From positions 123,451 to 187,450 of the IMG/VR virus record IMGVR_UViG_3300008267_000004: a stretch of DNA of 64,000 nt; one strand, written 5' to 3'. Source of the DNA: a virus. Below the pieces are notes generated by a model. That model made no database searches and was not told the DNA's origin. It worked only from the letters and a program-made list of their open reading frames with translations. Shown piece after piece: positions 1-64,000 of this stretch (position 1 is the first letter of the stretch; the number at the start of each line of letters is the position of its first letter). A program made the position numbers and the translations under genes.

Positions 1-34
1 CTGCATTTCAGAGAGTTTATACATTCTCTCTCCT

Positions 35-250
35 CTAAATTTCATTTGTTCCCTCGCAAACATATATTGGTTTATTTCTAAAATCTCCCATATATTCTTT
101 CCCATCTTCATAGATCTCATATTTAATAGAGTTAGAATGTAGCATAAGCTCACCAACAAATTTAGCTTGATCTAGAGTACCATATATTTTCACTCTTTCA
201 GCAAAATAGCCATCTCTTTTTCGGGAAGTTACTAGCCAGATTTTATTCAT
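35..250 (-). CDS. hypothetical protein
   Basis: 71 aa ORF with GGAGG Shine-Dalgarno (SD) upstream. Confidence 0.6.
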   Translation of the reverse strand: MNKIWLVTSRKRDGYFAERVKIYGTLDQAKFVGELMLHSNSIKYEIYEDGKEYMGDFRNKPIYVCEGTNEI

Positions 251-267
251 ATCGCCTCCAATAAAAA

Positions 268-295
268 GGGCAGCATATCTTTTGATATGCTGCCC
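268..295 (-). terminator. intrinsic terminator
   Basis: 12-bp perfect stem GGGCAGCATATC/GATATGCTGCCC, 4-nt loop, U5 tail on the minus strand. Confidence 0.8.
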
Positions 296-312
296 ATAAT
301 TATATTCTATTT

Positions 313-648
313 TTAACGAGCGCGGACTTCTAGTTCGCGGTCAAGGAACGCCTTGAATGCACGGGCTTCTGATAGTGTCATTACAAAACGACGAGAAGGG
401 CCGTCCGCATCTGTTGGCTTCCAAAGAACTACATTGCTGTAGTCACCGTGTCGGGTGTCGCCACGACGAATACCCATACCAATGCGCTTTAGTTTGCGCT
501 CGCTCTTGTAAACACCACCATCATATTCAGATGGATCAAAAACTTCAACCTGACGCTTTTGAGTACGTGTTGAAGTTGGGCGGCTTGAAGAGCGATCTGA
601 AGAACGGTTGTTAGAACGGGTGTTGGTGTTAGTGTTGCGTACTGACAT
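313..648 (-). CDS. small basic protein, possibly PC4-like ssDNA-binding fold with a disordered Arg/Ser/Thr-rich N-terminus
   Basis: Start reassigned to ATG at 648 (SD AAAGGA; the longer ORF overlaps the SWIM gene). C-terminal beta-beta-helix pattern VVLWKP...FVMTLSEARAFKAFL. Confidence 0.45.
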   Translation of the reverse strand: MSVRNTNTNTRSNNRSSDRSSSRPTSTRTQKRQVEVFDPSEYDGGVYKSERKLKRIGMGIRRGDTRHGDYSNVVLWKPTDADGPSRRFVMTLSEARAFKAFLDRELEVRAR

Positions 649-652
649 ATTA

Positions 653-988
653 TCATCCTTTGCCTTTGGGGCGGTTAAAAACAGCTTTCTGCACAGCAGA
701 AGCATGTTTGCATTTATTGCGGAAACGATATCCGCTACAATCACAAGTAATTTTTTTATCATTCCATACCTCGACAATATATTTTGATTTTCCATTAGAA
801 GATTTAACGGAATATTTTTGCATTGGTTTCGGTAATTCGGGTCTTTCATAAATTGCATAAAGATGCAAATTTTCACGGGTTGTACCGTTTGGAATCTCGA
901 CCCAATTTCCTCCAACGGCGTAAGTTTTACCTCCAGACACTAAAATAGCAGGAGGCTGATTCATTTTGGCGGGGTAGCTCTCAATCAT
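653..988 (-). CDS. SWIM zinc-finger protein
   Basis: CDCSGYRFRNKCKH matches the SWIM CxC-x(n)-CxH pattern. Confidence 0.75.
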   Translation of the reverse strand: MIESYPAKMNQPPAILVSGGKTYAVGGNWVEIPNGTTRENLHLYAIYERPELPKPMQKYSVKSSNGKSKYIVEVWNDKKITCDCSGYRFRNKCKHASAVQKAVFNRPKGKG

Positions 989-994
989 AGAGAC

Positions 995-1023
995 ATAATA
1001 CCACGCTAAAATAGCGCCGTCAA
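995..1023 (-). promoter_or_regulatory. sigma70-type early promoter
   Basis: TTGACG-17 bp-TATTAT with extended -10 TG. Confidence 0.75.
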
Positions 1024-1069
1024 GGGCAAAAAATACTGTCGATGTTTTTTTACTGAGAGTGGAAGGACA

Positions 1070-1342
1070 CTAATCGTCTAGGTCATCTTCAAACTCATCA
1101 TCTATAAGAGCTTCTTCAAGTAAGTCTTCATCGTCTACTATATCATCATCTTTGCGATAATAATCTTTCTGTGCTTCATTCCAATAAAATTTATCTTCTT
1201 CGAACTCGGCTAGTAGATCTTCTATTTTTTCTTGCTCATCTTCATCCAAGAGATCCATCATATCTTCATATTTATCTCTTGCCTGTTCTACATCATATTT
1301 TCCTGACTCTAAACCTTTTTTTAAAATTTTAAATAATGACAT
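1070..1342 (-). CDS. highly acidic hypothetical protein
   Basis: 90 aa, D/E-rich C-terminal half, SD present. Confidence 0.6.
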   Translation of the reverse strand: MSLFKILKKGLESGKYDVEQARDKYEDMMDLLDEDEQEKIEDLLAEFEEDKFYWNEAQKDYYRKDDDIVDDEDLLEEALIDDEFEDDLDD

Positions 1343-1369
1343 ATATTATCGGCTCCTGCTGACTGTGTA

Positions 1370-1398
1370 TTTATACCACGGAAAAATCGCGGGGTAAA
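1370..1398 (-). promoter_or_regulatory. sigma70-type early promoter
   Basis: TTTACC-17 bp-TATAAA with extended -10 TG. Confidence 0.6.
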
Positions 1399-1407
1399 GC
1401 ACTTTTT

Positions 1408-1917
1408 TCACTCTCTATCTGGAAGTTTATTCGCAATAAATTCATAATGAGAGGAAAATTTATCAGTATATAGATCGATCTTTTTCTGTTCGTCATCCCA
1501 CATCTCAATTTTTTTAATTGTTGGATGTTTTCTTAAAATTTTTCTTATTTCTTCTGTCTTAAAATCTCCTGTATCCATACCCATAGGATTCAATTTAACA
1601 AAATCAAAATTAAGACCTTTAAATTTTATCAGATCCCTAATTCTTTCATCAAAAACAGAATCTACTCTTCCAGTAAGCATGATACAAAATGTTTTTCTGT
1701 CAGATAATTCTTTTTTTGCGGCATCAACAGTGGAATCTATCCAAAATCCATTACCTTTTAATGGTACAGAAGGAGGAGATAATGATATTAGTTCTCCCCA
1801 CCAATTTCTTTTATAACCCTGCGGTTTATTTGGACTTCTAAATAAAGTTCCATCGAAATCAAATACCGATAATTTATTATAATATTCTCGTCTTTCCGTT
1901 AGGGTAATTTTAATCAT
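1408..1917 (-). CDS. HAD-superfamily phosphatase (Swiss-army-knife RNA-repair type, HAD_SAK-like)
   Basis: Motif I DFDGTLF, motif II LTGR, motif III K (FKTE), motif IV MWDD. Confidence 0.75.
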   Translation of the reverse strand: MIKITLTERREYYNKLSVFDFDGTLFRSPNKPQGYKRNWWGELISLSPPSVPLKGNGFWIDSTVDAAKKELSDRKTFCIMLTGRVDSVFDERIRDLIKFKGLNFDFVKLNPMGMDTGDFKTEEIRKILRKHPTIKKIEMWDDEQKKIDLYTDKFSSHYEFIANKLPDRE

Positions 1918-1918
1918 T

Positions 1919-2251
1919 CTATCCTCTTGTTTTTTCGTATTCTAAATATTCTGCCACTGTCTCTATAGCTTCTGTAGCAACTGCAATTTTCTCTTGAACC
2001 CAAGGTTCTAAATCATCTTCATCATTTACTAACTTAGATAGCATTGAGGCGTGTTTCATTAAGTTATAAACATTACTTCTAGCCATACGACCATCTGAGT
2101 CGTAGCTTTCTTTATCGGAGTCTCCTAATTTTAGTTTTACTACACCACCTCCAGTGAATGGCATATCTCCACTTAACATTCCCATATCTGCCATACATTC
2201 TTGTATTTCTTCAGATATAATCTTTTTTAAAGATTCTTTGGTTATTTTCAT
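1919..2251 (-). CDS. putative head-internal protein with leader motif A
   Basis: N-terminus MKITKESLKKIISEE; helical C-terminal domain DGRMARSNVY...LEPWVQEKI. Confidence 0.55.
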   Translation of the reverse strand: MKITKESLKKIISEEIQECMADMGMLSGDMPFTGGGVVKLKLGDSDKESYDSDGRMARSNVYNLMKHASMLSKLVNDEDDLEPWVQEKIAVATEAIETVAEYLEYEKTRG

Positions 2252-2260
2252 ATTTTTTCC

Positions 2261-4282
2261 TCAATTATCAAATATTACAAATACAGGATTTGATGGATTA
2301 CTTTGTGGAAGTATACCAATATTTCCTACATGAGAATCATGTAAATAATTTCCAGTTTTTATAAACAAATAAATTGTCTTTGCTAAACTCACAAATTCAT
2401 TTTTTGTTAAAGCACTTGGATACATTTTCTTTTTTTGCATAAAATCTTTAAATATAGAAGCGATCTTTTCTTGGCTAAAAAGAAAAAACTTTTTACTATA
2501 TTTCTGCTCTATTTCTATCATCATATCCTTACACAATTCATAGTCAGATTCAGCATCATCTGCAGATCTTCTAGTTTCTTCCATAAAATCTGATAATGGA
2601 ATTACTCTAGCCATTTCTACATAATTTACTTGCTCTCCAGCATCAAGTTTTATTTCACCCTCGTCATATATTGGAAGATCTGTAATATTACCAGCACTTG
2701 AGAACATTCTTGCTTTTGTTCCCTTATACCAATACATATCACCACCGCCAGAATAGTCATCCTGATATAGTTTTAATATATGCCCATTATCTAGTAGGTA
2801 GATAAAACCTTTTGTTCCAGCTGTTAACAACTCTTGAATTGGCTTACTTAACACAGGGCATTTTTTTACTAACTCAACGGCATCTTGTAAACTTAAATTA
2901 AAATATTTAAGAATATTTTTAGTTCTTTTTCTTTGCCCAAGCTTTAAAATATCATATTCTTCTACATCGCCAATTAGTTTAAAAAAATTTTCTTTTTGTA
3001 TATCCGATAATGAATCAAATAGTGGATTAGATTGGTTTTCTCCAATTGGACCAAATGATTCGCCCGGTGCAATTGTCGCGCCGCCAGCTTGTTTACTTCT
3101 TTTTCTATAAACTTTAGCTACGCCACCAGTTCTATCTTTACTGTACGGATATTTAGAGGTTATTTTAGCATCTTTATATGGATTTGGCAAGGACTTTTTT
3201 TTACTTAAATTTTTTGGAGATTTTAATTTTGCTAATTTTTTTTCTTGCATTTTTTTCTTTAGAGCTAATCTCTTTTTCTTGACTTTCTCTAAAAATTCAG
3301 AAATCTCCTCTGATAACTCCTCTGTGCCTTGTAGTTCTTTTTCAAAGATTTTATGTATCTTTGCATTCATACTTCTGGACTTTTCCTGTTGTAGTTGTGC
3401 CCATTCAAGATCTAGCTTGTTTCCTGGTTTTCTTTTCGCGTGTTTAGATCTTGAATCTGCTCTTATTTTCCAATAATTACTTAAAGTGGCTTCCCCTAAT
3501 AAATTTTTAGTATTTCTGACTAACATCTCATTGAATGTTTCATCAGAAATTCCTATCTCCCTATCTGTTTTTTTAAACCTGTTAGATGTTATTAATCGAT
3601 CAAAACCTTCTGATTTAGAAGGTTCTTCAAAGTTTTTATATATTTCTTCGTAATCTGATTTAGATACTCCCCTATCAAATTCTGGACCGTATCTTTCTAG
3701 GAAGTCTTTTGCTCTTAATTCCGCTGATCTTAAAATTTGTTTTTCATATCCCTTAAAAGGAAATACAACACCAATTATATTAAAATCGTCCCTGCCAGAT
3801 ATATAATCAATTGTAGTTTTTCTATTGCTTCTAGTCATATGTATTGCATCTACTACAATATTTTTTACATCAGAAGAAATAGCATTTTTTAATTCTGAAT
3901 CATATATGGCATTTAATTCTTCACCAGCAGCATGAGCGTTTTCAAACGCTAATTCTTCTACTTCCTTTCCCTTACTCTTACTGAATCTTGTATATTTTGT
4001 TAATCTTCCAAGTTTCTTTTTTTCTGGATGCTCTTCACCAACTTCAAGATCTTGTGTTGGAACCTTAAAAATATCCTTGTTTGCTAGATTATATTTTGGA
4101 AATATAACATCCTCTATTATTTCATCTTTAGATATAATAATTCTATTGTCCTTAACATTGTTCTCTATCCAGCTAGATTTTCCTACAGCTGGCGGTCCTA
4201 TTAAGACAAAGAAATTTCTTTTAGAAGAATTAGATTCTTCTTTTTCTTCTAATAGCCATTTCTTGAATTTAAATATATTCAC
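2261..4282 (-). CDS. multidomain protein: P-loop (AAA_33/polynucleotide-kinase-like) + basic linker + protein-kinase-like domain
   Basis: Walker A GPPAVGKS, VVD Walker B; C-terminal GTKGFIY / ILKLY / HDSHVGNIG / VIFD kinase-fold motifs. Confidence 0.7.
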   Translation of the reverse strand: MNIFKFKKWLLEEKEESNSSKRNFFVLIGPPAVGKSSWIENNVKDNRIIISKDEIIEDVIFPKYNLANKDIFKVPTQDLEVGEEHPEKKKLGRLTKYTRFSKSKGKEVEELAFENAHAAGEELNAIYDSELKNAISSDVKNIVVDAIHMTRSNRKTTIDYISGRDDFNIIGVVFPFKGYEKQILRSAELRAKDFLERYGPEFDRGVSKSDYEEIYKNFEEPSKSEGFDRLITSNRFKKTDREIGISDETFNEMLVRNTKNLLGEATLSNYWKIRADSRSKHAKRKPGNKLDLEWAQLQQEKSRSMNAKIHKIFEKELQGTEELSEEISEFLEKVKKKRLALKKKMQEKKLAKLKSPKNLSKKKSLPNPYKDAKITSKYPYSKDRTGGVAKVYRKRSKQAGGATIAPGESFGPIGENQSNPLFDSLSDIQKENFFKLIGDVEEYDILKLGQRKRTKNILKYFNLSLQDAVELVKKCPVLSKPIQELLTAGTKGFIYLLDNGHILKLYQDDYSGGGDMYWYKGTKARMFSSAGNITDLPIYDEGEIKLDAGEQVNYVEMARVIPLSDFMEETRRSADDAESDYELCKDMMIEIEQKYSKKFFLFSQEKIASIFKDFMQKKKMYPSALTKNEFVSLAKTIYLFIKTGNYLHDSHVGNIGILPQSNPSNPVFVIFDN

Positions 4283-4284
4283 TA

Positions 4285-4905
4285 CTAACCTCCAACTTTA
4301 ACTTTCATAATCAAGAAGCCGTCTTTAACCTCTGAACTAACAGTACTTGCTTTTCCGCTTGATACTCTGGATCCACCAACATCTCTACCTCTTACCGCAT
4401 CAACAGCCATAGCTCTTGCGTCCATTTGAGCAGACTCTAATCCCATGCTGCCACCTCTTACAGGAACTTTTACGGTTACTACATTTCCATCTACCTTAAG
4501 GACTTCACCTCTTCCAGCTTTTTTGGCAGGGGCTGATGGTTTGACAGAGCCAGCATCAGATCCTAAATCTGCTCCTGATGTTGGTTTTACACCAACTGTT
4601 ACAAATTTTCCTGGGCCGTATCTACTATCTAGTAGATCGTTCATAACATCTCTAACTTCGGAAGCGTTTGCACCTAAATCATCAACAACAATTGAACGAG
4701 TAGATCCATCTTTAACATTCTTGACGGTTACTTTTACTGGTTCTGCTTCTGCTGTATTGGCAGCACCGTAACCCATGCTCATAAGAGCGCCAGCAAACAA
4801 TGCTGCGATGTTTTGTTTTAAACCTTCGAATAGTTCTTCTTGCTCCAACTCTTTTTTAATTTCTTCTGATACAATTTGATTGAGTTTTGATACTGTAATT
4901 TTCAT
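4285..4905 (-). CDS. putative head-internal protein with leader motif A and an internal signal-peptide-like segment
   Basis: MKITVSKLNQIVSEE...LFE then GLKQNIAALFAGALMSMGYGAANTAEA. Confidence 0.5.
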   Translation of the reverse strand: MKITVSKLNQIVSEEIKKELEQEELFEGLKQNIAALFAGALMSMGYGAANTAEAEPVKVTVKNVKDGSTRSIVVDDLGANASEVRDVMNDLLDSRYGPGKFVTVGVKPTSGADLGSDAGSVKPSAPAKKAGRGEVLKVDGNVVTVKVPVRGGSMGLESAQMDARAMAVDAVRGRDVGGSRVSSGKASTVSSEVKDGFLIMKVKVGG

Positions 4906-4914
4906 TTTTTTCTC

Positions 4915-5280
4915 CTACTGTAAGGTTAATAAGTACTTTAGTTTGTTAACTTCTGCTAACATTTCATCTCTTATATTCATAAGATCACTATCGCAACTAG
5001 GATCTAGTATAGCACTGATTCCAATTAACATTTCACAACATGCGTTACAAAATTCTATTGGTTTTAATTCTTGTAAATTTTTTAACTCCAAACTACAAGA
5101 TTCATCTAAAATAAATCTATCATGTTTTCCCATGCATATTTCAACATATTTGTCTATAAGGCCACTTAATGTATCATAAGTAGCACCAAAAGCTTGGTGA
5201 CGAGCATAAGATTTTGTTTGCCAATGAAATATTCTTAACTGCTGTTCCATTTGTATAAGTGAAATAATTATCTTATCCAT
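4915..5280 (-). CDS. ferritin/Dps-like four-helix-bundle protein (DUF5856-like)
   Basis: QLRIFHWQTKSYARHQAFG..YD.L..LID..VE and IRDEMLAEVNKLKYLLTL. Confidence 0.7.
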   Translation of the reverse strand: MDKIIISLIQMEQQLRIFHWQTKSYARHQAFGATYDTLSGLIDKYVEICMGKHDRFILDESCSLELKNLQELKPIEFCNACCEMLIGISAILDPSCDSDLMNIRDEMLAEVNKLKYLLTLQ

Positions 5281-6299
5281 TAAAAATCCCCTGTTTCAGA
5301 ACCATATTTATCTTTATCTGCCATATCTTGCAATTCTAGCTCTTCTGCATATTCAGGAATTTCTTTTGCTAGTGCTTGCTTGTATTCTTCTACTGACATA
5401 TTTTCAAATTCTGCCTCGGAAGGTAAAAATCCATAAATTTGAGGGTATTCATCTGCAAATCTACTTTCAACATCATCATAAATATTTTCTTTCTCTCGCT
5501 GTTTTTTTTGAAAATCTGTAATTTCGGATATTTTTTGCTCTATAAGAGTTCTTATATACTTTTTAGTAATTTTTTGTTTATTCTCTTTCATGGAATCAGC
5601 TACCTTTTTTAAGCTTGGGACATTATCAACAGAAACCACTTCATCAAAACCTTCTGCGGCTTGATCAACTTTTTGAAAACTTTTAAACATTCTATCAAAT
5701 GCAGCTTCTGGGATTGTTTTTGATTTACCTGCTGCTTTTGCTTCGGCTGCGCGTTTTGCTGCCACACTCTTAATTATATCTTCTGCGCCTTCAAAGTTAA
5801 ACACCACAGCGACTTTGTGATAATCACTTTCAGACCCTTCAATTGCTTTTAAAGCTCCTTTTCTAGCTCCTGGAGTCATATTAGTCATATCGACAACAAT
5901 AACTGGTTGTCCTTTTGCTTCCTGAACTCTGCCATTGAACCTTCCAAAGACTCTTCCGTTTGCCTCAATAACTTTGTCATAGGCGGTTGGATTAAAGGCT
6001 GCATGTGGAGGAGATTTAATCACTGTACCATATTTTTCACTAACATCTCCCTCTTTAGCATCTGGTGGAGGAAGCATAAACATATCATCATATGTCCATC
6101 CATAGTCAGCTGCAATTGCCTCTACAATATCATCTCTATTAATAATATATGGATCTTGATTTCCAAAAGTTTTTTGAATCCAAGTAGATTTTCCAACAGA
6201 TGGTGGACCAACTAAAACGTAAATTTTCTTTTTATCCAATTCTTCATTTAGCGTAGAAAACTTCCTCCAGTTTTCCATAATAATTTTCATATTTTTCAT
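5280..6299 (-). CDS. P-loop kinase (AAA_33/polynucleotide-kinase-like) with leader motif B
   Basis: GPPSVGKSTW, IINRDD, IVVDMTNMT..ARK; paralogous to the N-terminal domain of 2261..4282. Confidence 0.7.
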   Translation of the reverse strand: MKNMKIIMENWRKFSTLNEELDKKKIYVLVGPPSVGKSTWIQKTFGNQDPYIINRDDIVEAIAADYGWTYDDMFMLPPPDAKEGDVSEKYGTVIKSPPHAAFNPTAYDKVIEANGRVFGRFNGRVQEAKGQPVIVVDMTNMTPGARKGALKAIEGSESDYHKVAVVFNFEGAEDIIKSVAAKRAAEAKAAGKSKTIPEAAFDRMFKSFQKVDQAAEGFDEVVSVDNVPSLKKVADSMKENKQKITKKYIRTLIEQKISEITDFQKKQREKENIYDDVESRFADEYPQIYGFLPSEAEFENMSVEEYKQALAKEIPEYAEELELQDMADKDKYGSETGDF

Positions 6300-6323
6300 A
6301 TTATTATCCTATATTATATCTTA

Positions 6324-6734
6324 TTACCACTTCCTACATGACCAATATCTAGCTTTTGTTCTTGGACCTGGATTAGCGCAGTTATGACGAGCACGAAATG
6401 ATTTACGACGTTTTGGATTACTTTTTTTAATACGCATATTCTTATCGCCAAAGTTTACTTTTTTAACGTTTCCGGTTGAAGGGTCGCGTACAAATACTTT
6501 AAACTTTTTTACATCTCCCCTCATTGGTTTTCCTAGAGGAACAGTACGTCCTTGATACTTTGCTTCTTCAAGTTTATCTGGGCATCCGCATGTTAATTCT
6601 TCATATAGACATGCTTCGCAAACAAGAGTGCCGTCTTCTAAGGTAGAATCATTATTGCCTAGTTGTTCAACAATTAATGCTTCATGGATGCTTTCTTTTA
6701 CGACTTTTCTTAAGTCTGATTGTGAAATTTTCAT
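6324..6734 (-). CDS. small basic Cys-containing phage protein with leader motif A
   Basis: KKVNFGD...RRKSFRARHNC...KARYWSCRKW, a pattern I recognise as recurrent in large phages. Confidence 0.55.
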   Translation of the reverse strand: MKISQSDLRKVVKESIHEALIVEQLGNNDSTLEDGTLVCEACLYEELTCGCPDKLEEAKYQGRTVPLGKPMRGDVKKFKVFVRDPSTGNVKKVNFGDKNMRIKKSNPKRRKSFRARHNCANPGPRTKARYWSCRKW

Positions 6735-7330
6735 TCTTGTTCCTCTTTTTTAGTTTTCCAAGATACTCTTTTTGAGCTTTTTTTCTGACTAGCCCCTTTT
6801 CTGTTACAAGCACTTGGAGTAGGACGACAGGCCGGATATTTACTTCTTTTTTCACCGTCACTTCTGCCACAGGTTTTACAAGTTTTTCGACCAGTCTTAG
6901 GATTAGTCCTACAGGTATTACAATCTACCCATCCTTTACTTTTACCCTTGCCGCCCTTACGAGCAAACCATCCATGAAGACCTTGAGATTTTTCTTTATC
7001 AAAAGTGCCTTCATCCAGTTCTAACTCTAGAGTTTCATCTACCTCTTCATTTGCTTTTTTTTTACGTCCTACTTTACCTTTACGGCAACGAACAATAAAT
7101 CCTGAAGCATATGCTGAAGGGAATACATCATATTTTTGTTTGGCTAAATGATAACATCTATCTTTTTTTTCATAAATAACACTTTCATCTAAGTTAGAGT
7201 CTTCTTCCATTCCAACGTATTCTAAACGATTATCACCAGCAGAGTCTATCTCTCCCGCTCCTCGTCGTAAATCATCATTTTGTTTATTTAACTCTAAAAC
7301 TCTTTTACGTGAAATTTTTACTTTTATCAT
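6731..7330 (-). CDS. basic Cys-rich phage protein (DUF5872-like PSAYASG module + second module)
   Basis: KKDRCYHLAKQKYDVFPSAYASGFIVRCRK and GLHGWF...GWVDC...CGRS...YPACRPT modules; start set at ATG 7330. Confidence 0.55.
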   Translation of the reverse strand: MIKVKISRKRVLELNKQNDDLRRGAGEIDSAGDNRLEYVGMEEDSNLDESVIYEKKDRCYHLAKQKYDVFPSAYASGFIVRCRKGKVGRKKKANEEVDETLELELDEGTFDKEKSQGLHGWFARKGGKGKSKGWVDCNTCRTNPKTGRKTCKTCGRSDGEKRSKYPACRPTPSACNRKGASQKKSSKRVSWKTKKEEQE

Positions 7331-7335
7331 ACGAA

Positions 7336-7343
7336 TAAATAGT
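7336..7343 (-). promoter_or_regulatory. putative phage late promoter
   Basis: Sense ACTATTTA, the same motif as upstream of the structural genes. Confidence 0.6.
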
Positions 7344-7357
7344 AACATTAAAACAAA

Positions 7358-7381
7358 ACGGGAGGCATTTCTGCCTCCCGT
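7358..7381 (-). terminator. intrinsic terminator after hsp20
   Basis: 10-bp stem ACGGGAGGCA/TGCCTCCCGT followed by a U-rich tail. Confidence 0.75.
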
Positions 7382-7400
7382 CGATTAAAAAATATATCTT

Positions 7401-7784
7401 TTAATTTACAACTACATCAACATTTATTTTTTTTGTCACTGGCTCTTTATGATTCAAAATTACAGTCAGTAATCCATTTACAAGTTTAGCAGAAACAGAT
7501 TCGCTATCAATATTATCAGGAACTAACCAGTTTTCTTCAAACTGTCTTGCATAAGCTGAATCAGTAGAAGGTTTTACCACAATTTTTAGCATTTTATCTA
7601 CAACTTTAACAGATACATCGTCTTTTGACGCACCAATTGCTGGTATTTCAAGTCTATATCCATTATCATTTTTATGTTGTACATATTCCGGCGTTCTGTG
7701 TTGAGGTTTTCGATAATATGTGTGAGGTGTTGTAAATGCTTTTGTTACATCATCAAAAAGTACGTCTAAATTACCAATTGCCAT
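7401..7784 (-). CDS. small heat-shock protein (Hsp20/alpha-crystallin)
   Basis: YRLEIPAIGASKDDVSV...F...W.VPDNID...VSAKLVNGLLTV.L. Confidence 0.9.
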   Translation of the reverse strand: MAIGNLDVLFDDVTKAFTTPHTYYRKPQHRTPEYVQHKNDNGYRLEIPAIGASKDDVSVKVVDKMLKIVVKPSTDSAYARQFEENWLVPDNIDSESVSAKLVNGLLTVILNHKEPVTKKINVDVVVN

Positions 7785-7826
7785 ATATATTTCTCCTTTG
7801 TTGTTGCGGAATCCCGCTCAACAAAT

Positions 7827-7854
7827 AATCTAAAACACAATTTTTGTGTGTCAA
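7827..7854 (-). promoter_or_regulatory. sigma70-type promoter for hsp20
   Basis: TTGACA-16 bp-TAGATT. Confidence 0.55.
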
Positions 7855-7856
7855 GA

Positions 7857-8237
7857 TCAATTTAATTCATACTTAAATCCATATTCTTGAAGCAGTAATT
7901 GTTTTTGTTCCTCTATGGATAAAGAAAATTTCTGTAGAAGGGTCAACTCAAATTTTGTAACTAGAACATCTTTTATGTTATTTTCATTACAGAATTTTAT
8001 TTCTTCTTCTGGTGGGTCGTTTATCTTTTTATCTAATAGTTCCCTCAAAGAGGATAATATAACAACAGTTTCCATAAAATCAGGAATTGGTGTATTTTCC
8101 CAATTATCTATATTATGTTCTAGTATCAACTCTTTTAATTTATCGGCAACCATATAATAATATCTATCAGTGTCAGTCATCAGTTCTATATACTTATCAA
8201 ATAGAATAGTATAATATTGTGGTTGCTCTTTTGCCAT
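7857..8237 (-). CDS. hypothetical protein
   Basis: Helical ORF; start set at ATG 8237, coupled to the upstream stop. Confidence 0.55.
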   Translation of the reverse strand: MAKEQPQYYTILFDKYIELMTDTDRYYYMVADKLKELILEHNIDNWENTPIPDFMETVVILSSLRELLDKKINDPPEEEIKFCNENNIKDVLVTKFELTLLQKFSLSIEEQKQLLLQEYGFKYELN

Positions 8238-8755
8238 TATCTGTTTCCTATACCCCAAAAATTTTCGTTTGATTTAGAATCTGTAACGAGTTCAATAGCA
8301 ATTATTTCTTTATTAAACTTGTTTATGGTTCTAAAACCATATAACTGCAAATTACCATATGGTTTTTTGGGATCTTTTTTCTGACCTTTCTTTTTAGTTT
8401 CGGTCTGATTTAAATAGTTTACACATCTTACAACGATTTGTTCATCTGTAAGACCATTATTTCTATGTTTTTCTAGGTCTGTATCCAAATAGGCCAAAAC
8501 AACAAAAGAGTTCTTACCAAATCTATTTAATGTATATGTAGATTGTGCATATCTACCAGCTTTTTTAATTTCGTTATTGATATGTGAATATTCATTAATG
8601 GGTACAAGAGAACATTCTAACATTTCTTCAGTAGAGAGATCAAATGTAGGAGCTACATATGGTTTAGATTCAACTACAAAAACCTCTGGTGTTTTATTTT
8701 TATCTTTTGGAGGTCGCCCTAGTCTTTTACCGTTTTTACTAAGTTTAACAGTCAT
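8237..8755 (-). CDS. hypothetical protein with an AT-hook-like N-terminus
   Basis: KRLGRPPKDK motif; SD GGAGAGGG. Confidence 0.5.
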   Translation of the reverse strand: MTVKLSKNGKRLGRPPKDKNKTPEVFVVESKPYVAPTFDLSTEEMLECSLVPINEYSHINNEIKKAGRYAQSTYTLNRFGKNSFVVLAYLDTDLEKHRNNGLTDEQIVVRCVNYLNQTETKKKGQKKDPKKPYGNLQLYGFRTINKFNKEIIAIELVTDSKSNENFWGIGNR

Positions 8756-8758
8756 GTA

Positions 8759-9088
8759 TTATCCCTCTCCATTTTCTTTATTTTCATCTTTATTTACGTT
8801 AGGAAGCACTAATCTTTCAGGCTCTAGCTCGCTAGCTTTATGTTTAGCATAAGCAGTTAAAATACTAAAACAATCAGAGCAAACCATATCTATATATGCT
8901 ATTTCATCCCTAAAATTATTTAGGGTTTCTGCTGCTTTTATAATGTTTTGAGTCTGGATAAGGCTCAAAACATCTTCAAGTATTTTACAGGCTGATTTTT
9001 GCATCATATTTACTGATTGTAATTTTGCAGTAACTTCTTTTGGAAGATCATCTACTTTTACAGTTATTTGTATTTTTGCATTTTTCAT
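8759..9088 (-). CDS. hypothetical protein
   Basis: Start moved to ATG 9088 (SD GGAGA) because the longer start lies inside a hairpin/promoter. Confidence 0.55.
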   Translation of the reverse strand: MKNAKIQITVKVDDLPKEVTAKLQSVNMMQKSACKILEDVLSLIQTQNIIKAAETLNNFRDEIAYIDMVCSDCFSILTAYAKHKASELEPERLVLPNVNKDENKENGEG

Positions 9089-9104
9089 ATTTTCTCCATA
9101 AAAA

Positions 9105-9133
9105 ATCGGACAGTTGTTTTTCAACTGTCCGAT
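9105..9133 (-). terminator. intrinsic terminator overlapping a promoter
   Basis: 12-bp stem ATCGGACAGTTG/CAACTGTCCGAT with U tail. Confidence 0.75.
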
Positions 9134-9134
9134 C

Positions 9135-9163
9135 ATTATAACTCATTTATTTTACTCAGTCAA
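9135..9163 (-). promoter_or_regulatory. sigma70-type early promoter
   Basis: TTGACT-17 bp-TATAAT. Confidence 0.8.
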
Positions 9164-9167
9164 GCCA

Positions 9168-9488
9168 TTATTTAGATATTAAATCTGTAAAAATTTTAAC
9201 CATAACTGAAATAATTCCGCCTCCTAGTAACCACATAAATTTAGCATGAGTTTCTTGTGAATTTTTGATAAGAGCTAATTCTTTATGTAATTCTGGCGGG
9301 GTTGTCTGCTCTAATACAAGAACTTTTTTCTCTAATTCTTCTACCGTTTTATCCATTTTGCATAATGAGGTTTCGAGTCTGGAGACTCCGCTATTTAATT
9401 GATCTAATTTTGATATTAGTCTTTCCGTTCCTAATTTTATTTCTATAACCATCATCTCTAAGTCTTTTTTATTATCTTGTTCAGACAT
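9168..9488 (-). CDS. coiled-coil protein with a C-terminal transmembrane helix (holin/XhlA-like architecture)
   Basis: Heptad-rich body, FMWLLGGGIISVMVKIF hydrophobic tail, late motif at 9512-9519. Confidence 0.5.
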   Translation of the reverse strand: MSEQDNKKDLEMMVIEIKLGTERLISKLDQLNSGVSRLETSLCKMDKTVEELEKKVLVLEQTTPPELHKELALIKNSQETHAKFMWLLGGGIISVMVKIFTDLISK

Positions 9489-9511
9489 CTTATTTCCTCG
9501 TTAGATGATAG

Positions 9512-9519
9512 TAAATAGT
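9512..9519 (-). promoter_or_regulatory. putative phage late promoter
   Basis: Sense ACTATTTA. Confidence 0.6.
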
Positions 9520-9520
9520 T

Positions 9521-11098
9521 TTATACTTCAATAATAGCATGAGAAGTTGTTAATAAAGTTGAGGCAGCAGATACAGCATTTTGTAATGCACATCTTGTAA
9601 CTTTTGTTGGATCTACAATACCTTCTTCAATTAAATCAACATAAGACCTACTAACAAAATCATAACCAACCAAAGGGAGATCGGAAATATATAATACCTG
9701 ATGAACTATAACGTCTGGGCTTTCATCGCAGTTCTTAGAAAGTGTTTTTATTGGCTCGTAACAGGCTTTTTTAATTATTTCTACACCAAATTTTTGATCT
9801 TCATTATCCAGTTCTACTTCTTTTTCTAGTTCAAATGAACATCTCAATAGTGCCAATCCACCTCCAGGTAAAATACCCTCTTGTTGTGCGCTGCGTACAG
9901 CTTCTAAAGCATCTTCTATGCGATGCTTTCTTTCAGTCATATCTACTTCCGTAGAACCACCAACTCTTATAATTGCAATACCCGCAACTAAACGCGTAAT
10001 TCTATCTTGAATAGATTCACACTCTTTTACATCACTACTTTGTTCAATTTCTGCTTTAAGAGAGTCTATCTTTTTTTGTACTTCCTCATAGTTTCCGCCG
10101 CCGCCGACTACCGTTGTCCAGTTTTTCAAAGATTCAATAGTCTTACAGCTTCCCATATGACTTCTTTTTACTTCTTTTAATGACATACCACTTTCTCTAG
10201 AAATAAATGTCGCACCTGTTGCCAACGCTAAATCTTTTAGCAGGTTTCTTCTTTCTTCACCGTATTTAGGCGCTTTGATGGCAGCGACTTTCATGCTGCC
10301 TCTTTTAAGGTTTAGAACCATAGCAGCTAAAGATTGTCCCTCTACATTTTCTGCAAAAATAATAAAAGGTTTATTCTCTCTTGCAGCAATTTCCAGTGCT
10401 GGCATTATATCGTCAAGGTTGTCAATTGAGTAATCAGTTACTAATAGTATAGCATTTTCATATCTCATTGCCCCTCGACGTGGATCAGTTACAAACTCTG
10501 CTGATACAAAGCCGGATGGAATTTGAAACCCCTCAACAACATCTAAAGTTGTATCTACAGATTTGCCTTCCTCAATTGAAATAGCGCCATCTTTTCCTAC
10601 TTTATCAACAGCCATAGCAATAAGTTTACCAATCTGTTTATCACCATTGGCAGATATTGTTGCGATATGTTCTATGTCTTCTATACTAGATACTTCTTTT
10701 GACATGCGATGCAATCTAGATACAATCGCAGTTACTGCTTTATCCATCCCACGTTTAAGTTCTACTGGGCTTGCTCCGGCTGTAATGTATTTTTGAGCGT
10801 TTTGCATAACTGCTCTAGCTAGGACAGTAGCAGTTGTAGTTCCATCTCCAGCTTCTATAGCAGTAACCTCAGAAGCTTGTTTTAGCACTTGCGCTCCAAC
10901 ATTCTCAAAAGGATTTTCATATTCAATATTTTTAGCTACGGTAACTCCATCTTTTGTAATTATAGGGTTTCTACCCTTAAGATGTATTACTACGTTTCTT
11001 CCTTTAGGGCCGAGAGTTGAACTGACAGCATCTGCCAGTTTGTTGACTCCATCTAATATTGCTTTATTTAAAGAAGTTCCATTATCATATACTTTCAA
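9521..11098 (-). CDS. groEL: chaperonin GroEL
   Basis: TLGPKGRNV, ITKDGVTVAK, AGDGTTTATVLA, KAPKYGEERR, GILPGGG, GIVDPTKVTR.ALQNA. Confidence 0.97.
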   Translation of the reverse strand: MKVYDNGTSLNKAILDGVNKLADAVSSTLGPKGRNVVIHLKGRNPIITKDGVTVAKNIEYENPFENVGAQVLKQASEVTAIEAGDGTTTATVLARAVMQNAQKYITAGASPVELKRGMDKAVTAIVSRLHRMSKEVSSIEDIEHIATISANGDKQIGKLIAMAVDKVGKDGAISIEEGKSVDTTLDVVEGFQIPSGFVSAEFVTDPRRGAMRYENAILLVTDYSIDNLDDIMPALEIAARENKPFIIFAENVEGQSLAAMVLNLKRGSMKVAAIKAPKYGEERRNLLKDLALATGATFISRESGMSLKEVKRSHMGSCKTIESLKNWTTVVGGGGNYEEVQKKIDSLKAEIEQSSDVKECESIQDRITRLVAGIAIIRVGGSTEVDMTERKHRIEDALEAVRSAQQEGILPGGGLALLRCSFELEKEVELDNEDQKFGVEIIKKACYEPIKTLSKNCDESPDVIVHQVLYISDLPLVGYDFVSRSYVDLIEEGIVDPTKVTRCALQNAVSAASTLLTTSHAIIEV

Positions 11099-11117
11099 AG
11101 TATTACCCTTTACCTTT

Positions 11118-11588
11118 CTATTTTGAAAAAACTTCTTCTACTGTAGCATCTACAGTAAAAGGTTCAATTGATTTCCAATCTTTAATTTTTGCCGCTAAAA
11201 ACGGCTTTACTGTTTCATCTCTTAACATGGCTGTTATATGAGGCACTCCACTTTGTACGTACATATCCGTATCAACTTTCCAAGCGGCTATTCCAAGCTT
11301 TTCATCTACTCCAAAGGCAACTATCTTTAGTTTAGTTGGTACATTTAACTCTATAGGAGTTTTAGATTTATTTGCTGGGGAAGGTACTATAGTCATGTGA
11401 TGATTTAATTGTTCATTCCCATGAGAACCTACAGAGGAGTCTTTCCATCCTTCTACCCTAAGTCCTAATTCATCTAGCTTAGAATTTAAATTTTCTACAT
11501 CTTGTACAACAGCACCTGTATATAACGCTACTTTAGCATCTTCTTTTAAGAAATTTCTCCAACCTTCCATTAATTTATCTAAACTCAT
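11118..11588 (-). CDS. 2H phosphoesterase (cyclic phosphodiesterase) with leader motif B
   Basis: Two HxT motifs (HHMTI at H64, PHITA at H117) in a 156-aa protein. Confidence 0.75.
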   Translation of the reverse strand: MSLDKLMEGWRNFLKEDAKVALYTGAVVQDVENLNSKLDELGLRVEGWKDSSVGSHGNEQLNHHMTIVPSPANKSKTPIELNVPTKLKIVAFGVDEKLGIAAWKVDTDMYVQSGVPHITAMLRDETVKPFLAAKIKDWKSIEPFTVDATVEEVFSK

Positions 11589-11593
11589 TCACT

Positions 11594-12841
11594 TTACCTC
11601 GTCTTTATCTTTAGATCATCTCTTTTATCACTTAACATGTTAGAATGAAACTTAACAGAATGTATTGTTAATGGTTCTAATCCAGGAATATCTATAATAA
11701 TATTAGCTCCTTCACTTCTAATAATATCATTTTTATTCATCATTTTTAATTTATTAATATTAGGCTTCGCTTCCTCTTGAGAGATCAATTTAACACCTTC
11801 TGATGTCGATGTTAACTTCAAAAATTTATCATATTCTTTACGCTCGTCAGCAACTCCTAGATGGGCTTCGTTAACCATGTCAACTAGATCTTTTAAACGT
11901 AGGCGTTTTAAATTATGTATTAACACTTCTCTTATCTTGGCGTAGACTTCCTCCATCGCCTCCTTGTATAAGTCTGGATGATCCTCCTTCGCTTTTGTCA
12001 TCCAAGCTGGACATTCAACGCCTTCTCCTTTTGGCACATATTTACGCTTACCAACTTTTTTAGCGAAGATTTGTCTTCCTACAACCCACCACGGTTCCCC
12101 AGATGGATTACGAACTAGATTGTCATCTTTTTCATCACCATATCCAAGATTTTTATTATATGTAAATCTTACACCACGACCTTCCTCTGTTACTAACTTA
12201 ATAGACAAGCCTATTTTTTTTCCGTCTTCCGAATAAAGAACTAGATCCGCTTTTGAATTTTGACTTCCTACGGATTCTACCTTTTTTATTTTTCCAACTG
12301 ATTTTATTATCTTTTTTTTACCTACTAGAGCAACTTTAAAAACTTCTAAGAATTCATTTTTTAATTTACTTATAACATCATCTTTTGATGAATTAGGAGA
12401 TAAATCAATGCGATTTTTTAACTGGTCGTCTATTTGACCAGATAATAAAAAACGGATGATCTGCTCAAGAGCAAGACCATCCCTTATACCTAATTCTGTT
12501 TTATAGACAATATACGCCTTTCCACTACCATCTTTATATTCAACAGTAGTAACATCGGCAGAAGAATAAAACTTTGGGATATGGTCGTCAGACAAACTCA
12601 AATCAGAGTTTTTGATGGCAGTCTTGATTTTTTTCACCCCTTTGGTAAGACTGTCCTTATCTTCAAACCTAACGACCACTCCCAAATCCGTTTTATTTGA
12701 TGCTGTAACGGAGACTATTCCGGCATCTTTTACGGAACCTATCTTTTGATAAAGATAGTTTATAAGCTTCTCTTGATTATATAATTCTTCATCAAGAGAA
12801 GCCCTTATTTCACTTAATAGATATCTACTGATCTTATTCAT
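11594..12841 (-). CDS. PD-(D/E)xK-like nuclease-fold protein
   Basis: GLALEQII helix ... SKADLVLY...IGLSIKL core. Confidence 0.5.
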   Translation of the reverse strand: MNKISRYLLSEIRASLDEELYNQEKLINYLYQKIGSVKDAGIVSVTASNKTDLGVVVRFEDKDSLTKGVKKIKTAIKNSDLSLSDDHIPKFYSSADVTTVEYKDGSGKAYIVYKTELGIRDGLALEQIIRFLLSGQIDDQLKNRIDLSPNSSKDDVISKLKNEFLEVFKVALVGKKKIIKSVGKIKKVESVGSQNSKADLVLYSEDGKKIGLSIKLVTEEGRGVRFTYNKNLGYGDEKDDNLVRNPSGEPWWVVGRQIFAKKVGKRKYVPKGEGVECPAWMTKAKEDHPDLYKEAMEEVYAKIREVLIHNLKRLRLKDLVDMVNEAHLGVADERKEYDKFLKLTSTSEGVKLISQEEAKPNINKLKMMNKNDIIRSEGANIIIDIPGLEPLTIHSVKFHSNMLSDKRDDLKIKTR

Positions 12842-12845
12842 TATT

Positions 12846-14627
12846 TTATTTTTTTACTTGCTGTTGAACAAGCGCAGTTTTAACATCAATATTTTTTGCA
12901 GCTTGTTGGGCTGCTGTTGCGTTAGCATCTTCAACCATACCATTTGCAAAATATGCATTAATATTAGTAGTTAGCACATTTAAACTTTCAAAAATTTCAT
13001 ATACTTCTGTATTAATAGCATCTTTTAGCTTATTCAATAAGCCTTCTATTGACGTTCTACCGACAGTAAGGGTAGCAACTTTTTGCTCTTGTCCTGCTGC
13101 AGCAATAAGATCAAACACTTCTAGTTTAGTAAAACCAAACTGCATGATATCTAAATATCCATAAGTATTCTTTAAAGCTTTCTTTTTTAATTCTTGATTT
13201 GCGTCTACAGAATTTAAATATGCTACAGATTCTTCTGTTGAAGCAAAAAGAATACCAGGCATTAGCTCTTCACTAGCTGGTGCTTTTGATTTTGTTGTCT
13301 TTTTTTCAGTTAGAAGATTGGATGCTGTAAATAAATTTCTCTTTCTAGCTTCTTCTAAAGCTTGAGGAGTAGCTTCGCCTTTTACTATAGCAAAATCTTT
13401 TGCTTTTTCATACAAGTCAATAAAGAAATTTGCATAAGAAGGCCATGCTCTTTTTTCACCAGTTATATCACTTTTAAACACTTTTCTAGCGGACGATGCC
13501 ATGTCTGGATTATCTAATAGACCTTGTTCGGCAAAACCAGTAAATAAATTATTTACAAATGTCTTTCCTGGGCTACTCTTTCCAAGGACACCTAGCTTAT
13601 CTTCTTTGCCGCCTTCAAAAAATTTAGGTTCTGACATCTCGCTTTGTTTTAGGATTTTATACCACTGTTCAAAATTTTCATCTTTTGCATACTCTGATTT
13701 TCGAACTTGTGCATCGAACCAATCTTCTATTTCTTCTTGAGATTTATAAGTCTTCTTAAGGTGTGAATAGTCAGTTCCATTTTTTATAAATGACACTGGT
13801 AGTCTTATACACAATCTGGAGCTTTTACCTCCTAGAGACATAACATTTTCTATGTTTTTTAAATCTATATCAAATTGGTGTACATCTATAGTACCTGTCA
13901 TTTTTAATGCTTCACCGCTTAGACTCTTCACAGCTACAACATATCTAATAAAAGGCTTAGATGGATTTTTTGGACTAATCATATCATTAACTAAATCCGA
14001 AAAACTTCCGCCTACGTGTACTTTTTTATCCGAATATAGTTTTAAGCTTATTCCTATTCCATCGCTTGTTTTTAAGTCTGCAATCGTACCACTGTTTGTA
14101 GGAACCTGCTCACCGCCCAATAAAACACCTAAAAATGATTCAAAAGCGAAACCGGCTGCAGCAGCATTAAAGTTTGTTATAATAGTGGTTAATGTTTTAA
14201 TAAACACTAGATAAGACATAATTTGTTGAATTCTAGTAGTTCTGGAAGATTTATCTAGGATTCCTTTTTCCATCAGGGCATCTAGATCAGCATTATAAAA
14301 CTCACTTATATTTTTAAACTTTTCTGCAAGATCTGCGCCTTTGATATTGTTTAAGTACTGTTCTAGCTGTTTTCTCTGCTCAGAAGAAACTTTAATGGTT
14401 GAACCAGCCTCTGATTCAACAAGCGATGACCAACCAAGTTCAGAAACTGAGATTTCCGGGATCGAACTAAATTTAATTCCAAAATTTTTTGGAATAGGCG
14501 CAACTGCTTCTTCGTTTAATAGTTTATTAAACTCTTCTCTAACTAAATATTCAAGAAGTCCTGTAGTAATGACATTTTCCTTTTTAGCAAAAAAGGATTC
14601 AACAATTTGATTCATATCTTTTTTCAT
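12846..14627 (-). CDS. PD-(D/E)xK-like nuclease-fold protein with N-terminal leader
   Basis: GFAFESFLGVLLGG ... TIADLKTSDGIGISLKLY core; leader ITTGLLEYLVREEFNKLLNEE. Confidence 0.5.
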   Translation of the reverse strand: MKKDMNQIVESFFAKKENVITTGLLEYLVREEFNKLLNEEAVAPIPKNFGIKFSSIPEISVSELGWSSLVESEAGSTIKVSSEQRKQLEQYLNNIKGADLAEKFKNISEFYNADLDALMEKGILDKSSRTTRIQQIMSYLVFIKTLTTIITNFNAAAAGFAFESFLGVLLGGEQVPTNSGTIADLKTSDGIGISLKLYSDKKVHVGGSFSDLVNDMISPKNPSKPFIRYVVAVKSLSGEALKMTGTIDVHQFDIDLKNIENVMSLGGKSSRLCIRLPVSFIKNGTDYSHLKKTYKSQEEIEDWFDAQVRKSEYAKDENFEQWYKILKQSEMSEPKFFEGGKEDKLGVLGKSSPGKTFVNNLFTGFAEQGLLDNPDMASSARKVFKSDITGEKRAWPSYANFFIDLYEKAKDFAIVKGEATPQALEEARKRNLFTASNLLTEKKTTKSKAPASEELMPGILFASTEESVAYLNSVDANQELKKKALKNTYGYLDIMQFGFTKLEVFDLIAAAGQEQKVATLTVGRTSIEGLLNKLKDAINTEVYEIFESLNVLTTNINAYFANGMVEDANATAAQQAAKNIDVKTALVQQQVKK

Positions 14628-14629
14628 TT

Positions 14630-15316
14630 TTAGATTACCTCATCAGCTATTCCGTATTTCACCGCCTCTTCTGCTGATAAATAGATGTTAACATGCTTTT
14701 CAAGCAATTTTTTCATTGTAGTTTGTGTTAATTTAGTTTCTGCAATTAGGGCATTGATATAGCGATCCTGTGTCCATCTAATTTCATTCATCTCATTTTC
14801 CAGACTATGAATTGGTCCTTCACTCCCTCCCAAAACAGAATGTAGCATCACTCTACAATTTTTACCGATTTTTCTCTTACCTTTGCTGCCTGCTGCTAAT
14901 AAAAGAACACCAGCACTCATCACCTTTCCTACTCCGATTGTAGAAATATCAATATCCTTTTTGACTTGACGCATGATATCATAAATTGCAAACATATCAC
15001 TAGCTGATCCACCGTGTGTGCTAATGTATAATTCAATTGGATCTGGTTTCTCTTTTTTAGATTTTTTATCCTGTTCTTCGATTTTTGCTTTATTTCTATT
15101 TTCATTCCAAATTGTTAAAAGAGCGTATACGATTTCACTACCCTTTTCTTCGTTTATATCACCAAATAATCCAATACTCTTGATACCTCCCTGAGCATCA
15201 TCTAGTCCTGGTAACATTATTAAATTCTGTACAGTCTTTTCTGTTGAGACATCTTCTGATGTCTCTTCGGATTCTACTTCCTTCTTCTTGTTATTTCTGC
15301 GGCTTGTAAGACTCAT
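14630..15316 (-). CDS. clpP: ClpP-like protease
   Basis: YISTHGGS, VMSAG (Ser), VMLH (His), YLSAEEAVKYGIAD. Confidence 0.85.
   Translation of the reverse strand: MSLTSRRNNKKKEVESEETSEDVSTEKTVQNLIMLPGLDDAQGGIKSIGLFGDINEEKGSEIVYALLTIWNENRNKAKIEEQDKKSKKEKPDPIELYISTHGGSASDMFAIYDIMRQVKKDIDISTIGVGKVMSAGVLLLAAGSKGKRKIGKNCRVMLHSVLGGSEGPIHSLENEMNEIRWTQDRYINALIAETKLTQTTMKKLLEKHVNIYLSAEEAVKYGIADEVI
14678..14685 (-). promoter_or_regulatory. candidate internal late promoter
   Basis: Sense TCTATTTA within the clpP 3' end, 50 nt upstream of the 14627 start. Confidence 0.35.
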
Positions 15317-15621
15317 TATTTTCCTCTTTTCTTTTTATTCTTACAGGTTAATTGTACCTTTTCTTCTTTATCCCGTTTAACTTTTATTTCAAAAAGTTTT
15401 ATTGGACAAGTTTTGGCCCACTTTAACCATTCTTTTTGATCTTCAAACTCCTTGTTATATACGAGGAATTGATCACCGTTTTTCATATTCCATCCGGTAG
15501 CAGACTGTTTCCATTCCTTAAATAATTTCTTTAATTCACTCTTATCGGACTGCTTAACTTCATTAACTTGCAAGCTATAAACATTGGCATAACTTTTCCA
15601 AGCACATGCATACATTTTCAT
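15316..15621 (-). CDS. hypothetical protein
   Basis: 101 aa ORF with coupled stop/start junctions. Confidence 0.55.
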   Translation of the reverse strand: MKMYACAWKSYANVYSLQVNEVKQSDKSELKKLFKEWKQSATGWNMKNGDQFLVYNKEFEDQKEWLKWAKTCPIKLFEIKVKRDKEEKVQLTCKNKKKRGK

Positions 15622-15890
15622 TCTTTACCTCTTTTTATGGAACCAACTTTGATTATCCCATTATCCCAATATAAATTAATTTGCCCAGTCATATGTCTTT
15701 CAACTTGACTGAGATATTGTAAGATTTCATTTGTATCTTTTGTATTACTAAAGATCCATTTTACAACAGACGCAGCAACAAATAATTTTTCTAGATAATA
15801 AACATTATCCTCAGAAGAGCAGTATTTGATTTTTAATCCTTTTATTATATCTTCTGGAGGTTTTATTTTCATGTCGATATTTTCCGTCAT
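15618..15890 (-). CDS. hypothetical protein
   Basis: 90 aa ORF with ATGA overlap. Confidence 0.55.
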   Translation of the reverse strand: MTENIDMKIKPPEDIIKGLKIKYCSSEDNVYYLEKLFVAASVVKWIFSNTKDTNEILQYLSQVERHMTGQINLYWDNGIIKVGSIKRGKE

Positions 15891-16270
15891 AATTTCTTAT
15901 AATTCCTTTCTAGGAATTTTACTGCTTCATCCCAATTTTTATATGCTGGTTTATACGGTAGCATGTCAGTAATTCTTTTAACGTATTGTTCCCCCAACTC
16001 TTGATATTTCTGTTCAATTTTTATTTTTACAAGTTTAAATTCTTCTTGATACTTCAGATCTCTATATGCCGCATCTTCATAAGATAGTTCTAGAATTTTT
16101 ATAGCTTGAGATCTCCATTGAATAAAAAGAGAGCTTAATAGTAAAAATCTCATTTCTAACTCTTGCATATATTTTACATATGTACCTATCATAAATAGAT
16201 ATGAAAATAGAGATCTAATAAAAAAACCTATAAAAAATCCTAAACACCAGATAATAAATTGATTAGTCAT
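15887..16270 (-). CDS. hypothetical membrane-anchored protein
   Basis: N-terminal hydrophobic helix FIIWCLGFFIGFFIRSLFSYLF. Confidence 0.55.
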   Translation of the reverse strand: MTNQFIIWCLGFFIGFFIRSLFSYLFMIGTYVKYMQELEMRFLLLSSLFIQWRSQAIKILELSYEDAAYRDLKYQEEFKLVKIKIEQKYQELGEQYVKRITDMLPYKPAYKNWDEAVKFLERNYKKL

Positions 16271-16287
16271 TCCTAACTCCTGACATA

Positions 16288-16298
16288 ATTATACCACA
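16288..16298 (-). promoter_or_regulatory. extended -10 promoter
   Basis: TGTGGTATAAT without a clear -35. Confidence 0.55.
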
Positions 16299-16308
16299 CT
16301 TAATAAAG

Positions 16309-16339
16309 AAAAAACCCACCTAAAATAGGTGGGTTTTTT
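16309..16339. terminator. bidirectional intrinsic terminator
   Basis: AAAAAACCCACCTA-AAA-TAGGTGGGTTTTTT. Confidence 0.8.
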
Positions 16340-16364
16340 TATCAATCTTTACTTAGAACCTTTT

Positions 16365-16637
16365 TTAATCTTCTAAAACATCTTTTAGAACATTCTGTAC
16401 CATACCTTCTGGCAGATTTTCCATAAACGCTTCTAATGCTTCTCTTGGAATTTGAGATTCCTCTAAAACTTCTAGAAAATCTATAATCGCATCTTTAGAA
16501 ACGAACTCTGCATCAGCATCTTCTGCATATCCATAGGCATAGCTTTCTACCAAAGTCTCTGTGTGATCTTTTTCTTTTTCAACACGTTGGACTTCTTCTG
16601 CAATAATTTGCTTTAATTCGCCTCTTGTAATTTGCAT
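16365..16637 (-). CDS. small acidic putative head-internal protein with leader motif A
   Basis: MQITRGELKQIIAEEV...LVES. Confidence 0.55.
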   Translation of the reverse strand: MQITRGELKQIIAEEVQRVEKEKDHTETLVESYAYGYAEDADAEFVSKDAIIDFLEVLEESQIPREALEAFMENLPEGMVQNVLKDVLED

Positions 16638-16646
16638 AGTGATTCC

Positions 16647-17606
16647 TTATTTGTGTTTGTTGCTACCTTTTCCAGTCAAACCGCTGGTTTTCTTGTGAGT
16701 TGTTGTATGCCCACCAGAAGATTTTAGAGGTGTCATTTCATGACCACCTTCACCTTTTTTAGACCACTTCATATTCTTGTGTTTAGAATATAGTTTATCT
16801 TTATTCTTTCCCTTTGAAGCCAAACCAGAACCTGAAGATTTTCCATGTGTTACTTTGTGGCTTTTTTCTTCTTCTAGTTTCTTTTTCTTAGCTTCGGCTT
16901 CTTTTTTCTTTGCCTGCATTTTCTTCTTAACGTCTTTAGCTTTTTTATCTTCTGGTTTTTTCTTGGCTTCTGCTAATAATCTAGCAGTTACTCTGCGTAA
17001 TACATTTTCTACTAACTCAGATTTATTCATGAATCGAGATTCTTTTAGTTCTTCTTCATCCATCTCTTCTTCTTCATTCATTTCATCTTCTTCTTGATAC
17101 ATATCTTCTTCATTCATTTCATCTTCTTCGTCGCCTTCGCCATCTTCCTCATCGCCCATATCCATTTCGTCGTCGCCCATGTCTACATCGCCCATGTCGT
17201 CGTCATCCATGTCTACGTCAAACTCTCCACCTTCTTCGTCGTCTTCGACTGTTCCTTCAACGCCTAAAGCGTCTAGAACAGCTTGAACAACTCTTTTTGC
17301 GACCTCTGGAGATACGGCACCAGATTCTTCATCAGAAAAATCTGCTCCTTCATCATCTCCAAAATCCATATCCTCACCGTCTTCAGAATCTTCTTCATCT
17401 CCGCCTAAATCTAATTCTTCGGCTTCTTCTTGTGTATCCATATCTGGACGGCCATATTTTTTAGCCACTTCGCTTTCTTTCATTTCTTCTTCTTCGTTAT
17501 ATCCCGGTCCTGATTCACTTAAGAATCTGTCGGTTAGTGGCTCAAGATTTGCAAGTCTCATAAACTTGCGAATTGTTGATTCTTCTAGCAATTGTTTTTT
17601 ACTCAT
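16647..17606 (-). CDS. acidic/basic bipartite putative prohead core or internal protein
   Basis: LLEESTIRKFMRLANL leader, long D/E/M-rich low-complexity centre, Lys/His-rich tail, many LxE sites. Confidence 0.55.
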   Translation of the reverse strand: MSKKQLLEESTIRKFMRLANLEPLTDRFLSESGPGYNEEEEMKESEVAKKYGRPDMDTQEEAEELDLGGDEEDSEDGEDMDFGDDEGADFSDEESGAVSPEVAKRVVQAVLDALGVEGTVEDDEEGGEFDVDMDDDDMGDVDMGDDEMDMGDEEDGEGDEEDEMNEEDMYQEEDEMNEEEEMDEEELKESRFMNKSELVENVLRRVTARLLAEAKKKPEDKKAKDVKKKMQAKKKEAEAKKKKLEEEKSHKVTHGKSSGSGLASKGKNKDKLYSKHKNMKWSKKGEGGHEMTPLKSSGGHTTTHKKTSGLTGKGSNKHK

Positions 17607-17644
17607 ATAAGGTATCTCCTAAAAAGATTGATGTTCTTAACAAA

Positions 17645-17693
17645 TAAATAGTGTGTAAATCCTAGAAAGGATTTTATTTATACTATAAATAGT
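17645..17693 (-). promoter_or_regulatory. tandem putative late promoters
   Basis: Sense ACTATTTA at 17645-17652 and 17686-17693. Confidence 0.6.
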
Positions 17694-17940
17694 AAGAATC
17701 CTTCAAAGAGGCTTTTATTTTTTCTTTAGCTGTGTCTTCTATTTGTTTTACCCTAACAAAAGATAAGCCTATACGCTCCGATACCTCTCTCAGTGTCAAC
17801 TCACCATATTTATCCGCCGCAATAACAGCGCAATTTAGATCATCTTCATAATTCATCCAATTTCTGCAATCTTTATTCGGGCATGATTCATCTAATTTAA
17901 TGCAGGCTTCTGTACATGTTTTAAATTTATATTCACTCAT
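17683..17940 (-). CDS. sigma70 region-4-like HTH protein with a Cys-rich N-terminus
   Basis: LTLREVSERIGLSFVRVKQIEDTAKEKIK; five Cys in the first 30 residues. Confidence 0.7.
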   Translation of the reverse strand: MSEYKFKTCTEACIKLDESCPNKDCRNWMNYEDDLNCAVIAADKYGELTLREVSERIGLSFVRVKQIEDTAKEKIKASLKDSYYL

Positions 17941-18281
17941 AGGTCTGGATTCTCCATCGCTATAATATCAAAAATATCTTTAATCTCCTCTTCATTTAAT
18001 CCAAAATTTTCTTCATTTTGTCTTAATTGCTTAAGATCTTTTTTTATATTTTTTTTACTTCTAGCACTTTTTTCTTTTTCAATTTTTTTATATATGAAAG
18101 ACATAAACTCTTCATCTTTATTTTCATAAGCTTCCATACACATTCTAAAAAATTTAGCTTGCGCTAAATCATCATATCTTAACTGTATTCTAAATCTAGC
18201 ATGAAAATTTTCATCAGCAAAAAATACTACCTTTTTCTCTCCGGGTTTATGCTTTCGAGAGAATGTGTGTCCAGCTTTCAT
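17937..18281 (-). CDS. hypothetical protein, possibly ribbon-helix-helix-like
   Basis: KVVFFADENFHARFRIQL... strand-helix-helix pattern; start uncertain. Confidence 0.4.
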   Translation of the reverse strand: MKAGHTFSRKHKPGEKKVVFFADENFHARFRIQLRYDDLAQAKFFRMCMEAYENKDEEFMSFIYKKIEKEKSARSKKNIKKDLKQLRQNEENFGLNEEEIKDIFDIIAMENPDL

Positions 18282-19302
18282 GTTGTCCTGCCGTTGTTTG
18301 CTGGACGTATTTTGCGAGTCTTTTAAATTCATCAATGCTTCTTGCTCCAGTATATGAGAACCCACTTTTAATTCCTCCTACGATATCCATAAATAGTGGC
18401 TCAAGTTCTCCTTTGTATGGAATAGTTGTAGAAATTCCTTCTGGTGCGGATGATTTACCTCTCCAATCATTCTGAGCTTCACGACTAGCCATACCACGAT
18501 AAACTTTACGCATACCGTTTGCGGTTGAAAGCAATTCTCCTGGCGCTTCTTTAGTTCCGGCTAGCATCGATCCAAGCATTACAAAATCAGCACCAACGGC
18601 TAAAGCTTTTACAATGTCTCCGCTATTTTTAATTCCCCCGTCAGCAATAATCGCAGGAGCTTTTTGTCCACATGCATAAAAGTAACTTTTCTTACTCCTA
18701 GCGCAATCCTGCAAAGCTGTAACACTTGGAACCCCATGACCAGTGTTTAACCTAGTGCTACAAATAGATCCGTTTCCAATACCAACTTTAACTGAATCAG
18801 CTCCCCAACCAGCCAAATCTTCATATGCATCTGATGTTGCAACATTACCAGCCATAACGTGTTTAATATTTGAATTTTGTTTCAATTTATCAATTGCATT
18901 TTTCATATGCATATGATGACCATGAGCAATATCAATACAAATAAAATCAGCACCAGCGGCGGTTAGCGCAAATGCTCTTTCATCAAAATCCCCAGTTGCA
19001 CCTACTGCGGCACCAACAAATTTTGTTCCATTACGTTTTGCTTCTCTAACCAGTGTAACTTGTTCTGGTATTGTGTTATACCTGTGTATAATAGCACAAC
19101 CACCAAGTCTACTAATTGACTCTGCCATATCTAAACCAGATACAGTATCCATCGGAGCAGAAAAAATGGGAACTTCCAACTCAATTTCATCAGAAAGTTT
19201 ATTGGCTATTGATACTTCTGACCTTGATTGAATATCAGAATAATTCGGAATTAATAAAATATCATCATATGTTAGTGCTAGATTGTTTTTGCTGCAACTC
19301 AT
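18247..19302 (-). CDS. guaB: IMP dehydrogenase / GMP reductase family enzyme (no CBS domains)
   Basis: [36 protein letters not shown] (catalytic Cys), [23 protein letters not shown]. Confidence 0.9.
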
Positions 19303-19519
19303 GTTTCCTCTTTTCATAACACTCGGGACAATATAAGTCCACTCGTTTTTGTTCGTTATATACCTCTACGAACCATGTCATCACCATTTCTTTGTTAAGT
19401 TTATCATAACTTTTTTTACAAGTCAAGCACTCTGTGGGTATATTTAACATTAAATTTATTTTTTCTACATTTTCTTTGCCCATTTGCTTTTCTAGACTTC
19501 TTTTTTGTTTTCTATTCAT
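19265..19519 (-). CDS. small zinc-ribbon protein
   Basis: CLTC...CPEC; start moved to ATG 19519 (SD GAGG). Confidence 0.55.
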   Translation of the reverse strand: MNRKQKRSLEKQMGKENVEKINLMLNIPTECLTCKKSYDKLNKEMVMTWFVEVYNEQKRVDLYCPECYEKRKHELQQKQSSTNI

Positions 19520-19544
19520 ATGTTCCTCAAAAAAGCACATAAAA

Positions 19545-19572
19545 AACCCGTGGTGTTTTGGCACCACGGGTT
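19545..19572 (-). terminator. intrinsic terminator after dut
   Basis: 11-bp stem AACCCGTGGTG/CACCACGGGTT with U tail. Confidence 0.75.
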
Positions 19573-19576
19573 AATT

Positions 19577-20059
19577 TTATCGGGTTCCTGTGCTACCAAA
19601 ACCTCCCGAGCCACGCTTATCACCACTTACATCAAATTCCTCGACTTCCACCAATTGTGAGTTGTAAACTCGTTGAACTGTAAATTGAGCAATCTTATCA
19701 TGATGCCCAATCCTAATTTCATCTTTTGTTCCATTATGGACAACAATACCCCAAGGGCCAGTATAATATGAATCAACTAGTCCAAGAATAACGAACTTGC
19801 CTTTACTGTTCATACCGCTACGACCACGGATATCACAAGCCCAGCCTTCAGGTGGCATAATAGCAATATTAGTTGGAACAATAGTCGTTGCTCCTGAGAT
19901 GATTAACATGCCTCCTGGGCAATCGGCATATAAATCCCATGCTGCATCTTCGTGATGTGCTTTTTGCGGGCCTTTAGCTGTTTGTGTTAATTTCTTCCAC
20001 TGTAGACGAACTGATTGATCCATTAGAACATCTACTCCATCAATTTTAATGCTTCCCAT
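19577..20059 (-). CDS. dut: trimeric dUTPase
   Basis: AAWDLYA, GRSG, GLVDSYYTG, KIAQ, RGSGGFGSTG motifs I-V. Confidence 0.93.
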   Translation of the reverse strand: MGSIKIDGVDVLMDQSVRLQWKKLTQTAKGPQKAHHEDAAWDLYADCPGGMLIISGATTIVPTNIAIMPPEGWACDIRGRSGMNSKGKFVILGLVDSYYTGPWGIVVHNGTKDEIRIGHHDKIAQFTVQRVYNSQLVEVEEFDVSGDKRGSGGFGSTGTR

Positions 20060-20060
20060 T

Positions 20061-20462
20061 TTAATCCTTTCGGCTCAATAGCCAAGATGAACTTTGAATT
20101 TTTGCACCTAAACCATCAATAATTGCAATACCTAATTCTCTACAAATTTTTGATTCGGGTATTTCATAGGTGTATCTATCTCCGCCTTTGGCAAAAATAT
20201 CAGGTCTAACAAGCCATAGCGTTTTACACACCGTAGGATCTACATCTGCTGATAGAATTGCCATGTCAACACAACTTAAAGATCTAACAATTTGTAATCT
20301 CTCTTGCTCATCCATAAACTCTTTAGAGCCTTTAAGTTTTACTTGAAAGTCATTATTGACGATAACAATAAGCTTATCACCGAGAGTTTTAGCTCTCTCA
20401 AGATACTCTACATGTCCTTTATGTAGAGGATTGAAGTAACCACTTGCTGCTACGATTTTCAT
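20061..20462 (-). CDS. cytidylyltransferase-like (HxGH) nucleotidyltransferase
   Basis: SGYFNPLHKGHVEYL, VIVNND, FAKGGDR, KIQSSS. Confidence 0.85.
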   Translation of the reverse strand: MKIVAASGYFNPLHKGHVEYLERAKTLGDKLIVIVNNDFQVKLKGSKEFMDEQERLQIVRSLSCVDMAILSADVDPTVCKTLWLVRPDIFAKGGDRYTYEIPESKICRELGIAIIDGLGAKIQSSSWLLSRKD

Positions 20463-20689
20463 GTTTCTATCCTTTTATAGAAAAAGTATACTACTTTCTC
20501 CCTATTTGAATTTAGTTTTAAAGATTCTTGTATTTGAGTTTTTATACCCTCATTGGAGCAGTACAGATTTTTTTCTGAGACTCCTTCAATATAAAAATCA
20601 AATTTTTCTTCTGGATATGGTTCTCCGACCACATATACATTAGATTCAATCTGTAAAAATTCCCATATTTCTTCGTTTTCTAACGACAT
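20459..20689 (-). CDS. hypothetical protein
   Basis: 76 aa ORF with ATGA overlap. Confidence 0.5.
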   Translation of the reverse strand: MSLENEEIWEFLQIESNVYVVGEPYPEEKFDFYIEGVSEKNLYCSNEGIKTQIQESLKLNSNREKVVYFFYKRIET

Positions 20690-20704
20690 TCATTTTGCCT
20701 CCAA

Positions 20705-23700
20705 TTATCCTAATAGTTTAAAATTATGCTTAATGCTTCTAGTGCTAAATCCCCAATCATCATGTTGAAGTTTTCCGAGGTATGGTCTATTTAACCAGAC
20801 CTTATCTTTTTTAGGATCAACACCCCAGCATTTAATACTGGTCAGCTGATTTGTATTATCCGTAACTTCAAGTATCCAATAGATTTTACCGTTTTTGGTT
20901 TTCTTTTCGGTATATTTACGTGGAATAAACCATACAACCTGGTTTAAGTCTTCATTTTCCTCAAACATGCTGATGGGTGGAATATACTTCTCCTCCAGTC
21001 GTTTTAAAGTGGGTGCATCCATAACAAGACTTATCGGATAAATACCGGATAATGATACCAAGTTTTCAATTTTTTCTTCAACAGAAAAATCTCCTTCTGG
21101 TTTATATTTTTGGATATTTTCATCCAATTTTTTCTTAGTTTTTGGTCTGTCCACTACAACTGCTGACCAGAAATGTTTTAATCCACTAAAACGATTATCC
21201 ACTAATGAATTCATTGCTTCGGTTCTAACTAGAGCATCAAGAGCTTTTTTATTTACCTTACTATAGATAATTTCATCGTGAAATAATATTTCTTCAACTG
21301 TCTTAAATGGACGATATTTCATAATCTGATCAATGGCTACTTCACCGAGACCTTTAACCGAAGTCAAGGGCTGGATAAGAGTTTTGCCATCATCGCCAAC
21401 TTCCCATTTAACTCCAGACGAGTTAATATCTAATCGACGAATATTATATCCATAGCCTTTAGCTGTAGCAATAGCCTGCTCTTTTCTATCTTCCGGTTCT
21501 TTATCTAGGAATGCAGCGAGCCATTCCGCTGGGTGATAATGAAAAAGATAGGCACACTGGTAAGATAGAATGGAATAACAAACAGCGTGAGACAAATTGA
21601 ACCCGTAACCAGAGAAAAATTCCATAGTTTTCCATAGATTTTCTGCATCGACTTTTCTAATGTTTTTTTCCATGCAGCCGTCCACAAATTTTCCATATAG
21701 TTTCTCCTTTACTTGGGCTTCCTTACCAGTACCTTTTTTAGTTAATACCTTACGAAGTTCATTACCTTCATCAAGCGAAATATCTTTTCCAAGTTTATGA
21801 GCAAGCAGGCTCAATTGTTCTTGGAACACGATAAATCCATATGTCTCTTCTGTTACTTCTTTTACTACATCATGCATATAGAAAATATCGCTTGGATTAT
21901 TTTTTGCTTCGATGTATTTTGTATGTACGTTTGCAGAAAGTGGACCGGGACGATAGATAGAAGTAATGGCGGCAATATCTACAATGCTTTTTGGTTTTGC
22001 CTGCATACAAAACTTTTGAGCACCCATGTTAGTAAACTGAAATGTACCACAGAAGTTTCCCTCTCCAAATACATAATCATAGACTTTTTGATCATTTAGA
22101 TCAATCTTGTCTGGATGTAGATTATCACGATAATACTTCTTCACATCTTCAAACGTTGGATTTTTAATCCCATGTTTACGCTTTAAGATGTGCTCAATAC
22201 AAGTTTCGATCATCCTTAGCGATGCTAGACCAAGAATATCAAATTTAATGAATCCAAGAGGTTCCAAATGACGTACAGTTTGGCCCTCAGTCCAAGGAGT
22301 TTGTGTTACTCCACCACTATTAATCAACGGCATTTTTTCGTTGATATTTTCTGCAAATAGTACACCACCAGCATGACGGGAAATACTGCGAATCTGACCC
22401 TGTAGGTTCTCTACATGCGTAGCTACATCTGGATATCTCTCCAAATATCCACGGAGCGACGGAGAGTGCTCTTTCAGTTCTTCCCAAGTCGGAATATAAA
22501 CACCAGCGGTAATTCCGTGAATACGTTTACATACAGGAATTGCCTCTGCTTGCATCTTGCTGGTTACTTCATTTACCTCTTGAAATGGAATATCGTAAAG
22601 CTTAGAGATATCCTTAATCAGTGAACGAATTTGTAGGGTGTTGTAGTTGGAGATTGGAACTACAGTATTTTCACCATACTTTGCAATCATCAATTCTTTG
22701 ATTGCCATTGGATCACTTACGTCGAAGTCAATATCAGGATAATCCTTTGCGTTCTTACGAATAAAACGTGAGAACTGAAGTTTATACTTGATTGGATCGA
22801 CTTCTGTAATATCAAGAAGGTACGATACTAGAGAGCCAGCACCAGATCCACGACCACCACCACAAAGTTGTACATCTTTAGCGTCATTAGCAATATTTTT
22901 CATTGTTAGGAAGTAACGAGAAAAACCACGATCCTTGATCGTGTGAAGTTCTTCCTTTAGACGATCAACATATACATTATCTTTGTGTAGTCCAGCTGCT
23001 TTTAGCTTTTCAATTGCAATTTTAGCTAGAGCAGAGTCGGCACTTTCGCCTTCTGGAATTACGAATGATGGCAATTTTACTTCTGTATCTGGTACATAAT
23101 TCTCGATACGATTTTTTACAATATCGCTAGTTCTCTCGATACTTTCAGCGATAAGATCATCATCGTATTTAAATCCTAGTTTCTTAGAAGTCTCTTTATA
23201 AAATTGAAATAGTTGATCACCGTTTTTTGGATATAGTTGATAAGCCATTTCTTCTAGAGAAACAGGGAGGTTGCCCATAGATAGCTCTTCTTTGTTTTTT
23301 CCAAGCCATCCAAGCATTTTGTAAATTTCACGATCCTTCCAAAGGTCTGGTGAAGGATAGTGGGCATCACAAGTTGTTACAAGCTTAAACCCATATTGTT
23401 GGGAAAGCTTGATAATATATTGATTTAGGATATGCTGTTCTGGTGCCATAGCCCATTGAAGTTCGCCATAAAAACGATCTCCAAAGATGTTCATCATCTG
23501 TTGAACAGTTTTTTCCATAGCACTATAAACAGCGGTCTCACCAGCATCTCGGTTACGCCAATAATCATTAGCAAGAACCCCACCCAAACAGGCAGAGGAA
23601 GCGATGATTCCTTCGCCATGTTGACGAAGCATATCGTAGTCAATACGGGGGAAACGGTAAAAGTTGTCACCACTATAACTGGTAGAAACCAGCTTAAAAA

Positions 23701-24142
23701 GATTGTTAAGACCTGTTTGGTTTTGGGCAACAAGAACAAGGTGGCTTCTTTGATTGAGGGCGCTTTTAATTCCTTTTTTTGTTTCAGATTCATCTTCGAC
23801 AACCAAACCAATTTCATCATCAACCTGTTTTGCAAGTTTTGCATCATCTTCATATCTTTCCTTTTCTTTTTTCCAGTCTGGAATTGAAGGATGGACATAG
23901 GCTTCAATTCCATACATAACCTTAAAATCAGTTTTACCTTCGTCCTTCATTTTCTTTGACTTCATAAAGGCATAAGAAAAAGAGTTCATATTACCATGAT
24001 TAGTAAATGCAATACCATCCAAACCATTACCGTAAGCATAATCAATATGCTCGTCGGGAAAGCCTAGACCATCGAAAATACTAAATGTATCGTGATTGTG
24101 TAGATTTGCGAACTTTAGGTTTGAATTTTTACGATCAGACAT
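20705..24142 (-). CDS. dnaE: DNA polymerase III alpha subunit (family C) with PHP domain
   Basis: HNH..FS.FDG, TNHGN, CDAHY PHP motifs; GRGSGAGSLV, PDIDFD, SRHAGG, KFDILGL, FQEQ, YGFN.SHA. Confidence 0.96.
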   Translation of the reverse strand: MSDRKNSNLKFANLHNHDTFSIFDGLGFPDEHIDYAYGNGLDGIAFTNHGNMNSFSYAFMKSKKMKDEGKTDFKVMYGIEAYVHPSIPDWKKEKERYEDDAKLAKQVDDEIGLVVEDESETKKGIKSALNQRSHLVLVAQNQTGLNNLFKLVSTSYSGDNFYRFPRIDYDMLRQHGEGIIASSACLGGVLANDYWRNRDAGETAVYSAMEKTVQQMMNIFGDRFYGELQWAMAPEQHILNQYIIKLSQQYGFKLVTTCDAHYPSPDLWKDREIYKMLGWLGKNKEELSMGNLPVSLEEMAYQLYPKNGDQLFQFYKETSKKLGFKYDDDLIAESIERTSDIVKNRIENYVPDTEVKLPSFVIPEGESADSALAKIAIEKLKAAGLHKDNVYVDRLKEELHTIKDRGFSRYFLTMKNIANDAKDVQLCGGGRGSGAGSLVSYLLDITEVDPIKYKLQFSRFIRKNAKDYPDIDFDVSDPMAIKELMIAKYGENTVVPISNYNTLQIRSLIKDISKLYDIPFQEVNEVTSKMQAEAIPVCKRIHGITAGVYIPTWEELKEHSPSLRGYLERYPDVATHVENLQGQIRSISRHAGGVLFAENINEKMPLINSGGVTQTPWTEGQTVRHLEPLGFIKFDILGLASLRMIETCIEHILKRKHGIKNPTFEDVKKYYRDNLHPDKIDLNDQKVYDYVFGEGNFCGTFQFTNMGAQKFCMQAKPKSIVDIAAITSIYRPGPLSANVHTKYIEAKNNPSDIFYMHDVVKEVTEETYGFIVFQEQLSLLAHKLGKDISLDEGNELRKVLTKKGTGKEAQVKEKLYGKFVDGCMEKNIRKVDAENLWKTMEFFSGYGFNLSHAVCYSILSYQCAYLFHYHPAEWLAAFLDKEPEDRKEQAIATAKGYGYNIRRLDINSSGVKWEVGDDGKTLIQPLTSVKGLGEVAIDQIMKYRPFKTVEEILFHDEIIYSKVNKKALDALVRTEAMNSLVDNRFSGLKHFWSAVVVDRPKTKKKLDENIQKYKPEGDFSVEEKIENLVSLSGIYPISLVMDAPTLKRLEEKYIPPISMFEENEDLNQVVWFIPRKYTEKKTKNGKIYWILEVTDNTNQLTSIKCWGVDPKKDKVWLNRPYLGKLQHDDWGFSTRSIKHNFKLLG

Positions 24143-24189
24143 TTATTCTCCAATAAGAAAGCCACCGATAGGTTCAACTATCAGTGGCT

Positions 24190-24218
24190 ATTGTAGCACT
24201 GTAAATTCTCAGAGTCAA
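24190..24218 (-). promoter_or_regulatory. sigma70-type promoter for dnaE
   Basis: TTGACT-17 bp-TACAAT with extended -10 TG. Confidence 0.8.
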
Positions 24219-24225
24219 GAAGTTT

Positions 24226-24489
24226 TTACTCTTCCATATTATTTTTGCCCACGACTGCTGCCTCAATATTGCTGTTTTTTAGTAATGCTACTTCATCTTC
24301 TGTTTGACTAGATACTATCGTATTATATAAATACCTTTTATTTTTTGGCTTCCAAAACGCAATAAATTTATAAAGGTTTGAAAAAAAGATTGCCCAATTT
24401 ATCCTATACATTCTTCTGTATTCTCTTTTTACTACAACAACTTCTTCTTTATTGAAGAGATCTTTCAATGTTGGTCCGATAAAATTCAT
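24226..24489 (-). CDS. hypothetical protein
   Basis: Co-oriented 87 aa ORF with SD. Confidence 0.5.
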   Translation of the reverse strand: MNFIGPTLKDLFNKEEVVVVKREYRRMYRINWAIFFSNLYKFIAFWKPKNKRYLYNTIVSSQTEDEVALLKNSNIEAAVVGKNNMEE

Positions 24490-24498
24490 AATTTTCTC

Positions 24499-24723
24499 CT
24501 ATTCCCAAAGACCGTATCTTCGAACATCCACTTGACCATCCATATGTTGCTGGACATATTCTTTTCGAGCTTCTGAAGCACCTTCTAGTGTTTTATGGAT
24601 TGATAAAATTTTTATCAGACCTGTTAACTCATCTGGTTGTCTTGCAACAATATAAACTGTCTCTGGCGCTGTACTATTTCTAAATTTCCAATCATAATAT
24701 AACTTTTTAAAAAATTTAATCAT
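24499..24723 (-). CDS. hypothetical protein
   Basis: 74 aa ORF in a tightly packed array. Confidence 0.5.
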   Translation of the reverse strand: MIKFFKKLYYDWKFRNSTAPETVYIVARQPDELTGLIKILSIHKTLEGASEARKEYVQQHMDGQVDVRRYGLWE

Positions 24724-24904
24724 TTATTTCTTCCTCCTTATACTCTCCTACTTTAAATCTAAGAGTAGACCACCAACAATTATCATTTCTCATATCAGCA
24801 TTTTTTTGCGCGTCATCTCTGTTTTCAAATAAAATAGGTTTTAAACTGCCGTCTGTTTCTATCCAGCTACCGGCATCACAATATCTGATAATAACGTATT
24901 TCAT
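24716..24904 (-). CDS. hypothetical protein
   Basis: 62 aa ORF with overlapping junctions. Confidence 0.5.
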   Translation of the reverse strand: MKYVIIRYCDAGSWIETDGSLKPILFENRDDAQKNADMRNDNCWWSTLRFKVGEYKEEEIND

Positions 24905-25221
24905 CTATTTTCCTTTGATTTTTGATAGCATGAGTTTGAGCAATATTGCTTTTGTTCTCCTACACCTTCACCACAGGCAATAAATGTACCAGGAATTATT
25001 TCTTTACATTGGTATTGTGAATCTACTTCAAACAACTCTAAATATTCATATGTAAGTTTAGCATTAAAAAGATAACTTGGGTAAAGATCACTATAACTGA
25101 AATCTGTTCCGCATGTTTCGTTTATTCTTTCTTTAAATTTTCCAAAAGAAATTTCTCCCCCATCTAAATACTCTTTAAGGGGTCCATTTATAAAATCCAG
25201 TATTAGTTTTTTTTTATCCAT
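24901..25221 (-). CDS. hypothetical protein
   Basis: Start moved to ATG 25221 (MDKKKL), overlapping the upstream stop. Confidence 0.5.
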   Translation of the reverse strand: MDKKKLILDFINGPLKEYLDGGEISFGKFKERINETCGTDFSYSDLYPSYLFNAKLTYEYLELFEVDSQYQCKEIIPGTFIACGEGVGEQKQYCSNSCYQKSKENR

Positions 25222-25405
25222 TTTGTTTCCATTTTTTGTATTCTTCATAAGCAAAAAATAAACCTGATAGTTTTTCATCACAAATATAGCACCCATAGCC
25301 ATCTTTTTTAAGATCATCAAGCTCTTCAAAAAGAACCATAAGTAATTCATTCTCTCTATGCATTTTTACAACTTTTTGAAAAATCTCTTCTTCCTCTTTT
25401 GTCAT
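25214..25405 (-). CDS. hypothetical protein
   Basis: 63 aa ORF. Confidence 0.45.
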   Translation of the reverse strand: MTKEEEEIFQKVVKMHRENELLMVLFEELDDLKKDGYGCYICDEKLSGLFFAYEEYKKWKQNG

Positions 25406-26259
25406 ATCTTATCTCTTTTTTCTCCGATAAAAAGATCTTTATTTCTGACTAATTGTAAATTTTTACCTATAAAATTAGAATATCTTTCCCAAGAAGAAAT
25501 ATCATAAAACCATGGTGATTCTACCACAGAAGAATTTTCTAAGTCAAGATTTTTAAATATATATTCTACACCAAGAGCTAAAGTTTTCTTCCTATGAGAA
25601 AGAGGTATATGCTCAGAATCTCCTGACCATGTATCTATTGCATATCTTTTTACTAGATCTCTAGCTTTTTTAAAATCATTAGCATCAAATGTAAAATTTA
25701 TATAAATACCGTCTTTTACTGTTTTACCTAGATTTGAAAATATAACCTGTTTTGGGCTTAATAACAATTTTCTATTATTTTTTATTGTGTCGTCATCGAT
25801 TACTCCATAAGGAAATGAGCAAAAAAATTTTTCTGGAGTGACCCACTTACTTATCATTTTACATAAGCAGTAAGCTCTATTAGCGCCGTATAGTACACTC
25901 CAACCTATTGAGTCTCTTCTATCTCTATCTTTTGGATGAACTGGTATGTAGTATATGTTAACTCTGCTCGACAGTTTTGCATCATCTCTCTCAGATATAT
26001 TTACACTTATCGGTCTTACGACCGTATCTCCTATTCTTTTTCTAAGAAGAGGGATAGTACCCATGTGGCACACAATCCAAACTGTAGAACACCCCGCTAA
26101 TACACATTCCCAAATAGATTTTTCAACAGCTAAATAATCTTGTGCTATTGGCATCATTGCATCAGGCCATGGCATATTAAAATCCAGAGGTTGTCCAGCA
26201 ACTGGTACTATACCCGCTAAATGATATACTGTATTGTCTGATTTTATTAGGCTTTCCAT
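25402..26259 (-). CDS. degenerate sugar-phosphate nucleotidyltransferase-fold protein
   Basis: LAGIVPVAG...MMPI...AVEKSIWECVLAGC..VWIV resembles an NTP_transferase N-terminus but lacks the GxGTR motif. Confidence 0.55.
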   Translation of the reverse strand: MESLIKSDNTVYHLAGIVPVAGQPLDFNMPWPDAMMPIAQDYLAVEKSIWECVLAGCSTVWIVCHMGTIPLLRKRIGDTVVRPISVNISERDDAKLSSRVNIYYIPVHPKDRDRRDSIGWSVLYGANRAYCLCKMISKWVTPEKFFCSFPYGVIDDDTIKNNRKLLLSPKQVIFSNLGKTVKDGIYINFTFDANDFKKARDLVKRYAIDTWSGDSEHIPLSHRKKTLALGVEYIFKNLDLENSSVVESPWFYDISSWERYSNFIGKNLQLVRNKDLFIGEKRDKI

Positions 26260-27014
26260 AATCTGCTTTCTATAAAGTTTAGATATCTATCTTCTACTTT
26301 TGGACCACCTAAGATTTTTTCATGGGAATCCGTTAAAATAGAAATATTGTCTGGAAATTCATAAATATTCTTGCCTAAAGGATATATTTCTCTCCTAATG
26401 TGTTGTAAGGTTTGCATATTCTGATATATCCGATATAACCTTAGTCGCATGTAAGACTCTGAGAAGTCTATTTTTTCTAATTCTTCATCCGACAATAGCG
26501 AATTTATTATTAAATTCTTAAACTGTTTAGTTCCAGAAACATAAGTACCTGGGTAATATATTGTTCTTGGACAGTCATTGCTTGTGTCTCCCATAAATTT
26601 TAATACGTATGTATCTGCTATTCCAAAATAATCAATTACACAATTACTATAAGATGTTTTATCTTTTACCGGTGGAAGTCCTTCCACTTTATAATCATCA
26701 CTTATTATTAATTTATTATATTTAATCTTAATTAGACAATTAGTATTTGTTGTTACTCTTAGCATATTTTCTTCGTCTAATCTTATAGATTGAACTTTGT
26801 CTGATAAAGGACAATATCTATTTATTGATAGCATATAAAACATATGTTCGTATATTTTTAATTTTTCTTCATAATCAAAATCAAATCCATATTTATATGG
26901 TTTTAATCTACGAATATATATAAACGGAACTTTTTGGGCATAAGAAAAAGAAAGCGCACTCAGATCTGCGCCTATAACAATTGTGTCATAGTGTAAATCT
27001 AGAGTGCGCTCCAT
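26247..27014 (-). CDS. degenerate FAD-dependent oxidoreductase-like protein
   Basis: YDTIVIGADLSALSFS resembles a Rossmann GxGxxG motif with substitutions. Confidence 0.35.
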   Translation of the reverse strand: MERTLDLHYDTIVIGADLSALSFSYAQKVPFIYIRRLKPYKYGFDFDYEEKLKIYEHMFYMLSINRYCPLSDKVQSIRLDEENMLRVTTNTNCLIKIKYNKLIISDDYKVEGLPPVKDKTSYSNCVIDYFGIADTYVLKFMGDTSNDCPRTIYYPGTYVSGTKQFKNLIINSLLSDEELEKIDFSESYMRLRLYRIYQNMQTLQHIRREIYPLGKNIYEFPDNISILTDSHEKILGGPKVEDRYLNFIESRLWKA

Positions 27015-27016
27015 TT

Positions 27017-27202
27017 TTATCCTCTATCGTAGTGTTTAAGGAATGCAATAAAGTATAATGAAAATCTATGTATGGGTCCGTCATACCAGTCTTCAGTATA
27101 TCCCCAATCACGGCAAGTTGGATGATTCCAACCTACATAATATGCCATATCCTTATATACAAATCCAAAATATTTAGATTCCCAACTACCTATAAATTTC
27201 AT
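27017..27202 (-). CDS. hypothetical aromatic-rich protein
   Basis: 61 aa ORF. Confidence 0.45.
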   Translation of the reverse strand: MKFIGSWESKYFGFVYKDMAYYVGWNHPTCRDWGYTEDWYDGPIHRFSLYFIAFLKHYDRG

Positions 27203-27429
27203 TATCCCCTCAAAATTAATTCTGCATCAAGAAGTATTACTAAACTAGTATCTGAAAAATGACAAACACATCCGTCACTAATACAAACAGAATTAAATTT
27301 TAAATCCTCTTCTGGATGTAGAACTTCTTCAATTTTAATATAACAATTCATATTCCATTCAAAAACTTGTCCTAATGTGACTTCTTTAAAGTTTAATTTA
27401 TGTATTGATGATTTTCTTGTTATTTTCAT
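27202..27429 (-). CDS. hypothetical protein
   Basis: 75 aa ORF. Confidence 0.5.
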   Translation of the reverse strand: MKITRKSSIHKLNFKEVTLGQVFEWNMNCYIKIEEVLHPEEDLKFNSVCISDGCVCHFSDTSLVILLDAELILRG

Positions 27430-27431
27430 AT

Positions 27432-27674
27432 TTACTCCGAAGTAGTCTCCCTAAAACGATCTAATTCTTTCATATCTTCTTGAACCCACTGCATATAACA
27501 ATTACAACGGTATATGTTTTTTTCCCATGATAAACAATTATAATGATGAGTTAGAAGCATTGGATCTTTTGTCATGCGTTTATTCATATTCGTCGCAACT
27601 GCATTTGAGACACCCAACCATCGGTGCATGATAAACAATACTGTGACCACAATAACTACAATCCCCAATAGCAT
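27432..27674 (-). CDS. hypothetical membrane-anchored protein
   Basis: N-terminal hydrophobic helix. Confidence 0.5.
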   Translation of the reverse strand: MLLGIVVIVVTVLFIMHRWLGVSNAVATNMNKRMTKDPMLLTHHYNCLSWEKNIYRCNCYMQWVQEDMKELDRFRETTSE

Positions 27675-27697
27675 TTTTTACCTTAGTTTCTTTAGAT

Positions 27698-28438
27698 TTA
27701 TTTTTCTTCATGAGATGGATTCCTTACTTCATAATACGCTTTAATTGTTTCTGGATAAAGCTGCTCAAGGATTTTGAGCATCGCATCGGCAACTTTCTGA
27801 ATTTCCCATTGTGCGCCATCGTGGCTCCTTAAATCAATAAACTTTAGGATATTATTCAAGTTTGCACTTGCATAATACTCTGTATACATATTTTGTGGCA
27901 ATACACCACGGGCTTGTTCACGGCAAACTCCAGCTTCCATTAACTGGTTATATGTTCTAACGGCATCGTCGTGTAAGTCTCTGACAATATCTGATGCTCG
28001 TCTTCCTTGAATCCATTGATCTGGTTCTTCGATCCATGGATTAATTTGCTCGTCGTTATTACTTGCTTGTCTGTTATTAGAATGCTGAGTTCTAAACTCT
28101 GTAGGGGCGTAAAACTCAAGATTTTCCGGCGTATAACGCCTACTGATTTCATTGTAACTCCATGTTCGGTGTCTGTGATGTTGTGATCTAATAAATAATG
28201 GTACTTTTACACGGAAAGTAACAAAACAGTGCTCAAGAGTTGAAGTATGCCTATGCTTAATAAGATATCTAATGAGCTTACGGTCTTTATCTTCCAGTTC
28301 GGCTTTGTGAACTCCAAAACTAACCCTAGCAGAGTTAACAATTGTAAGATCACTTCCGACATGATCAACAAGTTCCACTTTTCCAATTCCGTCATGATAT
28401 AAATTAATACTCAATTGATTCTTTGTAGTCTGGTCCAT
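27698..28438 (-). CDS. thyX: FAD-dependent thymidylate synthase
   Basis: NSARVS, HTSTLEH, RSQHHRHRTWSYNEISRRY, EQARGVLP, DLRS...AQWEI; start set at ATG 28438. Confidence 0.95.
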   Translation of the reverse strand: MDQTTKNQLSINLYHDGIGKVELVDHVGSDLTIVNSARVSFGVHKAELEDKDRKLIRYLIKHRHTSTLEHCFVTFRVKVPLFIRSQHHRHRTWSYNEISRRYTPENLEFYAPTEFRTQHSNNRQASNNDEQINPWIEEPDQWIQGRRASDIVRDLHDDAVRTYNQLMEAGVCREQARGVLPQNMYTEYYASANLNNILKFIDLRSHDGAQWEIQKVADAMLKILEQLYPETIKAYYEVRNPSHEEK

Positions 28439-28706
28439 TTTTAAAAACTCCATATACTGCTGATTCTGGAATGATTGAATACTTTTTCCCTTCATGGTCA
28501 AAAGTTTGCATCATATGTGCTTCAAATAACACATAGCTTCCAACATCATGTTGAAATTGACCAGATTGTGCATCTATAACTTTTGCAACTTTTAGTCTAG
28601 AAGCTGCTTTTACATAATCATCTGGTAGAAAAACACCGTTTTGTTGCTGTTGTTTTTCATCTTCTACTTCAATTACTAGATTTCTATTTCTAGAATAGAA
28701 ATTCAT
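28404..28706 (-). CDS. groES: GroES-like co-chaperonin
   Basis: NRNLVIE...NGVFLPD...AKVI...VGSYVLF...EGKKYSIIPESAVYG. Confidence 0.7.
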   Translation of the reverse strand: MNFYSRNRNLVIEVEDEKQQQQNGVFLPDDYVKAASRLKVAKVIDAQSGQFQHDVGSYVLFEAHMMQTFDHEGKKYSIIPESAVYGVFKNGPDYKESIEY

Positions 28707-28707
28707 G

Positions 28708-28980
28708 CTATACCTTCTTTCCTGTAACCTTTTTGTACATAGAATCTAATTCGGTCATATCGGTTTCATCTTTCATTAAACGATATGCCTTTAGTGCCAT
28801 CTTAATATCATCTTTTGATAGCCAATTATTGCTAACGTAACTTTTCTTAAGATCTGTTTTTTGATCTTTGAATGGCTGAATAGCTTGTTCAATTGCTACA
28901 AGCGACTTTACAAAATCTCTTACTCGATCCTCTTTAGTTTTTTCATCTTTCGTACCGTTTAATGACATTACTGAACCCAT
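28708..28980 (-). CDS. dsDNA-binding protein (T4 DsbA / GapR-like helical fold)
   Basis: VRDFVKSLVAIEQAI...KTDLKKSY...DIKMALKAYRLMK. Confidence 0.55.
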   Translation of the reverse strand: MGSVMSLNGTKDEKTKEDRVRDFVKSLVAIEQAIQPFKDQKTDLKKSYVSNNWLSKDDIKMALKAYRLMKDETDMTELDSMYKKVTGKKV

Positions 28981-29015
28981 TTTATCTCCATTCTTGTACC
29001 AAGTACAACGAACAT

Positions 29016-29044
29016 ACTATAACACACAAAAATATTGTGTGCAA
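29016..29044 (-). promoter_or_regulatory. sigma70-type promoter
   Basis: TTGCAC-17 bp-TATAGT. Confidence 0.65.
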
Positions 29045-29098
29045 ATAAAAAAATATACGCCGTTTTTTAAGCGGCGTATAAAAAATTATAAATTTTAT

Positions 29099-30127
29099 TT
29101 ATTTAACAAAAGCCCTTATATTATTCATCAAACTAAAAAATGCTGTTTTATACTGGGAAGGGTCGCCTGTTACATGTTTCTTTTTTAGTAATGCAGTTAC
29201 AATATCTTTTAGATGTTGAGCATCAACCTCACCAGTGTATCCAGCTTTTTTAAGCGCAGCTAATAATTCTGCTTTAGAATGAATAGCTGCTACTGTTTCT
29301 CTGCCAGCAAATTTTGCTGCTTCTTGCAAATATTGAGCACTTTGCTCTGCGGTCGCTTGTGTGGCATCAATTAAACTACCCATTCTGTCTAGAACCTCTG
29401 GCGATTTTAGAACCGCATCTGATTTTAAATGTTCATGCATGGCAGTAAACATATTATTAAATTCTGTCATATCTGACACATCAAATGTTTTCTTTGATCT
29501 TATAAATGCATCTAGTTTTTCTACCATCTGAGGAGAAAGATCTACTCCCATTTTATGCATAGCGGCTTTATTATGTAGTAAGTTTAGCATCGCTTGAGAA
29601 TCCGATGTTAATCTAACCTTTTCTCCATAATCGCTATAAACAACATCAGCTTTTGCAGTTCCAACCATAGAATTATATACTAAATATGCTATAGCTGCCC
29701 AAAAAGCCACTTTAACAACCAGTGCAACTATACTATAAAGAGTTGGATAATTTTGTTTAAATTTTTCAACTAAACTAAAGACTTTTTGTATTAAGCCAAA
29801 GACAGCACCTGCACCCTTAATAGCTAATTGTAGCACTTTAATGCCCATTTCGTTAATTTTATTAACGACTGCATCTTTTATTCCCTTTAACGCTCCAACA
29901 GCTTTTGTTAGGATTCCTTCATTTATAAATTTTAAATCATTTTCTATAGATTCTGCTAATATCTTAATATATTCTTCTCTTGAAATTCTGTTTAATGATA
30001 ATTCTTCATTTAGAACATCTAACTTGAAAGAGCCAAATTTTGTTTCTAACAATAAATCAGTAGATTTTTTTTCTACATCATTTGAAAAATTTCTCCAATT
30101 TTCCATGATAAGCTGCATATCTCTCAT
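29099..30127 (-). CDS. putative head-internal protein with leader motif B and amphipathic/hydrophobic helices
   Basis: MRDMQLIMENWRNF; own late motif at 30160-30167; hydrophobic IVALVVKVAFWAAIAYLVY. Confidence 0.55.
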   Translation of the reverse strand: MRDMQLIMENWRNFSNDVEKKSTDLLLETKFGSFKLDVLNEELSLNRISREEYIKILAESIENDLKFINEGILTKAVGALKGIKDAVVNKINEMGIKVLQLAIKGAGAVFGLIQKVFSLVEKFKQNYPTLYSIVALVVKVAFWAAIAYLVYNSMVGTAKADVVYSDYGEKVRLTSDSQAMLNLLHNKAAMHKMGVDLSPQMVEKLDAFIRSKKTFDVSDMTEFNNMFTAMHEHLKSDAVLKSPEVLDRMGSLIDATQATAEQSAQYLQEAAKFAGRETVAAIHSKAELLAALKKAGYTGEVDAQHLKDIVTALLKKKHVTGDPSQYKTAFFSLMNNIRAFVK

Positions 30128-30159
30128 ATTAATTCCCCTAATAAAACTCCGATAATACT

Positions 30160-30167
30160 TAAATAGT
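30160..30167 (-). promoter_or_regulatory. putative phage late promoter
   Basis: Sense ACTATTTA. Confidence 0.6.
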
Positions 30168-30191
30168 ATTATCGGAGTGTATTAGTAAAAT

Positions 30192-31860
30192 TTATTTAAC
30201 TGGGCAAGCACCACCAGCACATTCCATAGAATCTTCTAGTTCACCATCACCAATATTTTGGTCGTTAATAGGCTTAATTTTTGCTGATAGTTTCTCGTAT
30301 TGATCTTTTGTAATGGTTTCTTTTGGAGCTTGTTTGAAACCGTGTTCGCTATGACATAGGAATGAAATAGTTTTTAGATATTTCAAATTATCATTTAGCC
30401 ATACCTTTAATTGTTCAATATCTTCACGCTTATAATATACTGTAACTGACACGGATTGATCTGCCCAGTGTTTTTGGGCCATCTTTACAACATCTAATTG
30501 TTTCCAAGTTGTCCAATCTTCATCTGCAACAGGCGCATCGTCTGGTGCTGCAACATAGAAATCAACAACAAGAGTGTTGTGATCTAAGCTACCGTCGAAT
30601 CTTACCACAGGCTCCATGTAATGTCCAGCTTCTTTTAGGAGTGGAATTAATGAATCATTTGCTGAGAATCGTACACGCTGAATAATATAGCGTGAATATC
30701 CTGGATGTACTCCTTCATAGCAATCAAATACCTTAGAAATAGTTCCAGAAGGCTTAATAACTGTGGTACGAATACTTTCTGGAATTCCTAGTTCGCGTGA
30801 ATATTTTACGTTCTCGTCTTGGATTGCAGCATATGCACGGTCAAGAACATCTGGCGTAAATAATGGGCTTTGTAGGCAACCAGTAATACCAGTTCCAATT
30901 CTACGATTACGTTTTACAACCGCATCACATTTAGGCTGATGATATTTTTCTGTTGTTACACGCTTACCCCAACGGTGCATAAGACGCGCAGCTTCAATAA
31001 ACTCTTCTTCATTTTTTAGATTGGGAAGAGCAATTTCTTGAAGATTACATGGCTCACCATCTTCTAGAGTTGCCTCTGCACATGGATTAACACCAATAGC
31101 TGTATCTGGCTTTAGTTCACCCATGCGAGCAAATTTTTGCATATTCTCACGGTTTACAATACCAAATGGTTCACCTTCTTCATAGGTTTTCCAGAATAGT
31201 GGATGTAAATCTTGTGCATCATCTACAACAACTGAGAAGTTAGCCATAGCTCTTTGGGTTGGAATATTACCAAGATCCCAGCGTTTAGCCTTTAAGTACT
31301 CTTTATCCCAACAATCACCGAGAATAATAATAGCTGAACGACGAACATTACCGGCAACGACCATCTCAGCAATTGAACACAAGATATCAGATGCGTCAAG
31401 AGGTTTGACGACCTTCACGACTATCTGGTACAATAAAATCAGCATCGTGAGTGTCTTTATTGACAATTTGTACTTCTTTCTTAACTTTTGGTAACTTGCT
31501 GACATATCTGTGCTCAACAGACATACCAACACCGCCACCTAACATAAGTAGATCTTGAGCAAGTACAAAATTGGTCCAATCATCACCAGCAACGAACCAA
31601 CAGTTATTTAATGCAACACCACCGAGCCGCTTATGAGATGGAGCACCTGAATACCACCAACCACGACCAGCGGGACCAGCTTTACGTTGCATTAAATAGT
31701 ATCGTAGACGATTAATTTCTTCTTCGCTTACATTATGACCAACTACATTTCCATGTATAACACGTTCTACGGTGTCTTCCCAATTTTCTAACGCGCCATA
31801 ATCTTTACGTGCGTATGTTCTTTTATATACAACTTTAGCTAGATTGGACCAATTTGACAT
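30192..31860 (-). pseudogene. nrdJ: class II (B12-dependent, monomeric RTPR-type) ribonucleotide reductase, split by an internal deletion/frameshift
   Basis: N-part has NNCWF, LMLGGGVG and PDSREG; C-part has VVAGNVRRSA, NPCAE, EPCNL, KPSGT and CAGGACP. The two parts are in different frames at about 31396-31420. Confidence 0.85.
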
Positions 31861-31875
31861 TACTTATTTCTCCTA

Positions 31876-32124
31876 TTATAGAATTTCTTTTAACTTGGTG
31901 ACATTTGCACCACCAACCACTCTTTGTACCTCTGTGTTATTTTCTAATACAACAAATGTTGGAACCCCCGCTACACCAAAATTAGTAGCCATTACTGGGT
32001 TTTCGTCAACGTCAACTACTTCAAATTGAACTCCCTGTACTGACTCTTTTAATTGATTAAATACGGGCTTTGCTTGACGACATGGACCACACCAACTAGC
32101 TGAAAACATAATTACTTTCTTCAT
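31876..32124 (-). CDS. thioredoxin
   Basis: WCGPC active site, GVPTF. Confidence 0.93.
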   Translation of the reverse strand: MKKVIMFSASWCGPCRQAKPVFNQLKESVQGVQFEVVDVDENPVMATNFGVAGVPTFVVLENNTEVQRVVGGANVTKLKEIL

Positions 32125-32125
32125 T

Positions 32126-33514
32126 TTATTCTCCTACGGCTTTTCGTTCCTTACGAAAGCTCTTGTATTTTTGCTTTAAGTTCTCTTCTTGCTTTTTTGT
32201 AGCACTTTCAATAATTTCACTTGCTGTTTCCGTACTCTGAGATAGGACTTTAATCTTAACATTGCTTGTATCCATAAAAATAGGGAATACTAAACCATCG
32301 GGACCATTTCGATTCTTAGCAACGAAAATACGTCCCTCGTTTGTGTTCTTATCTTTTATTGTTCTGGATACGGTAAAGATGAGGTCTGCAACGAAACACT
32401 TGTTAAAGGCTTCGCTAATTGACTCCATTGTGATGACTTCTGCGTTAAGCCCGCTTCGATTGGTTTGCGAGGCGGTCCATAATGTACAACCATATGTTTG
32501 TGCCAACCCTCTAAGTTCTTCATAGATGCTCTCCAACTCATTTCGTTTCTCTTTTTGTGCAGAGATAGGTTTAAGTAGATCGCCGTAGTCCACAATGACC
32601 ATATCAATTTTAAAATCTTTACGTTTTAATTTCTCAAGGTGATTTTTAATTGTATTTGTCGATGCAGATTTTGTAGGATACTCTTTAATAATAAGCTTAC
32701 CCTGTACGTCTTTTACACCTTCCCATACCTGATCTTTTTGTTCTTTTACATCAGATAATTGAATACCAGTAATACATGAATCGTAACGTAAAGCTACAAC
32801 TTTATCTTGAAGCTCCAGAGTGTAATGTACCACGTTTAAACCTGCCTGTAAAGCCATCGCACCTAAATGTACAAGTGCCATAGATTTACCTGCGCCGGTT
32901 GGAGCAATAACTACACCTAGTTCGCCTCTGCCTAATCCACCTTTTGTAATATTATCAATTAGATCCCAGCCAGTTGTAATTGGATTACGAGCTACAATAT
33001 CAAAACGCTTTTCAAAGTCAACAATAAAATCGTAACCATGATCATTGTCTGTGCCTAGTTTTAGAGCATCGTTGATAATTTTACTAATCTCATCATAAGA
33101 TGAGTTTTGAATTAATCCAACACTTTTAATCATAGCTTCTTTTAGTTTCTGCTTTTTGCAGAAATCCAAAGATACGTCTTTAATGTGCTGTTCACCATCA
33201 AGTGAAAATTCATTAGATTGAATACGAGCATAGAAATCACGAACTTGTTTCTGTAATAGTTCATTCTCTTTCTCAATATCTGACCTAAGTATGGTTGTCA
33301 TAGTATCGCGTGATGGGTGCGTACCATATTTTTTTCTATATGCAAAAACTTTTTCTACGAAAAGACGTAGATATTTTACATCTAGAAAGTTGATATCTAG
33401 AACTTCACTAATTTGATCACAAAACTGTCTATCGTCCAACATAAGTTGGACTAGGTTCTCTTGAAACTTTGTTCCAAATTTTTCAAATGTAGCTTTTTCA
33501 TTAACAAATGACAT
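32126..33514 (-). CDS. DnaB-like replicative helicase (T4 gp41-like)
   Basis: ITTGW..ID, APTGAGKS, YTLEL, IVDYGDLL, TASQTNRSG, KNRNGPDG; start set at ATG 33514. Confidence 0.9.
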   Translation of the reverse strand: MSFVNEKATFEKFGTKFQENLVQLMLDDRQFCDQISEVLDINFLDVKYLRLFVEKVFAYRKKYGTHPSRDTMTTILRSDIEKENELLQKQVRDFYARIQSNEFSLDGEQHIKDVSLDFCKKQKLKEAMIKSVGLIQNSSYDEISKIINDALKLGTDNDHGYDFIVDFEKRFDIVARNPITTGWDLIDNITKGGLGRGELGVVIAPTGAGKSMALVHLGAMALQAGLNVVHYTLELQDKVVALRYDSCITGIQLSDVKEQKDQVWEGVKDVQGKLIIKEYPTKSASTNTIKNHLEKLKRKDFKIDMVIVDYGDLLKPISAQKEKRNELESIYEELRGLAQTYGCTLWTASQTNRSGLNAEVITMESISEAFNKCFVADLIFTVSRTIKDKNTNEGRIFVAKNRNGPDGLVFPIFMDTSNVKIKVLSQSTETASEIIESATKKQEENLKQKYKSFRKERKAVGE

Positions 33515-33536
33515 ATATTTCTCCCAAATCATGTAC

Positions 33537-33566
33537 ACTATAGCACAGGAAATTAGCAGTTCTCAA
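33537..33566 (-). promoter_or_regulatory. sigma70-type promoter for the helicase
   Basis: TTGAGA-18 bp-TATAGT with extended -10 TG. Confidence 0.55.
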
Positions 33567-34533
33567 GTACAATCTTTTTTAGGTGAATAAAAAGGTCGTC
33601 CAAATTTAAAGATGGGAATCCATCTTGTATCATCATACGGACAATATCTAATTTATTAAATGTACATTCACTATTCTCTAATGCATAATCTATTTTTTGT
33701 GAATCCTGAATAGAAATATTGGGAATAGCTAACTGCATAATTTTGTAATTGTCTCTAATTTTATTTTGTTGCTCAAGAACACTACTATATGCTTTTACTT
33801 TAGATTCTGCGTTTACACAAAAATCTACTAATTCATCCACAGTATATGTTTTTTCTTCAGCAAGAATAGGAAAACGTTTGGCAACAGTTGGCAATCCAAC
33901 TCCACCAATGCCTTCAATATTATCTGATTTATCCCCAGATAAAGCTCTAGCCAAACAGAAGTTATTTGGATGAATTCCATATTCTTCTATTATTTTTTTC
34001 TTGTTAAGAACTTCATGCTGGACAGGACGGTACAGAACAGTCGAATTATCACATAACTGAATAAAATCTTTGTCACTAGATACAATTACCTTATTGTAGT
34101 TAGTCAATGTTTTATGATTAACTACGGCTGATATAATATCATCTGCCTCAACACCGTCAAGCAGAAGTTGTACAATAGGCATAGCATTGATATATTCTAC
34201 CAATCTAGTCATTTGCCAAATTTTATTATCTATTTCTTCATTTTCAGATAGATTTCTAATATTTCTATTTAGTCGAATCGGACTTCTGCCTTCTTTATAT
34301 CCCTTATTCATGGATTTACGTTTAGAAGACCCACCTTTTCCATCCCAACAAATTACAACCCTGTTTGGGTTTGTTTCCCTAATTAATTTTTGTAAAATTT
34401 TTACAAAACCAGTAATTCCCCCAACAGGTTGACCATTGGAGGAAACACTTGGATCTACAACATATGCTCTAAAATAGTTATTATTACCATCAATTATAAG
34501 GACTTTTTTCTTATCCACTAATACCTCAAACAT
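33553..34533 (-). CDS. 5'-3' exonuclease / flap endonuclease (T4 RNase H-like)
   Basis: IIDGNN, CWDG, YKEGR, EADDII, SSDKDFIQL, GDKSDNIEGIGGVG. Confidence 0.9.
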   Translation of the reverse strand: MFEVLVDKKKVLIIDGNNNYFRAYVVDPSVSSNGQPVGGITGFVKILQKLIRETNPNRVVICWDGKGGSSKRKSMNKGYKEGRSPIRLNRNIRNLSENEEIDNKIWQMTRLVEYINAMPIVQLLLDGVEADDIISAVVNHKTLTNYNKVIVSSDKDFIQLCDNSTVLYRPVQHEVLNKKKIIEEYGIHPNNFCLARALSGDKSDNIEGIGGVGLPTVAKRFPILAEEKTYTVDELVDFCVNAESKVKAYSSVLEQQNKIRDNYKIMQLAIPNISIQDSQKIDYALENSECTFNKLDIVRMMIQDGFPSLNLDDLFIHLKKIVLENC

Positions 34534-34608
34534 TCATCTCTATGAATGTCACGTTGTAAAGTATTTCTACAAACTGAAGGAATTTCTTCCCTTCTTTCTT
34601 GTTTTTCT

Positions 34609-34637
34609 GTAGTAGCACATGAAAAAAATACAGTCAA
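34609..34637 (-). promoter_or_regulatory. sigma70-type promoter
   Basis: TTGACT-17 bp-TACTAC with extended -10 TG. Confidence 0.5.
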
Positions 34638-34650
34638 TAAAAGCAAATAT

Positions 34651-34845
34651 TTAATCATTATTTTCCTCAACAACGATAAAAGTTAAATCTGGGTCCATGT
34701 TTGAGGCCATCCTATTGTTCCTCTCGCTAACCTCAAGTTCAGCATATCTTTTTTCTGTATATCTAAGTGGTCTACCATCATAACTTTTAAGAGTTAAAAG
34801 ATGCTCACCTGTATTTTTTGAATATAGCACTACATTATATAACAT
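34651..34845 (-). CDS. hypothetical protein
   Basis: Start moved to ATG 34845 (SD AGGAG). Confidence 0.5.
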   Translation of the reverse strand: MLYNVVLYSKNTGEHLLTLKSYDGRPLRYTEKRYAELEVSERNNRMASNMDPDLTFIVVEENND

Positions 34846-34856
34846 TATTCTTTCTC

Positions 34857-35048
34857 CTATGAAACTGGCATAACTTCTATAAACCCATATCCATCCCATT
34901 TAACAATTCTAAATGGTGAATTTTCTGGGTGTGTCCTATTAACACGCTCAAGAACATGATTTAAAGTACTTGGCGGTAATCTTGCATTACAAGCGTCTAC
35001 AATGTCTCCATCGCGATCAATGACCATATAACATGGATTTAATACCAT
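34857..35048 (-). CDS. small hypothetical protein (paralog of the adjacent ORF)
   Basis: Start moved to ATG 35048 (SD GAGG). Confidence 0.5.
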   Translation of the reverse strand: MVLNPCYMVIDRDGDIVDACNARLPPSTLNHVLERVNRTHPENSPFRIVKWDGYGFIEVMPVS

Positions 35049-35088
35049 TTTAATATCCTCTTTTCTTTCATGTACTCTATAAAAATAT

Positions 35089-35247
35089 TTAAGAACCATT
35101 ATCTTTACTCCACTCTATAAATGTATAGCCGGTCCATTTAAAAACTTTATAGGGTGAAACATCACTTGGTTTCCAATCACAATCTCTGTACGCAATTATA
35201 TTACCCCATTTGTCCACTATCAGGTAGAATGGTTGTTTTGGACTCAT
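35089..35247 (-). CDS. small hypothetical protein (paralog of the adjacent ORF)
   Basis: Start moved to ATG 35247 (SD GGAG). Confidence 0.5.
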   Translation of the reverse strand: MSPKQPFYLIVDKWGNIIAYRDCDWKPSDVSPYKVFKWTGYTFIEWSKDNGS

Positions 35248-35689
35248 TTTCTTTTCTCCAACGGCGCTGTTCAGCATGTTCATCACAAAGAGTGATCATC
35301 CAACCATCATCTCTTGTTTTACCTTTTTGACCACATGTTTCACAAATTTTTCTGGACATGGCTTCCGCAGTAAATATCACGCCACGGTCAAATTCGTCAC
35401 CTCCAGATACATAAAAACGTAGTCCACCAAACTTTTCTTTAATCTGAACAGCTTTTACTGGATAATACTCTTTTGTTTCTTGCTGCTTTCCCATTTTAAT
35501 CAGAAGTTTTGTATTCGCTTCGTGACGTTTTTGGTTTGAAATTACACCATCACAAATAGTAGTAATAAGATCATACCAGCCATCACCAATATCTAGGTAA
35601 CATTTGGTTACAATTCCTGTGACTTCGCAGGTATCAGTAAGTACTGTAGGAAATTTATCGTATAGTTCGTTTGCTAGTTCTTCTTTCAT
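35201..35689 (-). CDS. conserved phage protein with QxKEKFGGLRFY motif and C-terminal zinc ribbon
   Basis: GDGWYDLI, QIKEKFGGLRFY, CETCG...LCDEH. Confidence 0.65.
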   Translation of the reverse strand: MKEELANELYDKFPTVLTDTCEVTGIVTKCYLDIGDGWYDLITTICDGVISNQKRHEANTKLLIKMGKQQETKEYYPVKAVQIKEKFGGLRFYVSGGDEFDRGVIFTAEAMSRKICETCGQKGKTRDDGWMITLCDEHAEQRRWRKENESKTTILPDSGQMG

Positions 35690-36044
35690 CTTTTTTCTCC
35701 GCTTTTCTTATGATCATTTGCTGAATAGCAAGAATCATCTGACCAATATCAGATGTTCCATTCATATATATTTCCTGTTTTTTATTTTTCTTAAAACAGT
35801 CGTCGCATGGAACATATCCCCATTGATCTAGCTTACGCTGATCTTTTTCAGATAGCTGTTGTTTGTACTCAAAATATGTTCTACCAGCAACAAAAACTTC
35901 CACACAACAGTCTGGGATGTTTGAGTAATTTCCTTCTATTCTGTTAAATGCGTCTGTTAGAAGTAATACTGTATCTGCTAAATTTTTGTCGTCTGACAAA
36001 GACGGCTTAAGATGCTTTCTCATGATTTCTTTAGACTTTGACAT
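35655..36044 (-). CDS. hypothetical protein
   Basis: 129 aa ORF with overlapping junctions. Confidence 0.45.
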   Translation of the reverse strand: MSKSKEIMRKHLKPSLSDDKNLADTVLLLTDAFNRIEGNYSNIPDCCVEVFVAGRTYFEYKQQLSEKDQRKLDQWGYVPCDDCFKKNKKQEIYMNGTSDIGQMILAIQQMIIRKAEKKDERRTSKRTIR

Positions 36045-36960
36045 TAAAATCCTCTCGTAGTTTAAAAATTGCCAAGTTCTTGCTTTTTGCTTCTACATCA
36101 ATATCTACAGTATCATCTCGCATATATTGCAACTGAAAGTCGGGAACGTAATGGATCATTTGCGAGTGCGCTCTTCTATCGTTAAAGCCAGCATTTTCTT
36201 TGCCTGGTTCGGTGTTGGATAGATGTTGCAGACCTTTAATCTTACCCCATGTAGAAAGCGCAAGATTAGATGCATCAATAGGTGTAAGACCTCCAGTATT
36301 GAAATTATGATGGTGAGAATCAAATACAACAGGCACACCGCAATGATTATGAATCTGAACAAGATCAGTAACGGTATAGCTTTTTTCATCGTTTTCTAAC
36401 GTTAGACGACTCTTTACAGACTCGGGTAATGACTTGATTACACTAATTAGCTGTTCCTTACGATTCGCTTTACCGCCATGAATGTTGATTGCATAGTAAG
36501 GTGTCCGATCAAAACCCATTTGGTCAAAAATCCACGCATGATATTCTAGCTCCTTGATTGAGTTTTCAACTACTTGTCTTTTATCGGAAGACAACACCGT
36601 GAATTGACCTGGATGGGTGGTGACGCGGATTCCAGATTCTTTAAATAGCCTTCCAAGGCTGGCAAGTCCTTGTAGTAGCTGCTGATCATTTCGTGCAAGT
36701 TCTGCACAGAACTCAAAAAGCGGGAAGAGGCTGCTTGACAAGCGGAAAGACTTGATGCCTCCTTCAAGGATCTTAGGTAGAATTCGCAAGTGTTCATCGA
36801 CATTATTTCTATACGTGTCAATAATTCTTTCTCTAGTGTACTTGCCATTTTTGTACGCTCCAAGTTGTAAGCTTTTTTCATCAATATTATTTTCGTACAC
36901 AATTGTGCCATCTCGTTTTTTACGAGGTTCTAGCCATTGACAACATAAACCTAAACTCAT
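36031..36960 (-). CDS. uvsE: UV DNA damage endonuclease (UVDE)
   Basis: LGLCC, FRLSS.LFP, HPGQFTVLSS, NIHGG, LTLENDE, VFDSHHH, AHS, DVEAKSK. Confidence 0.9.
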   Translation of the reverse strand: MSLGLCCQWLEPRKKRDGTIVYENNIDEKSLQLGAYKNGKYTRERIIDTYRNNVDEHLRILPKILEGGIKSFRLSSSLFPLFEFCAELARNDQQLLQGLASLGRLFKESGIRVTTHPGQFTVLSSDKRQVVENSIKELEYHAWIFDQMGFDRTPYYAINIHGGKANRKEQLISVIKSLPESVKSRLTLENDEKSYTVTDLVQIHNHCGVPVVFDSHHHNFNTGGLTPIDASNLALSTWGKIKGLQHLSNTEPGKENAGFNDRRAHSQMIHYVPDFQLQYMRDDTVDIDVEAKSKNLAIFKLREDFNVKV

Positions 36961-37220
36961 TATTGCTCCTTATAAGACTTTACGTAAGTCTCATCAATAA
37001 CATCCCATGCTTTTGAAAAACCTAACACAAAAAATCTGCGTTCTGCTGCTGAACGAAAATGATACACGTTACCAACCATCATAACGCTTATTTCTTCCTC
37101 TTCAAGATTGTATAACCATTCAGTAAATTCATTCCAATTTTCTATATTGTCTAGAACGTAAAGAGAGGCTTTGCCACCATGTGTAGATGGATTTGGCCCT
37201 ATCTTTTGAATTTTAATCAT
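36960..37220 (-). CDS. hypothetical protein
   Basis: 86 aa ORF with SD GGAG, first gene after a promoter. Confidence 0.55.
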   Translation of the reverse strand: MIKIQKIGPNPSTHGGKASLYVLDNIENWNEFTEWLYNLEEEEISVMMVGNVYHFRSAAERRFFVLGFSKAWDVIDETYVKSYKEQ

Positions 37221-37237
37221 AAAAACTCCAATAAAAA

Positions 37238-37267
37238 ACCCACTGTGGCTATAGTACCACAGTGGGT
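37238..37267 (-). terminator. intrinsic terminator whose loop contains a -10 box
   Basis: 11-bp stem ACCCACTGTGG/CCACAGTGGGT with U tail. Confidence 0.75.
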
Positions 37268-37279
37268 CCGCAGGGTCAA
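37251..37279 (-). promoter_or_regulatory. sigma70-type early promoter
   Basis: TTGACC-17 bp-TACTAT with extended -10 TG. Confidence 0.75.
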
Positions 37280-37286
37280 GAACTTT

Positions 37287-37454
37287 TTATTTTTTATTTT
37301 TGTACCTTCTTATTTTTTTTTTAATATTTTCTACCTTCTTCTGCATCTCTAGTTTTTCTTCCATAATTTTTTGTTTTTGTTGTTCTGCTTTAATTCTTTT
37401 TCCTAATAAGAATACAATCAAAAAAAATATAACTATGGTTACTAGAGTAGTCAT
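37287..37454 (-). CDS. 55-aa membrane-anchored basic coiled-coil protein (below the ORF-track cutoff)
   Basis: My translation: MTTLVTIVIFFLIVFLLGKRIKAEQQKQKIMEEKLEMQKKVENIKKKIRRYKNKK; SD GGAG; late motif at 37478-37485. Confidence 0.65.
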   Translation of the reverse strand: MTTLVTIVIFFLIVFLLGKRIKAEQQKQKIMEEKLEMQKKVENIKKKIRRYKNKK

Positions 37455-37477
37455 TCTATTTTCTCCATTTTTAGGAG

Positions 37478-37485
37478 TAAATAGT
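37478..37485 (-). promoter_or_regulatory. putative phage late promoter
   Basis: Sense ACTATTTA inside the recA 3' end. Confidence 0.55.
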
Positions 37486-38615
37486 TACTCTGTCAGTAAT
37501 TCTTGTTCCTCTCCTTCAATATTATAAAAAGATTTTGAATCTCCTTCTCTTGTATCAAACTTAACAACAACTTCTTGCTCCATAAGATCAAGAACTGCTT
37601 TTTTGAAAGCCTCATCTGTTTTCATTAATTCTTCCCAACCAGCTTGTTGGAATTTTTTAGGTTTACCATTTACCTCAATTTCATACCAAGCACCAGATTG
37701 TTTAATAAACGGTTTAACCGCCTCAAAAATACTCTCTTCATCTAAGATACCATACTGGTCTGCCCACATAATACGGAATAAACACTCACGACCTTGAGTA
37801 CCGAATCTACTTTTTTCCAGTCTTGCTTTTACTTCTGATCCGATACGGTATCCACGCGAATCAATTACATAACTATCCTTGGCTCTACGACCAGTTAGCC
37901 AAACTCTTAGGCTATATGAATATGTAAGGGCTTTTCCACCAGGAGTTGTATATTTTTCGCTATCTGTAGCATATTTTGGATTTTGTACATTAAGATTTGT
38001 TTTAAGTTGATTCAGGATTAATAATGTTGCTTGCTTATTTGCAATAGGTTGAATTAATTTTGATAAACCTTTAGCCAAAATACGTGGTTTTACCGCCATA
38101 GATGACTGTGGATCAAAATCTCCTTCAAGATCTGTCTTACTTGGAGTAAGAGCCATTGAGTCCCAAACAAATAGAAATTTATCATCTGTAGTTTTTAACA
38201 AGTCTTCAATTGTTTCTAACACAAACTCTACAGATTCTGCTTGTAAATAAAGCAGATTTTCCATATTACATCCAATTTTACTCAAAAACTCTGGATCGAT
38301 GGCACTTTCTGAGTCAAAGTAGACTACTGAAATTCCTTGCTTCTGAGCATTTGCAGCTATTTGCGCTGCCATATAGCTTTTACCGCTTGAACTCTCACCT
38401 GCAAGTTCACTAATTTTTCCTACTGGAATTCCTGCTAGTTTTCCCCTACAAATAATAGAATCCAACCAGCGTGAACCCGTAGAGATCCAATCAGTTACCT
38501 CCGTAGGATTTTCCTCTTGAAGATCAAATGCTACTTCACGACCTGCTTTTTTGTTAATCATAGCACGCATATCTGCAATGCTTATTTTTCCTGCTGTTGT
38601 TTGTTTTTTTGCCAT
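37485..38615 (-). CDS. recA: RecA/UvsX-like recombinase
   Basis: ISTGSRWLD, ELAGESSSGKS, YFDSE, VWDS, LNQLK, TPGGKAL.Y, KSRFG. Confidence 0.93.
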   Translation of the reverse strand: MAKKQTTAGKISIADMRAMINKKAGREVAFDLQEENPTEVTDWISTGSRWLDSIICRGKLAGIPVGKISELAGESSSGKSYMAAQIAANAQKQGISVVYFDSESAIDPEFLSKIGCNMENLLYLQAESVEFVLETIEDLLKTTDDKFLFVWDSMALTPSKTDLEGDFDPQSSMAVKPRILAKGLSKLIQPIANKQATLLILNQLKTNLNVQNPKYATDSEKYTTPGGKALTYSYSLRVWLTGRRAKDSYVIDSRGYRIGSEVKARLEKSRFGTQGRECLFRIMWADQYGILDEESIFEAVKPFIKQSGAWYEIEVNGKPKKFQQAGWEELMKTDEAFKKAVLDLMEQEVVVKFDTREGDSKSFYNIEGEEQELLTE

Positions 38616-38636
38616 ATTTTCCTCGGGTTAAAAAAA

Positions 38637-38664
38637 GAGGGAGCCGACACTTGCCGACTCCCTC
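38637..38664 (-). terminator. intrinsic terminator after ssb, overlapping the recA promoter start
   Basis: Minus strand GAGGGAGTCGGCA-AG-TGTCGGCTCCCTC (with G-U pairs) plus U7. Confidence 0.7.
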
Positions 38665-38665
38665 A

Positions 38666-38694
38666 GTTATACTACACTAAATTTTGAGTGTTAA
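38666..38694 (-). promoter_or_regulatory. sigma70-type promoter for recA
   Basis: TTAACA-17 bp-TATAAC. Confidence 0.6.
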
Positions 38695-39470
38695 GAGTCT
38701 AGTAATTCATCAAATGCAGCATCGACCGCATTCTTTTCAACCTTCTTAACAGCAGGACGACCAGCTGGTTTAGCACCAAACTTTGCGGTTTCTGTGCTGT
38801 GTTCTTCTGCATCACCTTCACCAGCAAGGTATTCGTCAAGAATTACACCAACTTCATCACTTGACTTACGAGTATGCAGTTTCTCAAAATCAGGTAGTGA
38901 CTCTAATAGCTCTTTACAATCTTCGCTTGAACCTTGGCAAAGCTTGCTTGTTTTACGAGCAGGTGTAATTTTTGTAGTTGGAAACGATTGACCAGGATTT
39001 TTGCTTGTTGAAAGCGTTAGGTCTGTTCCCTGTTCAGGGTCGGTGATATCACCGTAGTCAGGATTTAGTACAAGATTGATCAGATCTTGATACGCATTCT
39101 TACCATAACCCCAAACTTTTACGCCTTCCTTCTCTTCACCACGAACTACAACTGGTGAAAAGAATCGTTGACGAGGAAGGAACTTTTTAGCCATCTTGGC
39201 TGATTCTTCGTTCTTTTCCTTGTACAACTTGCTTGCAAAATCGCAAGCAGGACAGGCATCAGCAAAGTTCTTTTTTGGACATAGGAAGCCACCTTGTGAC
39301 CCTAGTTCATAATGGAACCAATACTCCTTAAATGGATCACCATCGGGAGTAGGAACAATACGCACTGAGTAACTATTACCCTCTTTAGGACTCCAAAAAG
39401 AGGTCTTGTTACCACCCTTGTTAGTTAGTGCGTTCAGTTTTTGCTTCATCTTGTTAATATCAATAGCCAT
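38691..39470 (-). CDS. single-stranded DNA-binding protein (gp32-like)
   Basis: FWSPKEG..SVRIVP....PF..YWFHY, CP..NF..ACPAC zinc site, KVWGYGK, DITDP..GTDL, acidic C-terminal tail. Confidence 0.8.
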   Translation of the reverse strand: MAIDINKMKQKLNALTNKGGNKTSFWSPKEGNSYSVRIVPTPDGDPFKEYWFHYELGSQGGFLCPKKNFADACPACDFASKLYKEKNEESAKMAKKFLPRQRFFSPVVVRGEEKEGVKVWGYGKNAYQDLINLVLNPDYGDITDPEQGTDLTLSTSKNPGQSFPTTKITPARKTSKLCQGSSEDCKELLESLPDFEKLHTRKSSDEVGVILDEYLAGEGDAEEHSTETAKFGAKPAGRPAVKKVEKNAVDAAFDELLDS

Positions 39471-39521
39471 TTGTATTACTCCTATTTGTCGGTCGGTAAA
39501 TCTCCCGCCGAACTGTTGTGA

Positions 39522-39550
39522 ACTCTACCATGTCATAATGTAGAGTTAAA
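39522..39550 (-). promoter_or_regulatory. sigma70-type promoter for ssb
   Basis: TTTAAC-17 bp-TAGAGT with extended -10 TG. Confidence 0.55.
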
Positions 39551-39788
39551 GTACAAAATTAATTTCTTTTTCTACGACTTCACCAATAACCGTGGTCATA
39601 TTAAAAATTCTAAACTCATTTAGATCAACATCCCAAACTAAACGTAATCCATCTTTTAGCGGTGGTGGGCCACTGTTACCCTTTATCTTACCAGCTAAAA
39701 ATCCCGCTGGCAAGTCTTTTAATTCTGCAAAATTAATTTCACGAAGAGTGCCGTCTTTTTTTCTAAAAGTCGCATTGTAAACTTTCAT
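39546..39788 (-). CDS. WYL-like/SH3 beta-barrel protein (DUF2693-like)
   Basis: TFRKKDGTLRE...VWDVDLNEFRIFN. Confidence 0.65.
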   Translation of the reverse strand: MKVYNATFRKKDGTLREINFAELKDLPAGFLAGKIKGNSGPPPLKDGLRLVWDVDLNEFRIFNMTTVIGEVVEKEINFVL

Positions 39789-39796
39789 ATATTCTC

Positions 39797-40624
39797 CTAT
39801 TTCTGTATTTGCGAACTAGATGCTGTGATTATACAGTAATTTTGTTCCGACTTTGTAGAGTGTATTATATACGAAATTTTAATACTGTCAACAGTTTTCT
39901 TTTTTAGGTGATTTTTTATTTCTTTATAAATTTTTCCATCTGTTTTTAATTGTTCTTCATTAATAAAGAAATAATAACATTTAAAGTCTACATTCTCTAG
40001 TTTATAAAAAAGTTTTTCATTATCATCTTCAAGTGTATATGCACCATACGTACTAATACAAGATATATCTTTTGGTGGAGTAAAATTATCTACTACAGCT
40101 GGTCTTCTACCAGACATATCTAATCCATAAATGGTTCGAAATATAGTGTTATTTATCTCTTTAAAGTGATTTATCACGGGAACATCCCCATTTATTTCTT
40201 CAATACACAAATTATCAATTAATATTAATGATCTAAACATTCCAGATCTTGCATATTCTTGTAATACATTAAAAACTACTTTTTCATGTAAGATGTTTTT
40301 TATCAACATTGGCTCTGGTCTTACATATACCACAAAAACATTTTTTCTATCTCTTAGATGATAAAGAACTTTTAAAGATGCAGCACTTATATTTCCACCA
40401 CCACCTATAAATATCATTATATTTGAATGACAATCTTTTAAAAAGTTTGAAACATCTGGAAAATCTTGCTCACATTTTTCTGGGTCGTCATATTTGGGTA
40501 CAGAGAAACAGTTTGGTCCTTCTATCTCTGAATCAATTAATTTAATCTGATAAGATGGATCATTTAGATCTTCATATAATTCTGCTATATTACACCCAGC
40601 TTGTCCTAATCCTATAATTGTCAT
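39797..40624 (-). CDS. tubulin/FtsZ-like GTPase
   Basis: IIGLGQAGCNIA (T1 loop), IKLIDS, degenerate signature GGGGNISAAS, VYVRP, LIDN, IN. Confidence 0.75.
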   Translation of the reverse strand: MTIIGLGQAGCNIAELYEDLNDPSYQIKLIDSEIEGPNCFSVPKYDDPEKCEQDFPDVSNFLKDCHSNIMIFIGGGGNISAASLKVLYHLRDRKNVFVVYVRPEPMLIKNILHEKVVFNVLQEYARSGMFRSLILIDNLCIEEINGDVPVINHFKEINNTIFRTIYGLDMSGRRPAVVDNFTPPKDISCISTYGAYTLEDDNEKLFYKLENVDFKCYYFFINEEQLKTDGKIYKEIKNHLKKKTVDSIKISYIIHSTKSEQNYCIITASSSQIQK

Positions 40625-40625
40625 A

Positions 40626-41834
40626 TTATACCTTAAGTTTTAATTTTTTCATGTCGCCGTAATTTTTACCAGCTTTTACATTTACTATAAATTTTCCGAA
40701 TTGGGTATCTTGTACTATTTGTACAAGATCAATAATATATTTTTTTTCGTCGTCACTAACATCAAATACAGCTTCATCGTGTAATAAAAATGCTACAAAA
40801 GATTTTTTATTTTCTAAGAAATCATCAGTTTTTATAATTTGTCTATGGAATAGATCAATAAAAGTACTTTGATTTATATATGGAATAGCATGATGTTCAT
40901 CACTTTCAATTTTTCTTCCATAAATTGTTTTAACGTGAGTACCATCCCAATGATTATTTCTTAATTCTTCTTTTTTGAAGATACTATCTAATCCATCAGA
41001 ATATTGTAAAGCATAAGGATTGCTTGAACCATAAAGCCATGAAATTACGGCATCTTTTGCTTCAGATCTAGATATAGAAGTGTTAAAAACATCTCGATTT
41101 ATCATATCATAAACATCTTCATCTGGTTGTTTTCCACCCACAAGGCCAATTGCTGTTCTTAATTCAGCAGCATTGATATCAAATGATACAAACCAATCAT
41201 TTTGTGGTTTCAATACGTTACGATAAGCTTTTGGAAAATTTTGTATTGGAAAACTTTTACGATTTGTAGATATTCTTCCCGTTACAGCACCAAACATATT
41301 GTAAGAAATATATTTTGTAATATTTAAAAATCTTCTGTAGTAGGAAAGATCTTTATCTTTTTCAATATTTTTCTTCATTAGTTCATAATCTAAATTTAGA
41401 TCTCTATATCTAATATCCGTAAGAAGCTCATTAAATCTTCTATAAAATTCATATTCTGCGGGACGAGAGTAAGTATTTAGTACGTGTTCTGTAACTTTAT
41501 TTTTCACTTCACAGTATTCAATTAAAAAATTTTTAGGAGTTAGATCAAAAAAACAATTTTCTGATAAAGAAACTTTGGCTTCTACAAAAGAAGAGATAAA
41601 GGCTTTCATACGATTAGAAATTTTTTGCCAATCTTCTTTTAAGTAATCTGGTACTACATTTTCTATTTTTTGTCCCTGTGCATAAATTTGTGCATATTCT
41701 ATATTTTTATTTTTTAAATATGGTGAATATGACCATGTTTTTGTTAAGTCGTCAGGTATGGTTTTAAAATTTAACTCATTATTACAATATATCCCTACGC
41801 ATTCTTTTTTATCGTCTAAAGTTTGAAAAATCAT
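40626..41834 (-). CDS. minimal family A DNA polymerase-like protein
   Basis: TGRIST, motif A SFDINAAELR, motif B RSEAK...WLYG, INQST, motif C LLHDEAVFD, KAGKNYG. Confidence 0.75.
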   Translation of the reverse strand: MIFQTLDDKKECVGIYCNNELNFKTIPDDLTKTWSYSPYLKNKNIEYAQIYAQGQKIENVVPDYLKEDWQKISNRMKAFISSFVEAKVSLSENCFFDLTPKNFLIEYCEVKNKVTEHVLNTYSRPAEYEFYRRFNELLTDIRYRDLNLDYELMKKNIEKDKDLSYYRRFLNITKYISYNMFGAVTGRISTNRKSFPIQNFPKAYRNVLKPQNDWFVSFDINAAELRTAIGLVGGKQPDEDVYDMINRDVFNTSISRSEAKDAVISWLYGSSNPYALQYSDGLDSIFKKEELRNNHWDGTHVKTIYGRKIESDEHHAIPYINQSTFIDLFHRQIIKTDDFLENKKSFVAFLLHDEAVFDVSDDEKKYIIDLVQIVQDTQFGKFIVNVKAGKNYGDMKKLKLKV

Positions 41835-41840
41835 TTTTCC

Positions 41841-43151
41841 TCACGGTGCAAATCTGATAATTTTTTCTTCTTGCTCACCCGGTGGAAGATTTATAACATC
41901 TTCAAATTTTGAAGTAAAGTACTCTTTTTTTAGTAAAATATTTTTGTATCCATTAAATATTCTATTTGTCTCAAAGACAGCTTTTTCTAATCCATATGAA
42001 TTAGAAATATTTTTTATTTTTTTTTGTAATAAATATAGTTGTTCATCATTTAATTTAGATTTGTTAGATGATGCTCTTAAAAATACATATAATTCTAACC
42101 ATTTTTCTAAAGGATTTGCTCTATAGTATTCTTCTATTGTTAGGTTTTCTCTTTTAAATGTTTTTATTTCTTCGCCGCATCTTGTAGGAGATATATCCAC
42201 ATATTCTGGTTTTTCACTTACCAACTTTTTATATATTCTAATATAGGATTCTCTAAGATAGAACAAATCATATTCATAAGATTTTATAAACTGCTTCTTA
42301 AAGGTGTCTTCCGTGTTTGAAAGATTATATTTTTTCATGTATGGAACCATATTACTGGATCCTATGTTTGCTATTAATCTCCAAGGAGCGTTTCTATCTA
42401 TAAAAAATCCATATCTTTGGGCGGATTGTACGAAAAATTCAAAGTTTTTATCATTTAGATATTTTCTACATTTAACTAAATCATCTGTAAAATCATCAAC
42501 AGCTACTTCAACAACTAATCCACTTATATTTGGTGATGCATATCTGGAAAGAATAAAATCACTAAAAACTATTGAAGAATTTTCATCATAGTTTATCATA
42601 TATTTTGTTAATATCTTAGTAAAGTCATTAAAATTTTTAATCTTATTAGAATCTATATTTTCAACAAATTTATCTCTAAAGACATAATACAACTTATAAA
42701 TAAATTGATCAAACTCAAAAGTTGGAGAAGACCAGCCTACAACTGGCGCTAGATTACTATATGGACCCTCTCTAGATAGGTTTGTTAAGATGTTGCAGCT
42801 TTTATTAAAGTAATCTGCCATATCTTCAAAAGCGTCAACAACAAAATTCATTGCAAATAAATTTTTTGGAGTATTACTAAATTTTTTTATAAAAGAGTTT
42901 TCTTGAAAATCTACATCATTTATTCTCGAAGAAGGTGATTTTCCTATCTTCTTACCAGTAAATACACTATCAGATTTATCATCAATTCTTCCATAGAATG
43001 GTTTATCTACTGTTAAATCTATATGCGGAGATAAAATATAATTATGAGGAGCTTCCAGTGGAATAGGCATAACTCTAGTGTCGTATGCTTTTCTGTTTCT
43101 AAATGATTTTAGGGCATTTTGAGAATTATTTCCTCTTGAATAAAAAGCCAT
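41841..43151 (-). CDS. hypothetical protein at the end of the baseplate operon
   Basis: 436 aa, co-transcribed with baseplate genes. Confidence 0.5.
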   Translation of the reverse strand: MAFYSRGNNSQNALKSFRNRKAYDTRVMPIPLEAPHNYILSPHIDLTVDKPFYGRIDDKSDSVFTGKKIGKSPSSRINDVDFQENSFIKKFSNTPKNLFAMNFVVDAFEDMADYFNKSCNILTNLSREGPYSNLAPVVGWSSPTFEFDQFIYKLYYVFRDKFVENIDSNKIKNFNDFTKILTKYMINYDENSSIVFSDFILSRYASPNISGLVVEVAVDDFTDDLVKCRKYLNDKNFEFFVQSAQRYGFFIDRNAPWRLIANIGSSNMVPYMKKYNLSNTEDTFKKQFIKSYEYDLFYLRESYIRIYKKLVSEKPEYVDISPTRCGEEIKTFKRENLTIEEYYRANPLEKWLELYVFLRASSNKSKLNDEQLYLLQKKIKNISNSYGLEKAVFETNRIFNGYKNILLKKEYFTSKFEDVINLPPGEQEEKIIRFAP

Positions 43152-43162
43152 ATAATTATCTC

Positions 43163-45766
43163 CTACTTCTTACCGTACTTTTTAGCTCTTAATTGTTCAA
43201 TAGTCATTCTATGAACAGGGGTATTAATTAATCTTCCATAGTTTACAAATCTTGCATCTAACTTACTTGTTATTTCACCTCTAGCAACATGCGTGTCTGT
43301 TTTTAAAATCATATATACACCACCTAATCCTATTTGACTTGCAAGCTGTTTAACGGCTTGAGATGGATTAGTTTTAGAATAAAATATTGGATTTATAATA
43401 ACTAAATCTCCCGGCCTAAAAAAACAAGGACCGTACATATCTATATCACTGTTATAGACACCTCTAAACATACCAGGGATATTTCCTCCTTCATTTACAA
43501 TTCTAGCCTCTCTAACACCTGGTATATCTTCTGCTTTATAAGATATTTTTCTAAGTAGTCCAACATTAGATCCAACTGTGAAAGTAAATAATCCTTTTTC
43601 ATCATTTCCTGCAAGATCTGTAGTATCAATATCATCTTTATGAAGAGCAGGTATGTATATAAATATAATGTTAGAAGTTTTTCCAACGCCTTCAGTACCT
43701 ACACCTCTAACGTGCTCATCTGATCCATTAATTGCATTTTTTAATAATGTGGTAGAAATAAAATCTTCTGGGTGGTAATTTGTTAAAAAATCACCAACCT
43801 TAGAACTTACAGAAGAAGCTAAAATTCTTGGTGATGAATTTTCTGTTCCGTGTAATCTAGTTCCAAAAACTCCAATTATAGATAGTCTAGCAAGATCTAA
43901 AATATCTGTCAAGAACTGTTTCAGAGTCCACTCTAAAATACCAGCCTGTACAATTTTTTCCCAAAACCACTTATTAAAAAACTCCAGAGAAATTGGCAAA
44001 TATCCAATGTTATGACTATAAAATTTTATACCTGGATCTGTATTAGCTTTTGTAGCAGTAGCAGATCTTAACATGCTTTGATCTGAATTATGCATACTTT
44101 CAATAAATTGTTGATAAGAACCGGCAGTTGGAACTATAACATCACCTATAAAAAGGTATATATCATCAAATTTTAAATCAGTACCAAGTTGTTTAGAACA
44201 TAACTCAATTAAATCTTGTAGAAACATAAAATTTATTGTAGTAGGGGCAGCTTCGGCACCAAGTGCTTCGTTTGTGGGAATTCTTGTATCAGTTGGAGTA
44301 ACGGAGGCAGGCCCAGTACCCTCTGAATTTCTATCATTTTGAGCATCAGGCGGTTTTTTTGCTTCTGCAGCAACTTGAGCTTCGCGAGCATTTTGAAACG
44401 CCATAGATCCAACTAGCTTACCGATAGAAGCCGCTAGTGATTCTTCAGTTCCTAGAGTATTATAAGTAAATTCTGATGGTTGACTATCAGCTCTTTGAGC
44501 TTTTCTAGCTTCACTACCATCTACGTCTATTTCATTCCTAGAATCACTTAAGCCTAACTCTGCGGGCGTATATGTAATAGATCTTATAATTTTTCCACTA
44601 TAAAGTCCAAAAGTAAATGCTTGCCATATACTTAAGCCTAAATCTCTTTTTTCTGTATCTGCTGCTTCATCTAATTCTTTTGCTTTCTTTTTACCCGCTT
44701 CTTCGACTTGTTGTTCGGATTTTCCTGAATCTTTTGCATCTTGTTTAGCTTTATCTATTAATTTTTGTCTATCTTTCTTTTTTAATTTATAAGATTGAAC
44801 TTTTGCTCTTGTTTCTGGACTGTTGGTTAGTATGTTAGATTCTGATAAAATTAATGTACTCTCTACCGCTCCGTGATAATCTATAGTAACATCTATAGTT
44901 TGATTATCATTAAAAGATATATCATGCCTTACAGGATATAAAAATAACATATTTGTAGTATCATCAATGGCATCTTGTAGTTGTTTTGCAAAAACCTTAA
45001 GAGATGTCTGTCCTGATTCAACATTAAAGACGTTATGTCCTGTATTACCAAGTAAATCAATTATTTGAGCATAAGAGAGAGGCATATAGCCAACTTTTAC
45101 TTTAATTCTATAATAGTGAGGATCACTTCTTAGCGCACTGTTAAATAAATCAGAATAGTAGAATACAGTTTCTTGTCCGTCTTTATTTCTTAATCTTCTT
45201 GGTTCCAACAAAGAGTCTATTGATTGAAACTTTAATTTTAATTTTGCTGTAATTGCTGAATTTGCCTCTGCTTGATTTTGTCCTATATATTGATAATCAA
45301 AAGAAACTATGTTAGCTAAATCTATTGTTCCTTTCCTGTTTGCACTCAATACATCATCAGCATCTTCATTTCCACCAACTCTATGAATTCCATGATCAAA
45401 AGGAATTCTAAATATTTCTTCAAATGTATGTCCGCCTCTATTTGCAATTCCGTTTGGATAATCAACTTTATAAAGCTCTAATCTTGGTTGAAGTGCAGCT
45501 AAAATATTTGGTGGAATTTTTCTTAATGTAGTTATATTTTCGCCTTTACTTAAGGCAGAGATTAAACCTGCATTACCTTTTCCATCGTTTCCTGTTTTTC
45601 TAACTCTTCTACCAAGAGCAGCATAACCAGGTCTTCGATCTAACATCAAATCCCCAGCTGCCGCAGCTTTTTGTAATATTGCAGGTAATCTATAGATAAG
45701 ATAATGTTGATAATCTTGTACTAAAGCTTCATAACCCTGTGGTGTATTAATTTCTACTACTGCCAT
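43163..45766 (-). CDS. putative baseplate hub / tail protein
   Basis: 867 aa in the tail module; C-terminal G..FFRPG..V.I / GLGG.Y.I pattern typical of hub proteins. Confidence 0.5.
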   Translation of the reverse strand: MAVVEINTPQGYEALVQDYQHYLIYRLPAILQKAAAAGDLMLDRRPGYAALGRRVRKTGNDGKGNAGLISALSKGENITTLRKIPPNILAALQPRLELYKVDYPNGIANRGGHTFEEIFRIPFDHGIHRVGGNEDADDVLSANRKGTIDLANIVSFDYQYIGQNQAEANSAITAKLKLKFQSIDSLLEPRRLRNKDGQETVFYYSDLFNSALRSDPHYYRIKVKVGYMPLSYAQIIDLLGNTGHNVFNVESGQTSLKVFAKQLQDAIDDTTNMLFLYPVRHDISFNDNQTIDVTIDYHGAVESTLILSESNILTNSPETRAKVQSYKLKKKDRQKLIDKAKQDAKDSGKSEQQVEEAGKKKAKELDEAADTEKRDLGLSIWQAFTFGLYSGKIIRSITYTPAELGLSDSRNEIDVDGSEARKAQRADSQPSEFTYNTLGTEESLAASIGKLVGSMAFQNAREAQVAAEAKKPPDAQNDRNSEGTGPASVTPTDTRIPTNEALGAEAAPTTINFMFLQDLIELCSKQLGTDLKFDDIYLFIGDVIVPTAGSYQQFIESMHNSDQSMLRSATATKANTDPGIKFYSHNIGYLPISLEFFNKWFWEKIVQAGILEWTLKQFLTDILDLARLSIIGVFGTRLHGTENSSPRILASSVSSKVGDFLTNYHPEDFISTTLLKNAINGSDEHVRGVGTEGVGKTSNIIFIYIPALHKDDIDTTDLAGNDEKGLFTFTVGSNVGLLRKISYKAEDIPGVREARIVNEGGNIPGMFRGVYNSDIDMYGPCFFRPGDLVIINPIFYSKTNPSQAVKQLASQIGLGGVYMILKTDTHVARGEITSKLDARFVNYGRLINTPVHRMTIEQLRAKKYGKK

Positions 45767-45768
45767 TT

Positions 45769-46110
45769 TTACCCTCTATCTTTTACCATGAACGATACAA
45801 ACAATTCTAAATCTATAGGTATTTTTATCATATCTCCAACTTTTATTAAAGTTTCGCAACCTATTTTATTAAAAGTTAATATCATCCACCAATTTTCAGC
45901 GCCACCTGCATACTTTTCGGCAATTTTATAAATTCTATCTCCAACTCCCCAAATATATTCTCTGTATGCTATCTGGTTTATTTCTTTTTCAGTTGGATAA
46001 ACAATAGTTTTAGTCCCATAATATTCTATATGCTTAGTTGATCTTTCTTCTAACATATTACTATATTCATCTGTGTCGTTTATTAAAATTCTTCTTCCTG
46101 AATGTCTCAT
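45769..46110 (-). CDS. LysM-like baseplate protein (gpX/gp53-like)
   Basis: YIWGVGDRIYKIAEKYAG...WWMILTFN...IKVGDMIKIP. Confidence 0.75.
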   Translation of the reverse strand: MRHSGRRILINDTDEYSNMLEERSTKHIEYYGTKTIVYPTEKEINQIAYREYIWGVGDRIYKIAEKYAGGAENWWMILTFNKIGCETLIKVGDMIKIPIDLELFVSFMVKDRG

Positions 46111-46120
46111 TAGCTTCTCC

Positions 46121-48115
46121 TTATCTCCTTAATATATTAAAATGATAAGGAAACATTACATTTGTATTAAAAGTATGTCCCCCACCGGCCTTAACTTCTG
46201 CAGCTTCTGCACTTGAATCTAAGTCATTATCACCAACTGTGCTTACATGATAACCAAGCCTGTGAGTGTGTAATATATTTAATTCTAAAGATATCTTAAA
46301 TGATTGAAAACCTATCATATCTGGTCTAGAAATTGTAGCAGCGGTTACACCAGTATTTGAATGAAAGTGAAAAATAGGAGAATTCATATCTGGCTCATAT
46401 TTTACTGATGGTATGTAACATAATAGTCCGTCCCTATCACTTTTTGGATCTGTATTATCTATTAAATTATTAAATCTTACCTGCATTAGAGGTGGAGATG
46501 AAATACTATATACTTGTAAACCAGCTGAAAGTGTATATGTTGGGTACATGTAGGTCATCAATTTTGAAAGTTTTTGATGATTGATATAACCCTCATTATG
46601 ACTAGCAGCAGGAACACTAAAACTTACATTAATTTTTCTAGATGTTCCCTTATATTGTGCAGTTGGATCCATCCTACCAAAAACTTTTTCCGATGACCAT
46701 TCTGCATCAACGCTATCAGAAAAACTTTCTATAAATGCTCTAAATGCAACCTTTTTTCCTGTTGCAATGTGAGTAAAAGCTATTTGAAGATTTGGTCCTT
46801 CAGCATTTGTTCTTGTTTTAGAAGCTGCTCCCGGCGCTTCTCCTATTAATAAATTTTGTTGTCTTCTTGCTTCTCTTAAAGCTGCTAATTCTCTTCCGAG
46901 AGCCTCTCTTTCTGCAAGGTTACTAGCTCCTTTTATTCTGGCTTTTAATAGATCTTCTGCTGCATCTAATCTTTTAGTTCTTTCTTCTTTTGTTTCACCT
47001 TGATACGCAAATCCAGCTGCCTCTAATAATCTTACTTGTCTATCAGTTAATCTTGCAGATGTTGGTTCAGCTTTTACCGCAGCAAGAACTTCAGCCTTGT
47101 CAAAACCAGCTACAGAAGGGTTAGAAGGATCAGAAGCAGCAGCAGCTTGTGCTGTGCCGGCTCTTCTTGCTCTTGTTTCTGCTACGGCTGCATCTTGTGC
47201 TGCCTTTATTGCTTCAGCATCAGCTTTTGCCTGTGCATCTCCAGCATCTAAATTTACTTCTCTTCCTGACGCTCTTTGCTCGGCTGCATATTTTTCTGCA
47301 GCGGCTTTTCGCGCTGCCTGTTCTTCTAATACTGCTTCAGCAGCAGTTGCTTGTCTAATTTCTATTGCTAGTCTTGTTTGCTCATCGTCTAAATTGGGGT
47401 TTCTTCCGGCAGCTTTTTCTTCTAGAACAAATTCTTCTGCTGCTTCTTTTCTAGCTGCATCAACTTCCGCTTTTGCTCTAAAATCGCTAGCAGCTTTTTC
47501 ACCAGCGGCTCGAAGCCTTTTTTGAGATTCTTCTTCTTTTAGAACGTCTTCTGGTTTTTTACCAGCTGCTTTAGCTTCTGCATTTATTACTTCTTCTTCT
47601 GCCTTTGTAGCCTCAGTTCTAGCAGTTTTTTCTCCTATTGCGCGTCTACCAGCTTGTGCTTCGGCTAGATCTTCAGTAGCATCTCTAGCACCTTGACTAG
47701 CACTACCTAATACTTCAGTAGCTACTCTTTCTGCCTCTCTCCTTGCTTGAGCAGCTGCTAATTGATCTCCACTCTTTTCTGCGGCTTCAGCAGCTTGTTC
47801 GGCTTCTCTTATTCTTGCAGCATCTTCTCTTGATATTTTTTTTCCATTAATAACAACGGAACCATCATCTAGTTCTGGTGGAGTGGGAGCATCAGTTTTC
47901 ACTTCAACTTTTTTTTCTGCCTTTTTACCTGCGTCCTTACTGCCTTTTTTACCCTCTTTACCACTACCCTTTCCTGATCCCTTACCAGATCCACTACCTG
48001 TTTTACTCGATGCTTTTCCACCACCAGTCTTAGCAGCTGGTTTAGCTTCCGTTTTAGCAGCCGGCTGACCTGGAGATTTAATTGGTTCTGCGTGTGATGT
48101 TCCGTTGTGTGCCAT
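46121..48115 (-). CDS. baseplate tail-tube initiator-like domain with a long Ala/Glu/Lys-rich N-terminal extension
   Basis: C-terminal FRAFIESFSDS...W..EKVFGRMDP..QYKGT.RKI...F...PPL.V.FNNL. Confidence 0.6.
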   Translation of the reverse strand: MAHNGTSHAEPIKSPGQPAAKTEAKPAAKTGGGKASSKTGSGSGKGSGKGSGKEGKKGSKDAGKKAEKKVEVKTDAPTPPELDDGSVVINGKKISREDAARIREAEQAAEAAEKSGDQLAAAQARREAERVATEVLGSASQGARDATEDLAEAQAGRRAIGEKTARTEATKAEEEVINAEAKAAGKKPEDVLKEEESQKRLRAAGEKAASDFRAKAEVDAARKEAAEEFVLEEKAAGRNPNLDDEQTRLAIEIRQATAAEAVLEEQAARKAAAEKYAAEQRASGREVNLDAGDAQAKADAEAIKAAQDAAVAETRARRAGTAQAAAASDPSNPSVAGFDKAEVLAAVKAEPTSARLTDRQVRLLEAAGFAYQGETKEERTKRLDAAEDLLKARIKGASNLAEREALGRELAALREARRQQNLLIGEAPGAASKTRTNAEGPNLQIAFTHIATGKKVAFRAFIESFSDSVDAEWSSEKVFGRMDPTAQYKGTSRKINVSFSVPAASHNEGYINHQKLSKLMTYMYPTYTLSAGLQVYSISSPPLMQVRFNNLIDNTDPKSDRDGLLCYIPSVKYEPDMNSPIFHFHSNTGVTAATISRPDMIGFQSFKISLELNILHTHRLGYHVSTVGDNDLDSSAEAAEVKAGGGHTFNTNVMFPYHFNILRR

Positions 48116-48123
48116 TTTTTATC

Positions 48124-50904
48124 CTATCCTGCTATTAAAGTTCCTGTTTTAATTTCTATACCTGGAGCTACTTTTTTAACTAGTTCTGCAAACATTCTTT
48201 CATCAACTTTAATTACATATGATCCGCCACCTCCAGAATTAGCACCAGCACTTGTCATCTTGCTTCTTGCATCGCCAACAATTTCAACTATCTTAGATAA
48301 TAATTTAACAACAGGATCATCTTCCACTTCATTTTCTGAAACACTTACAACATATTCCTTTGCTTCTTTTAATAATCTAATTGTTGGGTCTATATTATCG
48401 GAAGATATTTGTTTTATCTCACTTAATACTTGTTTTAAGTTATCATTAGAGACTTTAAATCCTATTGCTTTTTCTGCTGGATATTCGTCATACGCTTCAT
48501 TAATATTCTCAATCGCACTAGCTACTGCTTTTGACGCTAACCATGCAGGACCGGCAGCAATTGCCAATCCAGCAAAAGATAATGCTAAGGCACCAATTCC
48601 ACCAGCTAATATCCAAACACCAGCTGAAAGGGCTAATATTGTTGGAACTATACCATCAACTTGAACTAATTCAACAAATTTTTCTACCAGTAGTGATAAA
48701 CCAGCAGCAGCTACTCCAATACCTATACCTATCATAAGTACTGCAGCACCAAATGCCAACATTGGTATCGCTGCAACGCCAGCTGTAGTTGCAACTGCAA
48801 TAAGAGCTGTAGCCATTAAATACATAACGCCGACAAGTAATCCTATTGCAACAACTGCTCCTATTATTTGTTCACCAGATAAACCACTAAACGCTTTAAC
48901 TAATTCAGCCATACCAGTAGCTGCTAACCAAACAGCACCACCTATTTCTAACATTGCAAAGCCAAATGCTATAGCAGGTTTAATTAATGGCTCTAATGCT
49001 TTTCCTATAGCGTCAAAAGCCATAGGTAAAGTAGTAGAAAGAGTATCGGTAAGAATAGGAGAATGTGGAACTGATAACACATCATGAACATCATGGAAAG
49101 ATTCCCACAACATCATTATAAGAGGTATTAAACTAATTAAAGTGCCTATAAATCCACCCATAGATATGTTAGATAATGATTTTGCGCCTGCTTTTACAGA
49201 AGAGAAAAATCCCGTACCAGCTGCTCTAGCAGTTGAAAATGCAGTTCTAGCCGCAGACATATTTGTTCTTATTGCTGAATATGAAGATTTCATACTTTCC
49301 CAAACACTTGTACGCATATCATTAAATGCTGGTATTAATTTTGAAGAAATCATTTTTGCTAGCAATAACCCAACTATAATTATACCTGCACGACCACCTG
49401 TTTTATCATTAAATTCCATAAATTTTGTTACAACCGCATCTATAACTTTAACAAAAGGCATAACAACACCAGTAACAACCTGAAACATCGCATGAATTTT
49501 TCCCATGACATCAACTGCTTGTTCTTGCAATTGATTCATTTGTTTCTGGGATGCCTCTTCTTTTTCTCTAGCCTTTCTAACTTGATCTGTCTCTTGACCT
49601 AACATTTTCATCATTTCTGCTTCATTACCACCAGCGAGAATATTAGCAAGAGCCTGTCTTTCTTGTTTGTTCATTGTTGCTACGTTTTTTCCTGTAGCTT
49701 CCATACTTCTTTTAATAATTTCTGTACGTTGGCTTTCGTCTGCATTTAGAAGTTCTATTGAATTTAAATAATCTCCACCCATGAATGCATTAAACTTACC
49801 AGCAGCAGATGCAGCACCTTCAAAGGTATCCATCTGTTTTCCAACAATGTTCATCAATGAACTAACTTCCATACCTAAAGCTTTAGATTGTTTTGCTAGA
49901 TTTTCAAATACTGTTACAGATTGTTTACCTTGTGCTGCCAAAGAGGGTCCAACTGCTGCATAATCTGCTAACATTTTTTTCGTAGATATACCAGAAGCAT
50001 ATGCCACTCTAGATAATTTATTTGTAACCGCAGCTGCCTCTGCACCTGTAAATCCAAGAGCACTCTTTAGGTGATTTAATATTGGTCCTTGTTCTGAATA
50101 AGAAGCGCCAAGTTTTTCTAGCTGTGCGGCTTGACCAACCATTATTTGTTTATTTCTTTCAGATTCATTTGAGAAAGAAGTCATAGAATCTCTTAAGCCG
50201 ATATTTGCGGCCATTAATTCTTTCGCTCCTATACCAAATCTTGTAAATGTAGTTCGTACCTCACCGTTTAAACTTCTTGTTTGTCCTACAAATATACCTA
50301 AAGATTTATTGGATTCTCTAAAAAAATCACTAAAAGGAGCATATGTATCATCTATTGTAGCCCCAGAAAGAACCAACTCTTTACGCATTTGCATAAATTC
50401 ACCAGCAATTTGACCTAAACCCTGTGGTGAAAGCATGGACATAGCAGTTTGTATGCCCATAAAATTTCCTATGGACTCCACCATTTGCTGGTTTAATTGT
50501 TTTGAATCTTCTAATTCTTTCTTTCTATCTCTTGTTTCTTGTTCTTTTACTTTGAGTCGTTTAAGTTCTAGCTCATATTCTTCTAGAGATAAATCATGCG
50601 ACTCTAATCGTTGCTTTAAAATTTGTTTATCTAAATCAAATTGTAGTTTTGCTATCTTTTCTTTATTTTTTTCTATTTTTTGAATATCTTCTTCTAATAC
50701 AGCCGTTCTCTTTAACGCTTCATTTTTTTCTTTTAAAGCTTCTATCTGGGCTTCTATAGCTTTAGAATTGACAGGCGCAGAAGGTGTTGCCCCAGCTGGA
50801 GGTGTGGTAGATCCCCCGCCGTCGTCAGAATCGGAAGATCTTTTATCTGCTAAGTTTTCTATAGCCTTTAATAGGTCTTGGAGTAATTTTGAATCTTCAG
50901 CCAT
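48124..50904 (-). CDS. tail tape measure protein
   Basis: 926 aa helical protein with Ala/Gly-rich hydrophobic repeats, downstream of the tube and chaperone genes. Confidence 0.8.
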   Translation of the reverse strand: MAEDSKLLQDLLKAIENLADKRSSDSDDGGGSTTPPAGATPSAPVNSKAIEAQIEALKEKNEALKRTAVLEEDIQKIEKNKEKIAKLQFDLDKQILKQRLESHDLSLEEYELELKRLKVKEQETRDRKKELEDSKQLNQQMVESIGNFMGIQTAMSMLSPQGLGQIAGEFMQMRKELVLSGATIDDTYAPFSDFFRESNKSLGIFVGQTRSLNGEVRTTFTRFGIGAKELMAANIGLRDSMTSFSNESERNKQIMVGQAAQLEKLGASYSEQGPILNHLKSALGFTGAEAAAVTNKLSRVAYASGISTKKMLADYAAVGPSLAAQGKQSVTVFENLAKQSKALGMEVSSLMNIVGKQMDTFEGAASAAGKFNAFMGGDYLNSIELLNADESQRTEIIKRSMEATGKNVATMNKQERQALANILAGGNEAEMMKMLGQETDQVRKAREKEEASQKQMNQLQEQAVDVMGKIHAMFQVVTGVVMPFVKVIDAVVTKFMEFNDKTGGRAGIIIVGLLLAKMISSKLIPAFNDMRTSVWESMKSSYSAIRTNMSAARTAFSTARAAGTGFFSSVKAGAKSLSNISMGGFIGTLISLIPLIMMLWESFHDVHDVLSVPHSPILTDTLSTTLPMAFDAIGKALEPLIKPAIAFGFAMLEIGGAVWLAATGMAELVKAFSGLSGEQIIGAVVAIGLLVGVMYLMATALIAVATTAGVAAIPMLAFGAAVLMIGIGIGVAAAGLSLLVEKFVELVQVDGIVPTILALSAGVWILAGGIGALALSFAGLAIAAGPAWLASKAVASAIENINEAYDEYPAEKAIGFKVSNDNLKQVLSEIKQISSDNIDPTIRLLKEAKEYVVSVSENEVEDDPVVKLLSKIVEIVGDARSKMTSAGANSGGGGSYVIKVDERMFAELVKKVAPGIEIKTGTLIAG

Positions 50905-50934
50905 ATTTATTCCACCATTTTAGTAATTTATAAA

Positions 50935-50942
50935 TAAATAGT
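50935..50942 (-). promoter_or_regulatory. putative phage late promoter
   Basis: Sense ACTATTTA upstream of the tape measure gene. Confidence 0.65.
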
Positions 50943-50950
50943 ATATACAA

Positions 50951-50979
50951 AAAAAGTGAGTGGAAATTCCACTCACTTT
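50951..50979 (-). terminator. intrinsic terminator
   Basis: AAAGTGAGTGGAA/TTCCACTCACTTT stem with U7 tail. Confidence 0.8.
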
Positions 50980-50980
50980 A

Positions 50981-51172
50981 TTATTTGCTCCTACTGGATG
51001 CTTTCTTAATTTGATCCGCTTCTGCTTTAATTTGTTCTGTTAGTTTTTCTACAAACCATTTTCTCAATGGTACTGGTAAATTGTAACATTCAAATAAACT
51101 CCAACCACCATAGTATTTGAGATAAAAGAACTGCTCATATACATTTTCTTGGTATTCATCACTTAGGCCAAA
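50981..51172 (-). CDS. gp51-like tail-assembly chaperone extension reached by frameshifting (no start codon of its own)
   Basis: +1 frame after TTT-TTT-TGG reads FGLSDEYQENVYEQFFYLKYYGGWSLFECYNLPVPLRKWFVEKLTEQIKAEADQIKKASSRSK. Confidence 0.7.
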   Translation of the reverse strand, partial: FGLSDEYQENVYEQFFYLKYYGGWSLFECYNLPVPLRKWFVEKLTEQIKAEADQIKKASSRSK

Positions 51173-52022
51173 AAAATTCAGCGGTTAGAGGCACCTCCAT
51201 AACCTCTTCATGATCACATGATTTGCAAGTGAAAGTATTTTTTAAATCTAATCCTGGAATTCTTTTATCATATTCTTTTCTTAGGAATCTTGAATCCGAC
51301 GCAGGCATAACCTCTAATGCTTTTTCAATGATTGCTCTATCAAATACTCCATTTATTGAAACAACTAATAAATTTAATTGTTGCATTAATGTCATATTTT
51401 CTTTTGTTTTATCCGTTATATACGCAACAATCTTTTTTTCATCATGACCAGATAAAGCGCGACATTCAATTTTCCAACCAGTAGAAGGTAGATTTAAATA
51501 AAATGTTCCCTGTTCAGTTATTTCAGAAACAACTTCTTGATCTTCTTCTAAAGATTCCTCTAATTTTTCCAAAAGATCAAATGTATATTTTGTTTTAGTC
51601 TGGCATGATGGACAAATTATTGATGTTACATAACTTTTTCCATATGCCGAAATTCTTGCAGAAACTAAGATAGCATTTCTATCAGAAATTAACATATCTC
51701 CTGGATTAACGCGTTTATCTACTATAAGAGATTCAAGTAATCTCTCCAAGGCAACACCTTTTTTTATAAAAGATCTATTAGTTAATATATCTTCTTCTTT
51801 TGCCGTCATCTGTTTTATTTCTACATTAGAAACATCTCTTAAAGGATGACCGTCAGGATAAAATTTACCTTGTGAAGGCAGTTCTATAAATTCTGTTGGA
51901 GCAACAAAATTTAAATTTAAACCACCAGAACTATTTTGAACTTTACTTTCTAAAGCTAGAATTTCATCATTTTGTTCTAAACTTTTTTTAGATCCCAGTC
52001 TTTCTTGATTATTTCTCATCAA
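51159..52022 (-). CDS. baseplate hub assembly / tail assembly chaperone (T4 gp26-like)
   Basis: IELPSQGKFYP, MTAKEEDILT, DR.AILVSAR..AYG, CPSC and CKSC zinc pairs, terminal EFFWP. Confidence 0.75.
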   Translation of the reverse strand: MMRNNQERLGSKKSLEQNDEILALESKVQNSSGGLNLNFVAPTEFIELPSQGKFYPDGHPLRDVSNVEIKQMTAKEEDILTNRSFIKKGVALERLLESLIVDKRVNPGDMLISDRNAILVSARISAYGKSYVTSIICPSCQTKTKYTFDLLEKLEESLEEDQEVVSEITEQGTFYLNLPSTGWKIECRALSGHDEKKIVAYITDKTKENMTLMQQLNLLVVSINGVFDRAIIEKALEVMPASDSRFLRKEYDKRIPGLDLKNTFTCKSCDHEEVMEVPLTAEFFWPK

Positions 52023-52039
52023 TTCCTCTACTTTCTGTA

Positions 52040-52633
52040 TTATTTACCATCGCTAACAAGAGTTTGGCCTGCTGCATCATCTAGTGTAGCATAGTCGTAT
52101 TTAATTGTTACATCTATATTTAATATATCTTCTGCTGAATAGTCTAATGAATCAAATTTTACTTCTGTAAATAAACAATTCCATAAATACCAAGTTTCAA
52201 TGGCAGTACCTCCAGCATCTAGAAGCTTTAAACCTATTGATTTTCCACCAGCGGCTGACGCGGGAGCCTCTGGTGTACTTGTTGTTCCACTTGTTAATTG
52301 AGCGATTGCATTGGCTTTACTTATTGTACCCCATTCATTATCTTTAGTAGGATAAATATATCCAGCAGTTATTAGAGCATCAATTAAAGTAGAATCTCCA
52401 AGTGCTGCATCGTTTGCTGTAACGGTTGAAGCAAACGTAACTGATATTGGATCCCATTCAAGTCTACCTGGATAGTAATAGAAATGATTTAAATATTTAT
52501 GAGTAACTTCAGAAATTTTCATGGTCGGTCTGGAGGCTTTCTTAAGAGCATATCTCATTCCAGCTAGCTTTCCGTCAAATTCCATAACCCATCTATATTG
52601 TCTTAGTGGTTCTTTTCCTTCATTCCAAAACAT
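52040..52633 (-). CDS. tail tube protein (gp19-like), copy 2
   Basis: EPLRQYRW, KKASRP, YYYPGRLEWDPI.VTF, ETW.L...FT.VKFDSLDY, TIKYD. Confidence 0.85.
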   Translation of the reverse strand: MFWNEGKEPLRQYRWVMEFDGKLAGMRYALKKASRPTMKISEVTHKYLNHFYYYPGRLEWDPISVTFASTVTANDAALGDSTLIDALITAGYIYPTKDNEWGTISKANAIAQLTSGTTSTPEAPASAAGGKSIGLKLLDAGGTAIETWYLWNCLFTEVKFDSLDYSAEDILNIDVTIKYDYATLDDAAGQTLVSDGK

Positions 52634-52690
52634 CTTTTTTTCCTCTTTTGAATATAGATTGTTCGCGTTGTAGCTATAGTAACAATATTA

Positions 52691-53272
52691 TTATGTTGGG
52701 CGCGCTGCTGCTTTTGCAACAGCACCAACATTTGATGCAAGTTTTGCAGTATCATATCTGATTGTTACTTCAATATCAATAACTTCTTCGCTTTCATAAG
52801 ATAATTCACCAAATTTAATATTTGTAAAGAATGGGTGAGTTAACGTCCAAGTTTCTAATGTGGCACCTGCAGCATCAATTTGAATTATTTCTATAGCTCC
52901 AACATTTGATGTAAAACCAGCTTTTGAAACTCCTCTTAAAGCACCCGCTTCGGTAGAAGGAACTATATATCCAGCTGTATCTCCTGATGCTGTTCCCTTT
53001 AATATTCTTAAAAGTCTATGATCTAATTTTGGAACCGCAACAAAAGTTACGTTAATTGGATTCCATTCTACTCTACCAGGATAATAAAAATTATAGTTTC
53101 CAAATTTATGTGTTATGTCTGAAACTTTAAAACTTGGCTTATCTACTTTTTTTAGCGCATAAGTATATTGATCACCAGTTCCACCACTCTTAGTTTCGTC
53201 TTTAAAATTTGGAATATTCATTTTCCATCTATTTTTTCTTAACGGTTCAACTTGACCTTCCCAGAATGCCAT
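52691..53272 (-). CDS. tail tube protein (gp19-like), copy 1
   Basis: EPLRKNRW, KKVDKP, FYYPGRVEWNPI.VTF, ETW.L..PFFT.IKFGELSY, TIRYD. Confidence 0.85.
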   Translation of the reverse strand: MAFWEGQVEPLRKNRWKMNIPNFKDETKSGGTGDQYTYALKKVDKPSFKVSDITHKFGNYNFYYPGRVEWNPINVTFVAVPKLDHRLLRILKGTASGDTAGYIVPSTEAGALRGVSKAGFTSNVGAIEIIQIDAAGATLETWTLTHPFFTNIKFGELSYESEEVIDIEVTIRYDTAKLASNVGAVAKAAARPT

Positions 53273-53293
53273 TTTTTTTTCCTCTGTTTAACT

Positions 53294-53301
53294 TAATTAG
53301 A
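53294..53301 (-). promoter_or_regulatory. putative late promoter variant
   Basis: Sense TCTAATTA upstream of tail tube copy 1. Confidence 0.45.
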
Positions 53302-53315
53302 TAGAAATTTAATTT

Positions 53316-56297
53316 TTAATCGTCAAAAGAAGCGCCAGTATTTGTTAATATAAAGTCTACTGCGATAAATTCAATTGCTCTAGCAGGTTTTAAGAATACT
53401 TTTGCGTATACTATATTTCTATCTATTAGTTCTGGAGTTGTTGTAGTCTCGTCTAATGTAACTCTATATTCAGTAATACCAAATCTTGATTGAATTCCAT
53501 TTAGGAAAGGCACTACTTCATTTAAGAATCTTGCCCAAGTTGTTGAAAGGTTAGGATCAAATAAAATTGAGGTTGCAATTCTGCTAACTTCTTTTTTAAC
53601 ATATATCATCAAACGACGTACATTGATACGATCTAGAGCGGTAGGTGTTGCTTGAAGTGTCTTTTGTCCAAACACAACAATACCTTCTGCTGGGAAACTT
53701 GCGATAGGGTTAATATTAACTTCATATAGTCTATCACGATCTTTAGAAGTTAATTTACTCTTAACACCTACTACTGGGAATCCAGCTGCACCATTTGATA
53801 ATCCACCGCGATTAAATCCTGCTGGTGCAAACCATAATTCAGATGCAGTTTCACTACTTCCCATTACACCTAGAGCAACTACAGAAGAAGGAAGTGCTAC
53901 AAGTGCATTTGCTGCTGTATCTGTTGCTAAAACAGCAGGGAAGAATGTACAACCATAAGAGTTATTAATTCCTCTAGATCTCATCTGTAATACAGCTGTG
54001 TCTACATCTGGTTTTACTTCAACATTTGCGCTGTTATATGATTCCCAAGAAGACTTAAAATCTCCTGGGATATCGATAATTGCTAATGCATCACCTCTTT
54101 GTTCACATACTTCCATTAATTTATTTGTTAATACTACGTTTTGTACTCCAGGAATTGTCATAATATTTGTTTCTACAACTTCTGGGTCGCTTACGGAATC
54201 AATTGCTACTTTTATAGAATTTACAGCATAGCTTGTTGTTTCATCTTTATCAGTACCAGAATATGCTCCTAATGGTCTTCCGCTTCCTTCAGAAAATGGT
54301 TCTTTTTCTGTAATATCAAATCCATTAAATCCTCCAAATAGAGGCATTGTAAATCTTGCAACTCTTTGGAAGTTTGTTCCACCGAGACCATATTGTGCTC
54401 CTGAGCCGGTTAAGAATCCATTTTTTGCTGTTACAGAAGAACCAGCTAGGCGGCTTCCTACTGCCCAATATGCTGTATTTAAATTGGAACCAGTAACTTC
54501 ATCTGAGCCTGTGTTAGAAGGACTATTTTTAAATTTAACGTCATCTAGAGAGAATAATGTTGAATAGGTTAATAATCCAGAAGTATCCTCATTGATATTT
54601 TGTGGATTAACTCTAACGATATCTGTAAATTGTTGGTCAAATAATTTTGTGCTACCAATCTTGGTCTTTAGACCGAAAAATACTCTGTCAATAGAAGTTG
54701 CAGAAGAGTCAACAGTTGAGTCTTCAACAAATGGTAATTCTGGGAATGCTAAACTTGCTGTATAAACAGCGTTTCCACTGATTGATGTTGCAGATGTTAA
54801 TAGTGAGTTAAAGAACACAGTATTCATAAATACTGGGCCTGCTGAAGATGTAGCAACACTGTGTGTTCCGGTTCCAGATCCAGATACTAAGATTGTATTA
54901 AATTTCTTAGGACCATAGAAACCAAATGGTAGTAAGTCCGCTAAATCATCACCAGCGCCTGCATCAATAGCACCATCTACTTCTACACGAACAAATTTTG
55001 ATAGATTTTGATAAGTTCCGTATTCAATAAACATTTTCTTATCATAATCCCAAGTAGAATAAACATCACCAATTCTTTTAGCGATATAATTTGGAGATAC
55101 TGGGTTAAGGTTTACATTAGAAAATACTTCTAATGGTTGCATATTTTGATCATCATCATCAACCTTGCGGATCATTACAGTAAATGTACCATATTTTTCA
55201 TATCTAGTAGGAGATGGTTTAATATCTGTAATTGAAGTTTTGATATTATTTTGATTCCATTCACCTTCAGAAAGACTTACAAATCTAAATAATTTCTGTA
55301 CTGGATATTCGCCTCTTGAGTTAGGAACAAAGTCTGTATGTAAACCTTTGTGTTGTCCAATTACCCATCCTGAGTTGGAAGATGCTGCATTTTGTCTAAA
55401 ATTACCACCATCTTTTGCGATAGAATCTGTATCTGTACCTTTTAATGCTACAATTGTTGCTGCATAGCTTTGATTGGTTCCAGCAGAAGCAGTTACTTGT
55501 CTAGTAACAAATGTTTCAAAAGATTCACCTAGGAAGTAATCTTTTTTATTACTTGTAGAGTTAATAGCAGAATTTATGGATGCTGGATTTGTGTTAAATA
55601 CGTTTCTAATAAATTTCTTACTTGATGGATCAAAATTAAAGTTTGTAGTTGTTGTAGCTCCAGCACTGTCAACAACTCTTAGTTTAAACTCCATATTGCC
55701 ATGAACAGAAGAACGTACCCAAGTTGCACCGCTACCTGTAATACTTTCAGATGATCCTGAAAGAGGAGAACCAACTAAACCAACAGTTCCGTAGTTAACA
55801 TAAAATACAGCTGCTAAAGCACCAGTTGTAGGTGGCATTGCATAAGTATTAGCAGAAGATGATGTTATACTTGTTACAAATAAACCATAAGCGCCTGCAT
55901 TTGCAGCAGCAGTTGTAATTGATGTTGGTAGAGCGTTAATTTGCCATCCAGCAAAACCAGTAGACGATGCATATTTATTTTGGAATCCACCCAATCTTAC
56001 GAATGTTACAGGCCCATTAAAAGCTAAATATGCTTTTGCAGCATACGCACCATATGCTGGTGCTTGTGTTACTGCGGCTCTCCAAACATCTCCATTATAA
56101 CCACCTGGATTTGGCTCACCAAATACTTCAACAAAGTCTGCGTAAGAATCAACCCTAATAGGTCTCATCATTGGTCCCTTCACGGAACGACCAATAATAG
56201 TTGGACCCATTGCTGGTGCTTCGGTTGGTGTTCTAGATTTATCTATTTCTTTTACATATACACCAGGTGATACAAATTTAAATCTTGAGATGGACAT
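53316..56297 (-). CDS. contractile tail sheath protein (gp18-like)
   Basis: FVSPGVYVKEID, WFAPAGFNRG, RD.LY...INPI, GQKTLQ..P.ALDRINVRRL, PARAIEFI. Confidence 0.93.
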   Translation of the reverse strand: MSISRFKFVSPGVYVKEIDKSRTPTEAPAMGPTIIGRSVKGPMMRPIRVDSYADFVEVFGEPNPGGYNGDVWRAAVTQAPAYGAYAAKAYLAFNGPVTFVRLGGFQNKYASSTGFAGWQINALPTSITTAAANAGAYGLFVTSITSSSANTYAMPPTTGALAAVFYVNYGTVGLVGSPLSGSSESITGSGATWVRSSVHGNMEFKLRVVDSAGATTTTNFNFDPSSKKFIRNVFNTNPASINSAINSTSNKKDYFLGESFETFVTRQVTASAGTNQSYAATIVALKGTDTDSIAKDGGNFRQNAASSNSGWVIGQHKGLHTDFVPNSRGEYPVQKLFRFVSLSEGEWNQNNIKTSITDIKPSPTRYEKYGTFTVMIRKVDDDDQNMQPLEVFSNVNLNPVSPNYIAKRIGDVYSTWDYDKKMFIEYGTYQNLSKFVRVEVDGAIDAGAGDDLADLLPFGFYGPKKFNTILVSGSGTGTHSVATSSAGPVFMNTVFFNSLLTSATSISGNAVYTASLAFPELPFVEDSTVDSSATSIDRVFFGLKTKIGSTKLFDQQFTDIVRVNPQNINEDTSGLLTYSTLFSLDDVKFKNSPSNTGSDEVTGSNLNTAYWAVGSRLAGSSVTAKNGFLTGSGAQYGLGGTNFQRVARFTMPLFGGFNGFDITEKEPFSEGSGRPLGAYSGTDKDETTSYAVNSIKVAIDSVSDPEVVETNIMTIPGVQNVVLTNKLMEVCEQRGDALAIIDIPGDFKSSWESYNSANVEVKPDVDTAVLQMRSRGINNSYGCTFFPAVLATDTAANALVALPSSVVALGVMGSSETASELWFAPAGFNRGGLSNGAAGFPVVGVKSKLTSKDRDRLYEVNINPIASFPAEGIVVFGQKTLQATPTALDRINVRRLMIYVKKEVSRIATSILFDPNLSTTWARFLNEVVPFLNGIQSRFGITEYRVTLDETTTTPELIDRNIVYAKVFLKPARAIEFIAVDFILTNTGASFDD

Positions 56298-56341
56298 ACT
56301 TTATTTCTCCTTGAGGGATAGAGATTCGTGATAATTTATTA

Positions 56342-56349
56342 TAAATAGT
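56342..56349 (-). promoter_or_regulatory. putative phage late promoter
   Basis: Sense ACTATTTA upstream of the sheath gene. Confidence 0.65.
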
Positions 56350-56372
56350 TAACTGTGTTTGCAAATGTCATT

Positions 56373-56876
56373 TTATTTTGCATTAAACACATTCTCTCTT
56401 GCTCTAATACACTTAGCATCAATTTGAAAAGAGGTATCTTGACCGAATAAAACTCTAGACTCATTTAGTGTTACTATTTCGTAGTATAAACCATCATATA
56501 GAAGAAAATCTCCTTCTCTTACATATAAATCTTGATCTTCTACTAATCTACGTTTATGAAATTTAACAGTTAATGATATTCTTCTATCGATACCAAATGA
56601 ATCTAAATTTGTTCCTGAACCTTCCCAAGTTACTAATACAAATACCCTAACAGGCGAAAGAAATGTTTTTTGCATTGCTTCACCATATACTGGGTGGTAA
56701 TATGTATTTTCTCTGCTAATTGGATAATATATAATTTCTTGACCTATAACTCTTTCCAGAAGTTCATCATTTACCTGTTTTACTAAATTTCTTTCTTTCT
56801 GCCCAAGAAATAAAGGTGGGGGAGGTGAATCTGGTGGTATTTCTACTAAATTTTCTTCTTTCTTTTTTCTAGCCAT
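56373..56876 (-). CDS. neck / head-completion protein (gp14-like)
   Basis: GQEIIYYPI...HPVYGE...F..P; VREGDFL.Y...YYEI; position in the neck cluster. Confidence 0.6.
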   Translation of the reverse strand: MARKKKEENLVEIPPDSPPPPLFLGQKERNLVKQVNDELLERVIGQEIIYYPISRENTYYHPVYGEAMQKTFLSPVRVFVLVTWEGSGTNLDSFGIDRRISLTVKFHKRRLVEDQDLYVREGDFLLYDGLYYEIVTLNESRVLFGQDTSFQIDAKCIRARENVFNAK

Positions 56877-56878
56877 CT

Positions 56879-58117
56879 TTATACTCCCAATTTATCTATA
56901 GCATCTTGAATAATTTGATTATGATCAAAAGCTAATTTGGTTGATAAGGCTTTTTCTACTGAAACCCATCCCGCTTCTTCTGCGTCATCTCTTCCCGCTA
57001 CTTTTTGATTAATATCTTCCGGTAATAAAACTGCAAATGCAGTAGTTCTTGACCAAGATTCTTCGTTATCTCTAGGATCCCTATTATTTCCTTCGTATTT
57101 TCCAACTTGGATCATCGATCTATTTAAAGAAGGAATATATAAACCAGTTTCTTCTGTTAATTCTCTAAAAGCTGCTTGTCTAGCAGACTCTCTATCATCT
57201 TTCCATTGTTTTCCTTTGGGCTGATTTGTGTCATGAAAACCACCAGGTAATGCATAAAATCCTGGATACGCTTTACTTGAGGTATTTCTTTTTATTAGTA
57301 ATATCTTTAGAGTATCGTCAAATTTTTTAAATACAGCTATATCGACAGTTGGATTAGCACCTGGTCTCCAGAATGGCTGTTCATCACTTCCCCAATATTC
57401 TACAGGTTTAGATATTTGACCATATGATCTATTCATATACCTTCCAATTAATTCGTAGGAAGAAGGGACTAAAAATACTGCCTGTGAAGACTGTAAAATA
57501 TGAATATTTGAACCTTTATCAACTACAGCATCGTATCCCATATCTCTTAAAATTTTATTCCATATAATAGTAGATCTTTTTGTATATTGACCAACTCTAG
57601 ATTGATCTGTTTCTGCTATCGCTTGAGATACCCCCCAAATTTCTGATGCTTGATTGTCATATTTATAAAGATCTGCATTTTGTTTAACATCTTCTACAAA
57701 CTCTTCAAAATTTTTTCCCACCTTCTTCTTTATACTCTTTTCATATACATCTTTTAAGAAGTTTATATCTTTTGAATAATTTGCATAAGACGATAAATTT
57801 AACACTCTATCTGTATTTAATCTTATTAGATTAACATATTTTCTATCATCTCCAAAAAAACGATCTCCAGATACCCAATCTTGCCATAAATCTTTTAAAT
57901 TATAAGCATAAACGCCAATTGGAGTTGAAAATCTATTATTTGGGTTAACACCTATTTTTTCTAAATCTGTAAAACTGACAAAATAATTATCATCATCAGA
58001 AAATCTTTCTAGCCTCTTTAAAATAGGGATATTTACATTCTCTGGCCTCTTTTTCTTTTCTGTAAGAAAATTTCTCCAATTAGAAAATAAATCATAAACT
58101 TGTTTTTCTTTAGTCAT
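56879..58117 (-). CDS. NUDIX hydrolase (ADP-ribose pyrophosphatase-like) fused to an N-terminal ART-like domain, with leader motif B
   Basis: PTVDIAVF, LLIKR, ALPGGF, RELTEETGL NUDIX box, GRDDA..A.W, LAFDH..II. Confidence 0.75.
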   Translation of the reverse strand: MTKEKQVYDLFSNWRNFLTEKKKRPENVNIPILKRLERFSDDDNYFVSFTDLEKIGVNPNNRFSTPIGVYAYNLKDLWQDWVSGDRFFGDDRKYVNLIRLNTDRVLNLSSYANYSKDINFLKDVYEKSIKKKVGKNFEEFVEDVKQNADLYKYDNQASEIWGVSQAIAETDQSRVGQYTKRSTIIWNKILRDMGYDAVVDKGSNIHILQSSQAVFLVPSSYELIGRYMNRSYGQISKPVEYWGSDEQPFWRPGANPTVDIAVFKKFDDTLKILLIKRNTSSKAYPGFYALPGGFHDTNQPKGKQWKDDRESARQAAFRELTEETGLYIPSLNRSMIQVGKYEGNNRDPRDNEESWSRTTAFAVLLPEDINQKVAGRDDAEEAGWVSVEKALSTKLAFDHNQIIQDAIDKLGV

Positions 58118-58120
58118 TTT

Positions 58121-59392
58121 TTAACCTACAAATATTAAGTTTGGAATAAAAGTGTTAACTTTCTGAGCGTCTTCTGCTATCTTAGCGTTGTCTTCACCGA
58201 GTTTAGCATAAGTCATCTCCGCTAGTTGAGTTTTTAATTCTTCTCTTAAATCTTTTTGTTCCTCTTTACCTTCTGCAATTAATTTATCGCCATTTAAAGT
58301 TACGCTTTCTCCTGGAATTGGTATAGTACCAAATTTACTTCTAACTTGTCCTAGCATTTCTTTGGAGATAGCTAAGGCAAATCTACGGATCCATTGTTTT
58401 CCAATCGAATTAATTTTATCATATGGTAAGTTTTCAAATGGTAAAGTATTCATATTATTGATTCCATCTACATTAGTAGTAGAATTACTCTCTCCAGAAT
58501 CCCAACCATTTTGCTCTATAGTAAATTCAAACCAAAAACGATTTGCACTGGATGCCTGTGGTACTGGAAATAATCTAAGGACGTTATTTCTTAGTTGATA
58601 TGACCAGTCGCTAACTCTAGTTTTTATTGCATCTTTATAAGCCATGGCCTGTAATTTATTTTGCCACACTGGAATTATCTCAAATGTACTGTCATCTGCA
58701 TATTGTCCATAAGTTGAAAGATTTCCTACTACGTTTAATCCTCCGAAATATCCATAAAAATTCCAAGATGCTCCAGCTGTTTTATAATACACTTTTCGTA
58801 TATTTATACTTTTTCCCTCAATATCCCATCCATATTCATCAGCAGAAGAACTTACTGCATTTATTAGATCATAGTCTTGCTGCCCAGGATTTATATCAAA
58901 AGAAGCAGAATATATTGGCTGACCGCTGTTTAGTAATGCCTCTGTTGCTGTAAATAATCCAACATTTTTTGCATATCCTAAACTAAATTTTGGTAATTTT
59001 AGGCTGATATTATCGGGTAAATCTGAACCAGTTAATTGACCATTGTTATCAAATGTACCCGTAGCTTGACCTATCAAAAATGGTAATGCATTTTTAGATT
59101 GATGTAAGTTTATTAAATAAGAGTATTCTAAACATGCTTCTTCATACGCAGCATGTACTTGTGTTTCCACTAACTCAATATCTAATATGTCTCCACCTAG
59201 TTTTTTATATACATACGATACCTGTTCGGCAGATCCACTTTTATATAAACTAATCTGAGAAGAATTCCAATAATCAGAATTTACATAAATGCCAAAAGGA
59301 AGTGTTTGTGAAGTTACATTTGAAATACTACCAGTAGATGGTAAAATTACTTTACTCATCATTGATACTGGTGTTAAAGTTGGTAATGACAT
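58121..59392 (-). CDS. neck protein (gp13-like head-tail adaptor)
   Basis: KLGGDILDIEL...V...YEEA..EY; WIRRFALA..K..LG.VR.KF..IP.PG..V.LNG. Confidence 0.7.
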   Translation of the reverse strand: MSLPTLTPVSMMSKVILPSTGSISNVTSQTLPFGIYVNSDYWNSSQISLYKSGSAEQVSYVYKKLGGDILDIELVETQVHAAYEEACLEYSYLINLHQSKNALPFLIGQATGTFDNNGQLTGSDLPDNISLKLPKFSLGYAKNVGLFTATEALLNSGQPIYSASFDINPGQQDYDLINAVSSSADEYGWDIEGKSINIRKVYYKTAGASWNFYGYFGGLNVVGNLSTYGQYADDSTFEIIPVWQNKLQAMAYKDAIKTRVSDWSYQLRNNVLRLFPVPQASSANRFWFEFTIEQNGWDSGESNSTTNVDGINNMNTLPFENLPYDKINSIGKQWIRRFALAISKEMLGQVRSKFGTIPIPGESVTLNGDKLIAEGKEEQKDLREELKTQLAEMTYAKLGEDNAKIAEDAQKVNTFIPNLIFVG

Positions 59393-59426
59393 ATTATTTC
59401 CTCAGATGCGTTAAATCCTTTCTTAT

Positions 59427-59434
59427 TAAGTAGT
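59427..59434 (-). promoter_or_regulatory. putative late promoter variant
   Basis: Sense ACTACTTA upstream of the neck gene. Confidence 0.5.
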
Positions 59435-59459
59435 TTTATTTAAACGAATAATCAAAAAA

Positions 59460-59489
59460 AACCCCGCTAATCTTTCGACTAGCGGGGTT
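59460..59489 (-). terminator. intrinsic terminator after the major capsid gene
   Basis: Minus strand AACCCCGCTAGTC-GAAA-GATTAGCGGGGTT (GNRA loop) plus U tail. Confidence 0.85.
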
Positions 59490-59509
59490 CCAATTAACTT
59501 ATAGGTTAA

Positions 59510-61309
59510 TTAGCCTTGTAGATCTTGTACAACAACTAGGCCGTACATGTCTGGACGAACCATTGCTTTACCATAACGAGTCATAACAGCTTTGCGTGGT
59601 GCAAAAGTGTTTGGATCGAAGATGGTTGGGGTGCTTTGTAGTGGTACATATGGAGCATAAACATAACCACTTTCTAGGAAGCTTCCACCTTTACGTCCTA
59701 CTAAGATTACGTTACGTAGGAAGTATGGATGAACAATGATATCCCATTTCTTGTTTAGATCACCTACTTTAACAGCACCTACTGAACCTTTTTCATCAGT
59801 TGCAGTTACTGAAGCGCGGAATCCAGAAGTAAATTCTAGGATGTTTGCAACTTCTGGTCCGCAGACTAAGAAGTTAGCACCACCACGTAGAGTTTTACGG
59901 TGGATAGCTGCTGATACGTCGTTGATTGTTTCAACTAGGGTTTCATACCACATTGAAACGTTACCGGTGAAGTCTGGTGGTCCTGCATATGAATTAGCAG
60001 TACCAACTTCGGCACCAGAAGAACGATCTAAGAATTTACCTGGACGGCGTGACCAGTATTTGACACCGGCAGTTTGTCCCTTAACTAGATCGTTTAGAAT
60101 TTCTTGATCAATTTCTAGACCAATTTGTTCTGATAACATAGAAGTTAATTCAACTTCAGCATCTAGGTTGTGGTAAGCATTTAGATCTTGACCTAATTCT
60201 GGAGTCCATGCAGCCTTTAGCTTACGAGTACGAGCTGTAATGCTGAATGAATCTACTTTTAGCTCTACTTCTGGGATTGCTGAAGAGCCTTCAAATGTCC
60301 ATGGAGATGTACCAGCTAATGCACCTAGAGCACTTGCTCCTACGTTAGCTAGATTATCTTTAATTGGGAAGGTTACAACAGCTTGTGAAGCACCAGAGAA
60401 TAGGTTTGCTTTTGTTGGAGAGGTAGAGGTAGTAGCTACTACGAATGATACTGTACCAGCTGCCTTGTTTACTGTTGTTAGACGGCGAATTACTTTTGCA
60501 CTTCCACCTAGAGCACCACCACCTGTGTAATCTCCAGCTGAATCAACTGCAGATGAACCAGTTACCAATGATGCAGCAAATACGTCTTGTTCTGCAATCA
60601 AAGCAGCGGCTCCACCGCTAAATCCTAGATCAGAAAGATTAAATGTTACAACAGATGCTGAAACATATGGAGTTGCATCTCCACCAGCTAATAGATCTGC
60701 ATCATAACGAATTGCAGATAATTGAGCGGCAGTTGCATTTGCTCCCTTGCTTTCTAGATTGAATGGAGTTGCTACTGTTACGCTAGCAGTTGCAACTGAT
60801 TTTGACCAACGTGATGTGTTGTAACCGTTAGCTAAGTTGTAGAAACCTTTTTCAGCATAATCTACACCATCTACACGTACACCACCAGTGATTTCAACAC
60901 CTAGACGATCACCGAAGAAAGAGCTAGATGCTGGGAATACAACGTCACCTGTGCTACCTACGTTAGTTCCTCTACGGAAGTCCATAAAGAATACTAGACC
61001 TGATGGTAAGCTCATTGGTTGTACTGAAACTAGATCATTTGCGATCAAGCCAGCAAATACACGACGGACGATTGGGAACGCAACAGCGGCAAAGCCTTGT
61101 ACGTCACCTGCAGCCATTGTGGTTGCTTCTTTTAGTAATTCAGCAGCTTGGTTTTCTAACAAGCGTGCCATTGTGCTCTTTTGACGAGCAGATGATAGTC
61201 CTTCTAATAGACCACTTTTTTCCCATTTAGAAACTAGAGTTTCAGTTTCTTTTAGTAGGTTTCTTTCTACCATACCTTCTGTTAATTTTTCTAATACATT
61301 ATTACCCAT
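59510..61309 (-). CDS. major capsid protein (T4 gp23-like) with a large insertion domain
   Basis: FPIVRRVF..LIA..LVSVQPM..PSGLVF, TRKLKAAW.PE..QDL.AYH.LDAE.EL, YVYAPYVPL, TRYG. Confidence 0.93.
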   Translation of the reverse strand: MGNNVLEKLTEGMVERNLLKETETLVSKWEKSGLLEGLSSARQKSTMARLLENQAAELLKEATTMAAGDVQGFAAVAFPIVRRVFAGLIANDLVSVQPMSLPSGLVFFMDFRRGTNVGSTGDVVFPASSSFFGDRLGVEITGGVRVDGVDYAEKGFYNLANGYNTSRWSKSVATASVTVATPFNLESKGANATAAQLSAIRYDADLLAGGDATPYVSASVVTFNLSDLGFSGGAAALIAEQDVFAASLVTGSSAVDSAGDYTGGGALGGSAKVIRRLTTVNKAAGTVSFVVATTSTSPTKANLFSGASQAVVTFPIKDNLANVGASALGALAGTSPWTFEGSSAIPEVELKVDSFSITARTRKLKAAWTPELGQDLNAYHNLDAEVELTSMLSEQIGLEIDQEILNDLVKGQTAGVKYWSRRPGKFLDRSSGAEVGTANSYAGPPDFTGNVSMWYETLVETINDVSAAIHRKTLRGGANFLVCGPEVANILEFTSGFRASVTATDEKGSVGAVKVGDLNKKWDIIVHPYFLRNVILVGRKGGSFLESGYVYAPYVPLQSTPTIFDPNTFAPRKAVMTRYGKAMVRPDMYGLVVVQDLQG

Positions 61310-61331
61310 TTGAGTCTCCTGTGAATGATAT

Positions 61332-62705
61332 TTATCTAATACCAGCTAACGCTTTCATGCGATCTGCCATTAAAGAATCTAAACTCGCTGGTTGTTTAGA
61401 TCTTGTTAAGAAAGGCGTTGATCCACGATTGATTGCTTCGCTTAGTGATTTTGGTGTTTTTTCTTTAACACTCTGCACTGTGCTTTGAAGAGTTTCGTAG
61501 ATTGTTTTTGCCTCTATAACACTTTCAGCCTTAGTAATGTTTTCGACAATTTGAGATTTTTGTCGCTCATTCAAGGAGACATTACTTAGAACTTTATTCG
61601 TGTACAACAATTTAGCATTTGAAATATTGATCTTATCTAATTGATCCTTTAAACTATTAACTGCTTCTAATAATTTTTCGTTTGTAGAGTTTAATGAATC
61701 AGTTTTTTCTTTTTCTTTAAGAAGCTTTTTATCCATAATTTTTAAAGATTCTTCTAAGTCGGAAAGATTCTTTTTAGCATATTCCCTTCTAGAAACTTCT
61801 TTATCGCCTCTAGCTTTTGCATAAGCTACTTTTTTGGATTCTCTTTCTTCTCTTTTATTTGTTCCCATATATCCATCTGGAACATTTTCCATGTCAACCA
61901 TTAAAGACTCTTCTAGTTCTAGAAGCTCTTCTTCTGTTAACTCTACTTCTTCGTTTACATCGGAAGCAACAGGTGCAGATTCTGCTGGTGATTTTTCACC
62001 TTTCTCTTTTGCAATTTTTTCAGCTTCTGCTTTTGCAGCTGCTCTTGCTTTATCACTCTGTTGTTGAATTCTTGCTGCCTCTTCTCTTTTTTTAGATGCT
62101 TGCATTGATAAATCATCTGCTGCTTTATTAGATGTTTCAACATCTTCATCTAATTCAAGTTCAAGTTCTAACTCTTCCTCTTCTGCTTGAGATCTATGAT
62201 AAGAAGTACCAGGATTATCATAACTTTCTTTAAATTTAATTCTTAAAGCCTCAGCCATTGGTTGTGGTTCTGCTGCTGGTGCTGGTGCAGTAACCGCAGG
62301 AGGAGAGGAAAGCATTGTTACTTGTGAAGTCGATGGTTGTGCTTTTAGCTGATCAAAATTAATTGTTATTAATTCGTCATCATCTCCATCTAAATTAAAA
62401 AAGGCTGTTTTAACATTTTTAAATGGATCTTTTTTATCCATACCAATACCTGTTCCTGTTGCCATCGGAGTAACTGGTGCAGGAGGAGTTACTGTTGGAC
62501 CTGTTGGATCCGCAGCATTAGCAGACGCAGTTTCTTGATCAACTTCTGCTGGTGGAGGGGTTTCTTCCTCTTGTTCTAGCAATTTTTCAACTTTTTCTTT
62601 AAATTCTTTCGAGTACTTCTCAATTAGTGAAGCTTCAGCACTTTTCATTGCTGTTTCTCGGAGAGCAGCTGCATCTATAATTGCTTGTTCTAACATTGTT
62701 GACAT
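61332..62705 (-). CDS. prohead core scaffolding protein
   Basis: MLEQAIIDA..LRE.A...A, acidic coiled coil, NAKLLY.NKVL, C-terminal RMKALAGI; immediately upstream of the MCP gene. Confidence 0.75.
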   Translation of the reverse strand: MSTMLEQAIIDAAALRETAMKSAEASLIEKYSKEFKEKVEKLLEQEEETPPPAEVDQETASANAADPTGPTVTPPAPVTPMATGTGIGMDKKDPFKNVKTAFFNLDGDDDELITINFDQLKAQPSTSQVTMLSSPPAVTAPAPAAEPQPMAEALRIKFKESYDNPGTSYHRSQAEEEELELELELDEDVETSNKAADDLSMQASKKREEAARIQQQSDKARAAAKAEAEKIAKEKGEKSPAESAPVASDVNEEVELTEEELLELEESLMVDMENVPDGYMGTNKREERESKKVAYAKARGDKEVSRREYAKKNLSDLEESLKIMDKKLLKEKEKTDSLNSTNEKLLEAVNSLKDQLDKINISNAKLLYTNKVLSNVSLNERQKSQIVENITKAESVIEAKTIYETLQSTVQSVKEKTPKSLSEAINRGSTPFLTRSKQPASLDSLMADRMKALAGIR

Positions 62706-62746
62706 TAACTATTCTCCCAATACAGGAATACTTTATACTTTTTAAT

Positions 62747-62754
62747 TAATTAGT
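62747..62754 (-). promoter_or_regulatory. putative late promoter variant
   Basis: Sense ACTAATTA upstream of the scaffold-MCP operon. Confidence 0.55.
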
Positions 62755-62807
62755 GTAATACAGAACGAAATGACAAAATATTATAATTTAAATATTATTT
62801 AAATCAT

Positions 62808-63083
62808 TTATCGGCTTTTTTTCTTCTTAGAATCCGATTCAATCTCTGAATTTAACTCTAAATTATAATTTTTTGCATTTCTTTTATATTTACTTCTTTT
62901 TAGTCGTTCTTTTACACTTTTTTTAACAAATCTTCTTGTATATGAACATTCTTCATAAAGATATTGTACTAAAGATTCCTTGCTACACTCCTTAAGAAAC
63001 TTTTTAATTAATATATCCGTAGATTCCTGAGAAGGGCTTACACCTTGAGGTAATCTTACCTCTAATAATACTGCTCTAGACAT
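62808..63083 (-). CDS. divergent ribosomal protein bS21-like protein
   Basis: V..EVR...E..DILIKKF.KEC.K..LV...RRFVKKSVKER.KR aligns by eye with the bS21 consensus; located next to scaffold/MCP. Confidence 0.55.
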   Translation of the reverse strand: MSRAVLLEVRLPQGVSPSQESTDILIKKFLKECSKESLVQYLYEECSYTRRFVKKSVKERLKRSKYKRNAKNYNLELNSEIESDSKKKKSR

Positions 63084-63086
63084 TTT

Positions 63087-63497
63087 TTACCTATTTCTCT
63101 TTCCCTCGAGTAATTCGAGTTGTTGATTCCATGAGTTTATCATGTTTTTGTCAAATAATTTATCAACATTTACACCTTCTTGTCCTTTTGCTTCCACCGA
63201 ATCTATATCCTCCGTCCCAGCAAAAGGATCAAATCCTGAAAATGATGCTGCTTTTTTAACTTCCTGTATTGCTTGCTTTTTTTCCTCTACAGATTCTTTT
63301 TGTAGAGATTTAATAACAGATTTTGTTTCTGGCATTGGTCTTTTTTGTATAGAATTTTGTGTCTGTTGAGAACTTTCATTCAAATTATGCTCTTTTAACA
63401 TACGTATTAAGCCTTCTTGAAGCATTATTTCATGCAAACACTCTTTAATTAGTGGCTTAATTATTGATTTCATTTGCTTTTTTTCTTCTTTATTCAT
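63087..63497 (-). CDS. hypothetical head-module protein
   Basis: MKSIIKPLIKECLHE..LQEG leader resembles motif A; late-motif variant at 63517-63524. Confidence 0.5.
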   Translation of the reverse strand: MNKEEKKQMKSIIKPLIKECLHEIMLQEGLIRMLKEHNLNESSQQTQNSIQKRPMPETKSVIKSLQKESVEEKKQAIQEVKKAASFSGFDPFAGTEDIDSVEAKGQEGVNVDKLFDKNMINSWNQQLELLEGKRNR

Positions 63498-63523
63498 TTT
63501 AACCTCTATTTTTTTATAATTAG

Positions 63524-63997
63524 CTATCTTCCTAAATAAAATCCTGTTATCATAACAGATATAATAAAACTTGTTGCAGATATCGATGAAAGACCATCAC
63601 GAATAAGTGGGTTATCACCGGGCAAAAGATAAGGATTAGCAGATAATGTTGGAATCCACCAACTACCTACAGTTCCATTTCCTGGGCTTAACCAAGTTAC
63701 GGCACTGGTATCGACATGGATTGTATTATTTGTAGAAGATCCCCTCATGCGAAAATTTCTATTACTCCCTGACCATCCAACTTGTGATACAAGTCTATAT
63801 CTTACATCTGTAATAACAAATCTTCCAAAGTGAAGAGAAGTTCTTATTGATGATACAGTATATTCTGTTTGTGAAGCTGGTGCGTTAATATTACCAACCA
63901 AGGTAACTAATTCAGAATTTCTAGTAGAGCCAGAAGCGGTTGGTTGAAAATTTAATAATGTTCTATATGACATATTTTTAATCCGCGTAAGATTCAT
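63524..63997 (-). CDS. beta-rich hypothetical (probably structural) protein, may extend beyond the window
   Basis: Frame is open to the window edge; Ser/Thr-rich. Confidence 0.4.
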   Translation of the reverse strand: MNLTRIKNMSYRTLLNFQPTASGSTRNSELVTLVGNINAPASQTEYTVSSIRTSLHFGRFVITDVRYRLVSQVGWSGSNRNFRMRGSSTNNTIHVDTSAVTWLSPGNGTVGSWWIPTLSANPYLLPGDNPLIRDGLSSISATSFIISVMITGFYLGR

Positions 63998-64000
63998 ATC

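Follow-up and report, generated by a model that had tools for sequence, protein, structure and literature searches.

Candidate T4-CTS-like leader peptides on unrelated proteins of a distant, uncultured T4-like phage

In phage T4, a capsid targeting sequence (CTS) of 10-19 residues is sufficient for packaging (PMC9026906), and the gp21 protease removes the CTS of IPI, IPII, and IPIII as well as the Alt, gp24, gp22, and gp21 propeptides (PMC9026906, PMC3012670). Residues 8 and 10 of the CTS control processing, which is blocked by Asp at position 10 (PMC9026906), and among the diverse internal proteins of T-even phages the CTS is the sole conserved part (PMC3012670). The processed leaders, as read from NC_000866, share the pattern Phi4-x-x-Phi7-Phi8-x-E10, where Phi is a hydrophobic residue. 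Many head-internal proteins of phiKZ, 201phi2-1, and SPN3US are likewise cut after Glu, with redundant sites per propeptide, but their prohead protease cuts S/A-x-E with a small P3, unlike the hydrophobic P3 of the leaders described here, and their propeptides are long and have no single portable tag in common (PMC9026906, PMC5694885, PMC10052503). The anti-restriction proteins of the P1 Dar system also enter the capsid and are then injected, although loading depends on a DarA/Hdf-dependent protein hierarchy rather than on a common cleavable N-terminal tag (PMC9024508, PMC12810830).

The stretch analysed here, referred to as the window, is the final 64 kb (64,000 nucleotides) of a 187-kb IMG/VR genome (IMGVR_UViG_3300008267_000004) that is complete according to CheckV and belongs to a distant T4-like myovirus, uncultured and from water. 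Genes in the window are designated by w and their lower coordinate, and all features given with a coordinate range lie on the minus strand. Pfam profile searches identified a gp21-type prohead protease (Peptidase_S77, PF03420; 106 bits), a T4-type portal (gp20; Portal_T4, PF07230; 260 bits), and a T4-type capsid protein (gp23; Gp23, PF07068; 240 bits); the replication module of the clade is of the PolIII-alpha type. The gp23-type major capsid protein (MCP; 59510..61309) contains the cleavage-like sequence L-L-K-E61|A-T-T that a preliminary description of this DNA had pointed out, a candidate maturation site at the boundary of propeptide and mature protein. A putative scaffold (61332..62705) is assigned solely by its gp22 position and matches no family, and a 136-aa head-module protein (63087..63497), whose A-like N-terminus is also kept by relatives, is encoded between protease and scaffold.

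Two leader classes recur at the N-termini of proteins in this genome. Leader A (M-K-I-T-x3-L-x2-[IV][IV]-x-E) starts 10 proteins genome-wide, at residue 1-3 in 10/10; four are encoded in the window (w1919, w4285, w6324, and w16365) and six outside it (genome starts 1560, 14111, 14367, 77929, 85076, and 87163). Leader B (..M-E-N-W-R-x-F-L-x-E) starts four, solidly in w5280, w11118, and w29099 and more weakly in w56879 (16.7 bits). Both classes have Met1, hydrophobic residues at 3, 8, 11, and 12, and Glu14, and thus the layout Phi-x-x-Phi-Phi-x-E seen in T4 CTS leaders. Glu14 of leader A is invariant and preceded by [ILV][ILV]-x in 17/17 sequences, and a second L-x-E often lies at residues 20-22; the leader B of w29099 has no cleavage-type site at the expected position. 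P1' in the leaders is mostly Glu, and T4 sites have Ala or Ser there. The N-termini quoted in the preliminary description were all present at the genes named, but both motifs it had claimed for w12846 are statistically unsupported, as is an internal A-like motif of w5280 (residue 244; 1.5 bits). Its degenerate A motifs in w6731 and w63087 belong to separate N-terminal classes, each conserved or shared elsewhere.

An all-versus-all comparison of N-terminal 24-mers gave 29 pairs at or above 35, against 0-3 for internal or shuffled controls; an array of small paralogs without relation to the leaders accounts for part of this excess. With an HMM trained on relatives only, seven leaders of the source genome were recovered, including those of w1919, w6324, and w16365, with no match in 20 shuffled proteomes or in the reversed proteome. 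The codons of the leaders differ synonymously and the DNA upstream is unrelated between tagged genes, so the element is a peptide and not a DNA repeat. The generic pattern Phi-x-x-Phi-Phi-x-E occurs at 26 N-termini against 15.2, only a 1.7-fold enrichment, and was rejected as too weak to serve as a stand-alone predictor. None of the replication or nucleotide-metabolism proteins of the genome is tagged.

Most tagged proteins are small. In the window, a tight eight-gene block (w6731 to w1408) has six tagged genes. The block includes a 110-aa leader-A protein (1919..2251; 22.7 bits at residue 2); a 673-aa protein with an N-terminal P-loop kinase and its own leader type, Phi6-x-x-Phi9-Phi10-x-E12 (2261..4282); a 206-aa leader-A protein (4285..4905); a 339-aa AAA_33/polynucleotide-kinase-like kinase with leader B and a P-loop from about residue 28 (5280..6299); a basic Cys-rich protein of 136 aa with leader A (6324..6734); and a second basic Cys-rich protein, of 205 aa (6731..7348), whose fourth N-terminal type, M-I-K-[VI]-K-I-S-[RK]-K-R-x-L-E, recurs in genome gene 85934. 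Elsewhere in the window are a 156-aa 2H phosphoesterase of the CNPase/Trl1-CPD type with leader B (11118..11588), a 593-aa conserved phage protein (12846..14627), a 90-aa acidic leader-A protein whose ortholog in one relative retains the leader (16365..16637), a 342-aa ORFan with leader B among replication genes (29099..30127), and a 412-aa protein with a C-terminal NUDIX domain, encoded between the MCP and the tail sheath (56879..58117). No homolog or fold lead for function was found for w29099 or w12846. The proposal that the bodies are unrelated holds by blastp for most tagged proteins; whole-protein paralogy is real only for the w2261 and w5280 kinases and for a C-terminal domain common to w2261 and genome genes 85076 and 85934. 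The body types listed earlier (AAA_33 kinases, NUDIX, 2H phosphoesterase, basic Cys-rich, and acidic proteins) were likewise recovered, apart from the "nuclease folds", since w29099 is an ORFan.

The body of the 2H phosphoesterase w11118 shows the marks of the 2H superfamily, a duplicated beta fold that carries two H-x-T/S motifs; H64 and T66 are invariant in its family, and H63, H117, and T119 are present in at least 90% of members. PF08302 (tRNA_lig_CPD) matches 17 of 35 homologs, w11118 itself falling below threshold, and a Foldseek search with its AF2 model (pLDDT 94.7) returned CNPase for all top matches (prob 1.00, TM about 0.55, E 3.5e-3). In this model the leader forms a helix of its own, from residue 3 to F-L-K-E16, and is followed by a four-residue linker. 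The same 2H body is found elsewhere leaderless, with leader A, or with leader B, and the same leaders occur on unrelated bodies; the tags are portable between bodies, as the modular arrangement proposed earlier implied. In a 2H family gathered by body homology and not by leader, Phi-Phi-x-E occurs in 22 of 27 N-terminal extensions, compared to 2.5 +/- 1.4 for control windows, and in every leader class the last such site lies 4-12 residues ahead of strand 1.

Tagged genes are also linked to head genes and to a promoter motif of structural genes. Of 13 distinct relatives, about 11 have a tagged gene no more than two ORFs from the prohead protease; one relative (G004) has an array of six tagged genes, and another (L116) has about 16 in 16 kb next to the terminase and portal genes, with A and B intermixed. 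Three long metagenome contigs were scanned across their 11-20 kb loci. The arrays turn over fast and occupy several loci, with the leader, strictly N-terminal in relatives, as the sole conserved part. Among the database matches listed, the leader is at residue 1 in 103 of 120 and the bodies of leader-carrying proteins fall into 95 clusters. The motif ACTATTTA is strongly strand-biased (19:1 in the source genome; 15:3, 10:0, 7:0, and 9:0 in relatives) and precedes leader genes as well as those for sheath, scaffold, and tail. The tail sheath gene has it 44 nt upstream (56342..56349), and we take this copy as the reference structural promoter; the motif also heads the eight-gene block (7336..7343), occurs twice upstream of w16647, encoding an acidic protein, and w16365 (17645..17693), and stands, within an inverted repeat, 32 nt upstream of w29099 (30160..30167). 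The earlier claim that nearly all tagged genes lie downstream of ACTATTTA was overstated: it is accurate only for the window, and there only if whole operons are counted. In the rest of the genome it breaks down for several leader genes; those at 77929, 85076, and 87163 have no ACTATTTA nearby.

These observations agree with what a T4-type CTS system leads one to expect: an S77 protease, a Phi-Phi-x-E ending, adjacency to protease and scaffold, a structural-gene motif, and untagged replication proteins. We consider it probable that leaders A and B, and with them two or three less frequent types, are propeptides of the T4 CTS kind which the S77 protease removes, and we infer docking, cleavage, packaging, and injection of the tagged proteins as follows. 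The leader would form an N-terminal amphipathic helix of about 14 residues, with hydrophobic residues at 3, 8, 11, and 12, that docks the new protein on the scaffolding core during prohead assembly, the putative scaffold being a candidate docking partner. The gp21-type protease would then cut behind the Glu of the terminal Phi-Phi-x-E, at Glu14 in leader A, often with the L-x-E at 20-22 as a back-up. The mature protein would thereby be released within the head and would later pass into the next cell along with the DNA. Evolution has moved this portable tag onto many unrelated bodies. Points against the reading are the large size of some candidate cargo (593-673 aa), the usual Glu at P1', the modest enrichment of the generic pattern, the missing site in the leader B of w29099, and the leader-A genes that have no ACTATTTA nearby.

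The likeness to T4 comprises a short N-terminal helix on unrelated proteins with the same spacing and hydrophobic-hydrophobic-x-Glu end, the shared protease, portal, and capsid types, and the location of some tagged genes in the gp67/gp68 position. At the sequence level it is one of pattern and not demonstrable homology, since a leader-A HMM had no significant match to T4 IPI-III, Alt, gp24, gp22, or gp21. A leader profile did not find the tag in T4, RM378, or Mel-JY01 and matched immuto only marginally, tblastn of a 28-aa leader against a phage collection gave two marginal Pectobacterium matches, and the leader peptides were not found in the literature searched. Unlike the ten-residue T4 CTS, the leaders here have fourteen residues and fall into at least two interchangeable classes (A and B) plus minor ones; many more genes are tagged than in T4, at least 14 in this genome; and the predicted cargo includes RNA-healing-type enzymes. 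Encapsulin cargo-loading peptides similarly send diverse enzymes into an HK97-fold shell by a short terminal peptide, but they are mostly C-terminal and uncleaved, and involve neither DNA nor delivery.

An unlikely alternative, although the strongest of those we considered, is that the leaders are generic helices for docking or oligomerisation that have nothing to do with the capsid; they might join split RNA-repair domains or pass clients to a phage chaperonin. The kinase, 2H, and NUDIX domains and an untagged HAD_SAK_1 phosphatase whose gene adjoins those of tagged enzymes occur in fused form elsewhere ("Swiss-army-knife", in Pfam names), the leader is modelled as a free amphipathic helix, GroEL and Hsp20 genes sit among the tagged genes, and the gp23 N-terminus directs fusions to GroEL (Rao and Black review, PMC3012670). 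Such helices would leave unexplained why extensions of different classes end in Phi-Phi-x-E, why the Glu is invariant, why tagged genes are linked to prohead protease and scaffold, and why hundreds of very small proteins that lack an enzyme domain are tagged; moreover, GroEL was detected in only two of five relatives, whose records are partial.

Somewhat less probable is a reading in which the leaders do direct proteins to the prohead core, most of which, however, would be disposable scaffold or core parts that are degraded and expelled rather than injected. It likens the tagged proteins to T4 gp67, gp68, and gp22. T4 core proteins are likewise gp21 substrates (PMC9026906), and the bodies of tagged proteins encoded next to the protease are Ala/Pro/Gly-rich or coiled-coil-like and diverge fast. 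Against a disposable role for most of them, the tagged folded enzymes keep their catalytic motifs (two H-x-T in w11118, the P-loop in w5280, NUDIX in w56879), and a single conserved site directly precedes the folded domain, as in the retained T4 internal proteins and Alt. Under the propeptide reading, too, some tagged proteins may be scaffold-core parts and not effectors, and many of the small low-complexity ones may be core or scaffold components.

We think it improbable that the leaders are N-terminal degrons for ClpXP or the phage ClpP that time the removal of tagged proteins. A clade-conserved ClpP is encoded at w14630, inside an operon of tagged genes, and is present in four of five relatives, and leader B (M-K-L-I-L-x5-F) may loosely fit the ClpX N-motif-2, itself loosely defined. 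Degrons, however, require no conserved Glu-terminated site, the co-occurrence with ClpP is clade-wide and so not discriminating, and adjacency to head genes and the structural-gene promoter motif would go unexplained. As the relatives' records are incomplete, co-occurrence of ClpP or GroEL does not discriminate between the readings in any case. The clade's ClpP and GroEL among the tagged genes leave room for other readings. Finally, chance, paralogy, or a DNA repeat such as a translation-initiation box can practically be dismissed: the leaders are rich in Lys/Glu/Ile, whose codons an AT-rich genome favours, but the control proteomes gave no matches, the bodies are unrelated, relatives have the element exclusively at the N-terminus, and the codon and upstream differences rule out a DNA repeat or translation box.

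Returning to the propeptide reading, we find the "anti-host arsenal" of the preliminary description plausible for no more than the handful of tagged enzymes that can be recognised. The 2H phosphoesterase, the two polynucleotide-kinase-like kinases, and the NUDIX protein, near HAD_SAK_1, suggest an RNA end-healing or cyclic-nucleotide-degrading kit that would be available as soon as infection begins; a full heal-and-seal pathway is not demonstrated, since no RNA ligase (PF09414) was found in the genome. More tentatively, in what we regard as a possible but not the expected outcome, the entire clade of aquatic T4-like phages, abundant and uncultured, would use interchangeable two-code A/B labels to load hundreds of fast-evolving cargo proteins into the capsid, this kit among them. 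Such a kit would counter tRNA-cleaving or nucleotide-signalling defences before phage gene expression.

Should the tags act in the way suggested here, the T4 CTS principle would widen from three or four proteins of a single model phage to a general, evolvable means of loading, and RNA-repair-type enzymes would be predicted as a new class of packaged cargo. The first 14 residues could then flag, from sequence, likely injected proteins in a large group of environmental phages and so provide a list of candidates for immediate-early counter-defence, and the leader tags are candidate tools to load foreign proteins into non-coliphage capsids.

The source record is a single IMG/VR virus of 187,450 bp (CheckV completeness 100%, GC 34%), of which the window spans 123451-187450, and all genes in the window, named here by a w and their start, lie on the minus strand. 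The virus encodes a gp23-like major capsid protein (MCP; w59510, Pfam Gp23, 240 bits), a T4-type portal (260 bits), and a gp21-type prohead protease at genome 953-1558 (Peptidase_S77, 106 bits). By MCP, the nearest cultured relatives are Flavobacterium 'immuto' phages, Microcystis phage Mel-JY01, and Rhodothermus phage RM378, all at <50% identity, and the clade comprises at least 600 MCP relatives in IMG/VR. When gene order is read around the join, the head module is continuous across the contig ends: terminase, portal, two small genes, a small membrane protein, a 91-aa leader-A protein, the protease, and a 141-aa protein are followed, past the join, by w63524, w63087 (A-like N-terminus), w62808, the putative scaffold w61332, the MCP, w58121, the NUDIX gene w56879 (leader B), and the tail sheath. 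The replication genes are non-T4-like (PolIII-alpha, DnaB, RecA, FEN, RNR). This bacterial-type set, which includes a PolIII-alpha with a PHP domain and a short PolA-like fragment, is encoded beside the T4-type head and tail genes together with IMPDH/GMP reductase and the UV endonuclease UvdE (window 20705-24142, 40626-41834, 18247-19317, and 36031-36960, all minus strand).

The preliminary description proposed two shared N-terminal tags, leaders A and B, and each N-terminus it quoted was found at its gene. Leader A (M-K-I-T-x3-L-x2-[IV][IV]-x-E) occurs at residue 1-3 in ten proteins of the genome, and the window encodes four of these (w1919, w4285, w6324, and w16365); leader B (M-E-N-W-R-x-F) lies close to the N-terminus of four proteins (w5280, w11118, w29099, and w56879). 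An all-against-all comparison of N-terminal 24-mers gave 29 pairs scoring at least 35, compared to 0-3 for internal segments or shuffled N-termini, an excess inflated in part by a small-paralog array outside the window that is no kin of the leaders. That array (genome 94167-100794; loci L005 and L006) holds ~25 small paralogs with a common N-terminal K-x-G-x-I-Y strand. A profile built only from the leaders of relatives recovered seven leaders of this genome (E <= 0.01), each at residue 1-3, and matched neither the reversed proteome nor any of 20 shuffled ones. As leader codons vary synonymously and the DNA upstream of the leader genes is unrelated, selection acts on the leader peptide. The bodies were likewise confirmed as unrelated, with no similarity found except between two kinases and in one common C-terminal domain. 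Some proposed instances did not hold: two leader motifs in w12846 and a leader-A motif inside w5280 were not significant, and of two genes described as carrying a degenerate motif A, w63087 has a conserved A-like variant, whereas w6731 has an N-terminus of another kind, common to genome gene 85934. The tags and their modularity are nonetheless established; the leader peptides had no match in the literature searched.

Across 17 aligned sequences, leader A has an invariant Glu14 preceded by [ILV][ILV]-x. Leader B, when at the true N-terminus, has the same layout (Met1, a hydrophobic residue at position 3, Trp8, Phe11, Leu12, and Glu14), and the single leader of w2261 also ends in Phi-x-x-Phi-Phi-x-E, where Phi is hydrophobic. 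The leaders of T4 IPII, IPIII, Alt, and gp24 (taken from NC_000866) all read Phi4-x-x-Phi7-Phi8-x-E10, which is the spacing of leaders A and B with a four-residue shift. T4 IP propeptides are 10-19 residues long, with no more than the first 10 needed for packaging; targeting is set by residues 4 and 7 and processing by residues 8 and 10, and Asp at position 10 blocks processing (PMC9026906). T4 gp21 has its own LIE-9 site (PMC9026906); its N-terminus, L-L-I-E9-T-W, is reminiscent of leader B, and all proteases of this clade begin M-S-K-x-L-L-R-E8. Because the leader-A profile had no significant match to the T4 leaders, this likeness is one of pattern and not demonstrable homology. For the MCP, the T4 gp23 propeptide aligns with the N-terminal domain (E = 1e-7), and the cleavage site previously suggested at the gp23 position is present as L-L-K-E61 followed by A-T-T-M-A-A-G; this candidate site borders the conserved mature N-terminus and lies ~10 residues or less from E65-A of T4 gp23.

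The body of w11118 (11118-11588, minus strand), which has 51 homologs in a library of 1.8 billion proteins, is a 2H phosphoesterase judging from its motifs and predicted fold. It has a pair of H-x-T motifs in which H64 and T66 never vary across the family, while H63, H117, and T119 are found in 90% or more of members. Pfam tRNA_lig_CPD is matched by 17 of 35 members, and the AlphaFold model (pLDDT 94.7) has CNPases as all of its top PDB matches (probability 1.00, TM ~0.55). Acb1, a phage anti-CBASS nuclease, is a further weak match of the model (Foldseek rank 50, E 0.17), and the protein may help to degrade cyclic-nucleotide signals. Nine family members begin at the first strand without a leader, and others carry leader B, leader A, or further short leaders. 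In the model the leader folds as a helix apart from the body (residues 3-16), stops precisely at F-L-K-E16, and is followed by a four-residue linker. Since members were gathered by body homology and not by leader, they provide an unbiased test: Phi-Phi-x-E occurs in 22 of 27 N-terminal extensions (12-45 residues), compared to 2.5 +/- 1.4 (maximum 6) in equal-length windows out of the bodies, and the first strand begins 4-12 residues after the last such site. A propeptide that a protease removes would be expected to have such a Glu-terminated site whatever the leader class, whereas a plain docking helix or a degron would not.

Four partial genomes of relatives encode ~3 to 7 confident leader-A genes apiece, and one (G004) has six in a tandem array with mutually unrelated bodies. 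A search limited to the N-terminal 40 residues of a consensus leader protein matched 317 proteins, a set skewed toward exact words of the query leader; among the 120 matches listed, the nearly invariant leader begins at residue 1 in 103, and the bodies form 95 clusters in which no Pfam domain was found. One 20-kb stretch of a 99-kb relative interleaves ~12 leader-A and four leader-B genes adjoining terminase and portal, which indicates that both leaders belong to one system. Directly upstream of its leader-gene array is a tubulin-family gene (PF00091; L116:7984-9126); the window gene at 39797-40624 has a G-x-G-x-x-G-like N-terminus and no Pfam match. A tagged gene no more than two ORFs away from the prohead protease is present in ~11 of 13 distinct relatives; in T4 the core proteins gp67 and gp68 occupy this position. 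The tag is absent from T4, RM378, and Mel-JY01, and immuto has one marginal match. Some tagged proteins have a second leader-A motif copy, internal or C-terminal (window 5280-6299, minus strand, residue 244; L024:4988-5761, residue 243; L116:6702-7970, residue 315; L117:10001-10573, residue 100), which may represent internal processing sites or fused genes; the copy in w5280 weakly matches Pfam DUF7570 (E 0.003). The 43-residue profile phrog_13235, of unknown function, matches w56879 (56879-58117, minus strand) only in the leader-B region (residues 6-30), so PHROGs already includes this tag as a 'family'.

The coding strand has 19 copies of the DNA motif ACTATTTA, against a single copy on the opposite strand (15:3, 10:0, 7:0, and 9:0 in relatives). 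In relatives, sheath, scaffold, and tail genes have the motif 17-60 nt upstream, and it thus behaves as the structural-gene promoter of the clade, presumably acting late in infection. In the present genome it stands at the head of the terminase-portal unit, the sheath gene, and a tail unit, as well as of a unit that opens with the leader-A gene and protease and probably extends past the MCP as far as the NUDIX gene. It likewise heads w29099 (leader B), w16647 with w16365 (leader A) next in line, and a tight eight-gene block (w6731 to w1408) that contains six tagged genes. It also immediately precedes leader genes in five relatives (G001-G004 and L116). The claim that nearly all tagged genes lie downstream of the motif is too strong, as no site is near the leader genes at genome 77929, 85076, and 87163. 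Two proteins of the tagged operon are untagged, a HAD_SAK_1 phosphatase (67 bits; a 'Swiss-army-knife RNA repair' family) and a DUF5856 protein (window 1408-1917 and 4915-5280, minus strand). Before w29099, ACTATTTA falls within an inverted repeat of 13 bp with T-rich sequence after it (window 30150-30182, minus strand), and so overlaps a terminator-like hairpin. The very acidic w16647 (16647-17606, minus strand; 319 aa, 95 Asp+Glu), with two ACTATTTA sites upstream, begins M-S-K-K-Q-L-L-E-E, which resembles the N-terminus of the clade proteases and is conserved in G003; the protein could represent an additional leader class or mimic DNA.

The best-supported reading is that the leaders are capsid-targeting propeptides removed by the protease, which we consider probable. 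Within it, the many small low-complexity tagged proteins could possibly be disposable core components and not effectors. A degron or chaperone-client tag is possible because ClpP (w14630, 14630-15316; 114 bits, with an 87-residue N-terminal extension), a GroEL-type chaperonin (w9521, 9521-11098; 231 bits), and Hsp20 (w7401, 7401-7784), all on the minus strand, are encoded among the tagged genes, with ClpP in four and GroEL in two of five partial relatives, but it leaves unexplained the common Glu-terminated site, the linkage to protease and scaffold, and the promoter motif in common with structural genes. The leaders differ from those of T4 in sequence and in comprising two interchangeable codes, and the proposed cargo would be a far larger set with faster turnover that includes enzymes. 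No RNA ligase was found in the genome; the recognisable tagged enzymes (the 2H phosphodiesterase, two polynucleotide-kinase-like kinases, and NUDIX, with the untagged HAD_SAK_1 alongside) point to RNA end-healing or cyclic-nucleotide hydrolysis.
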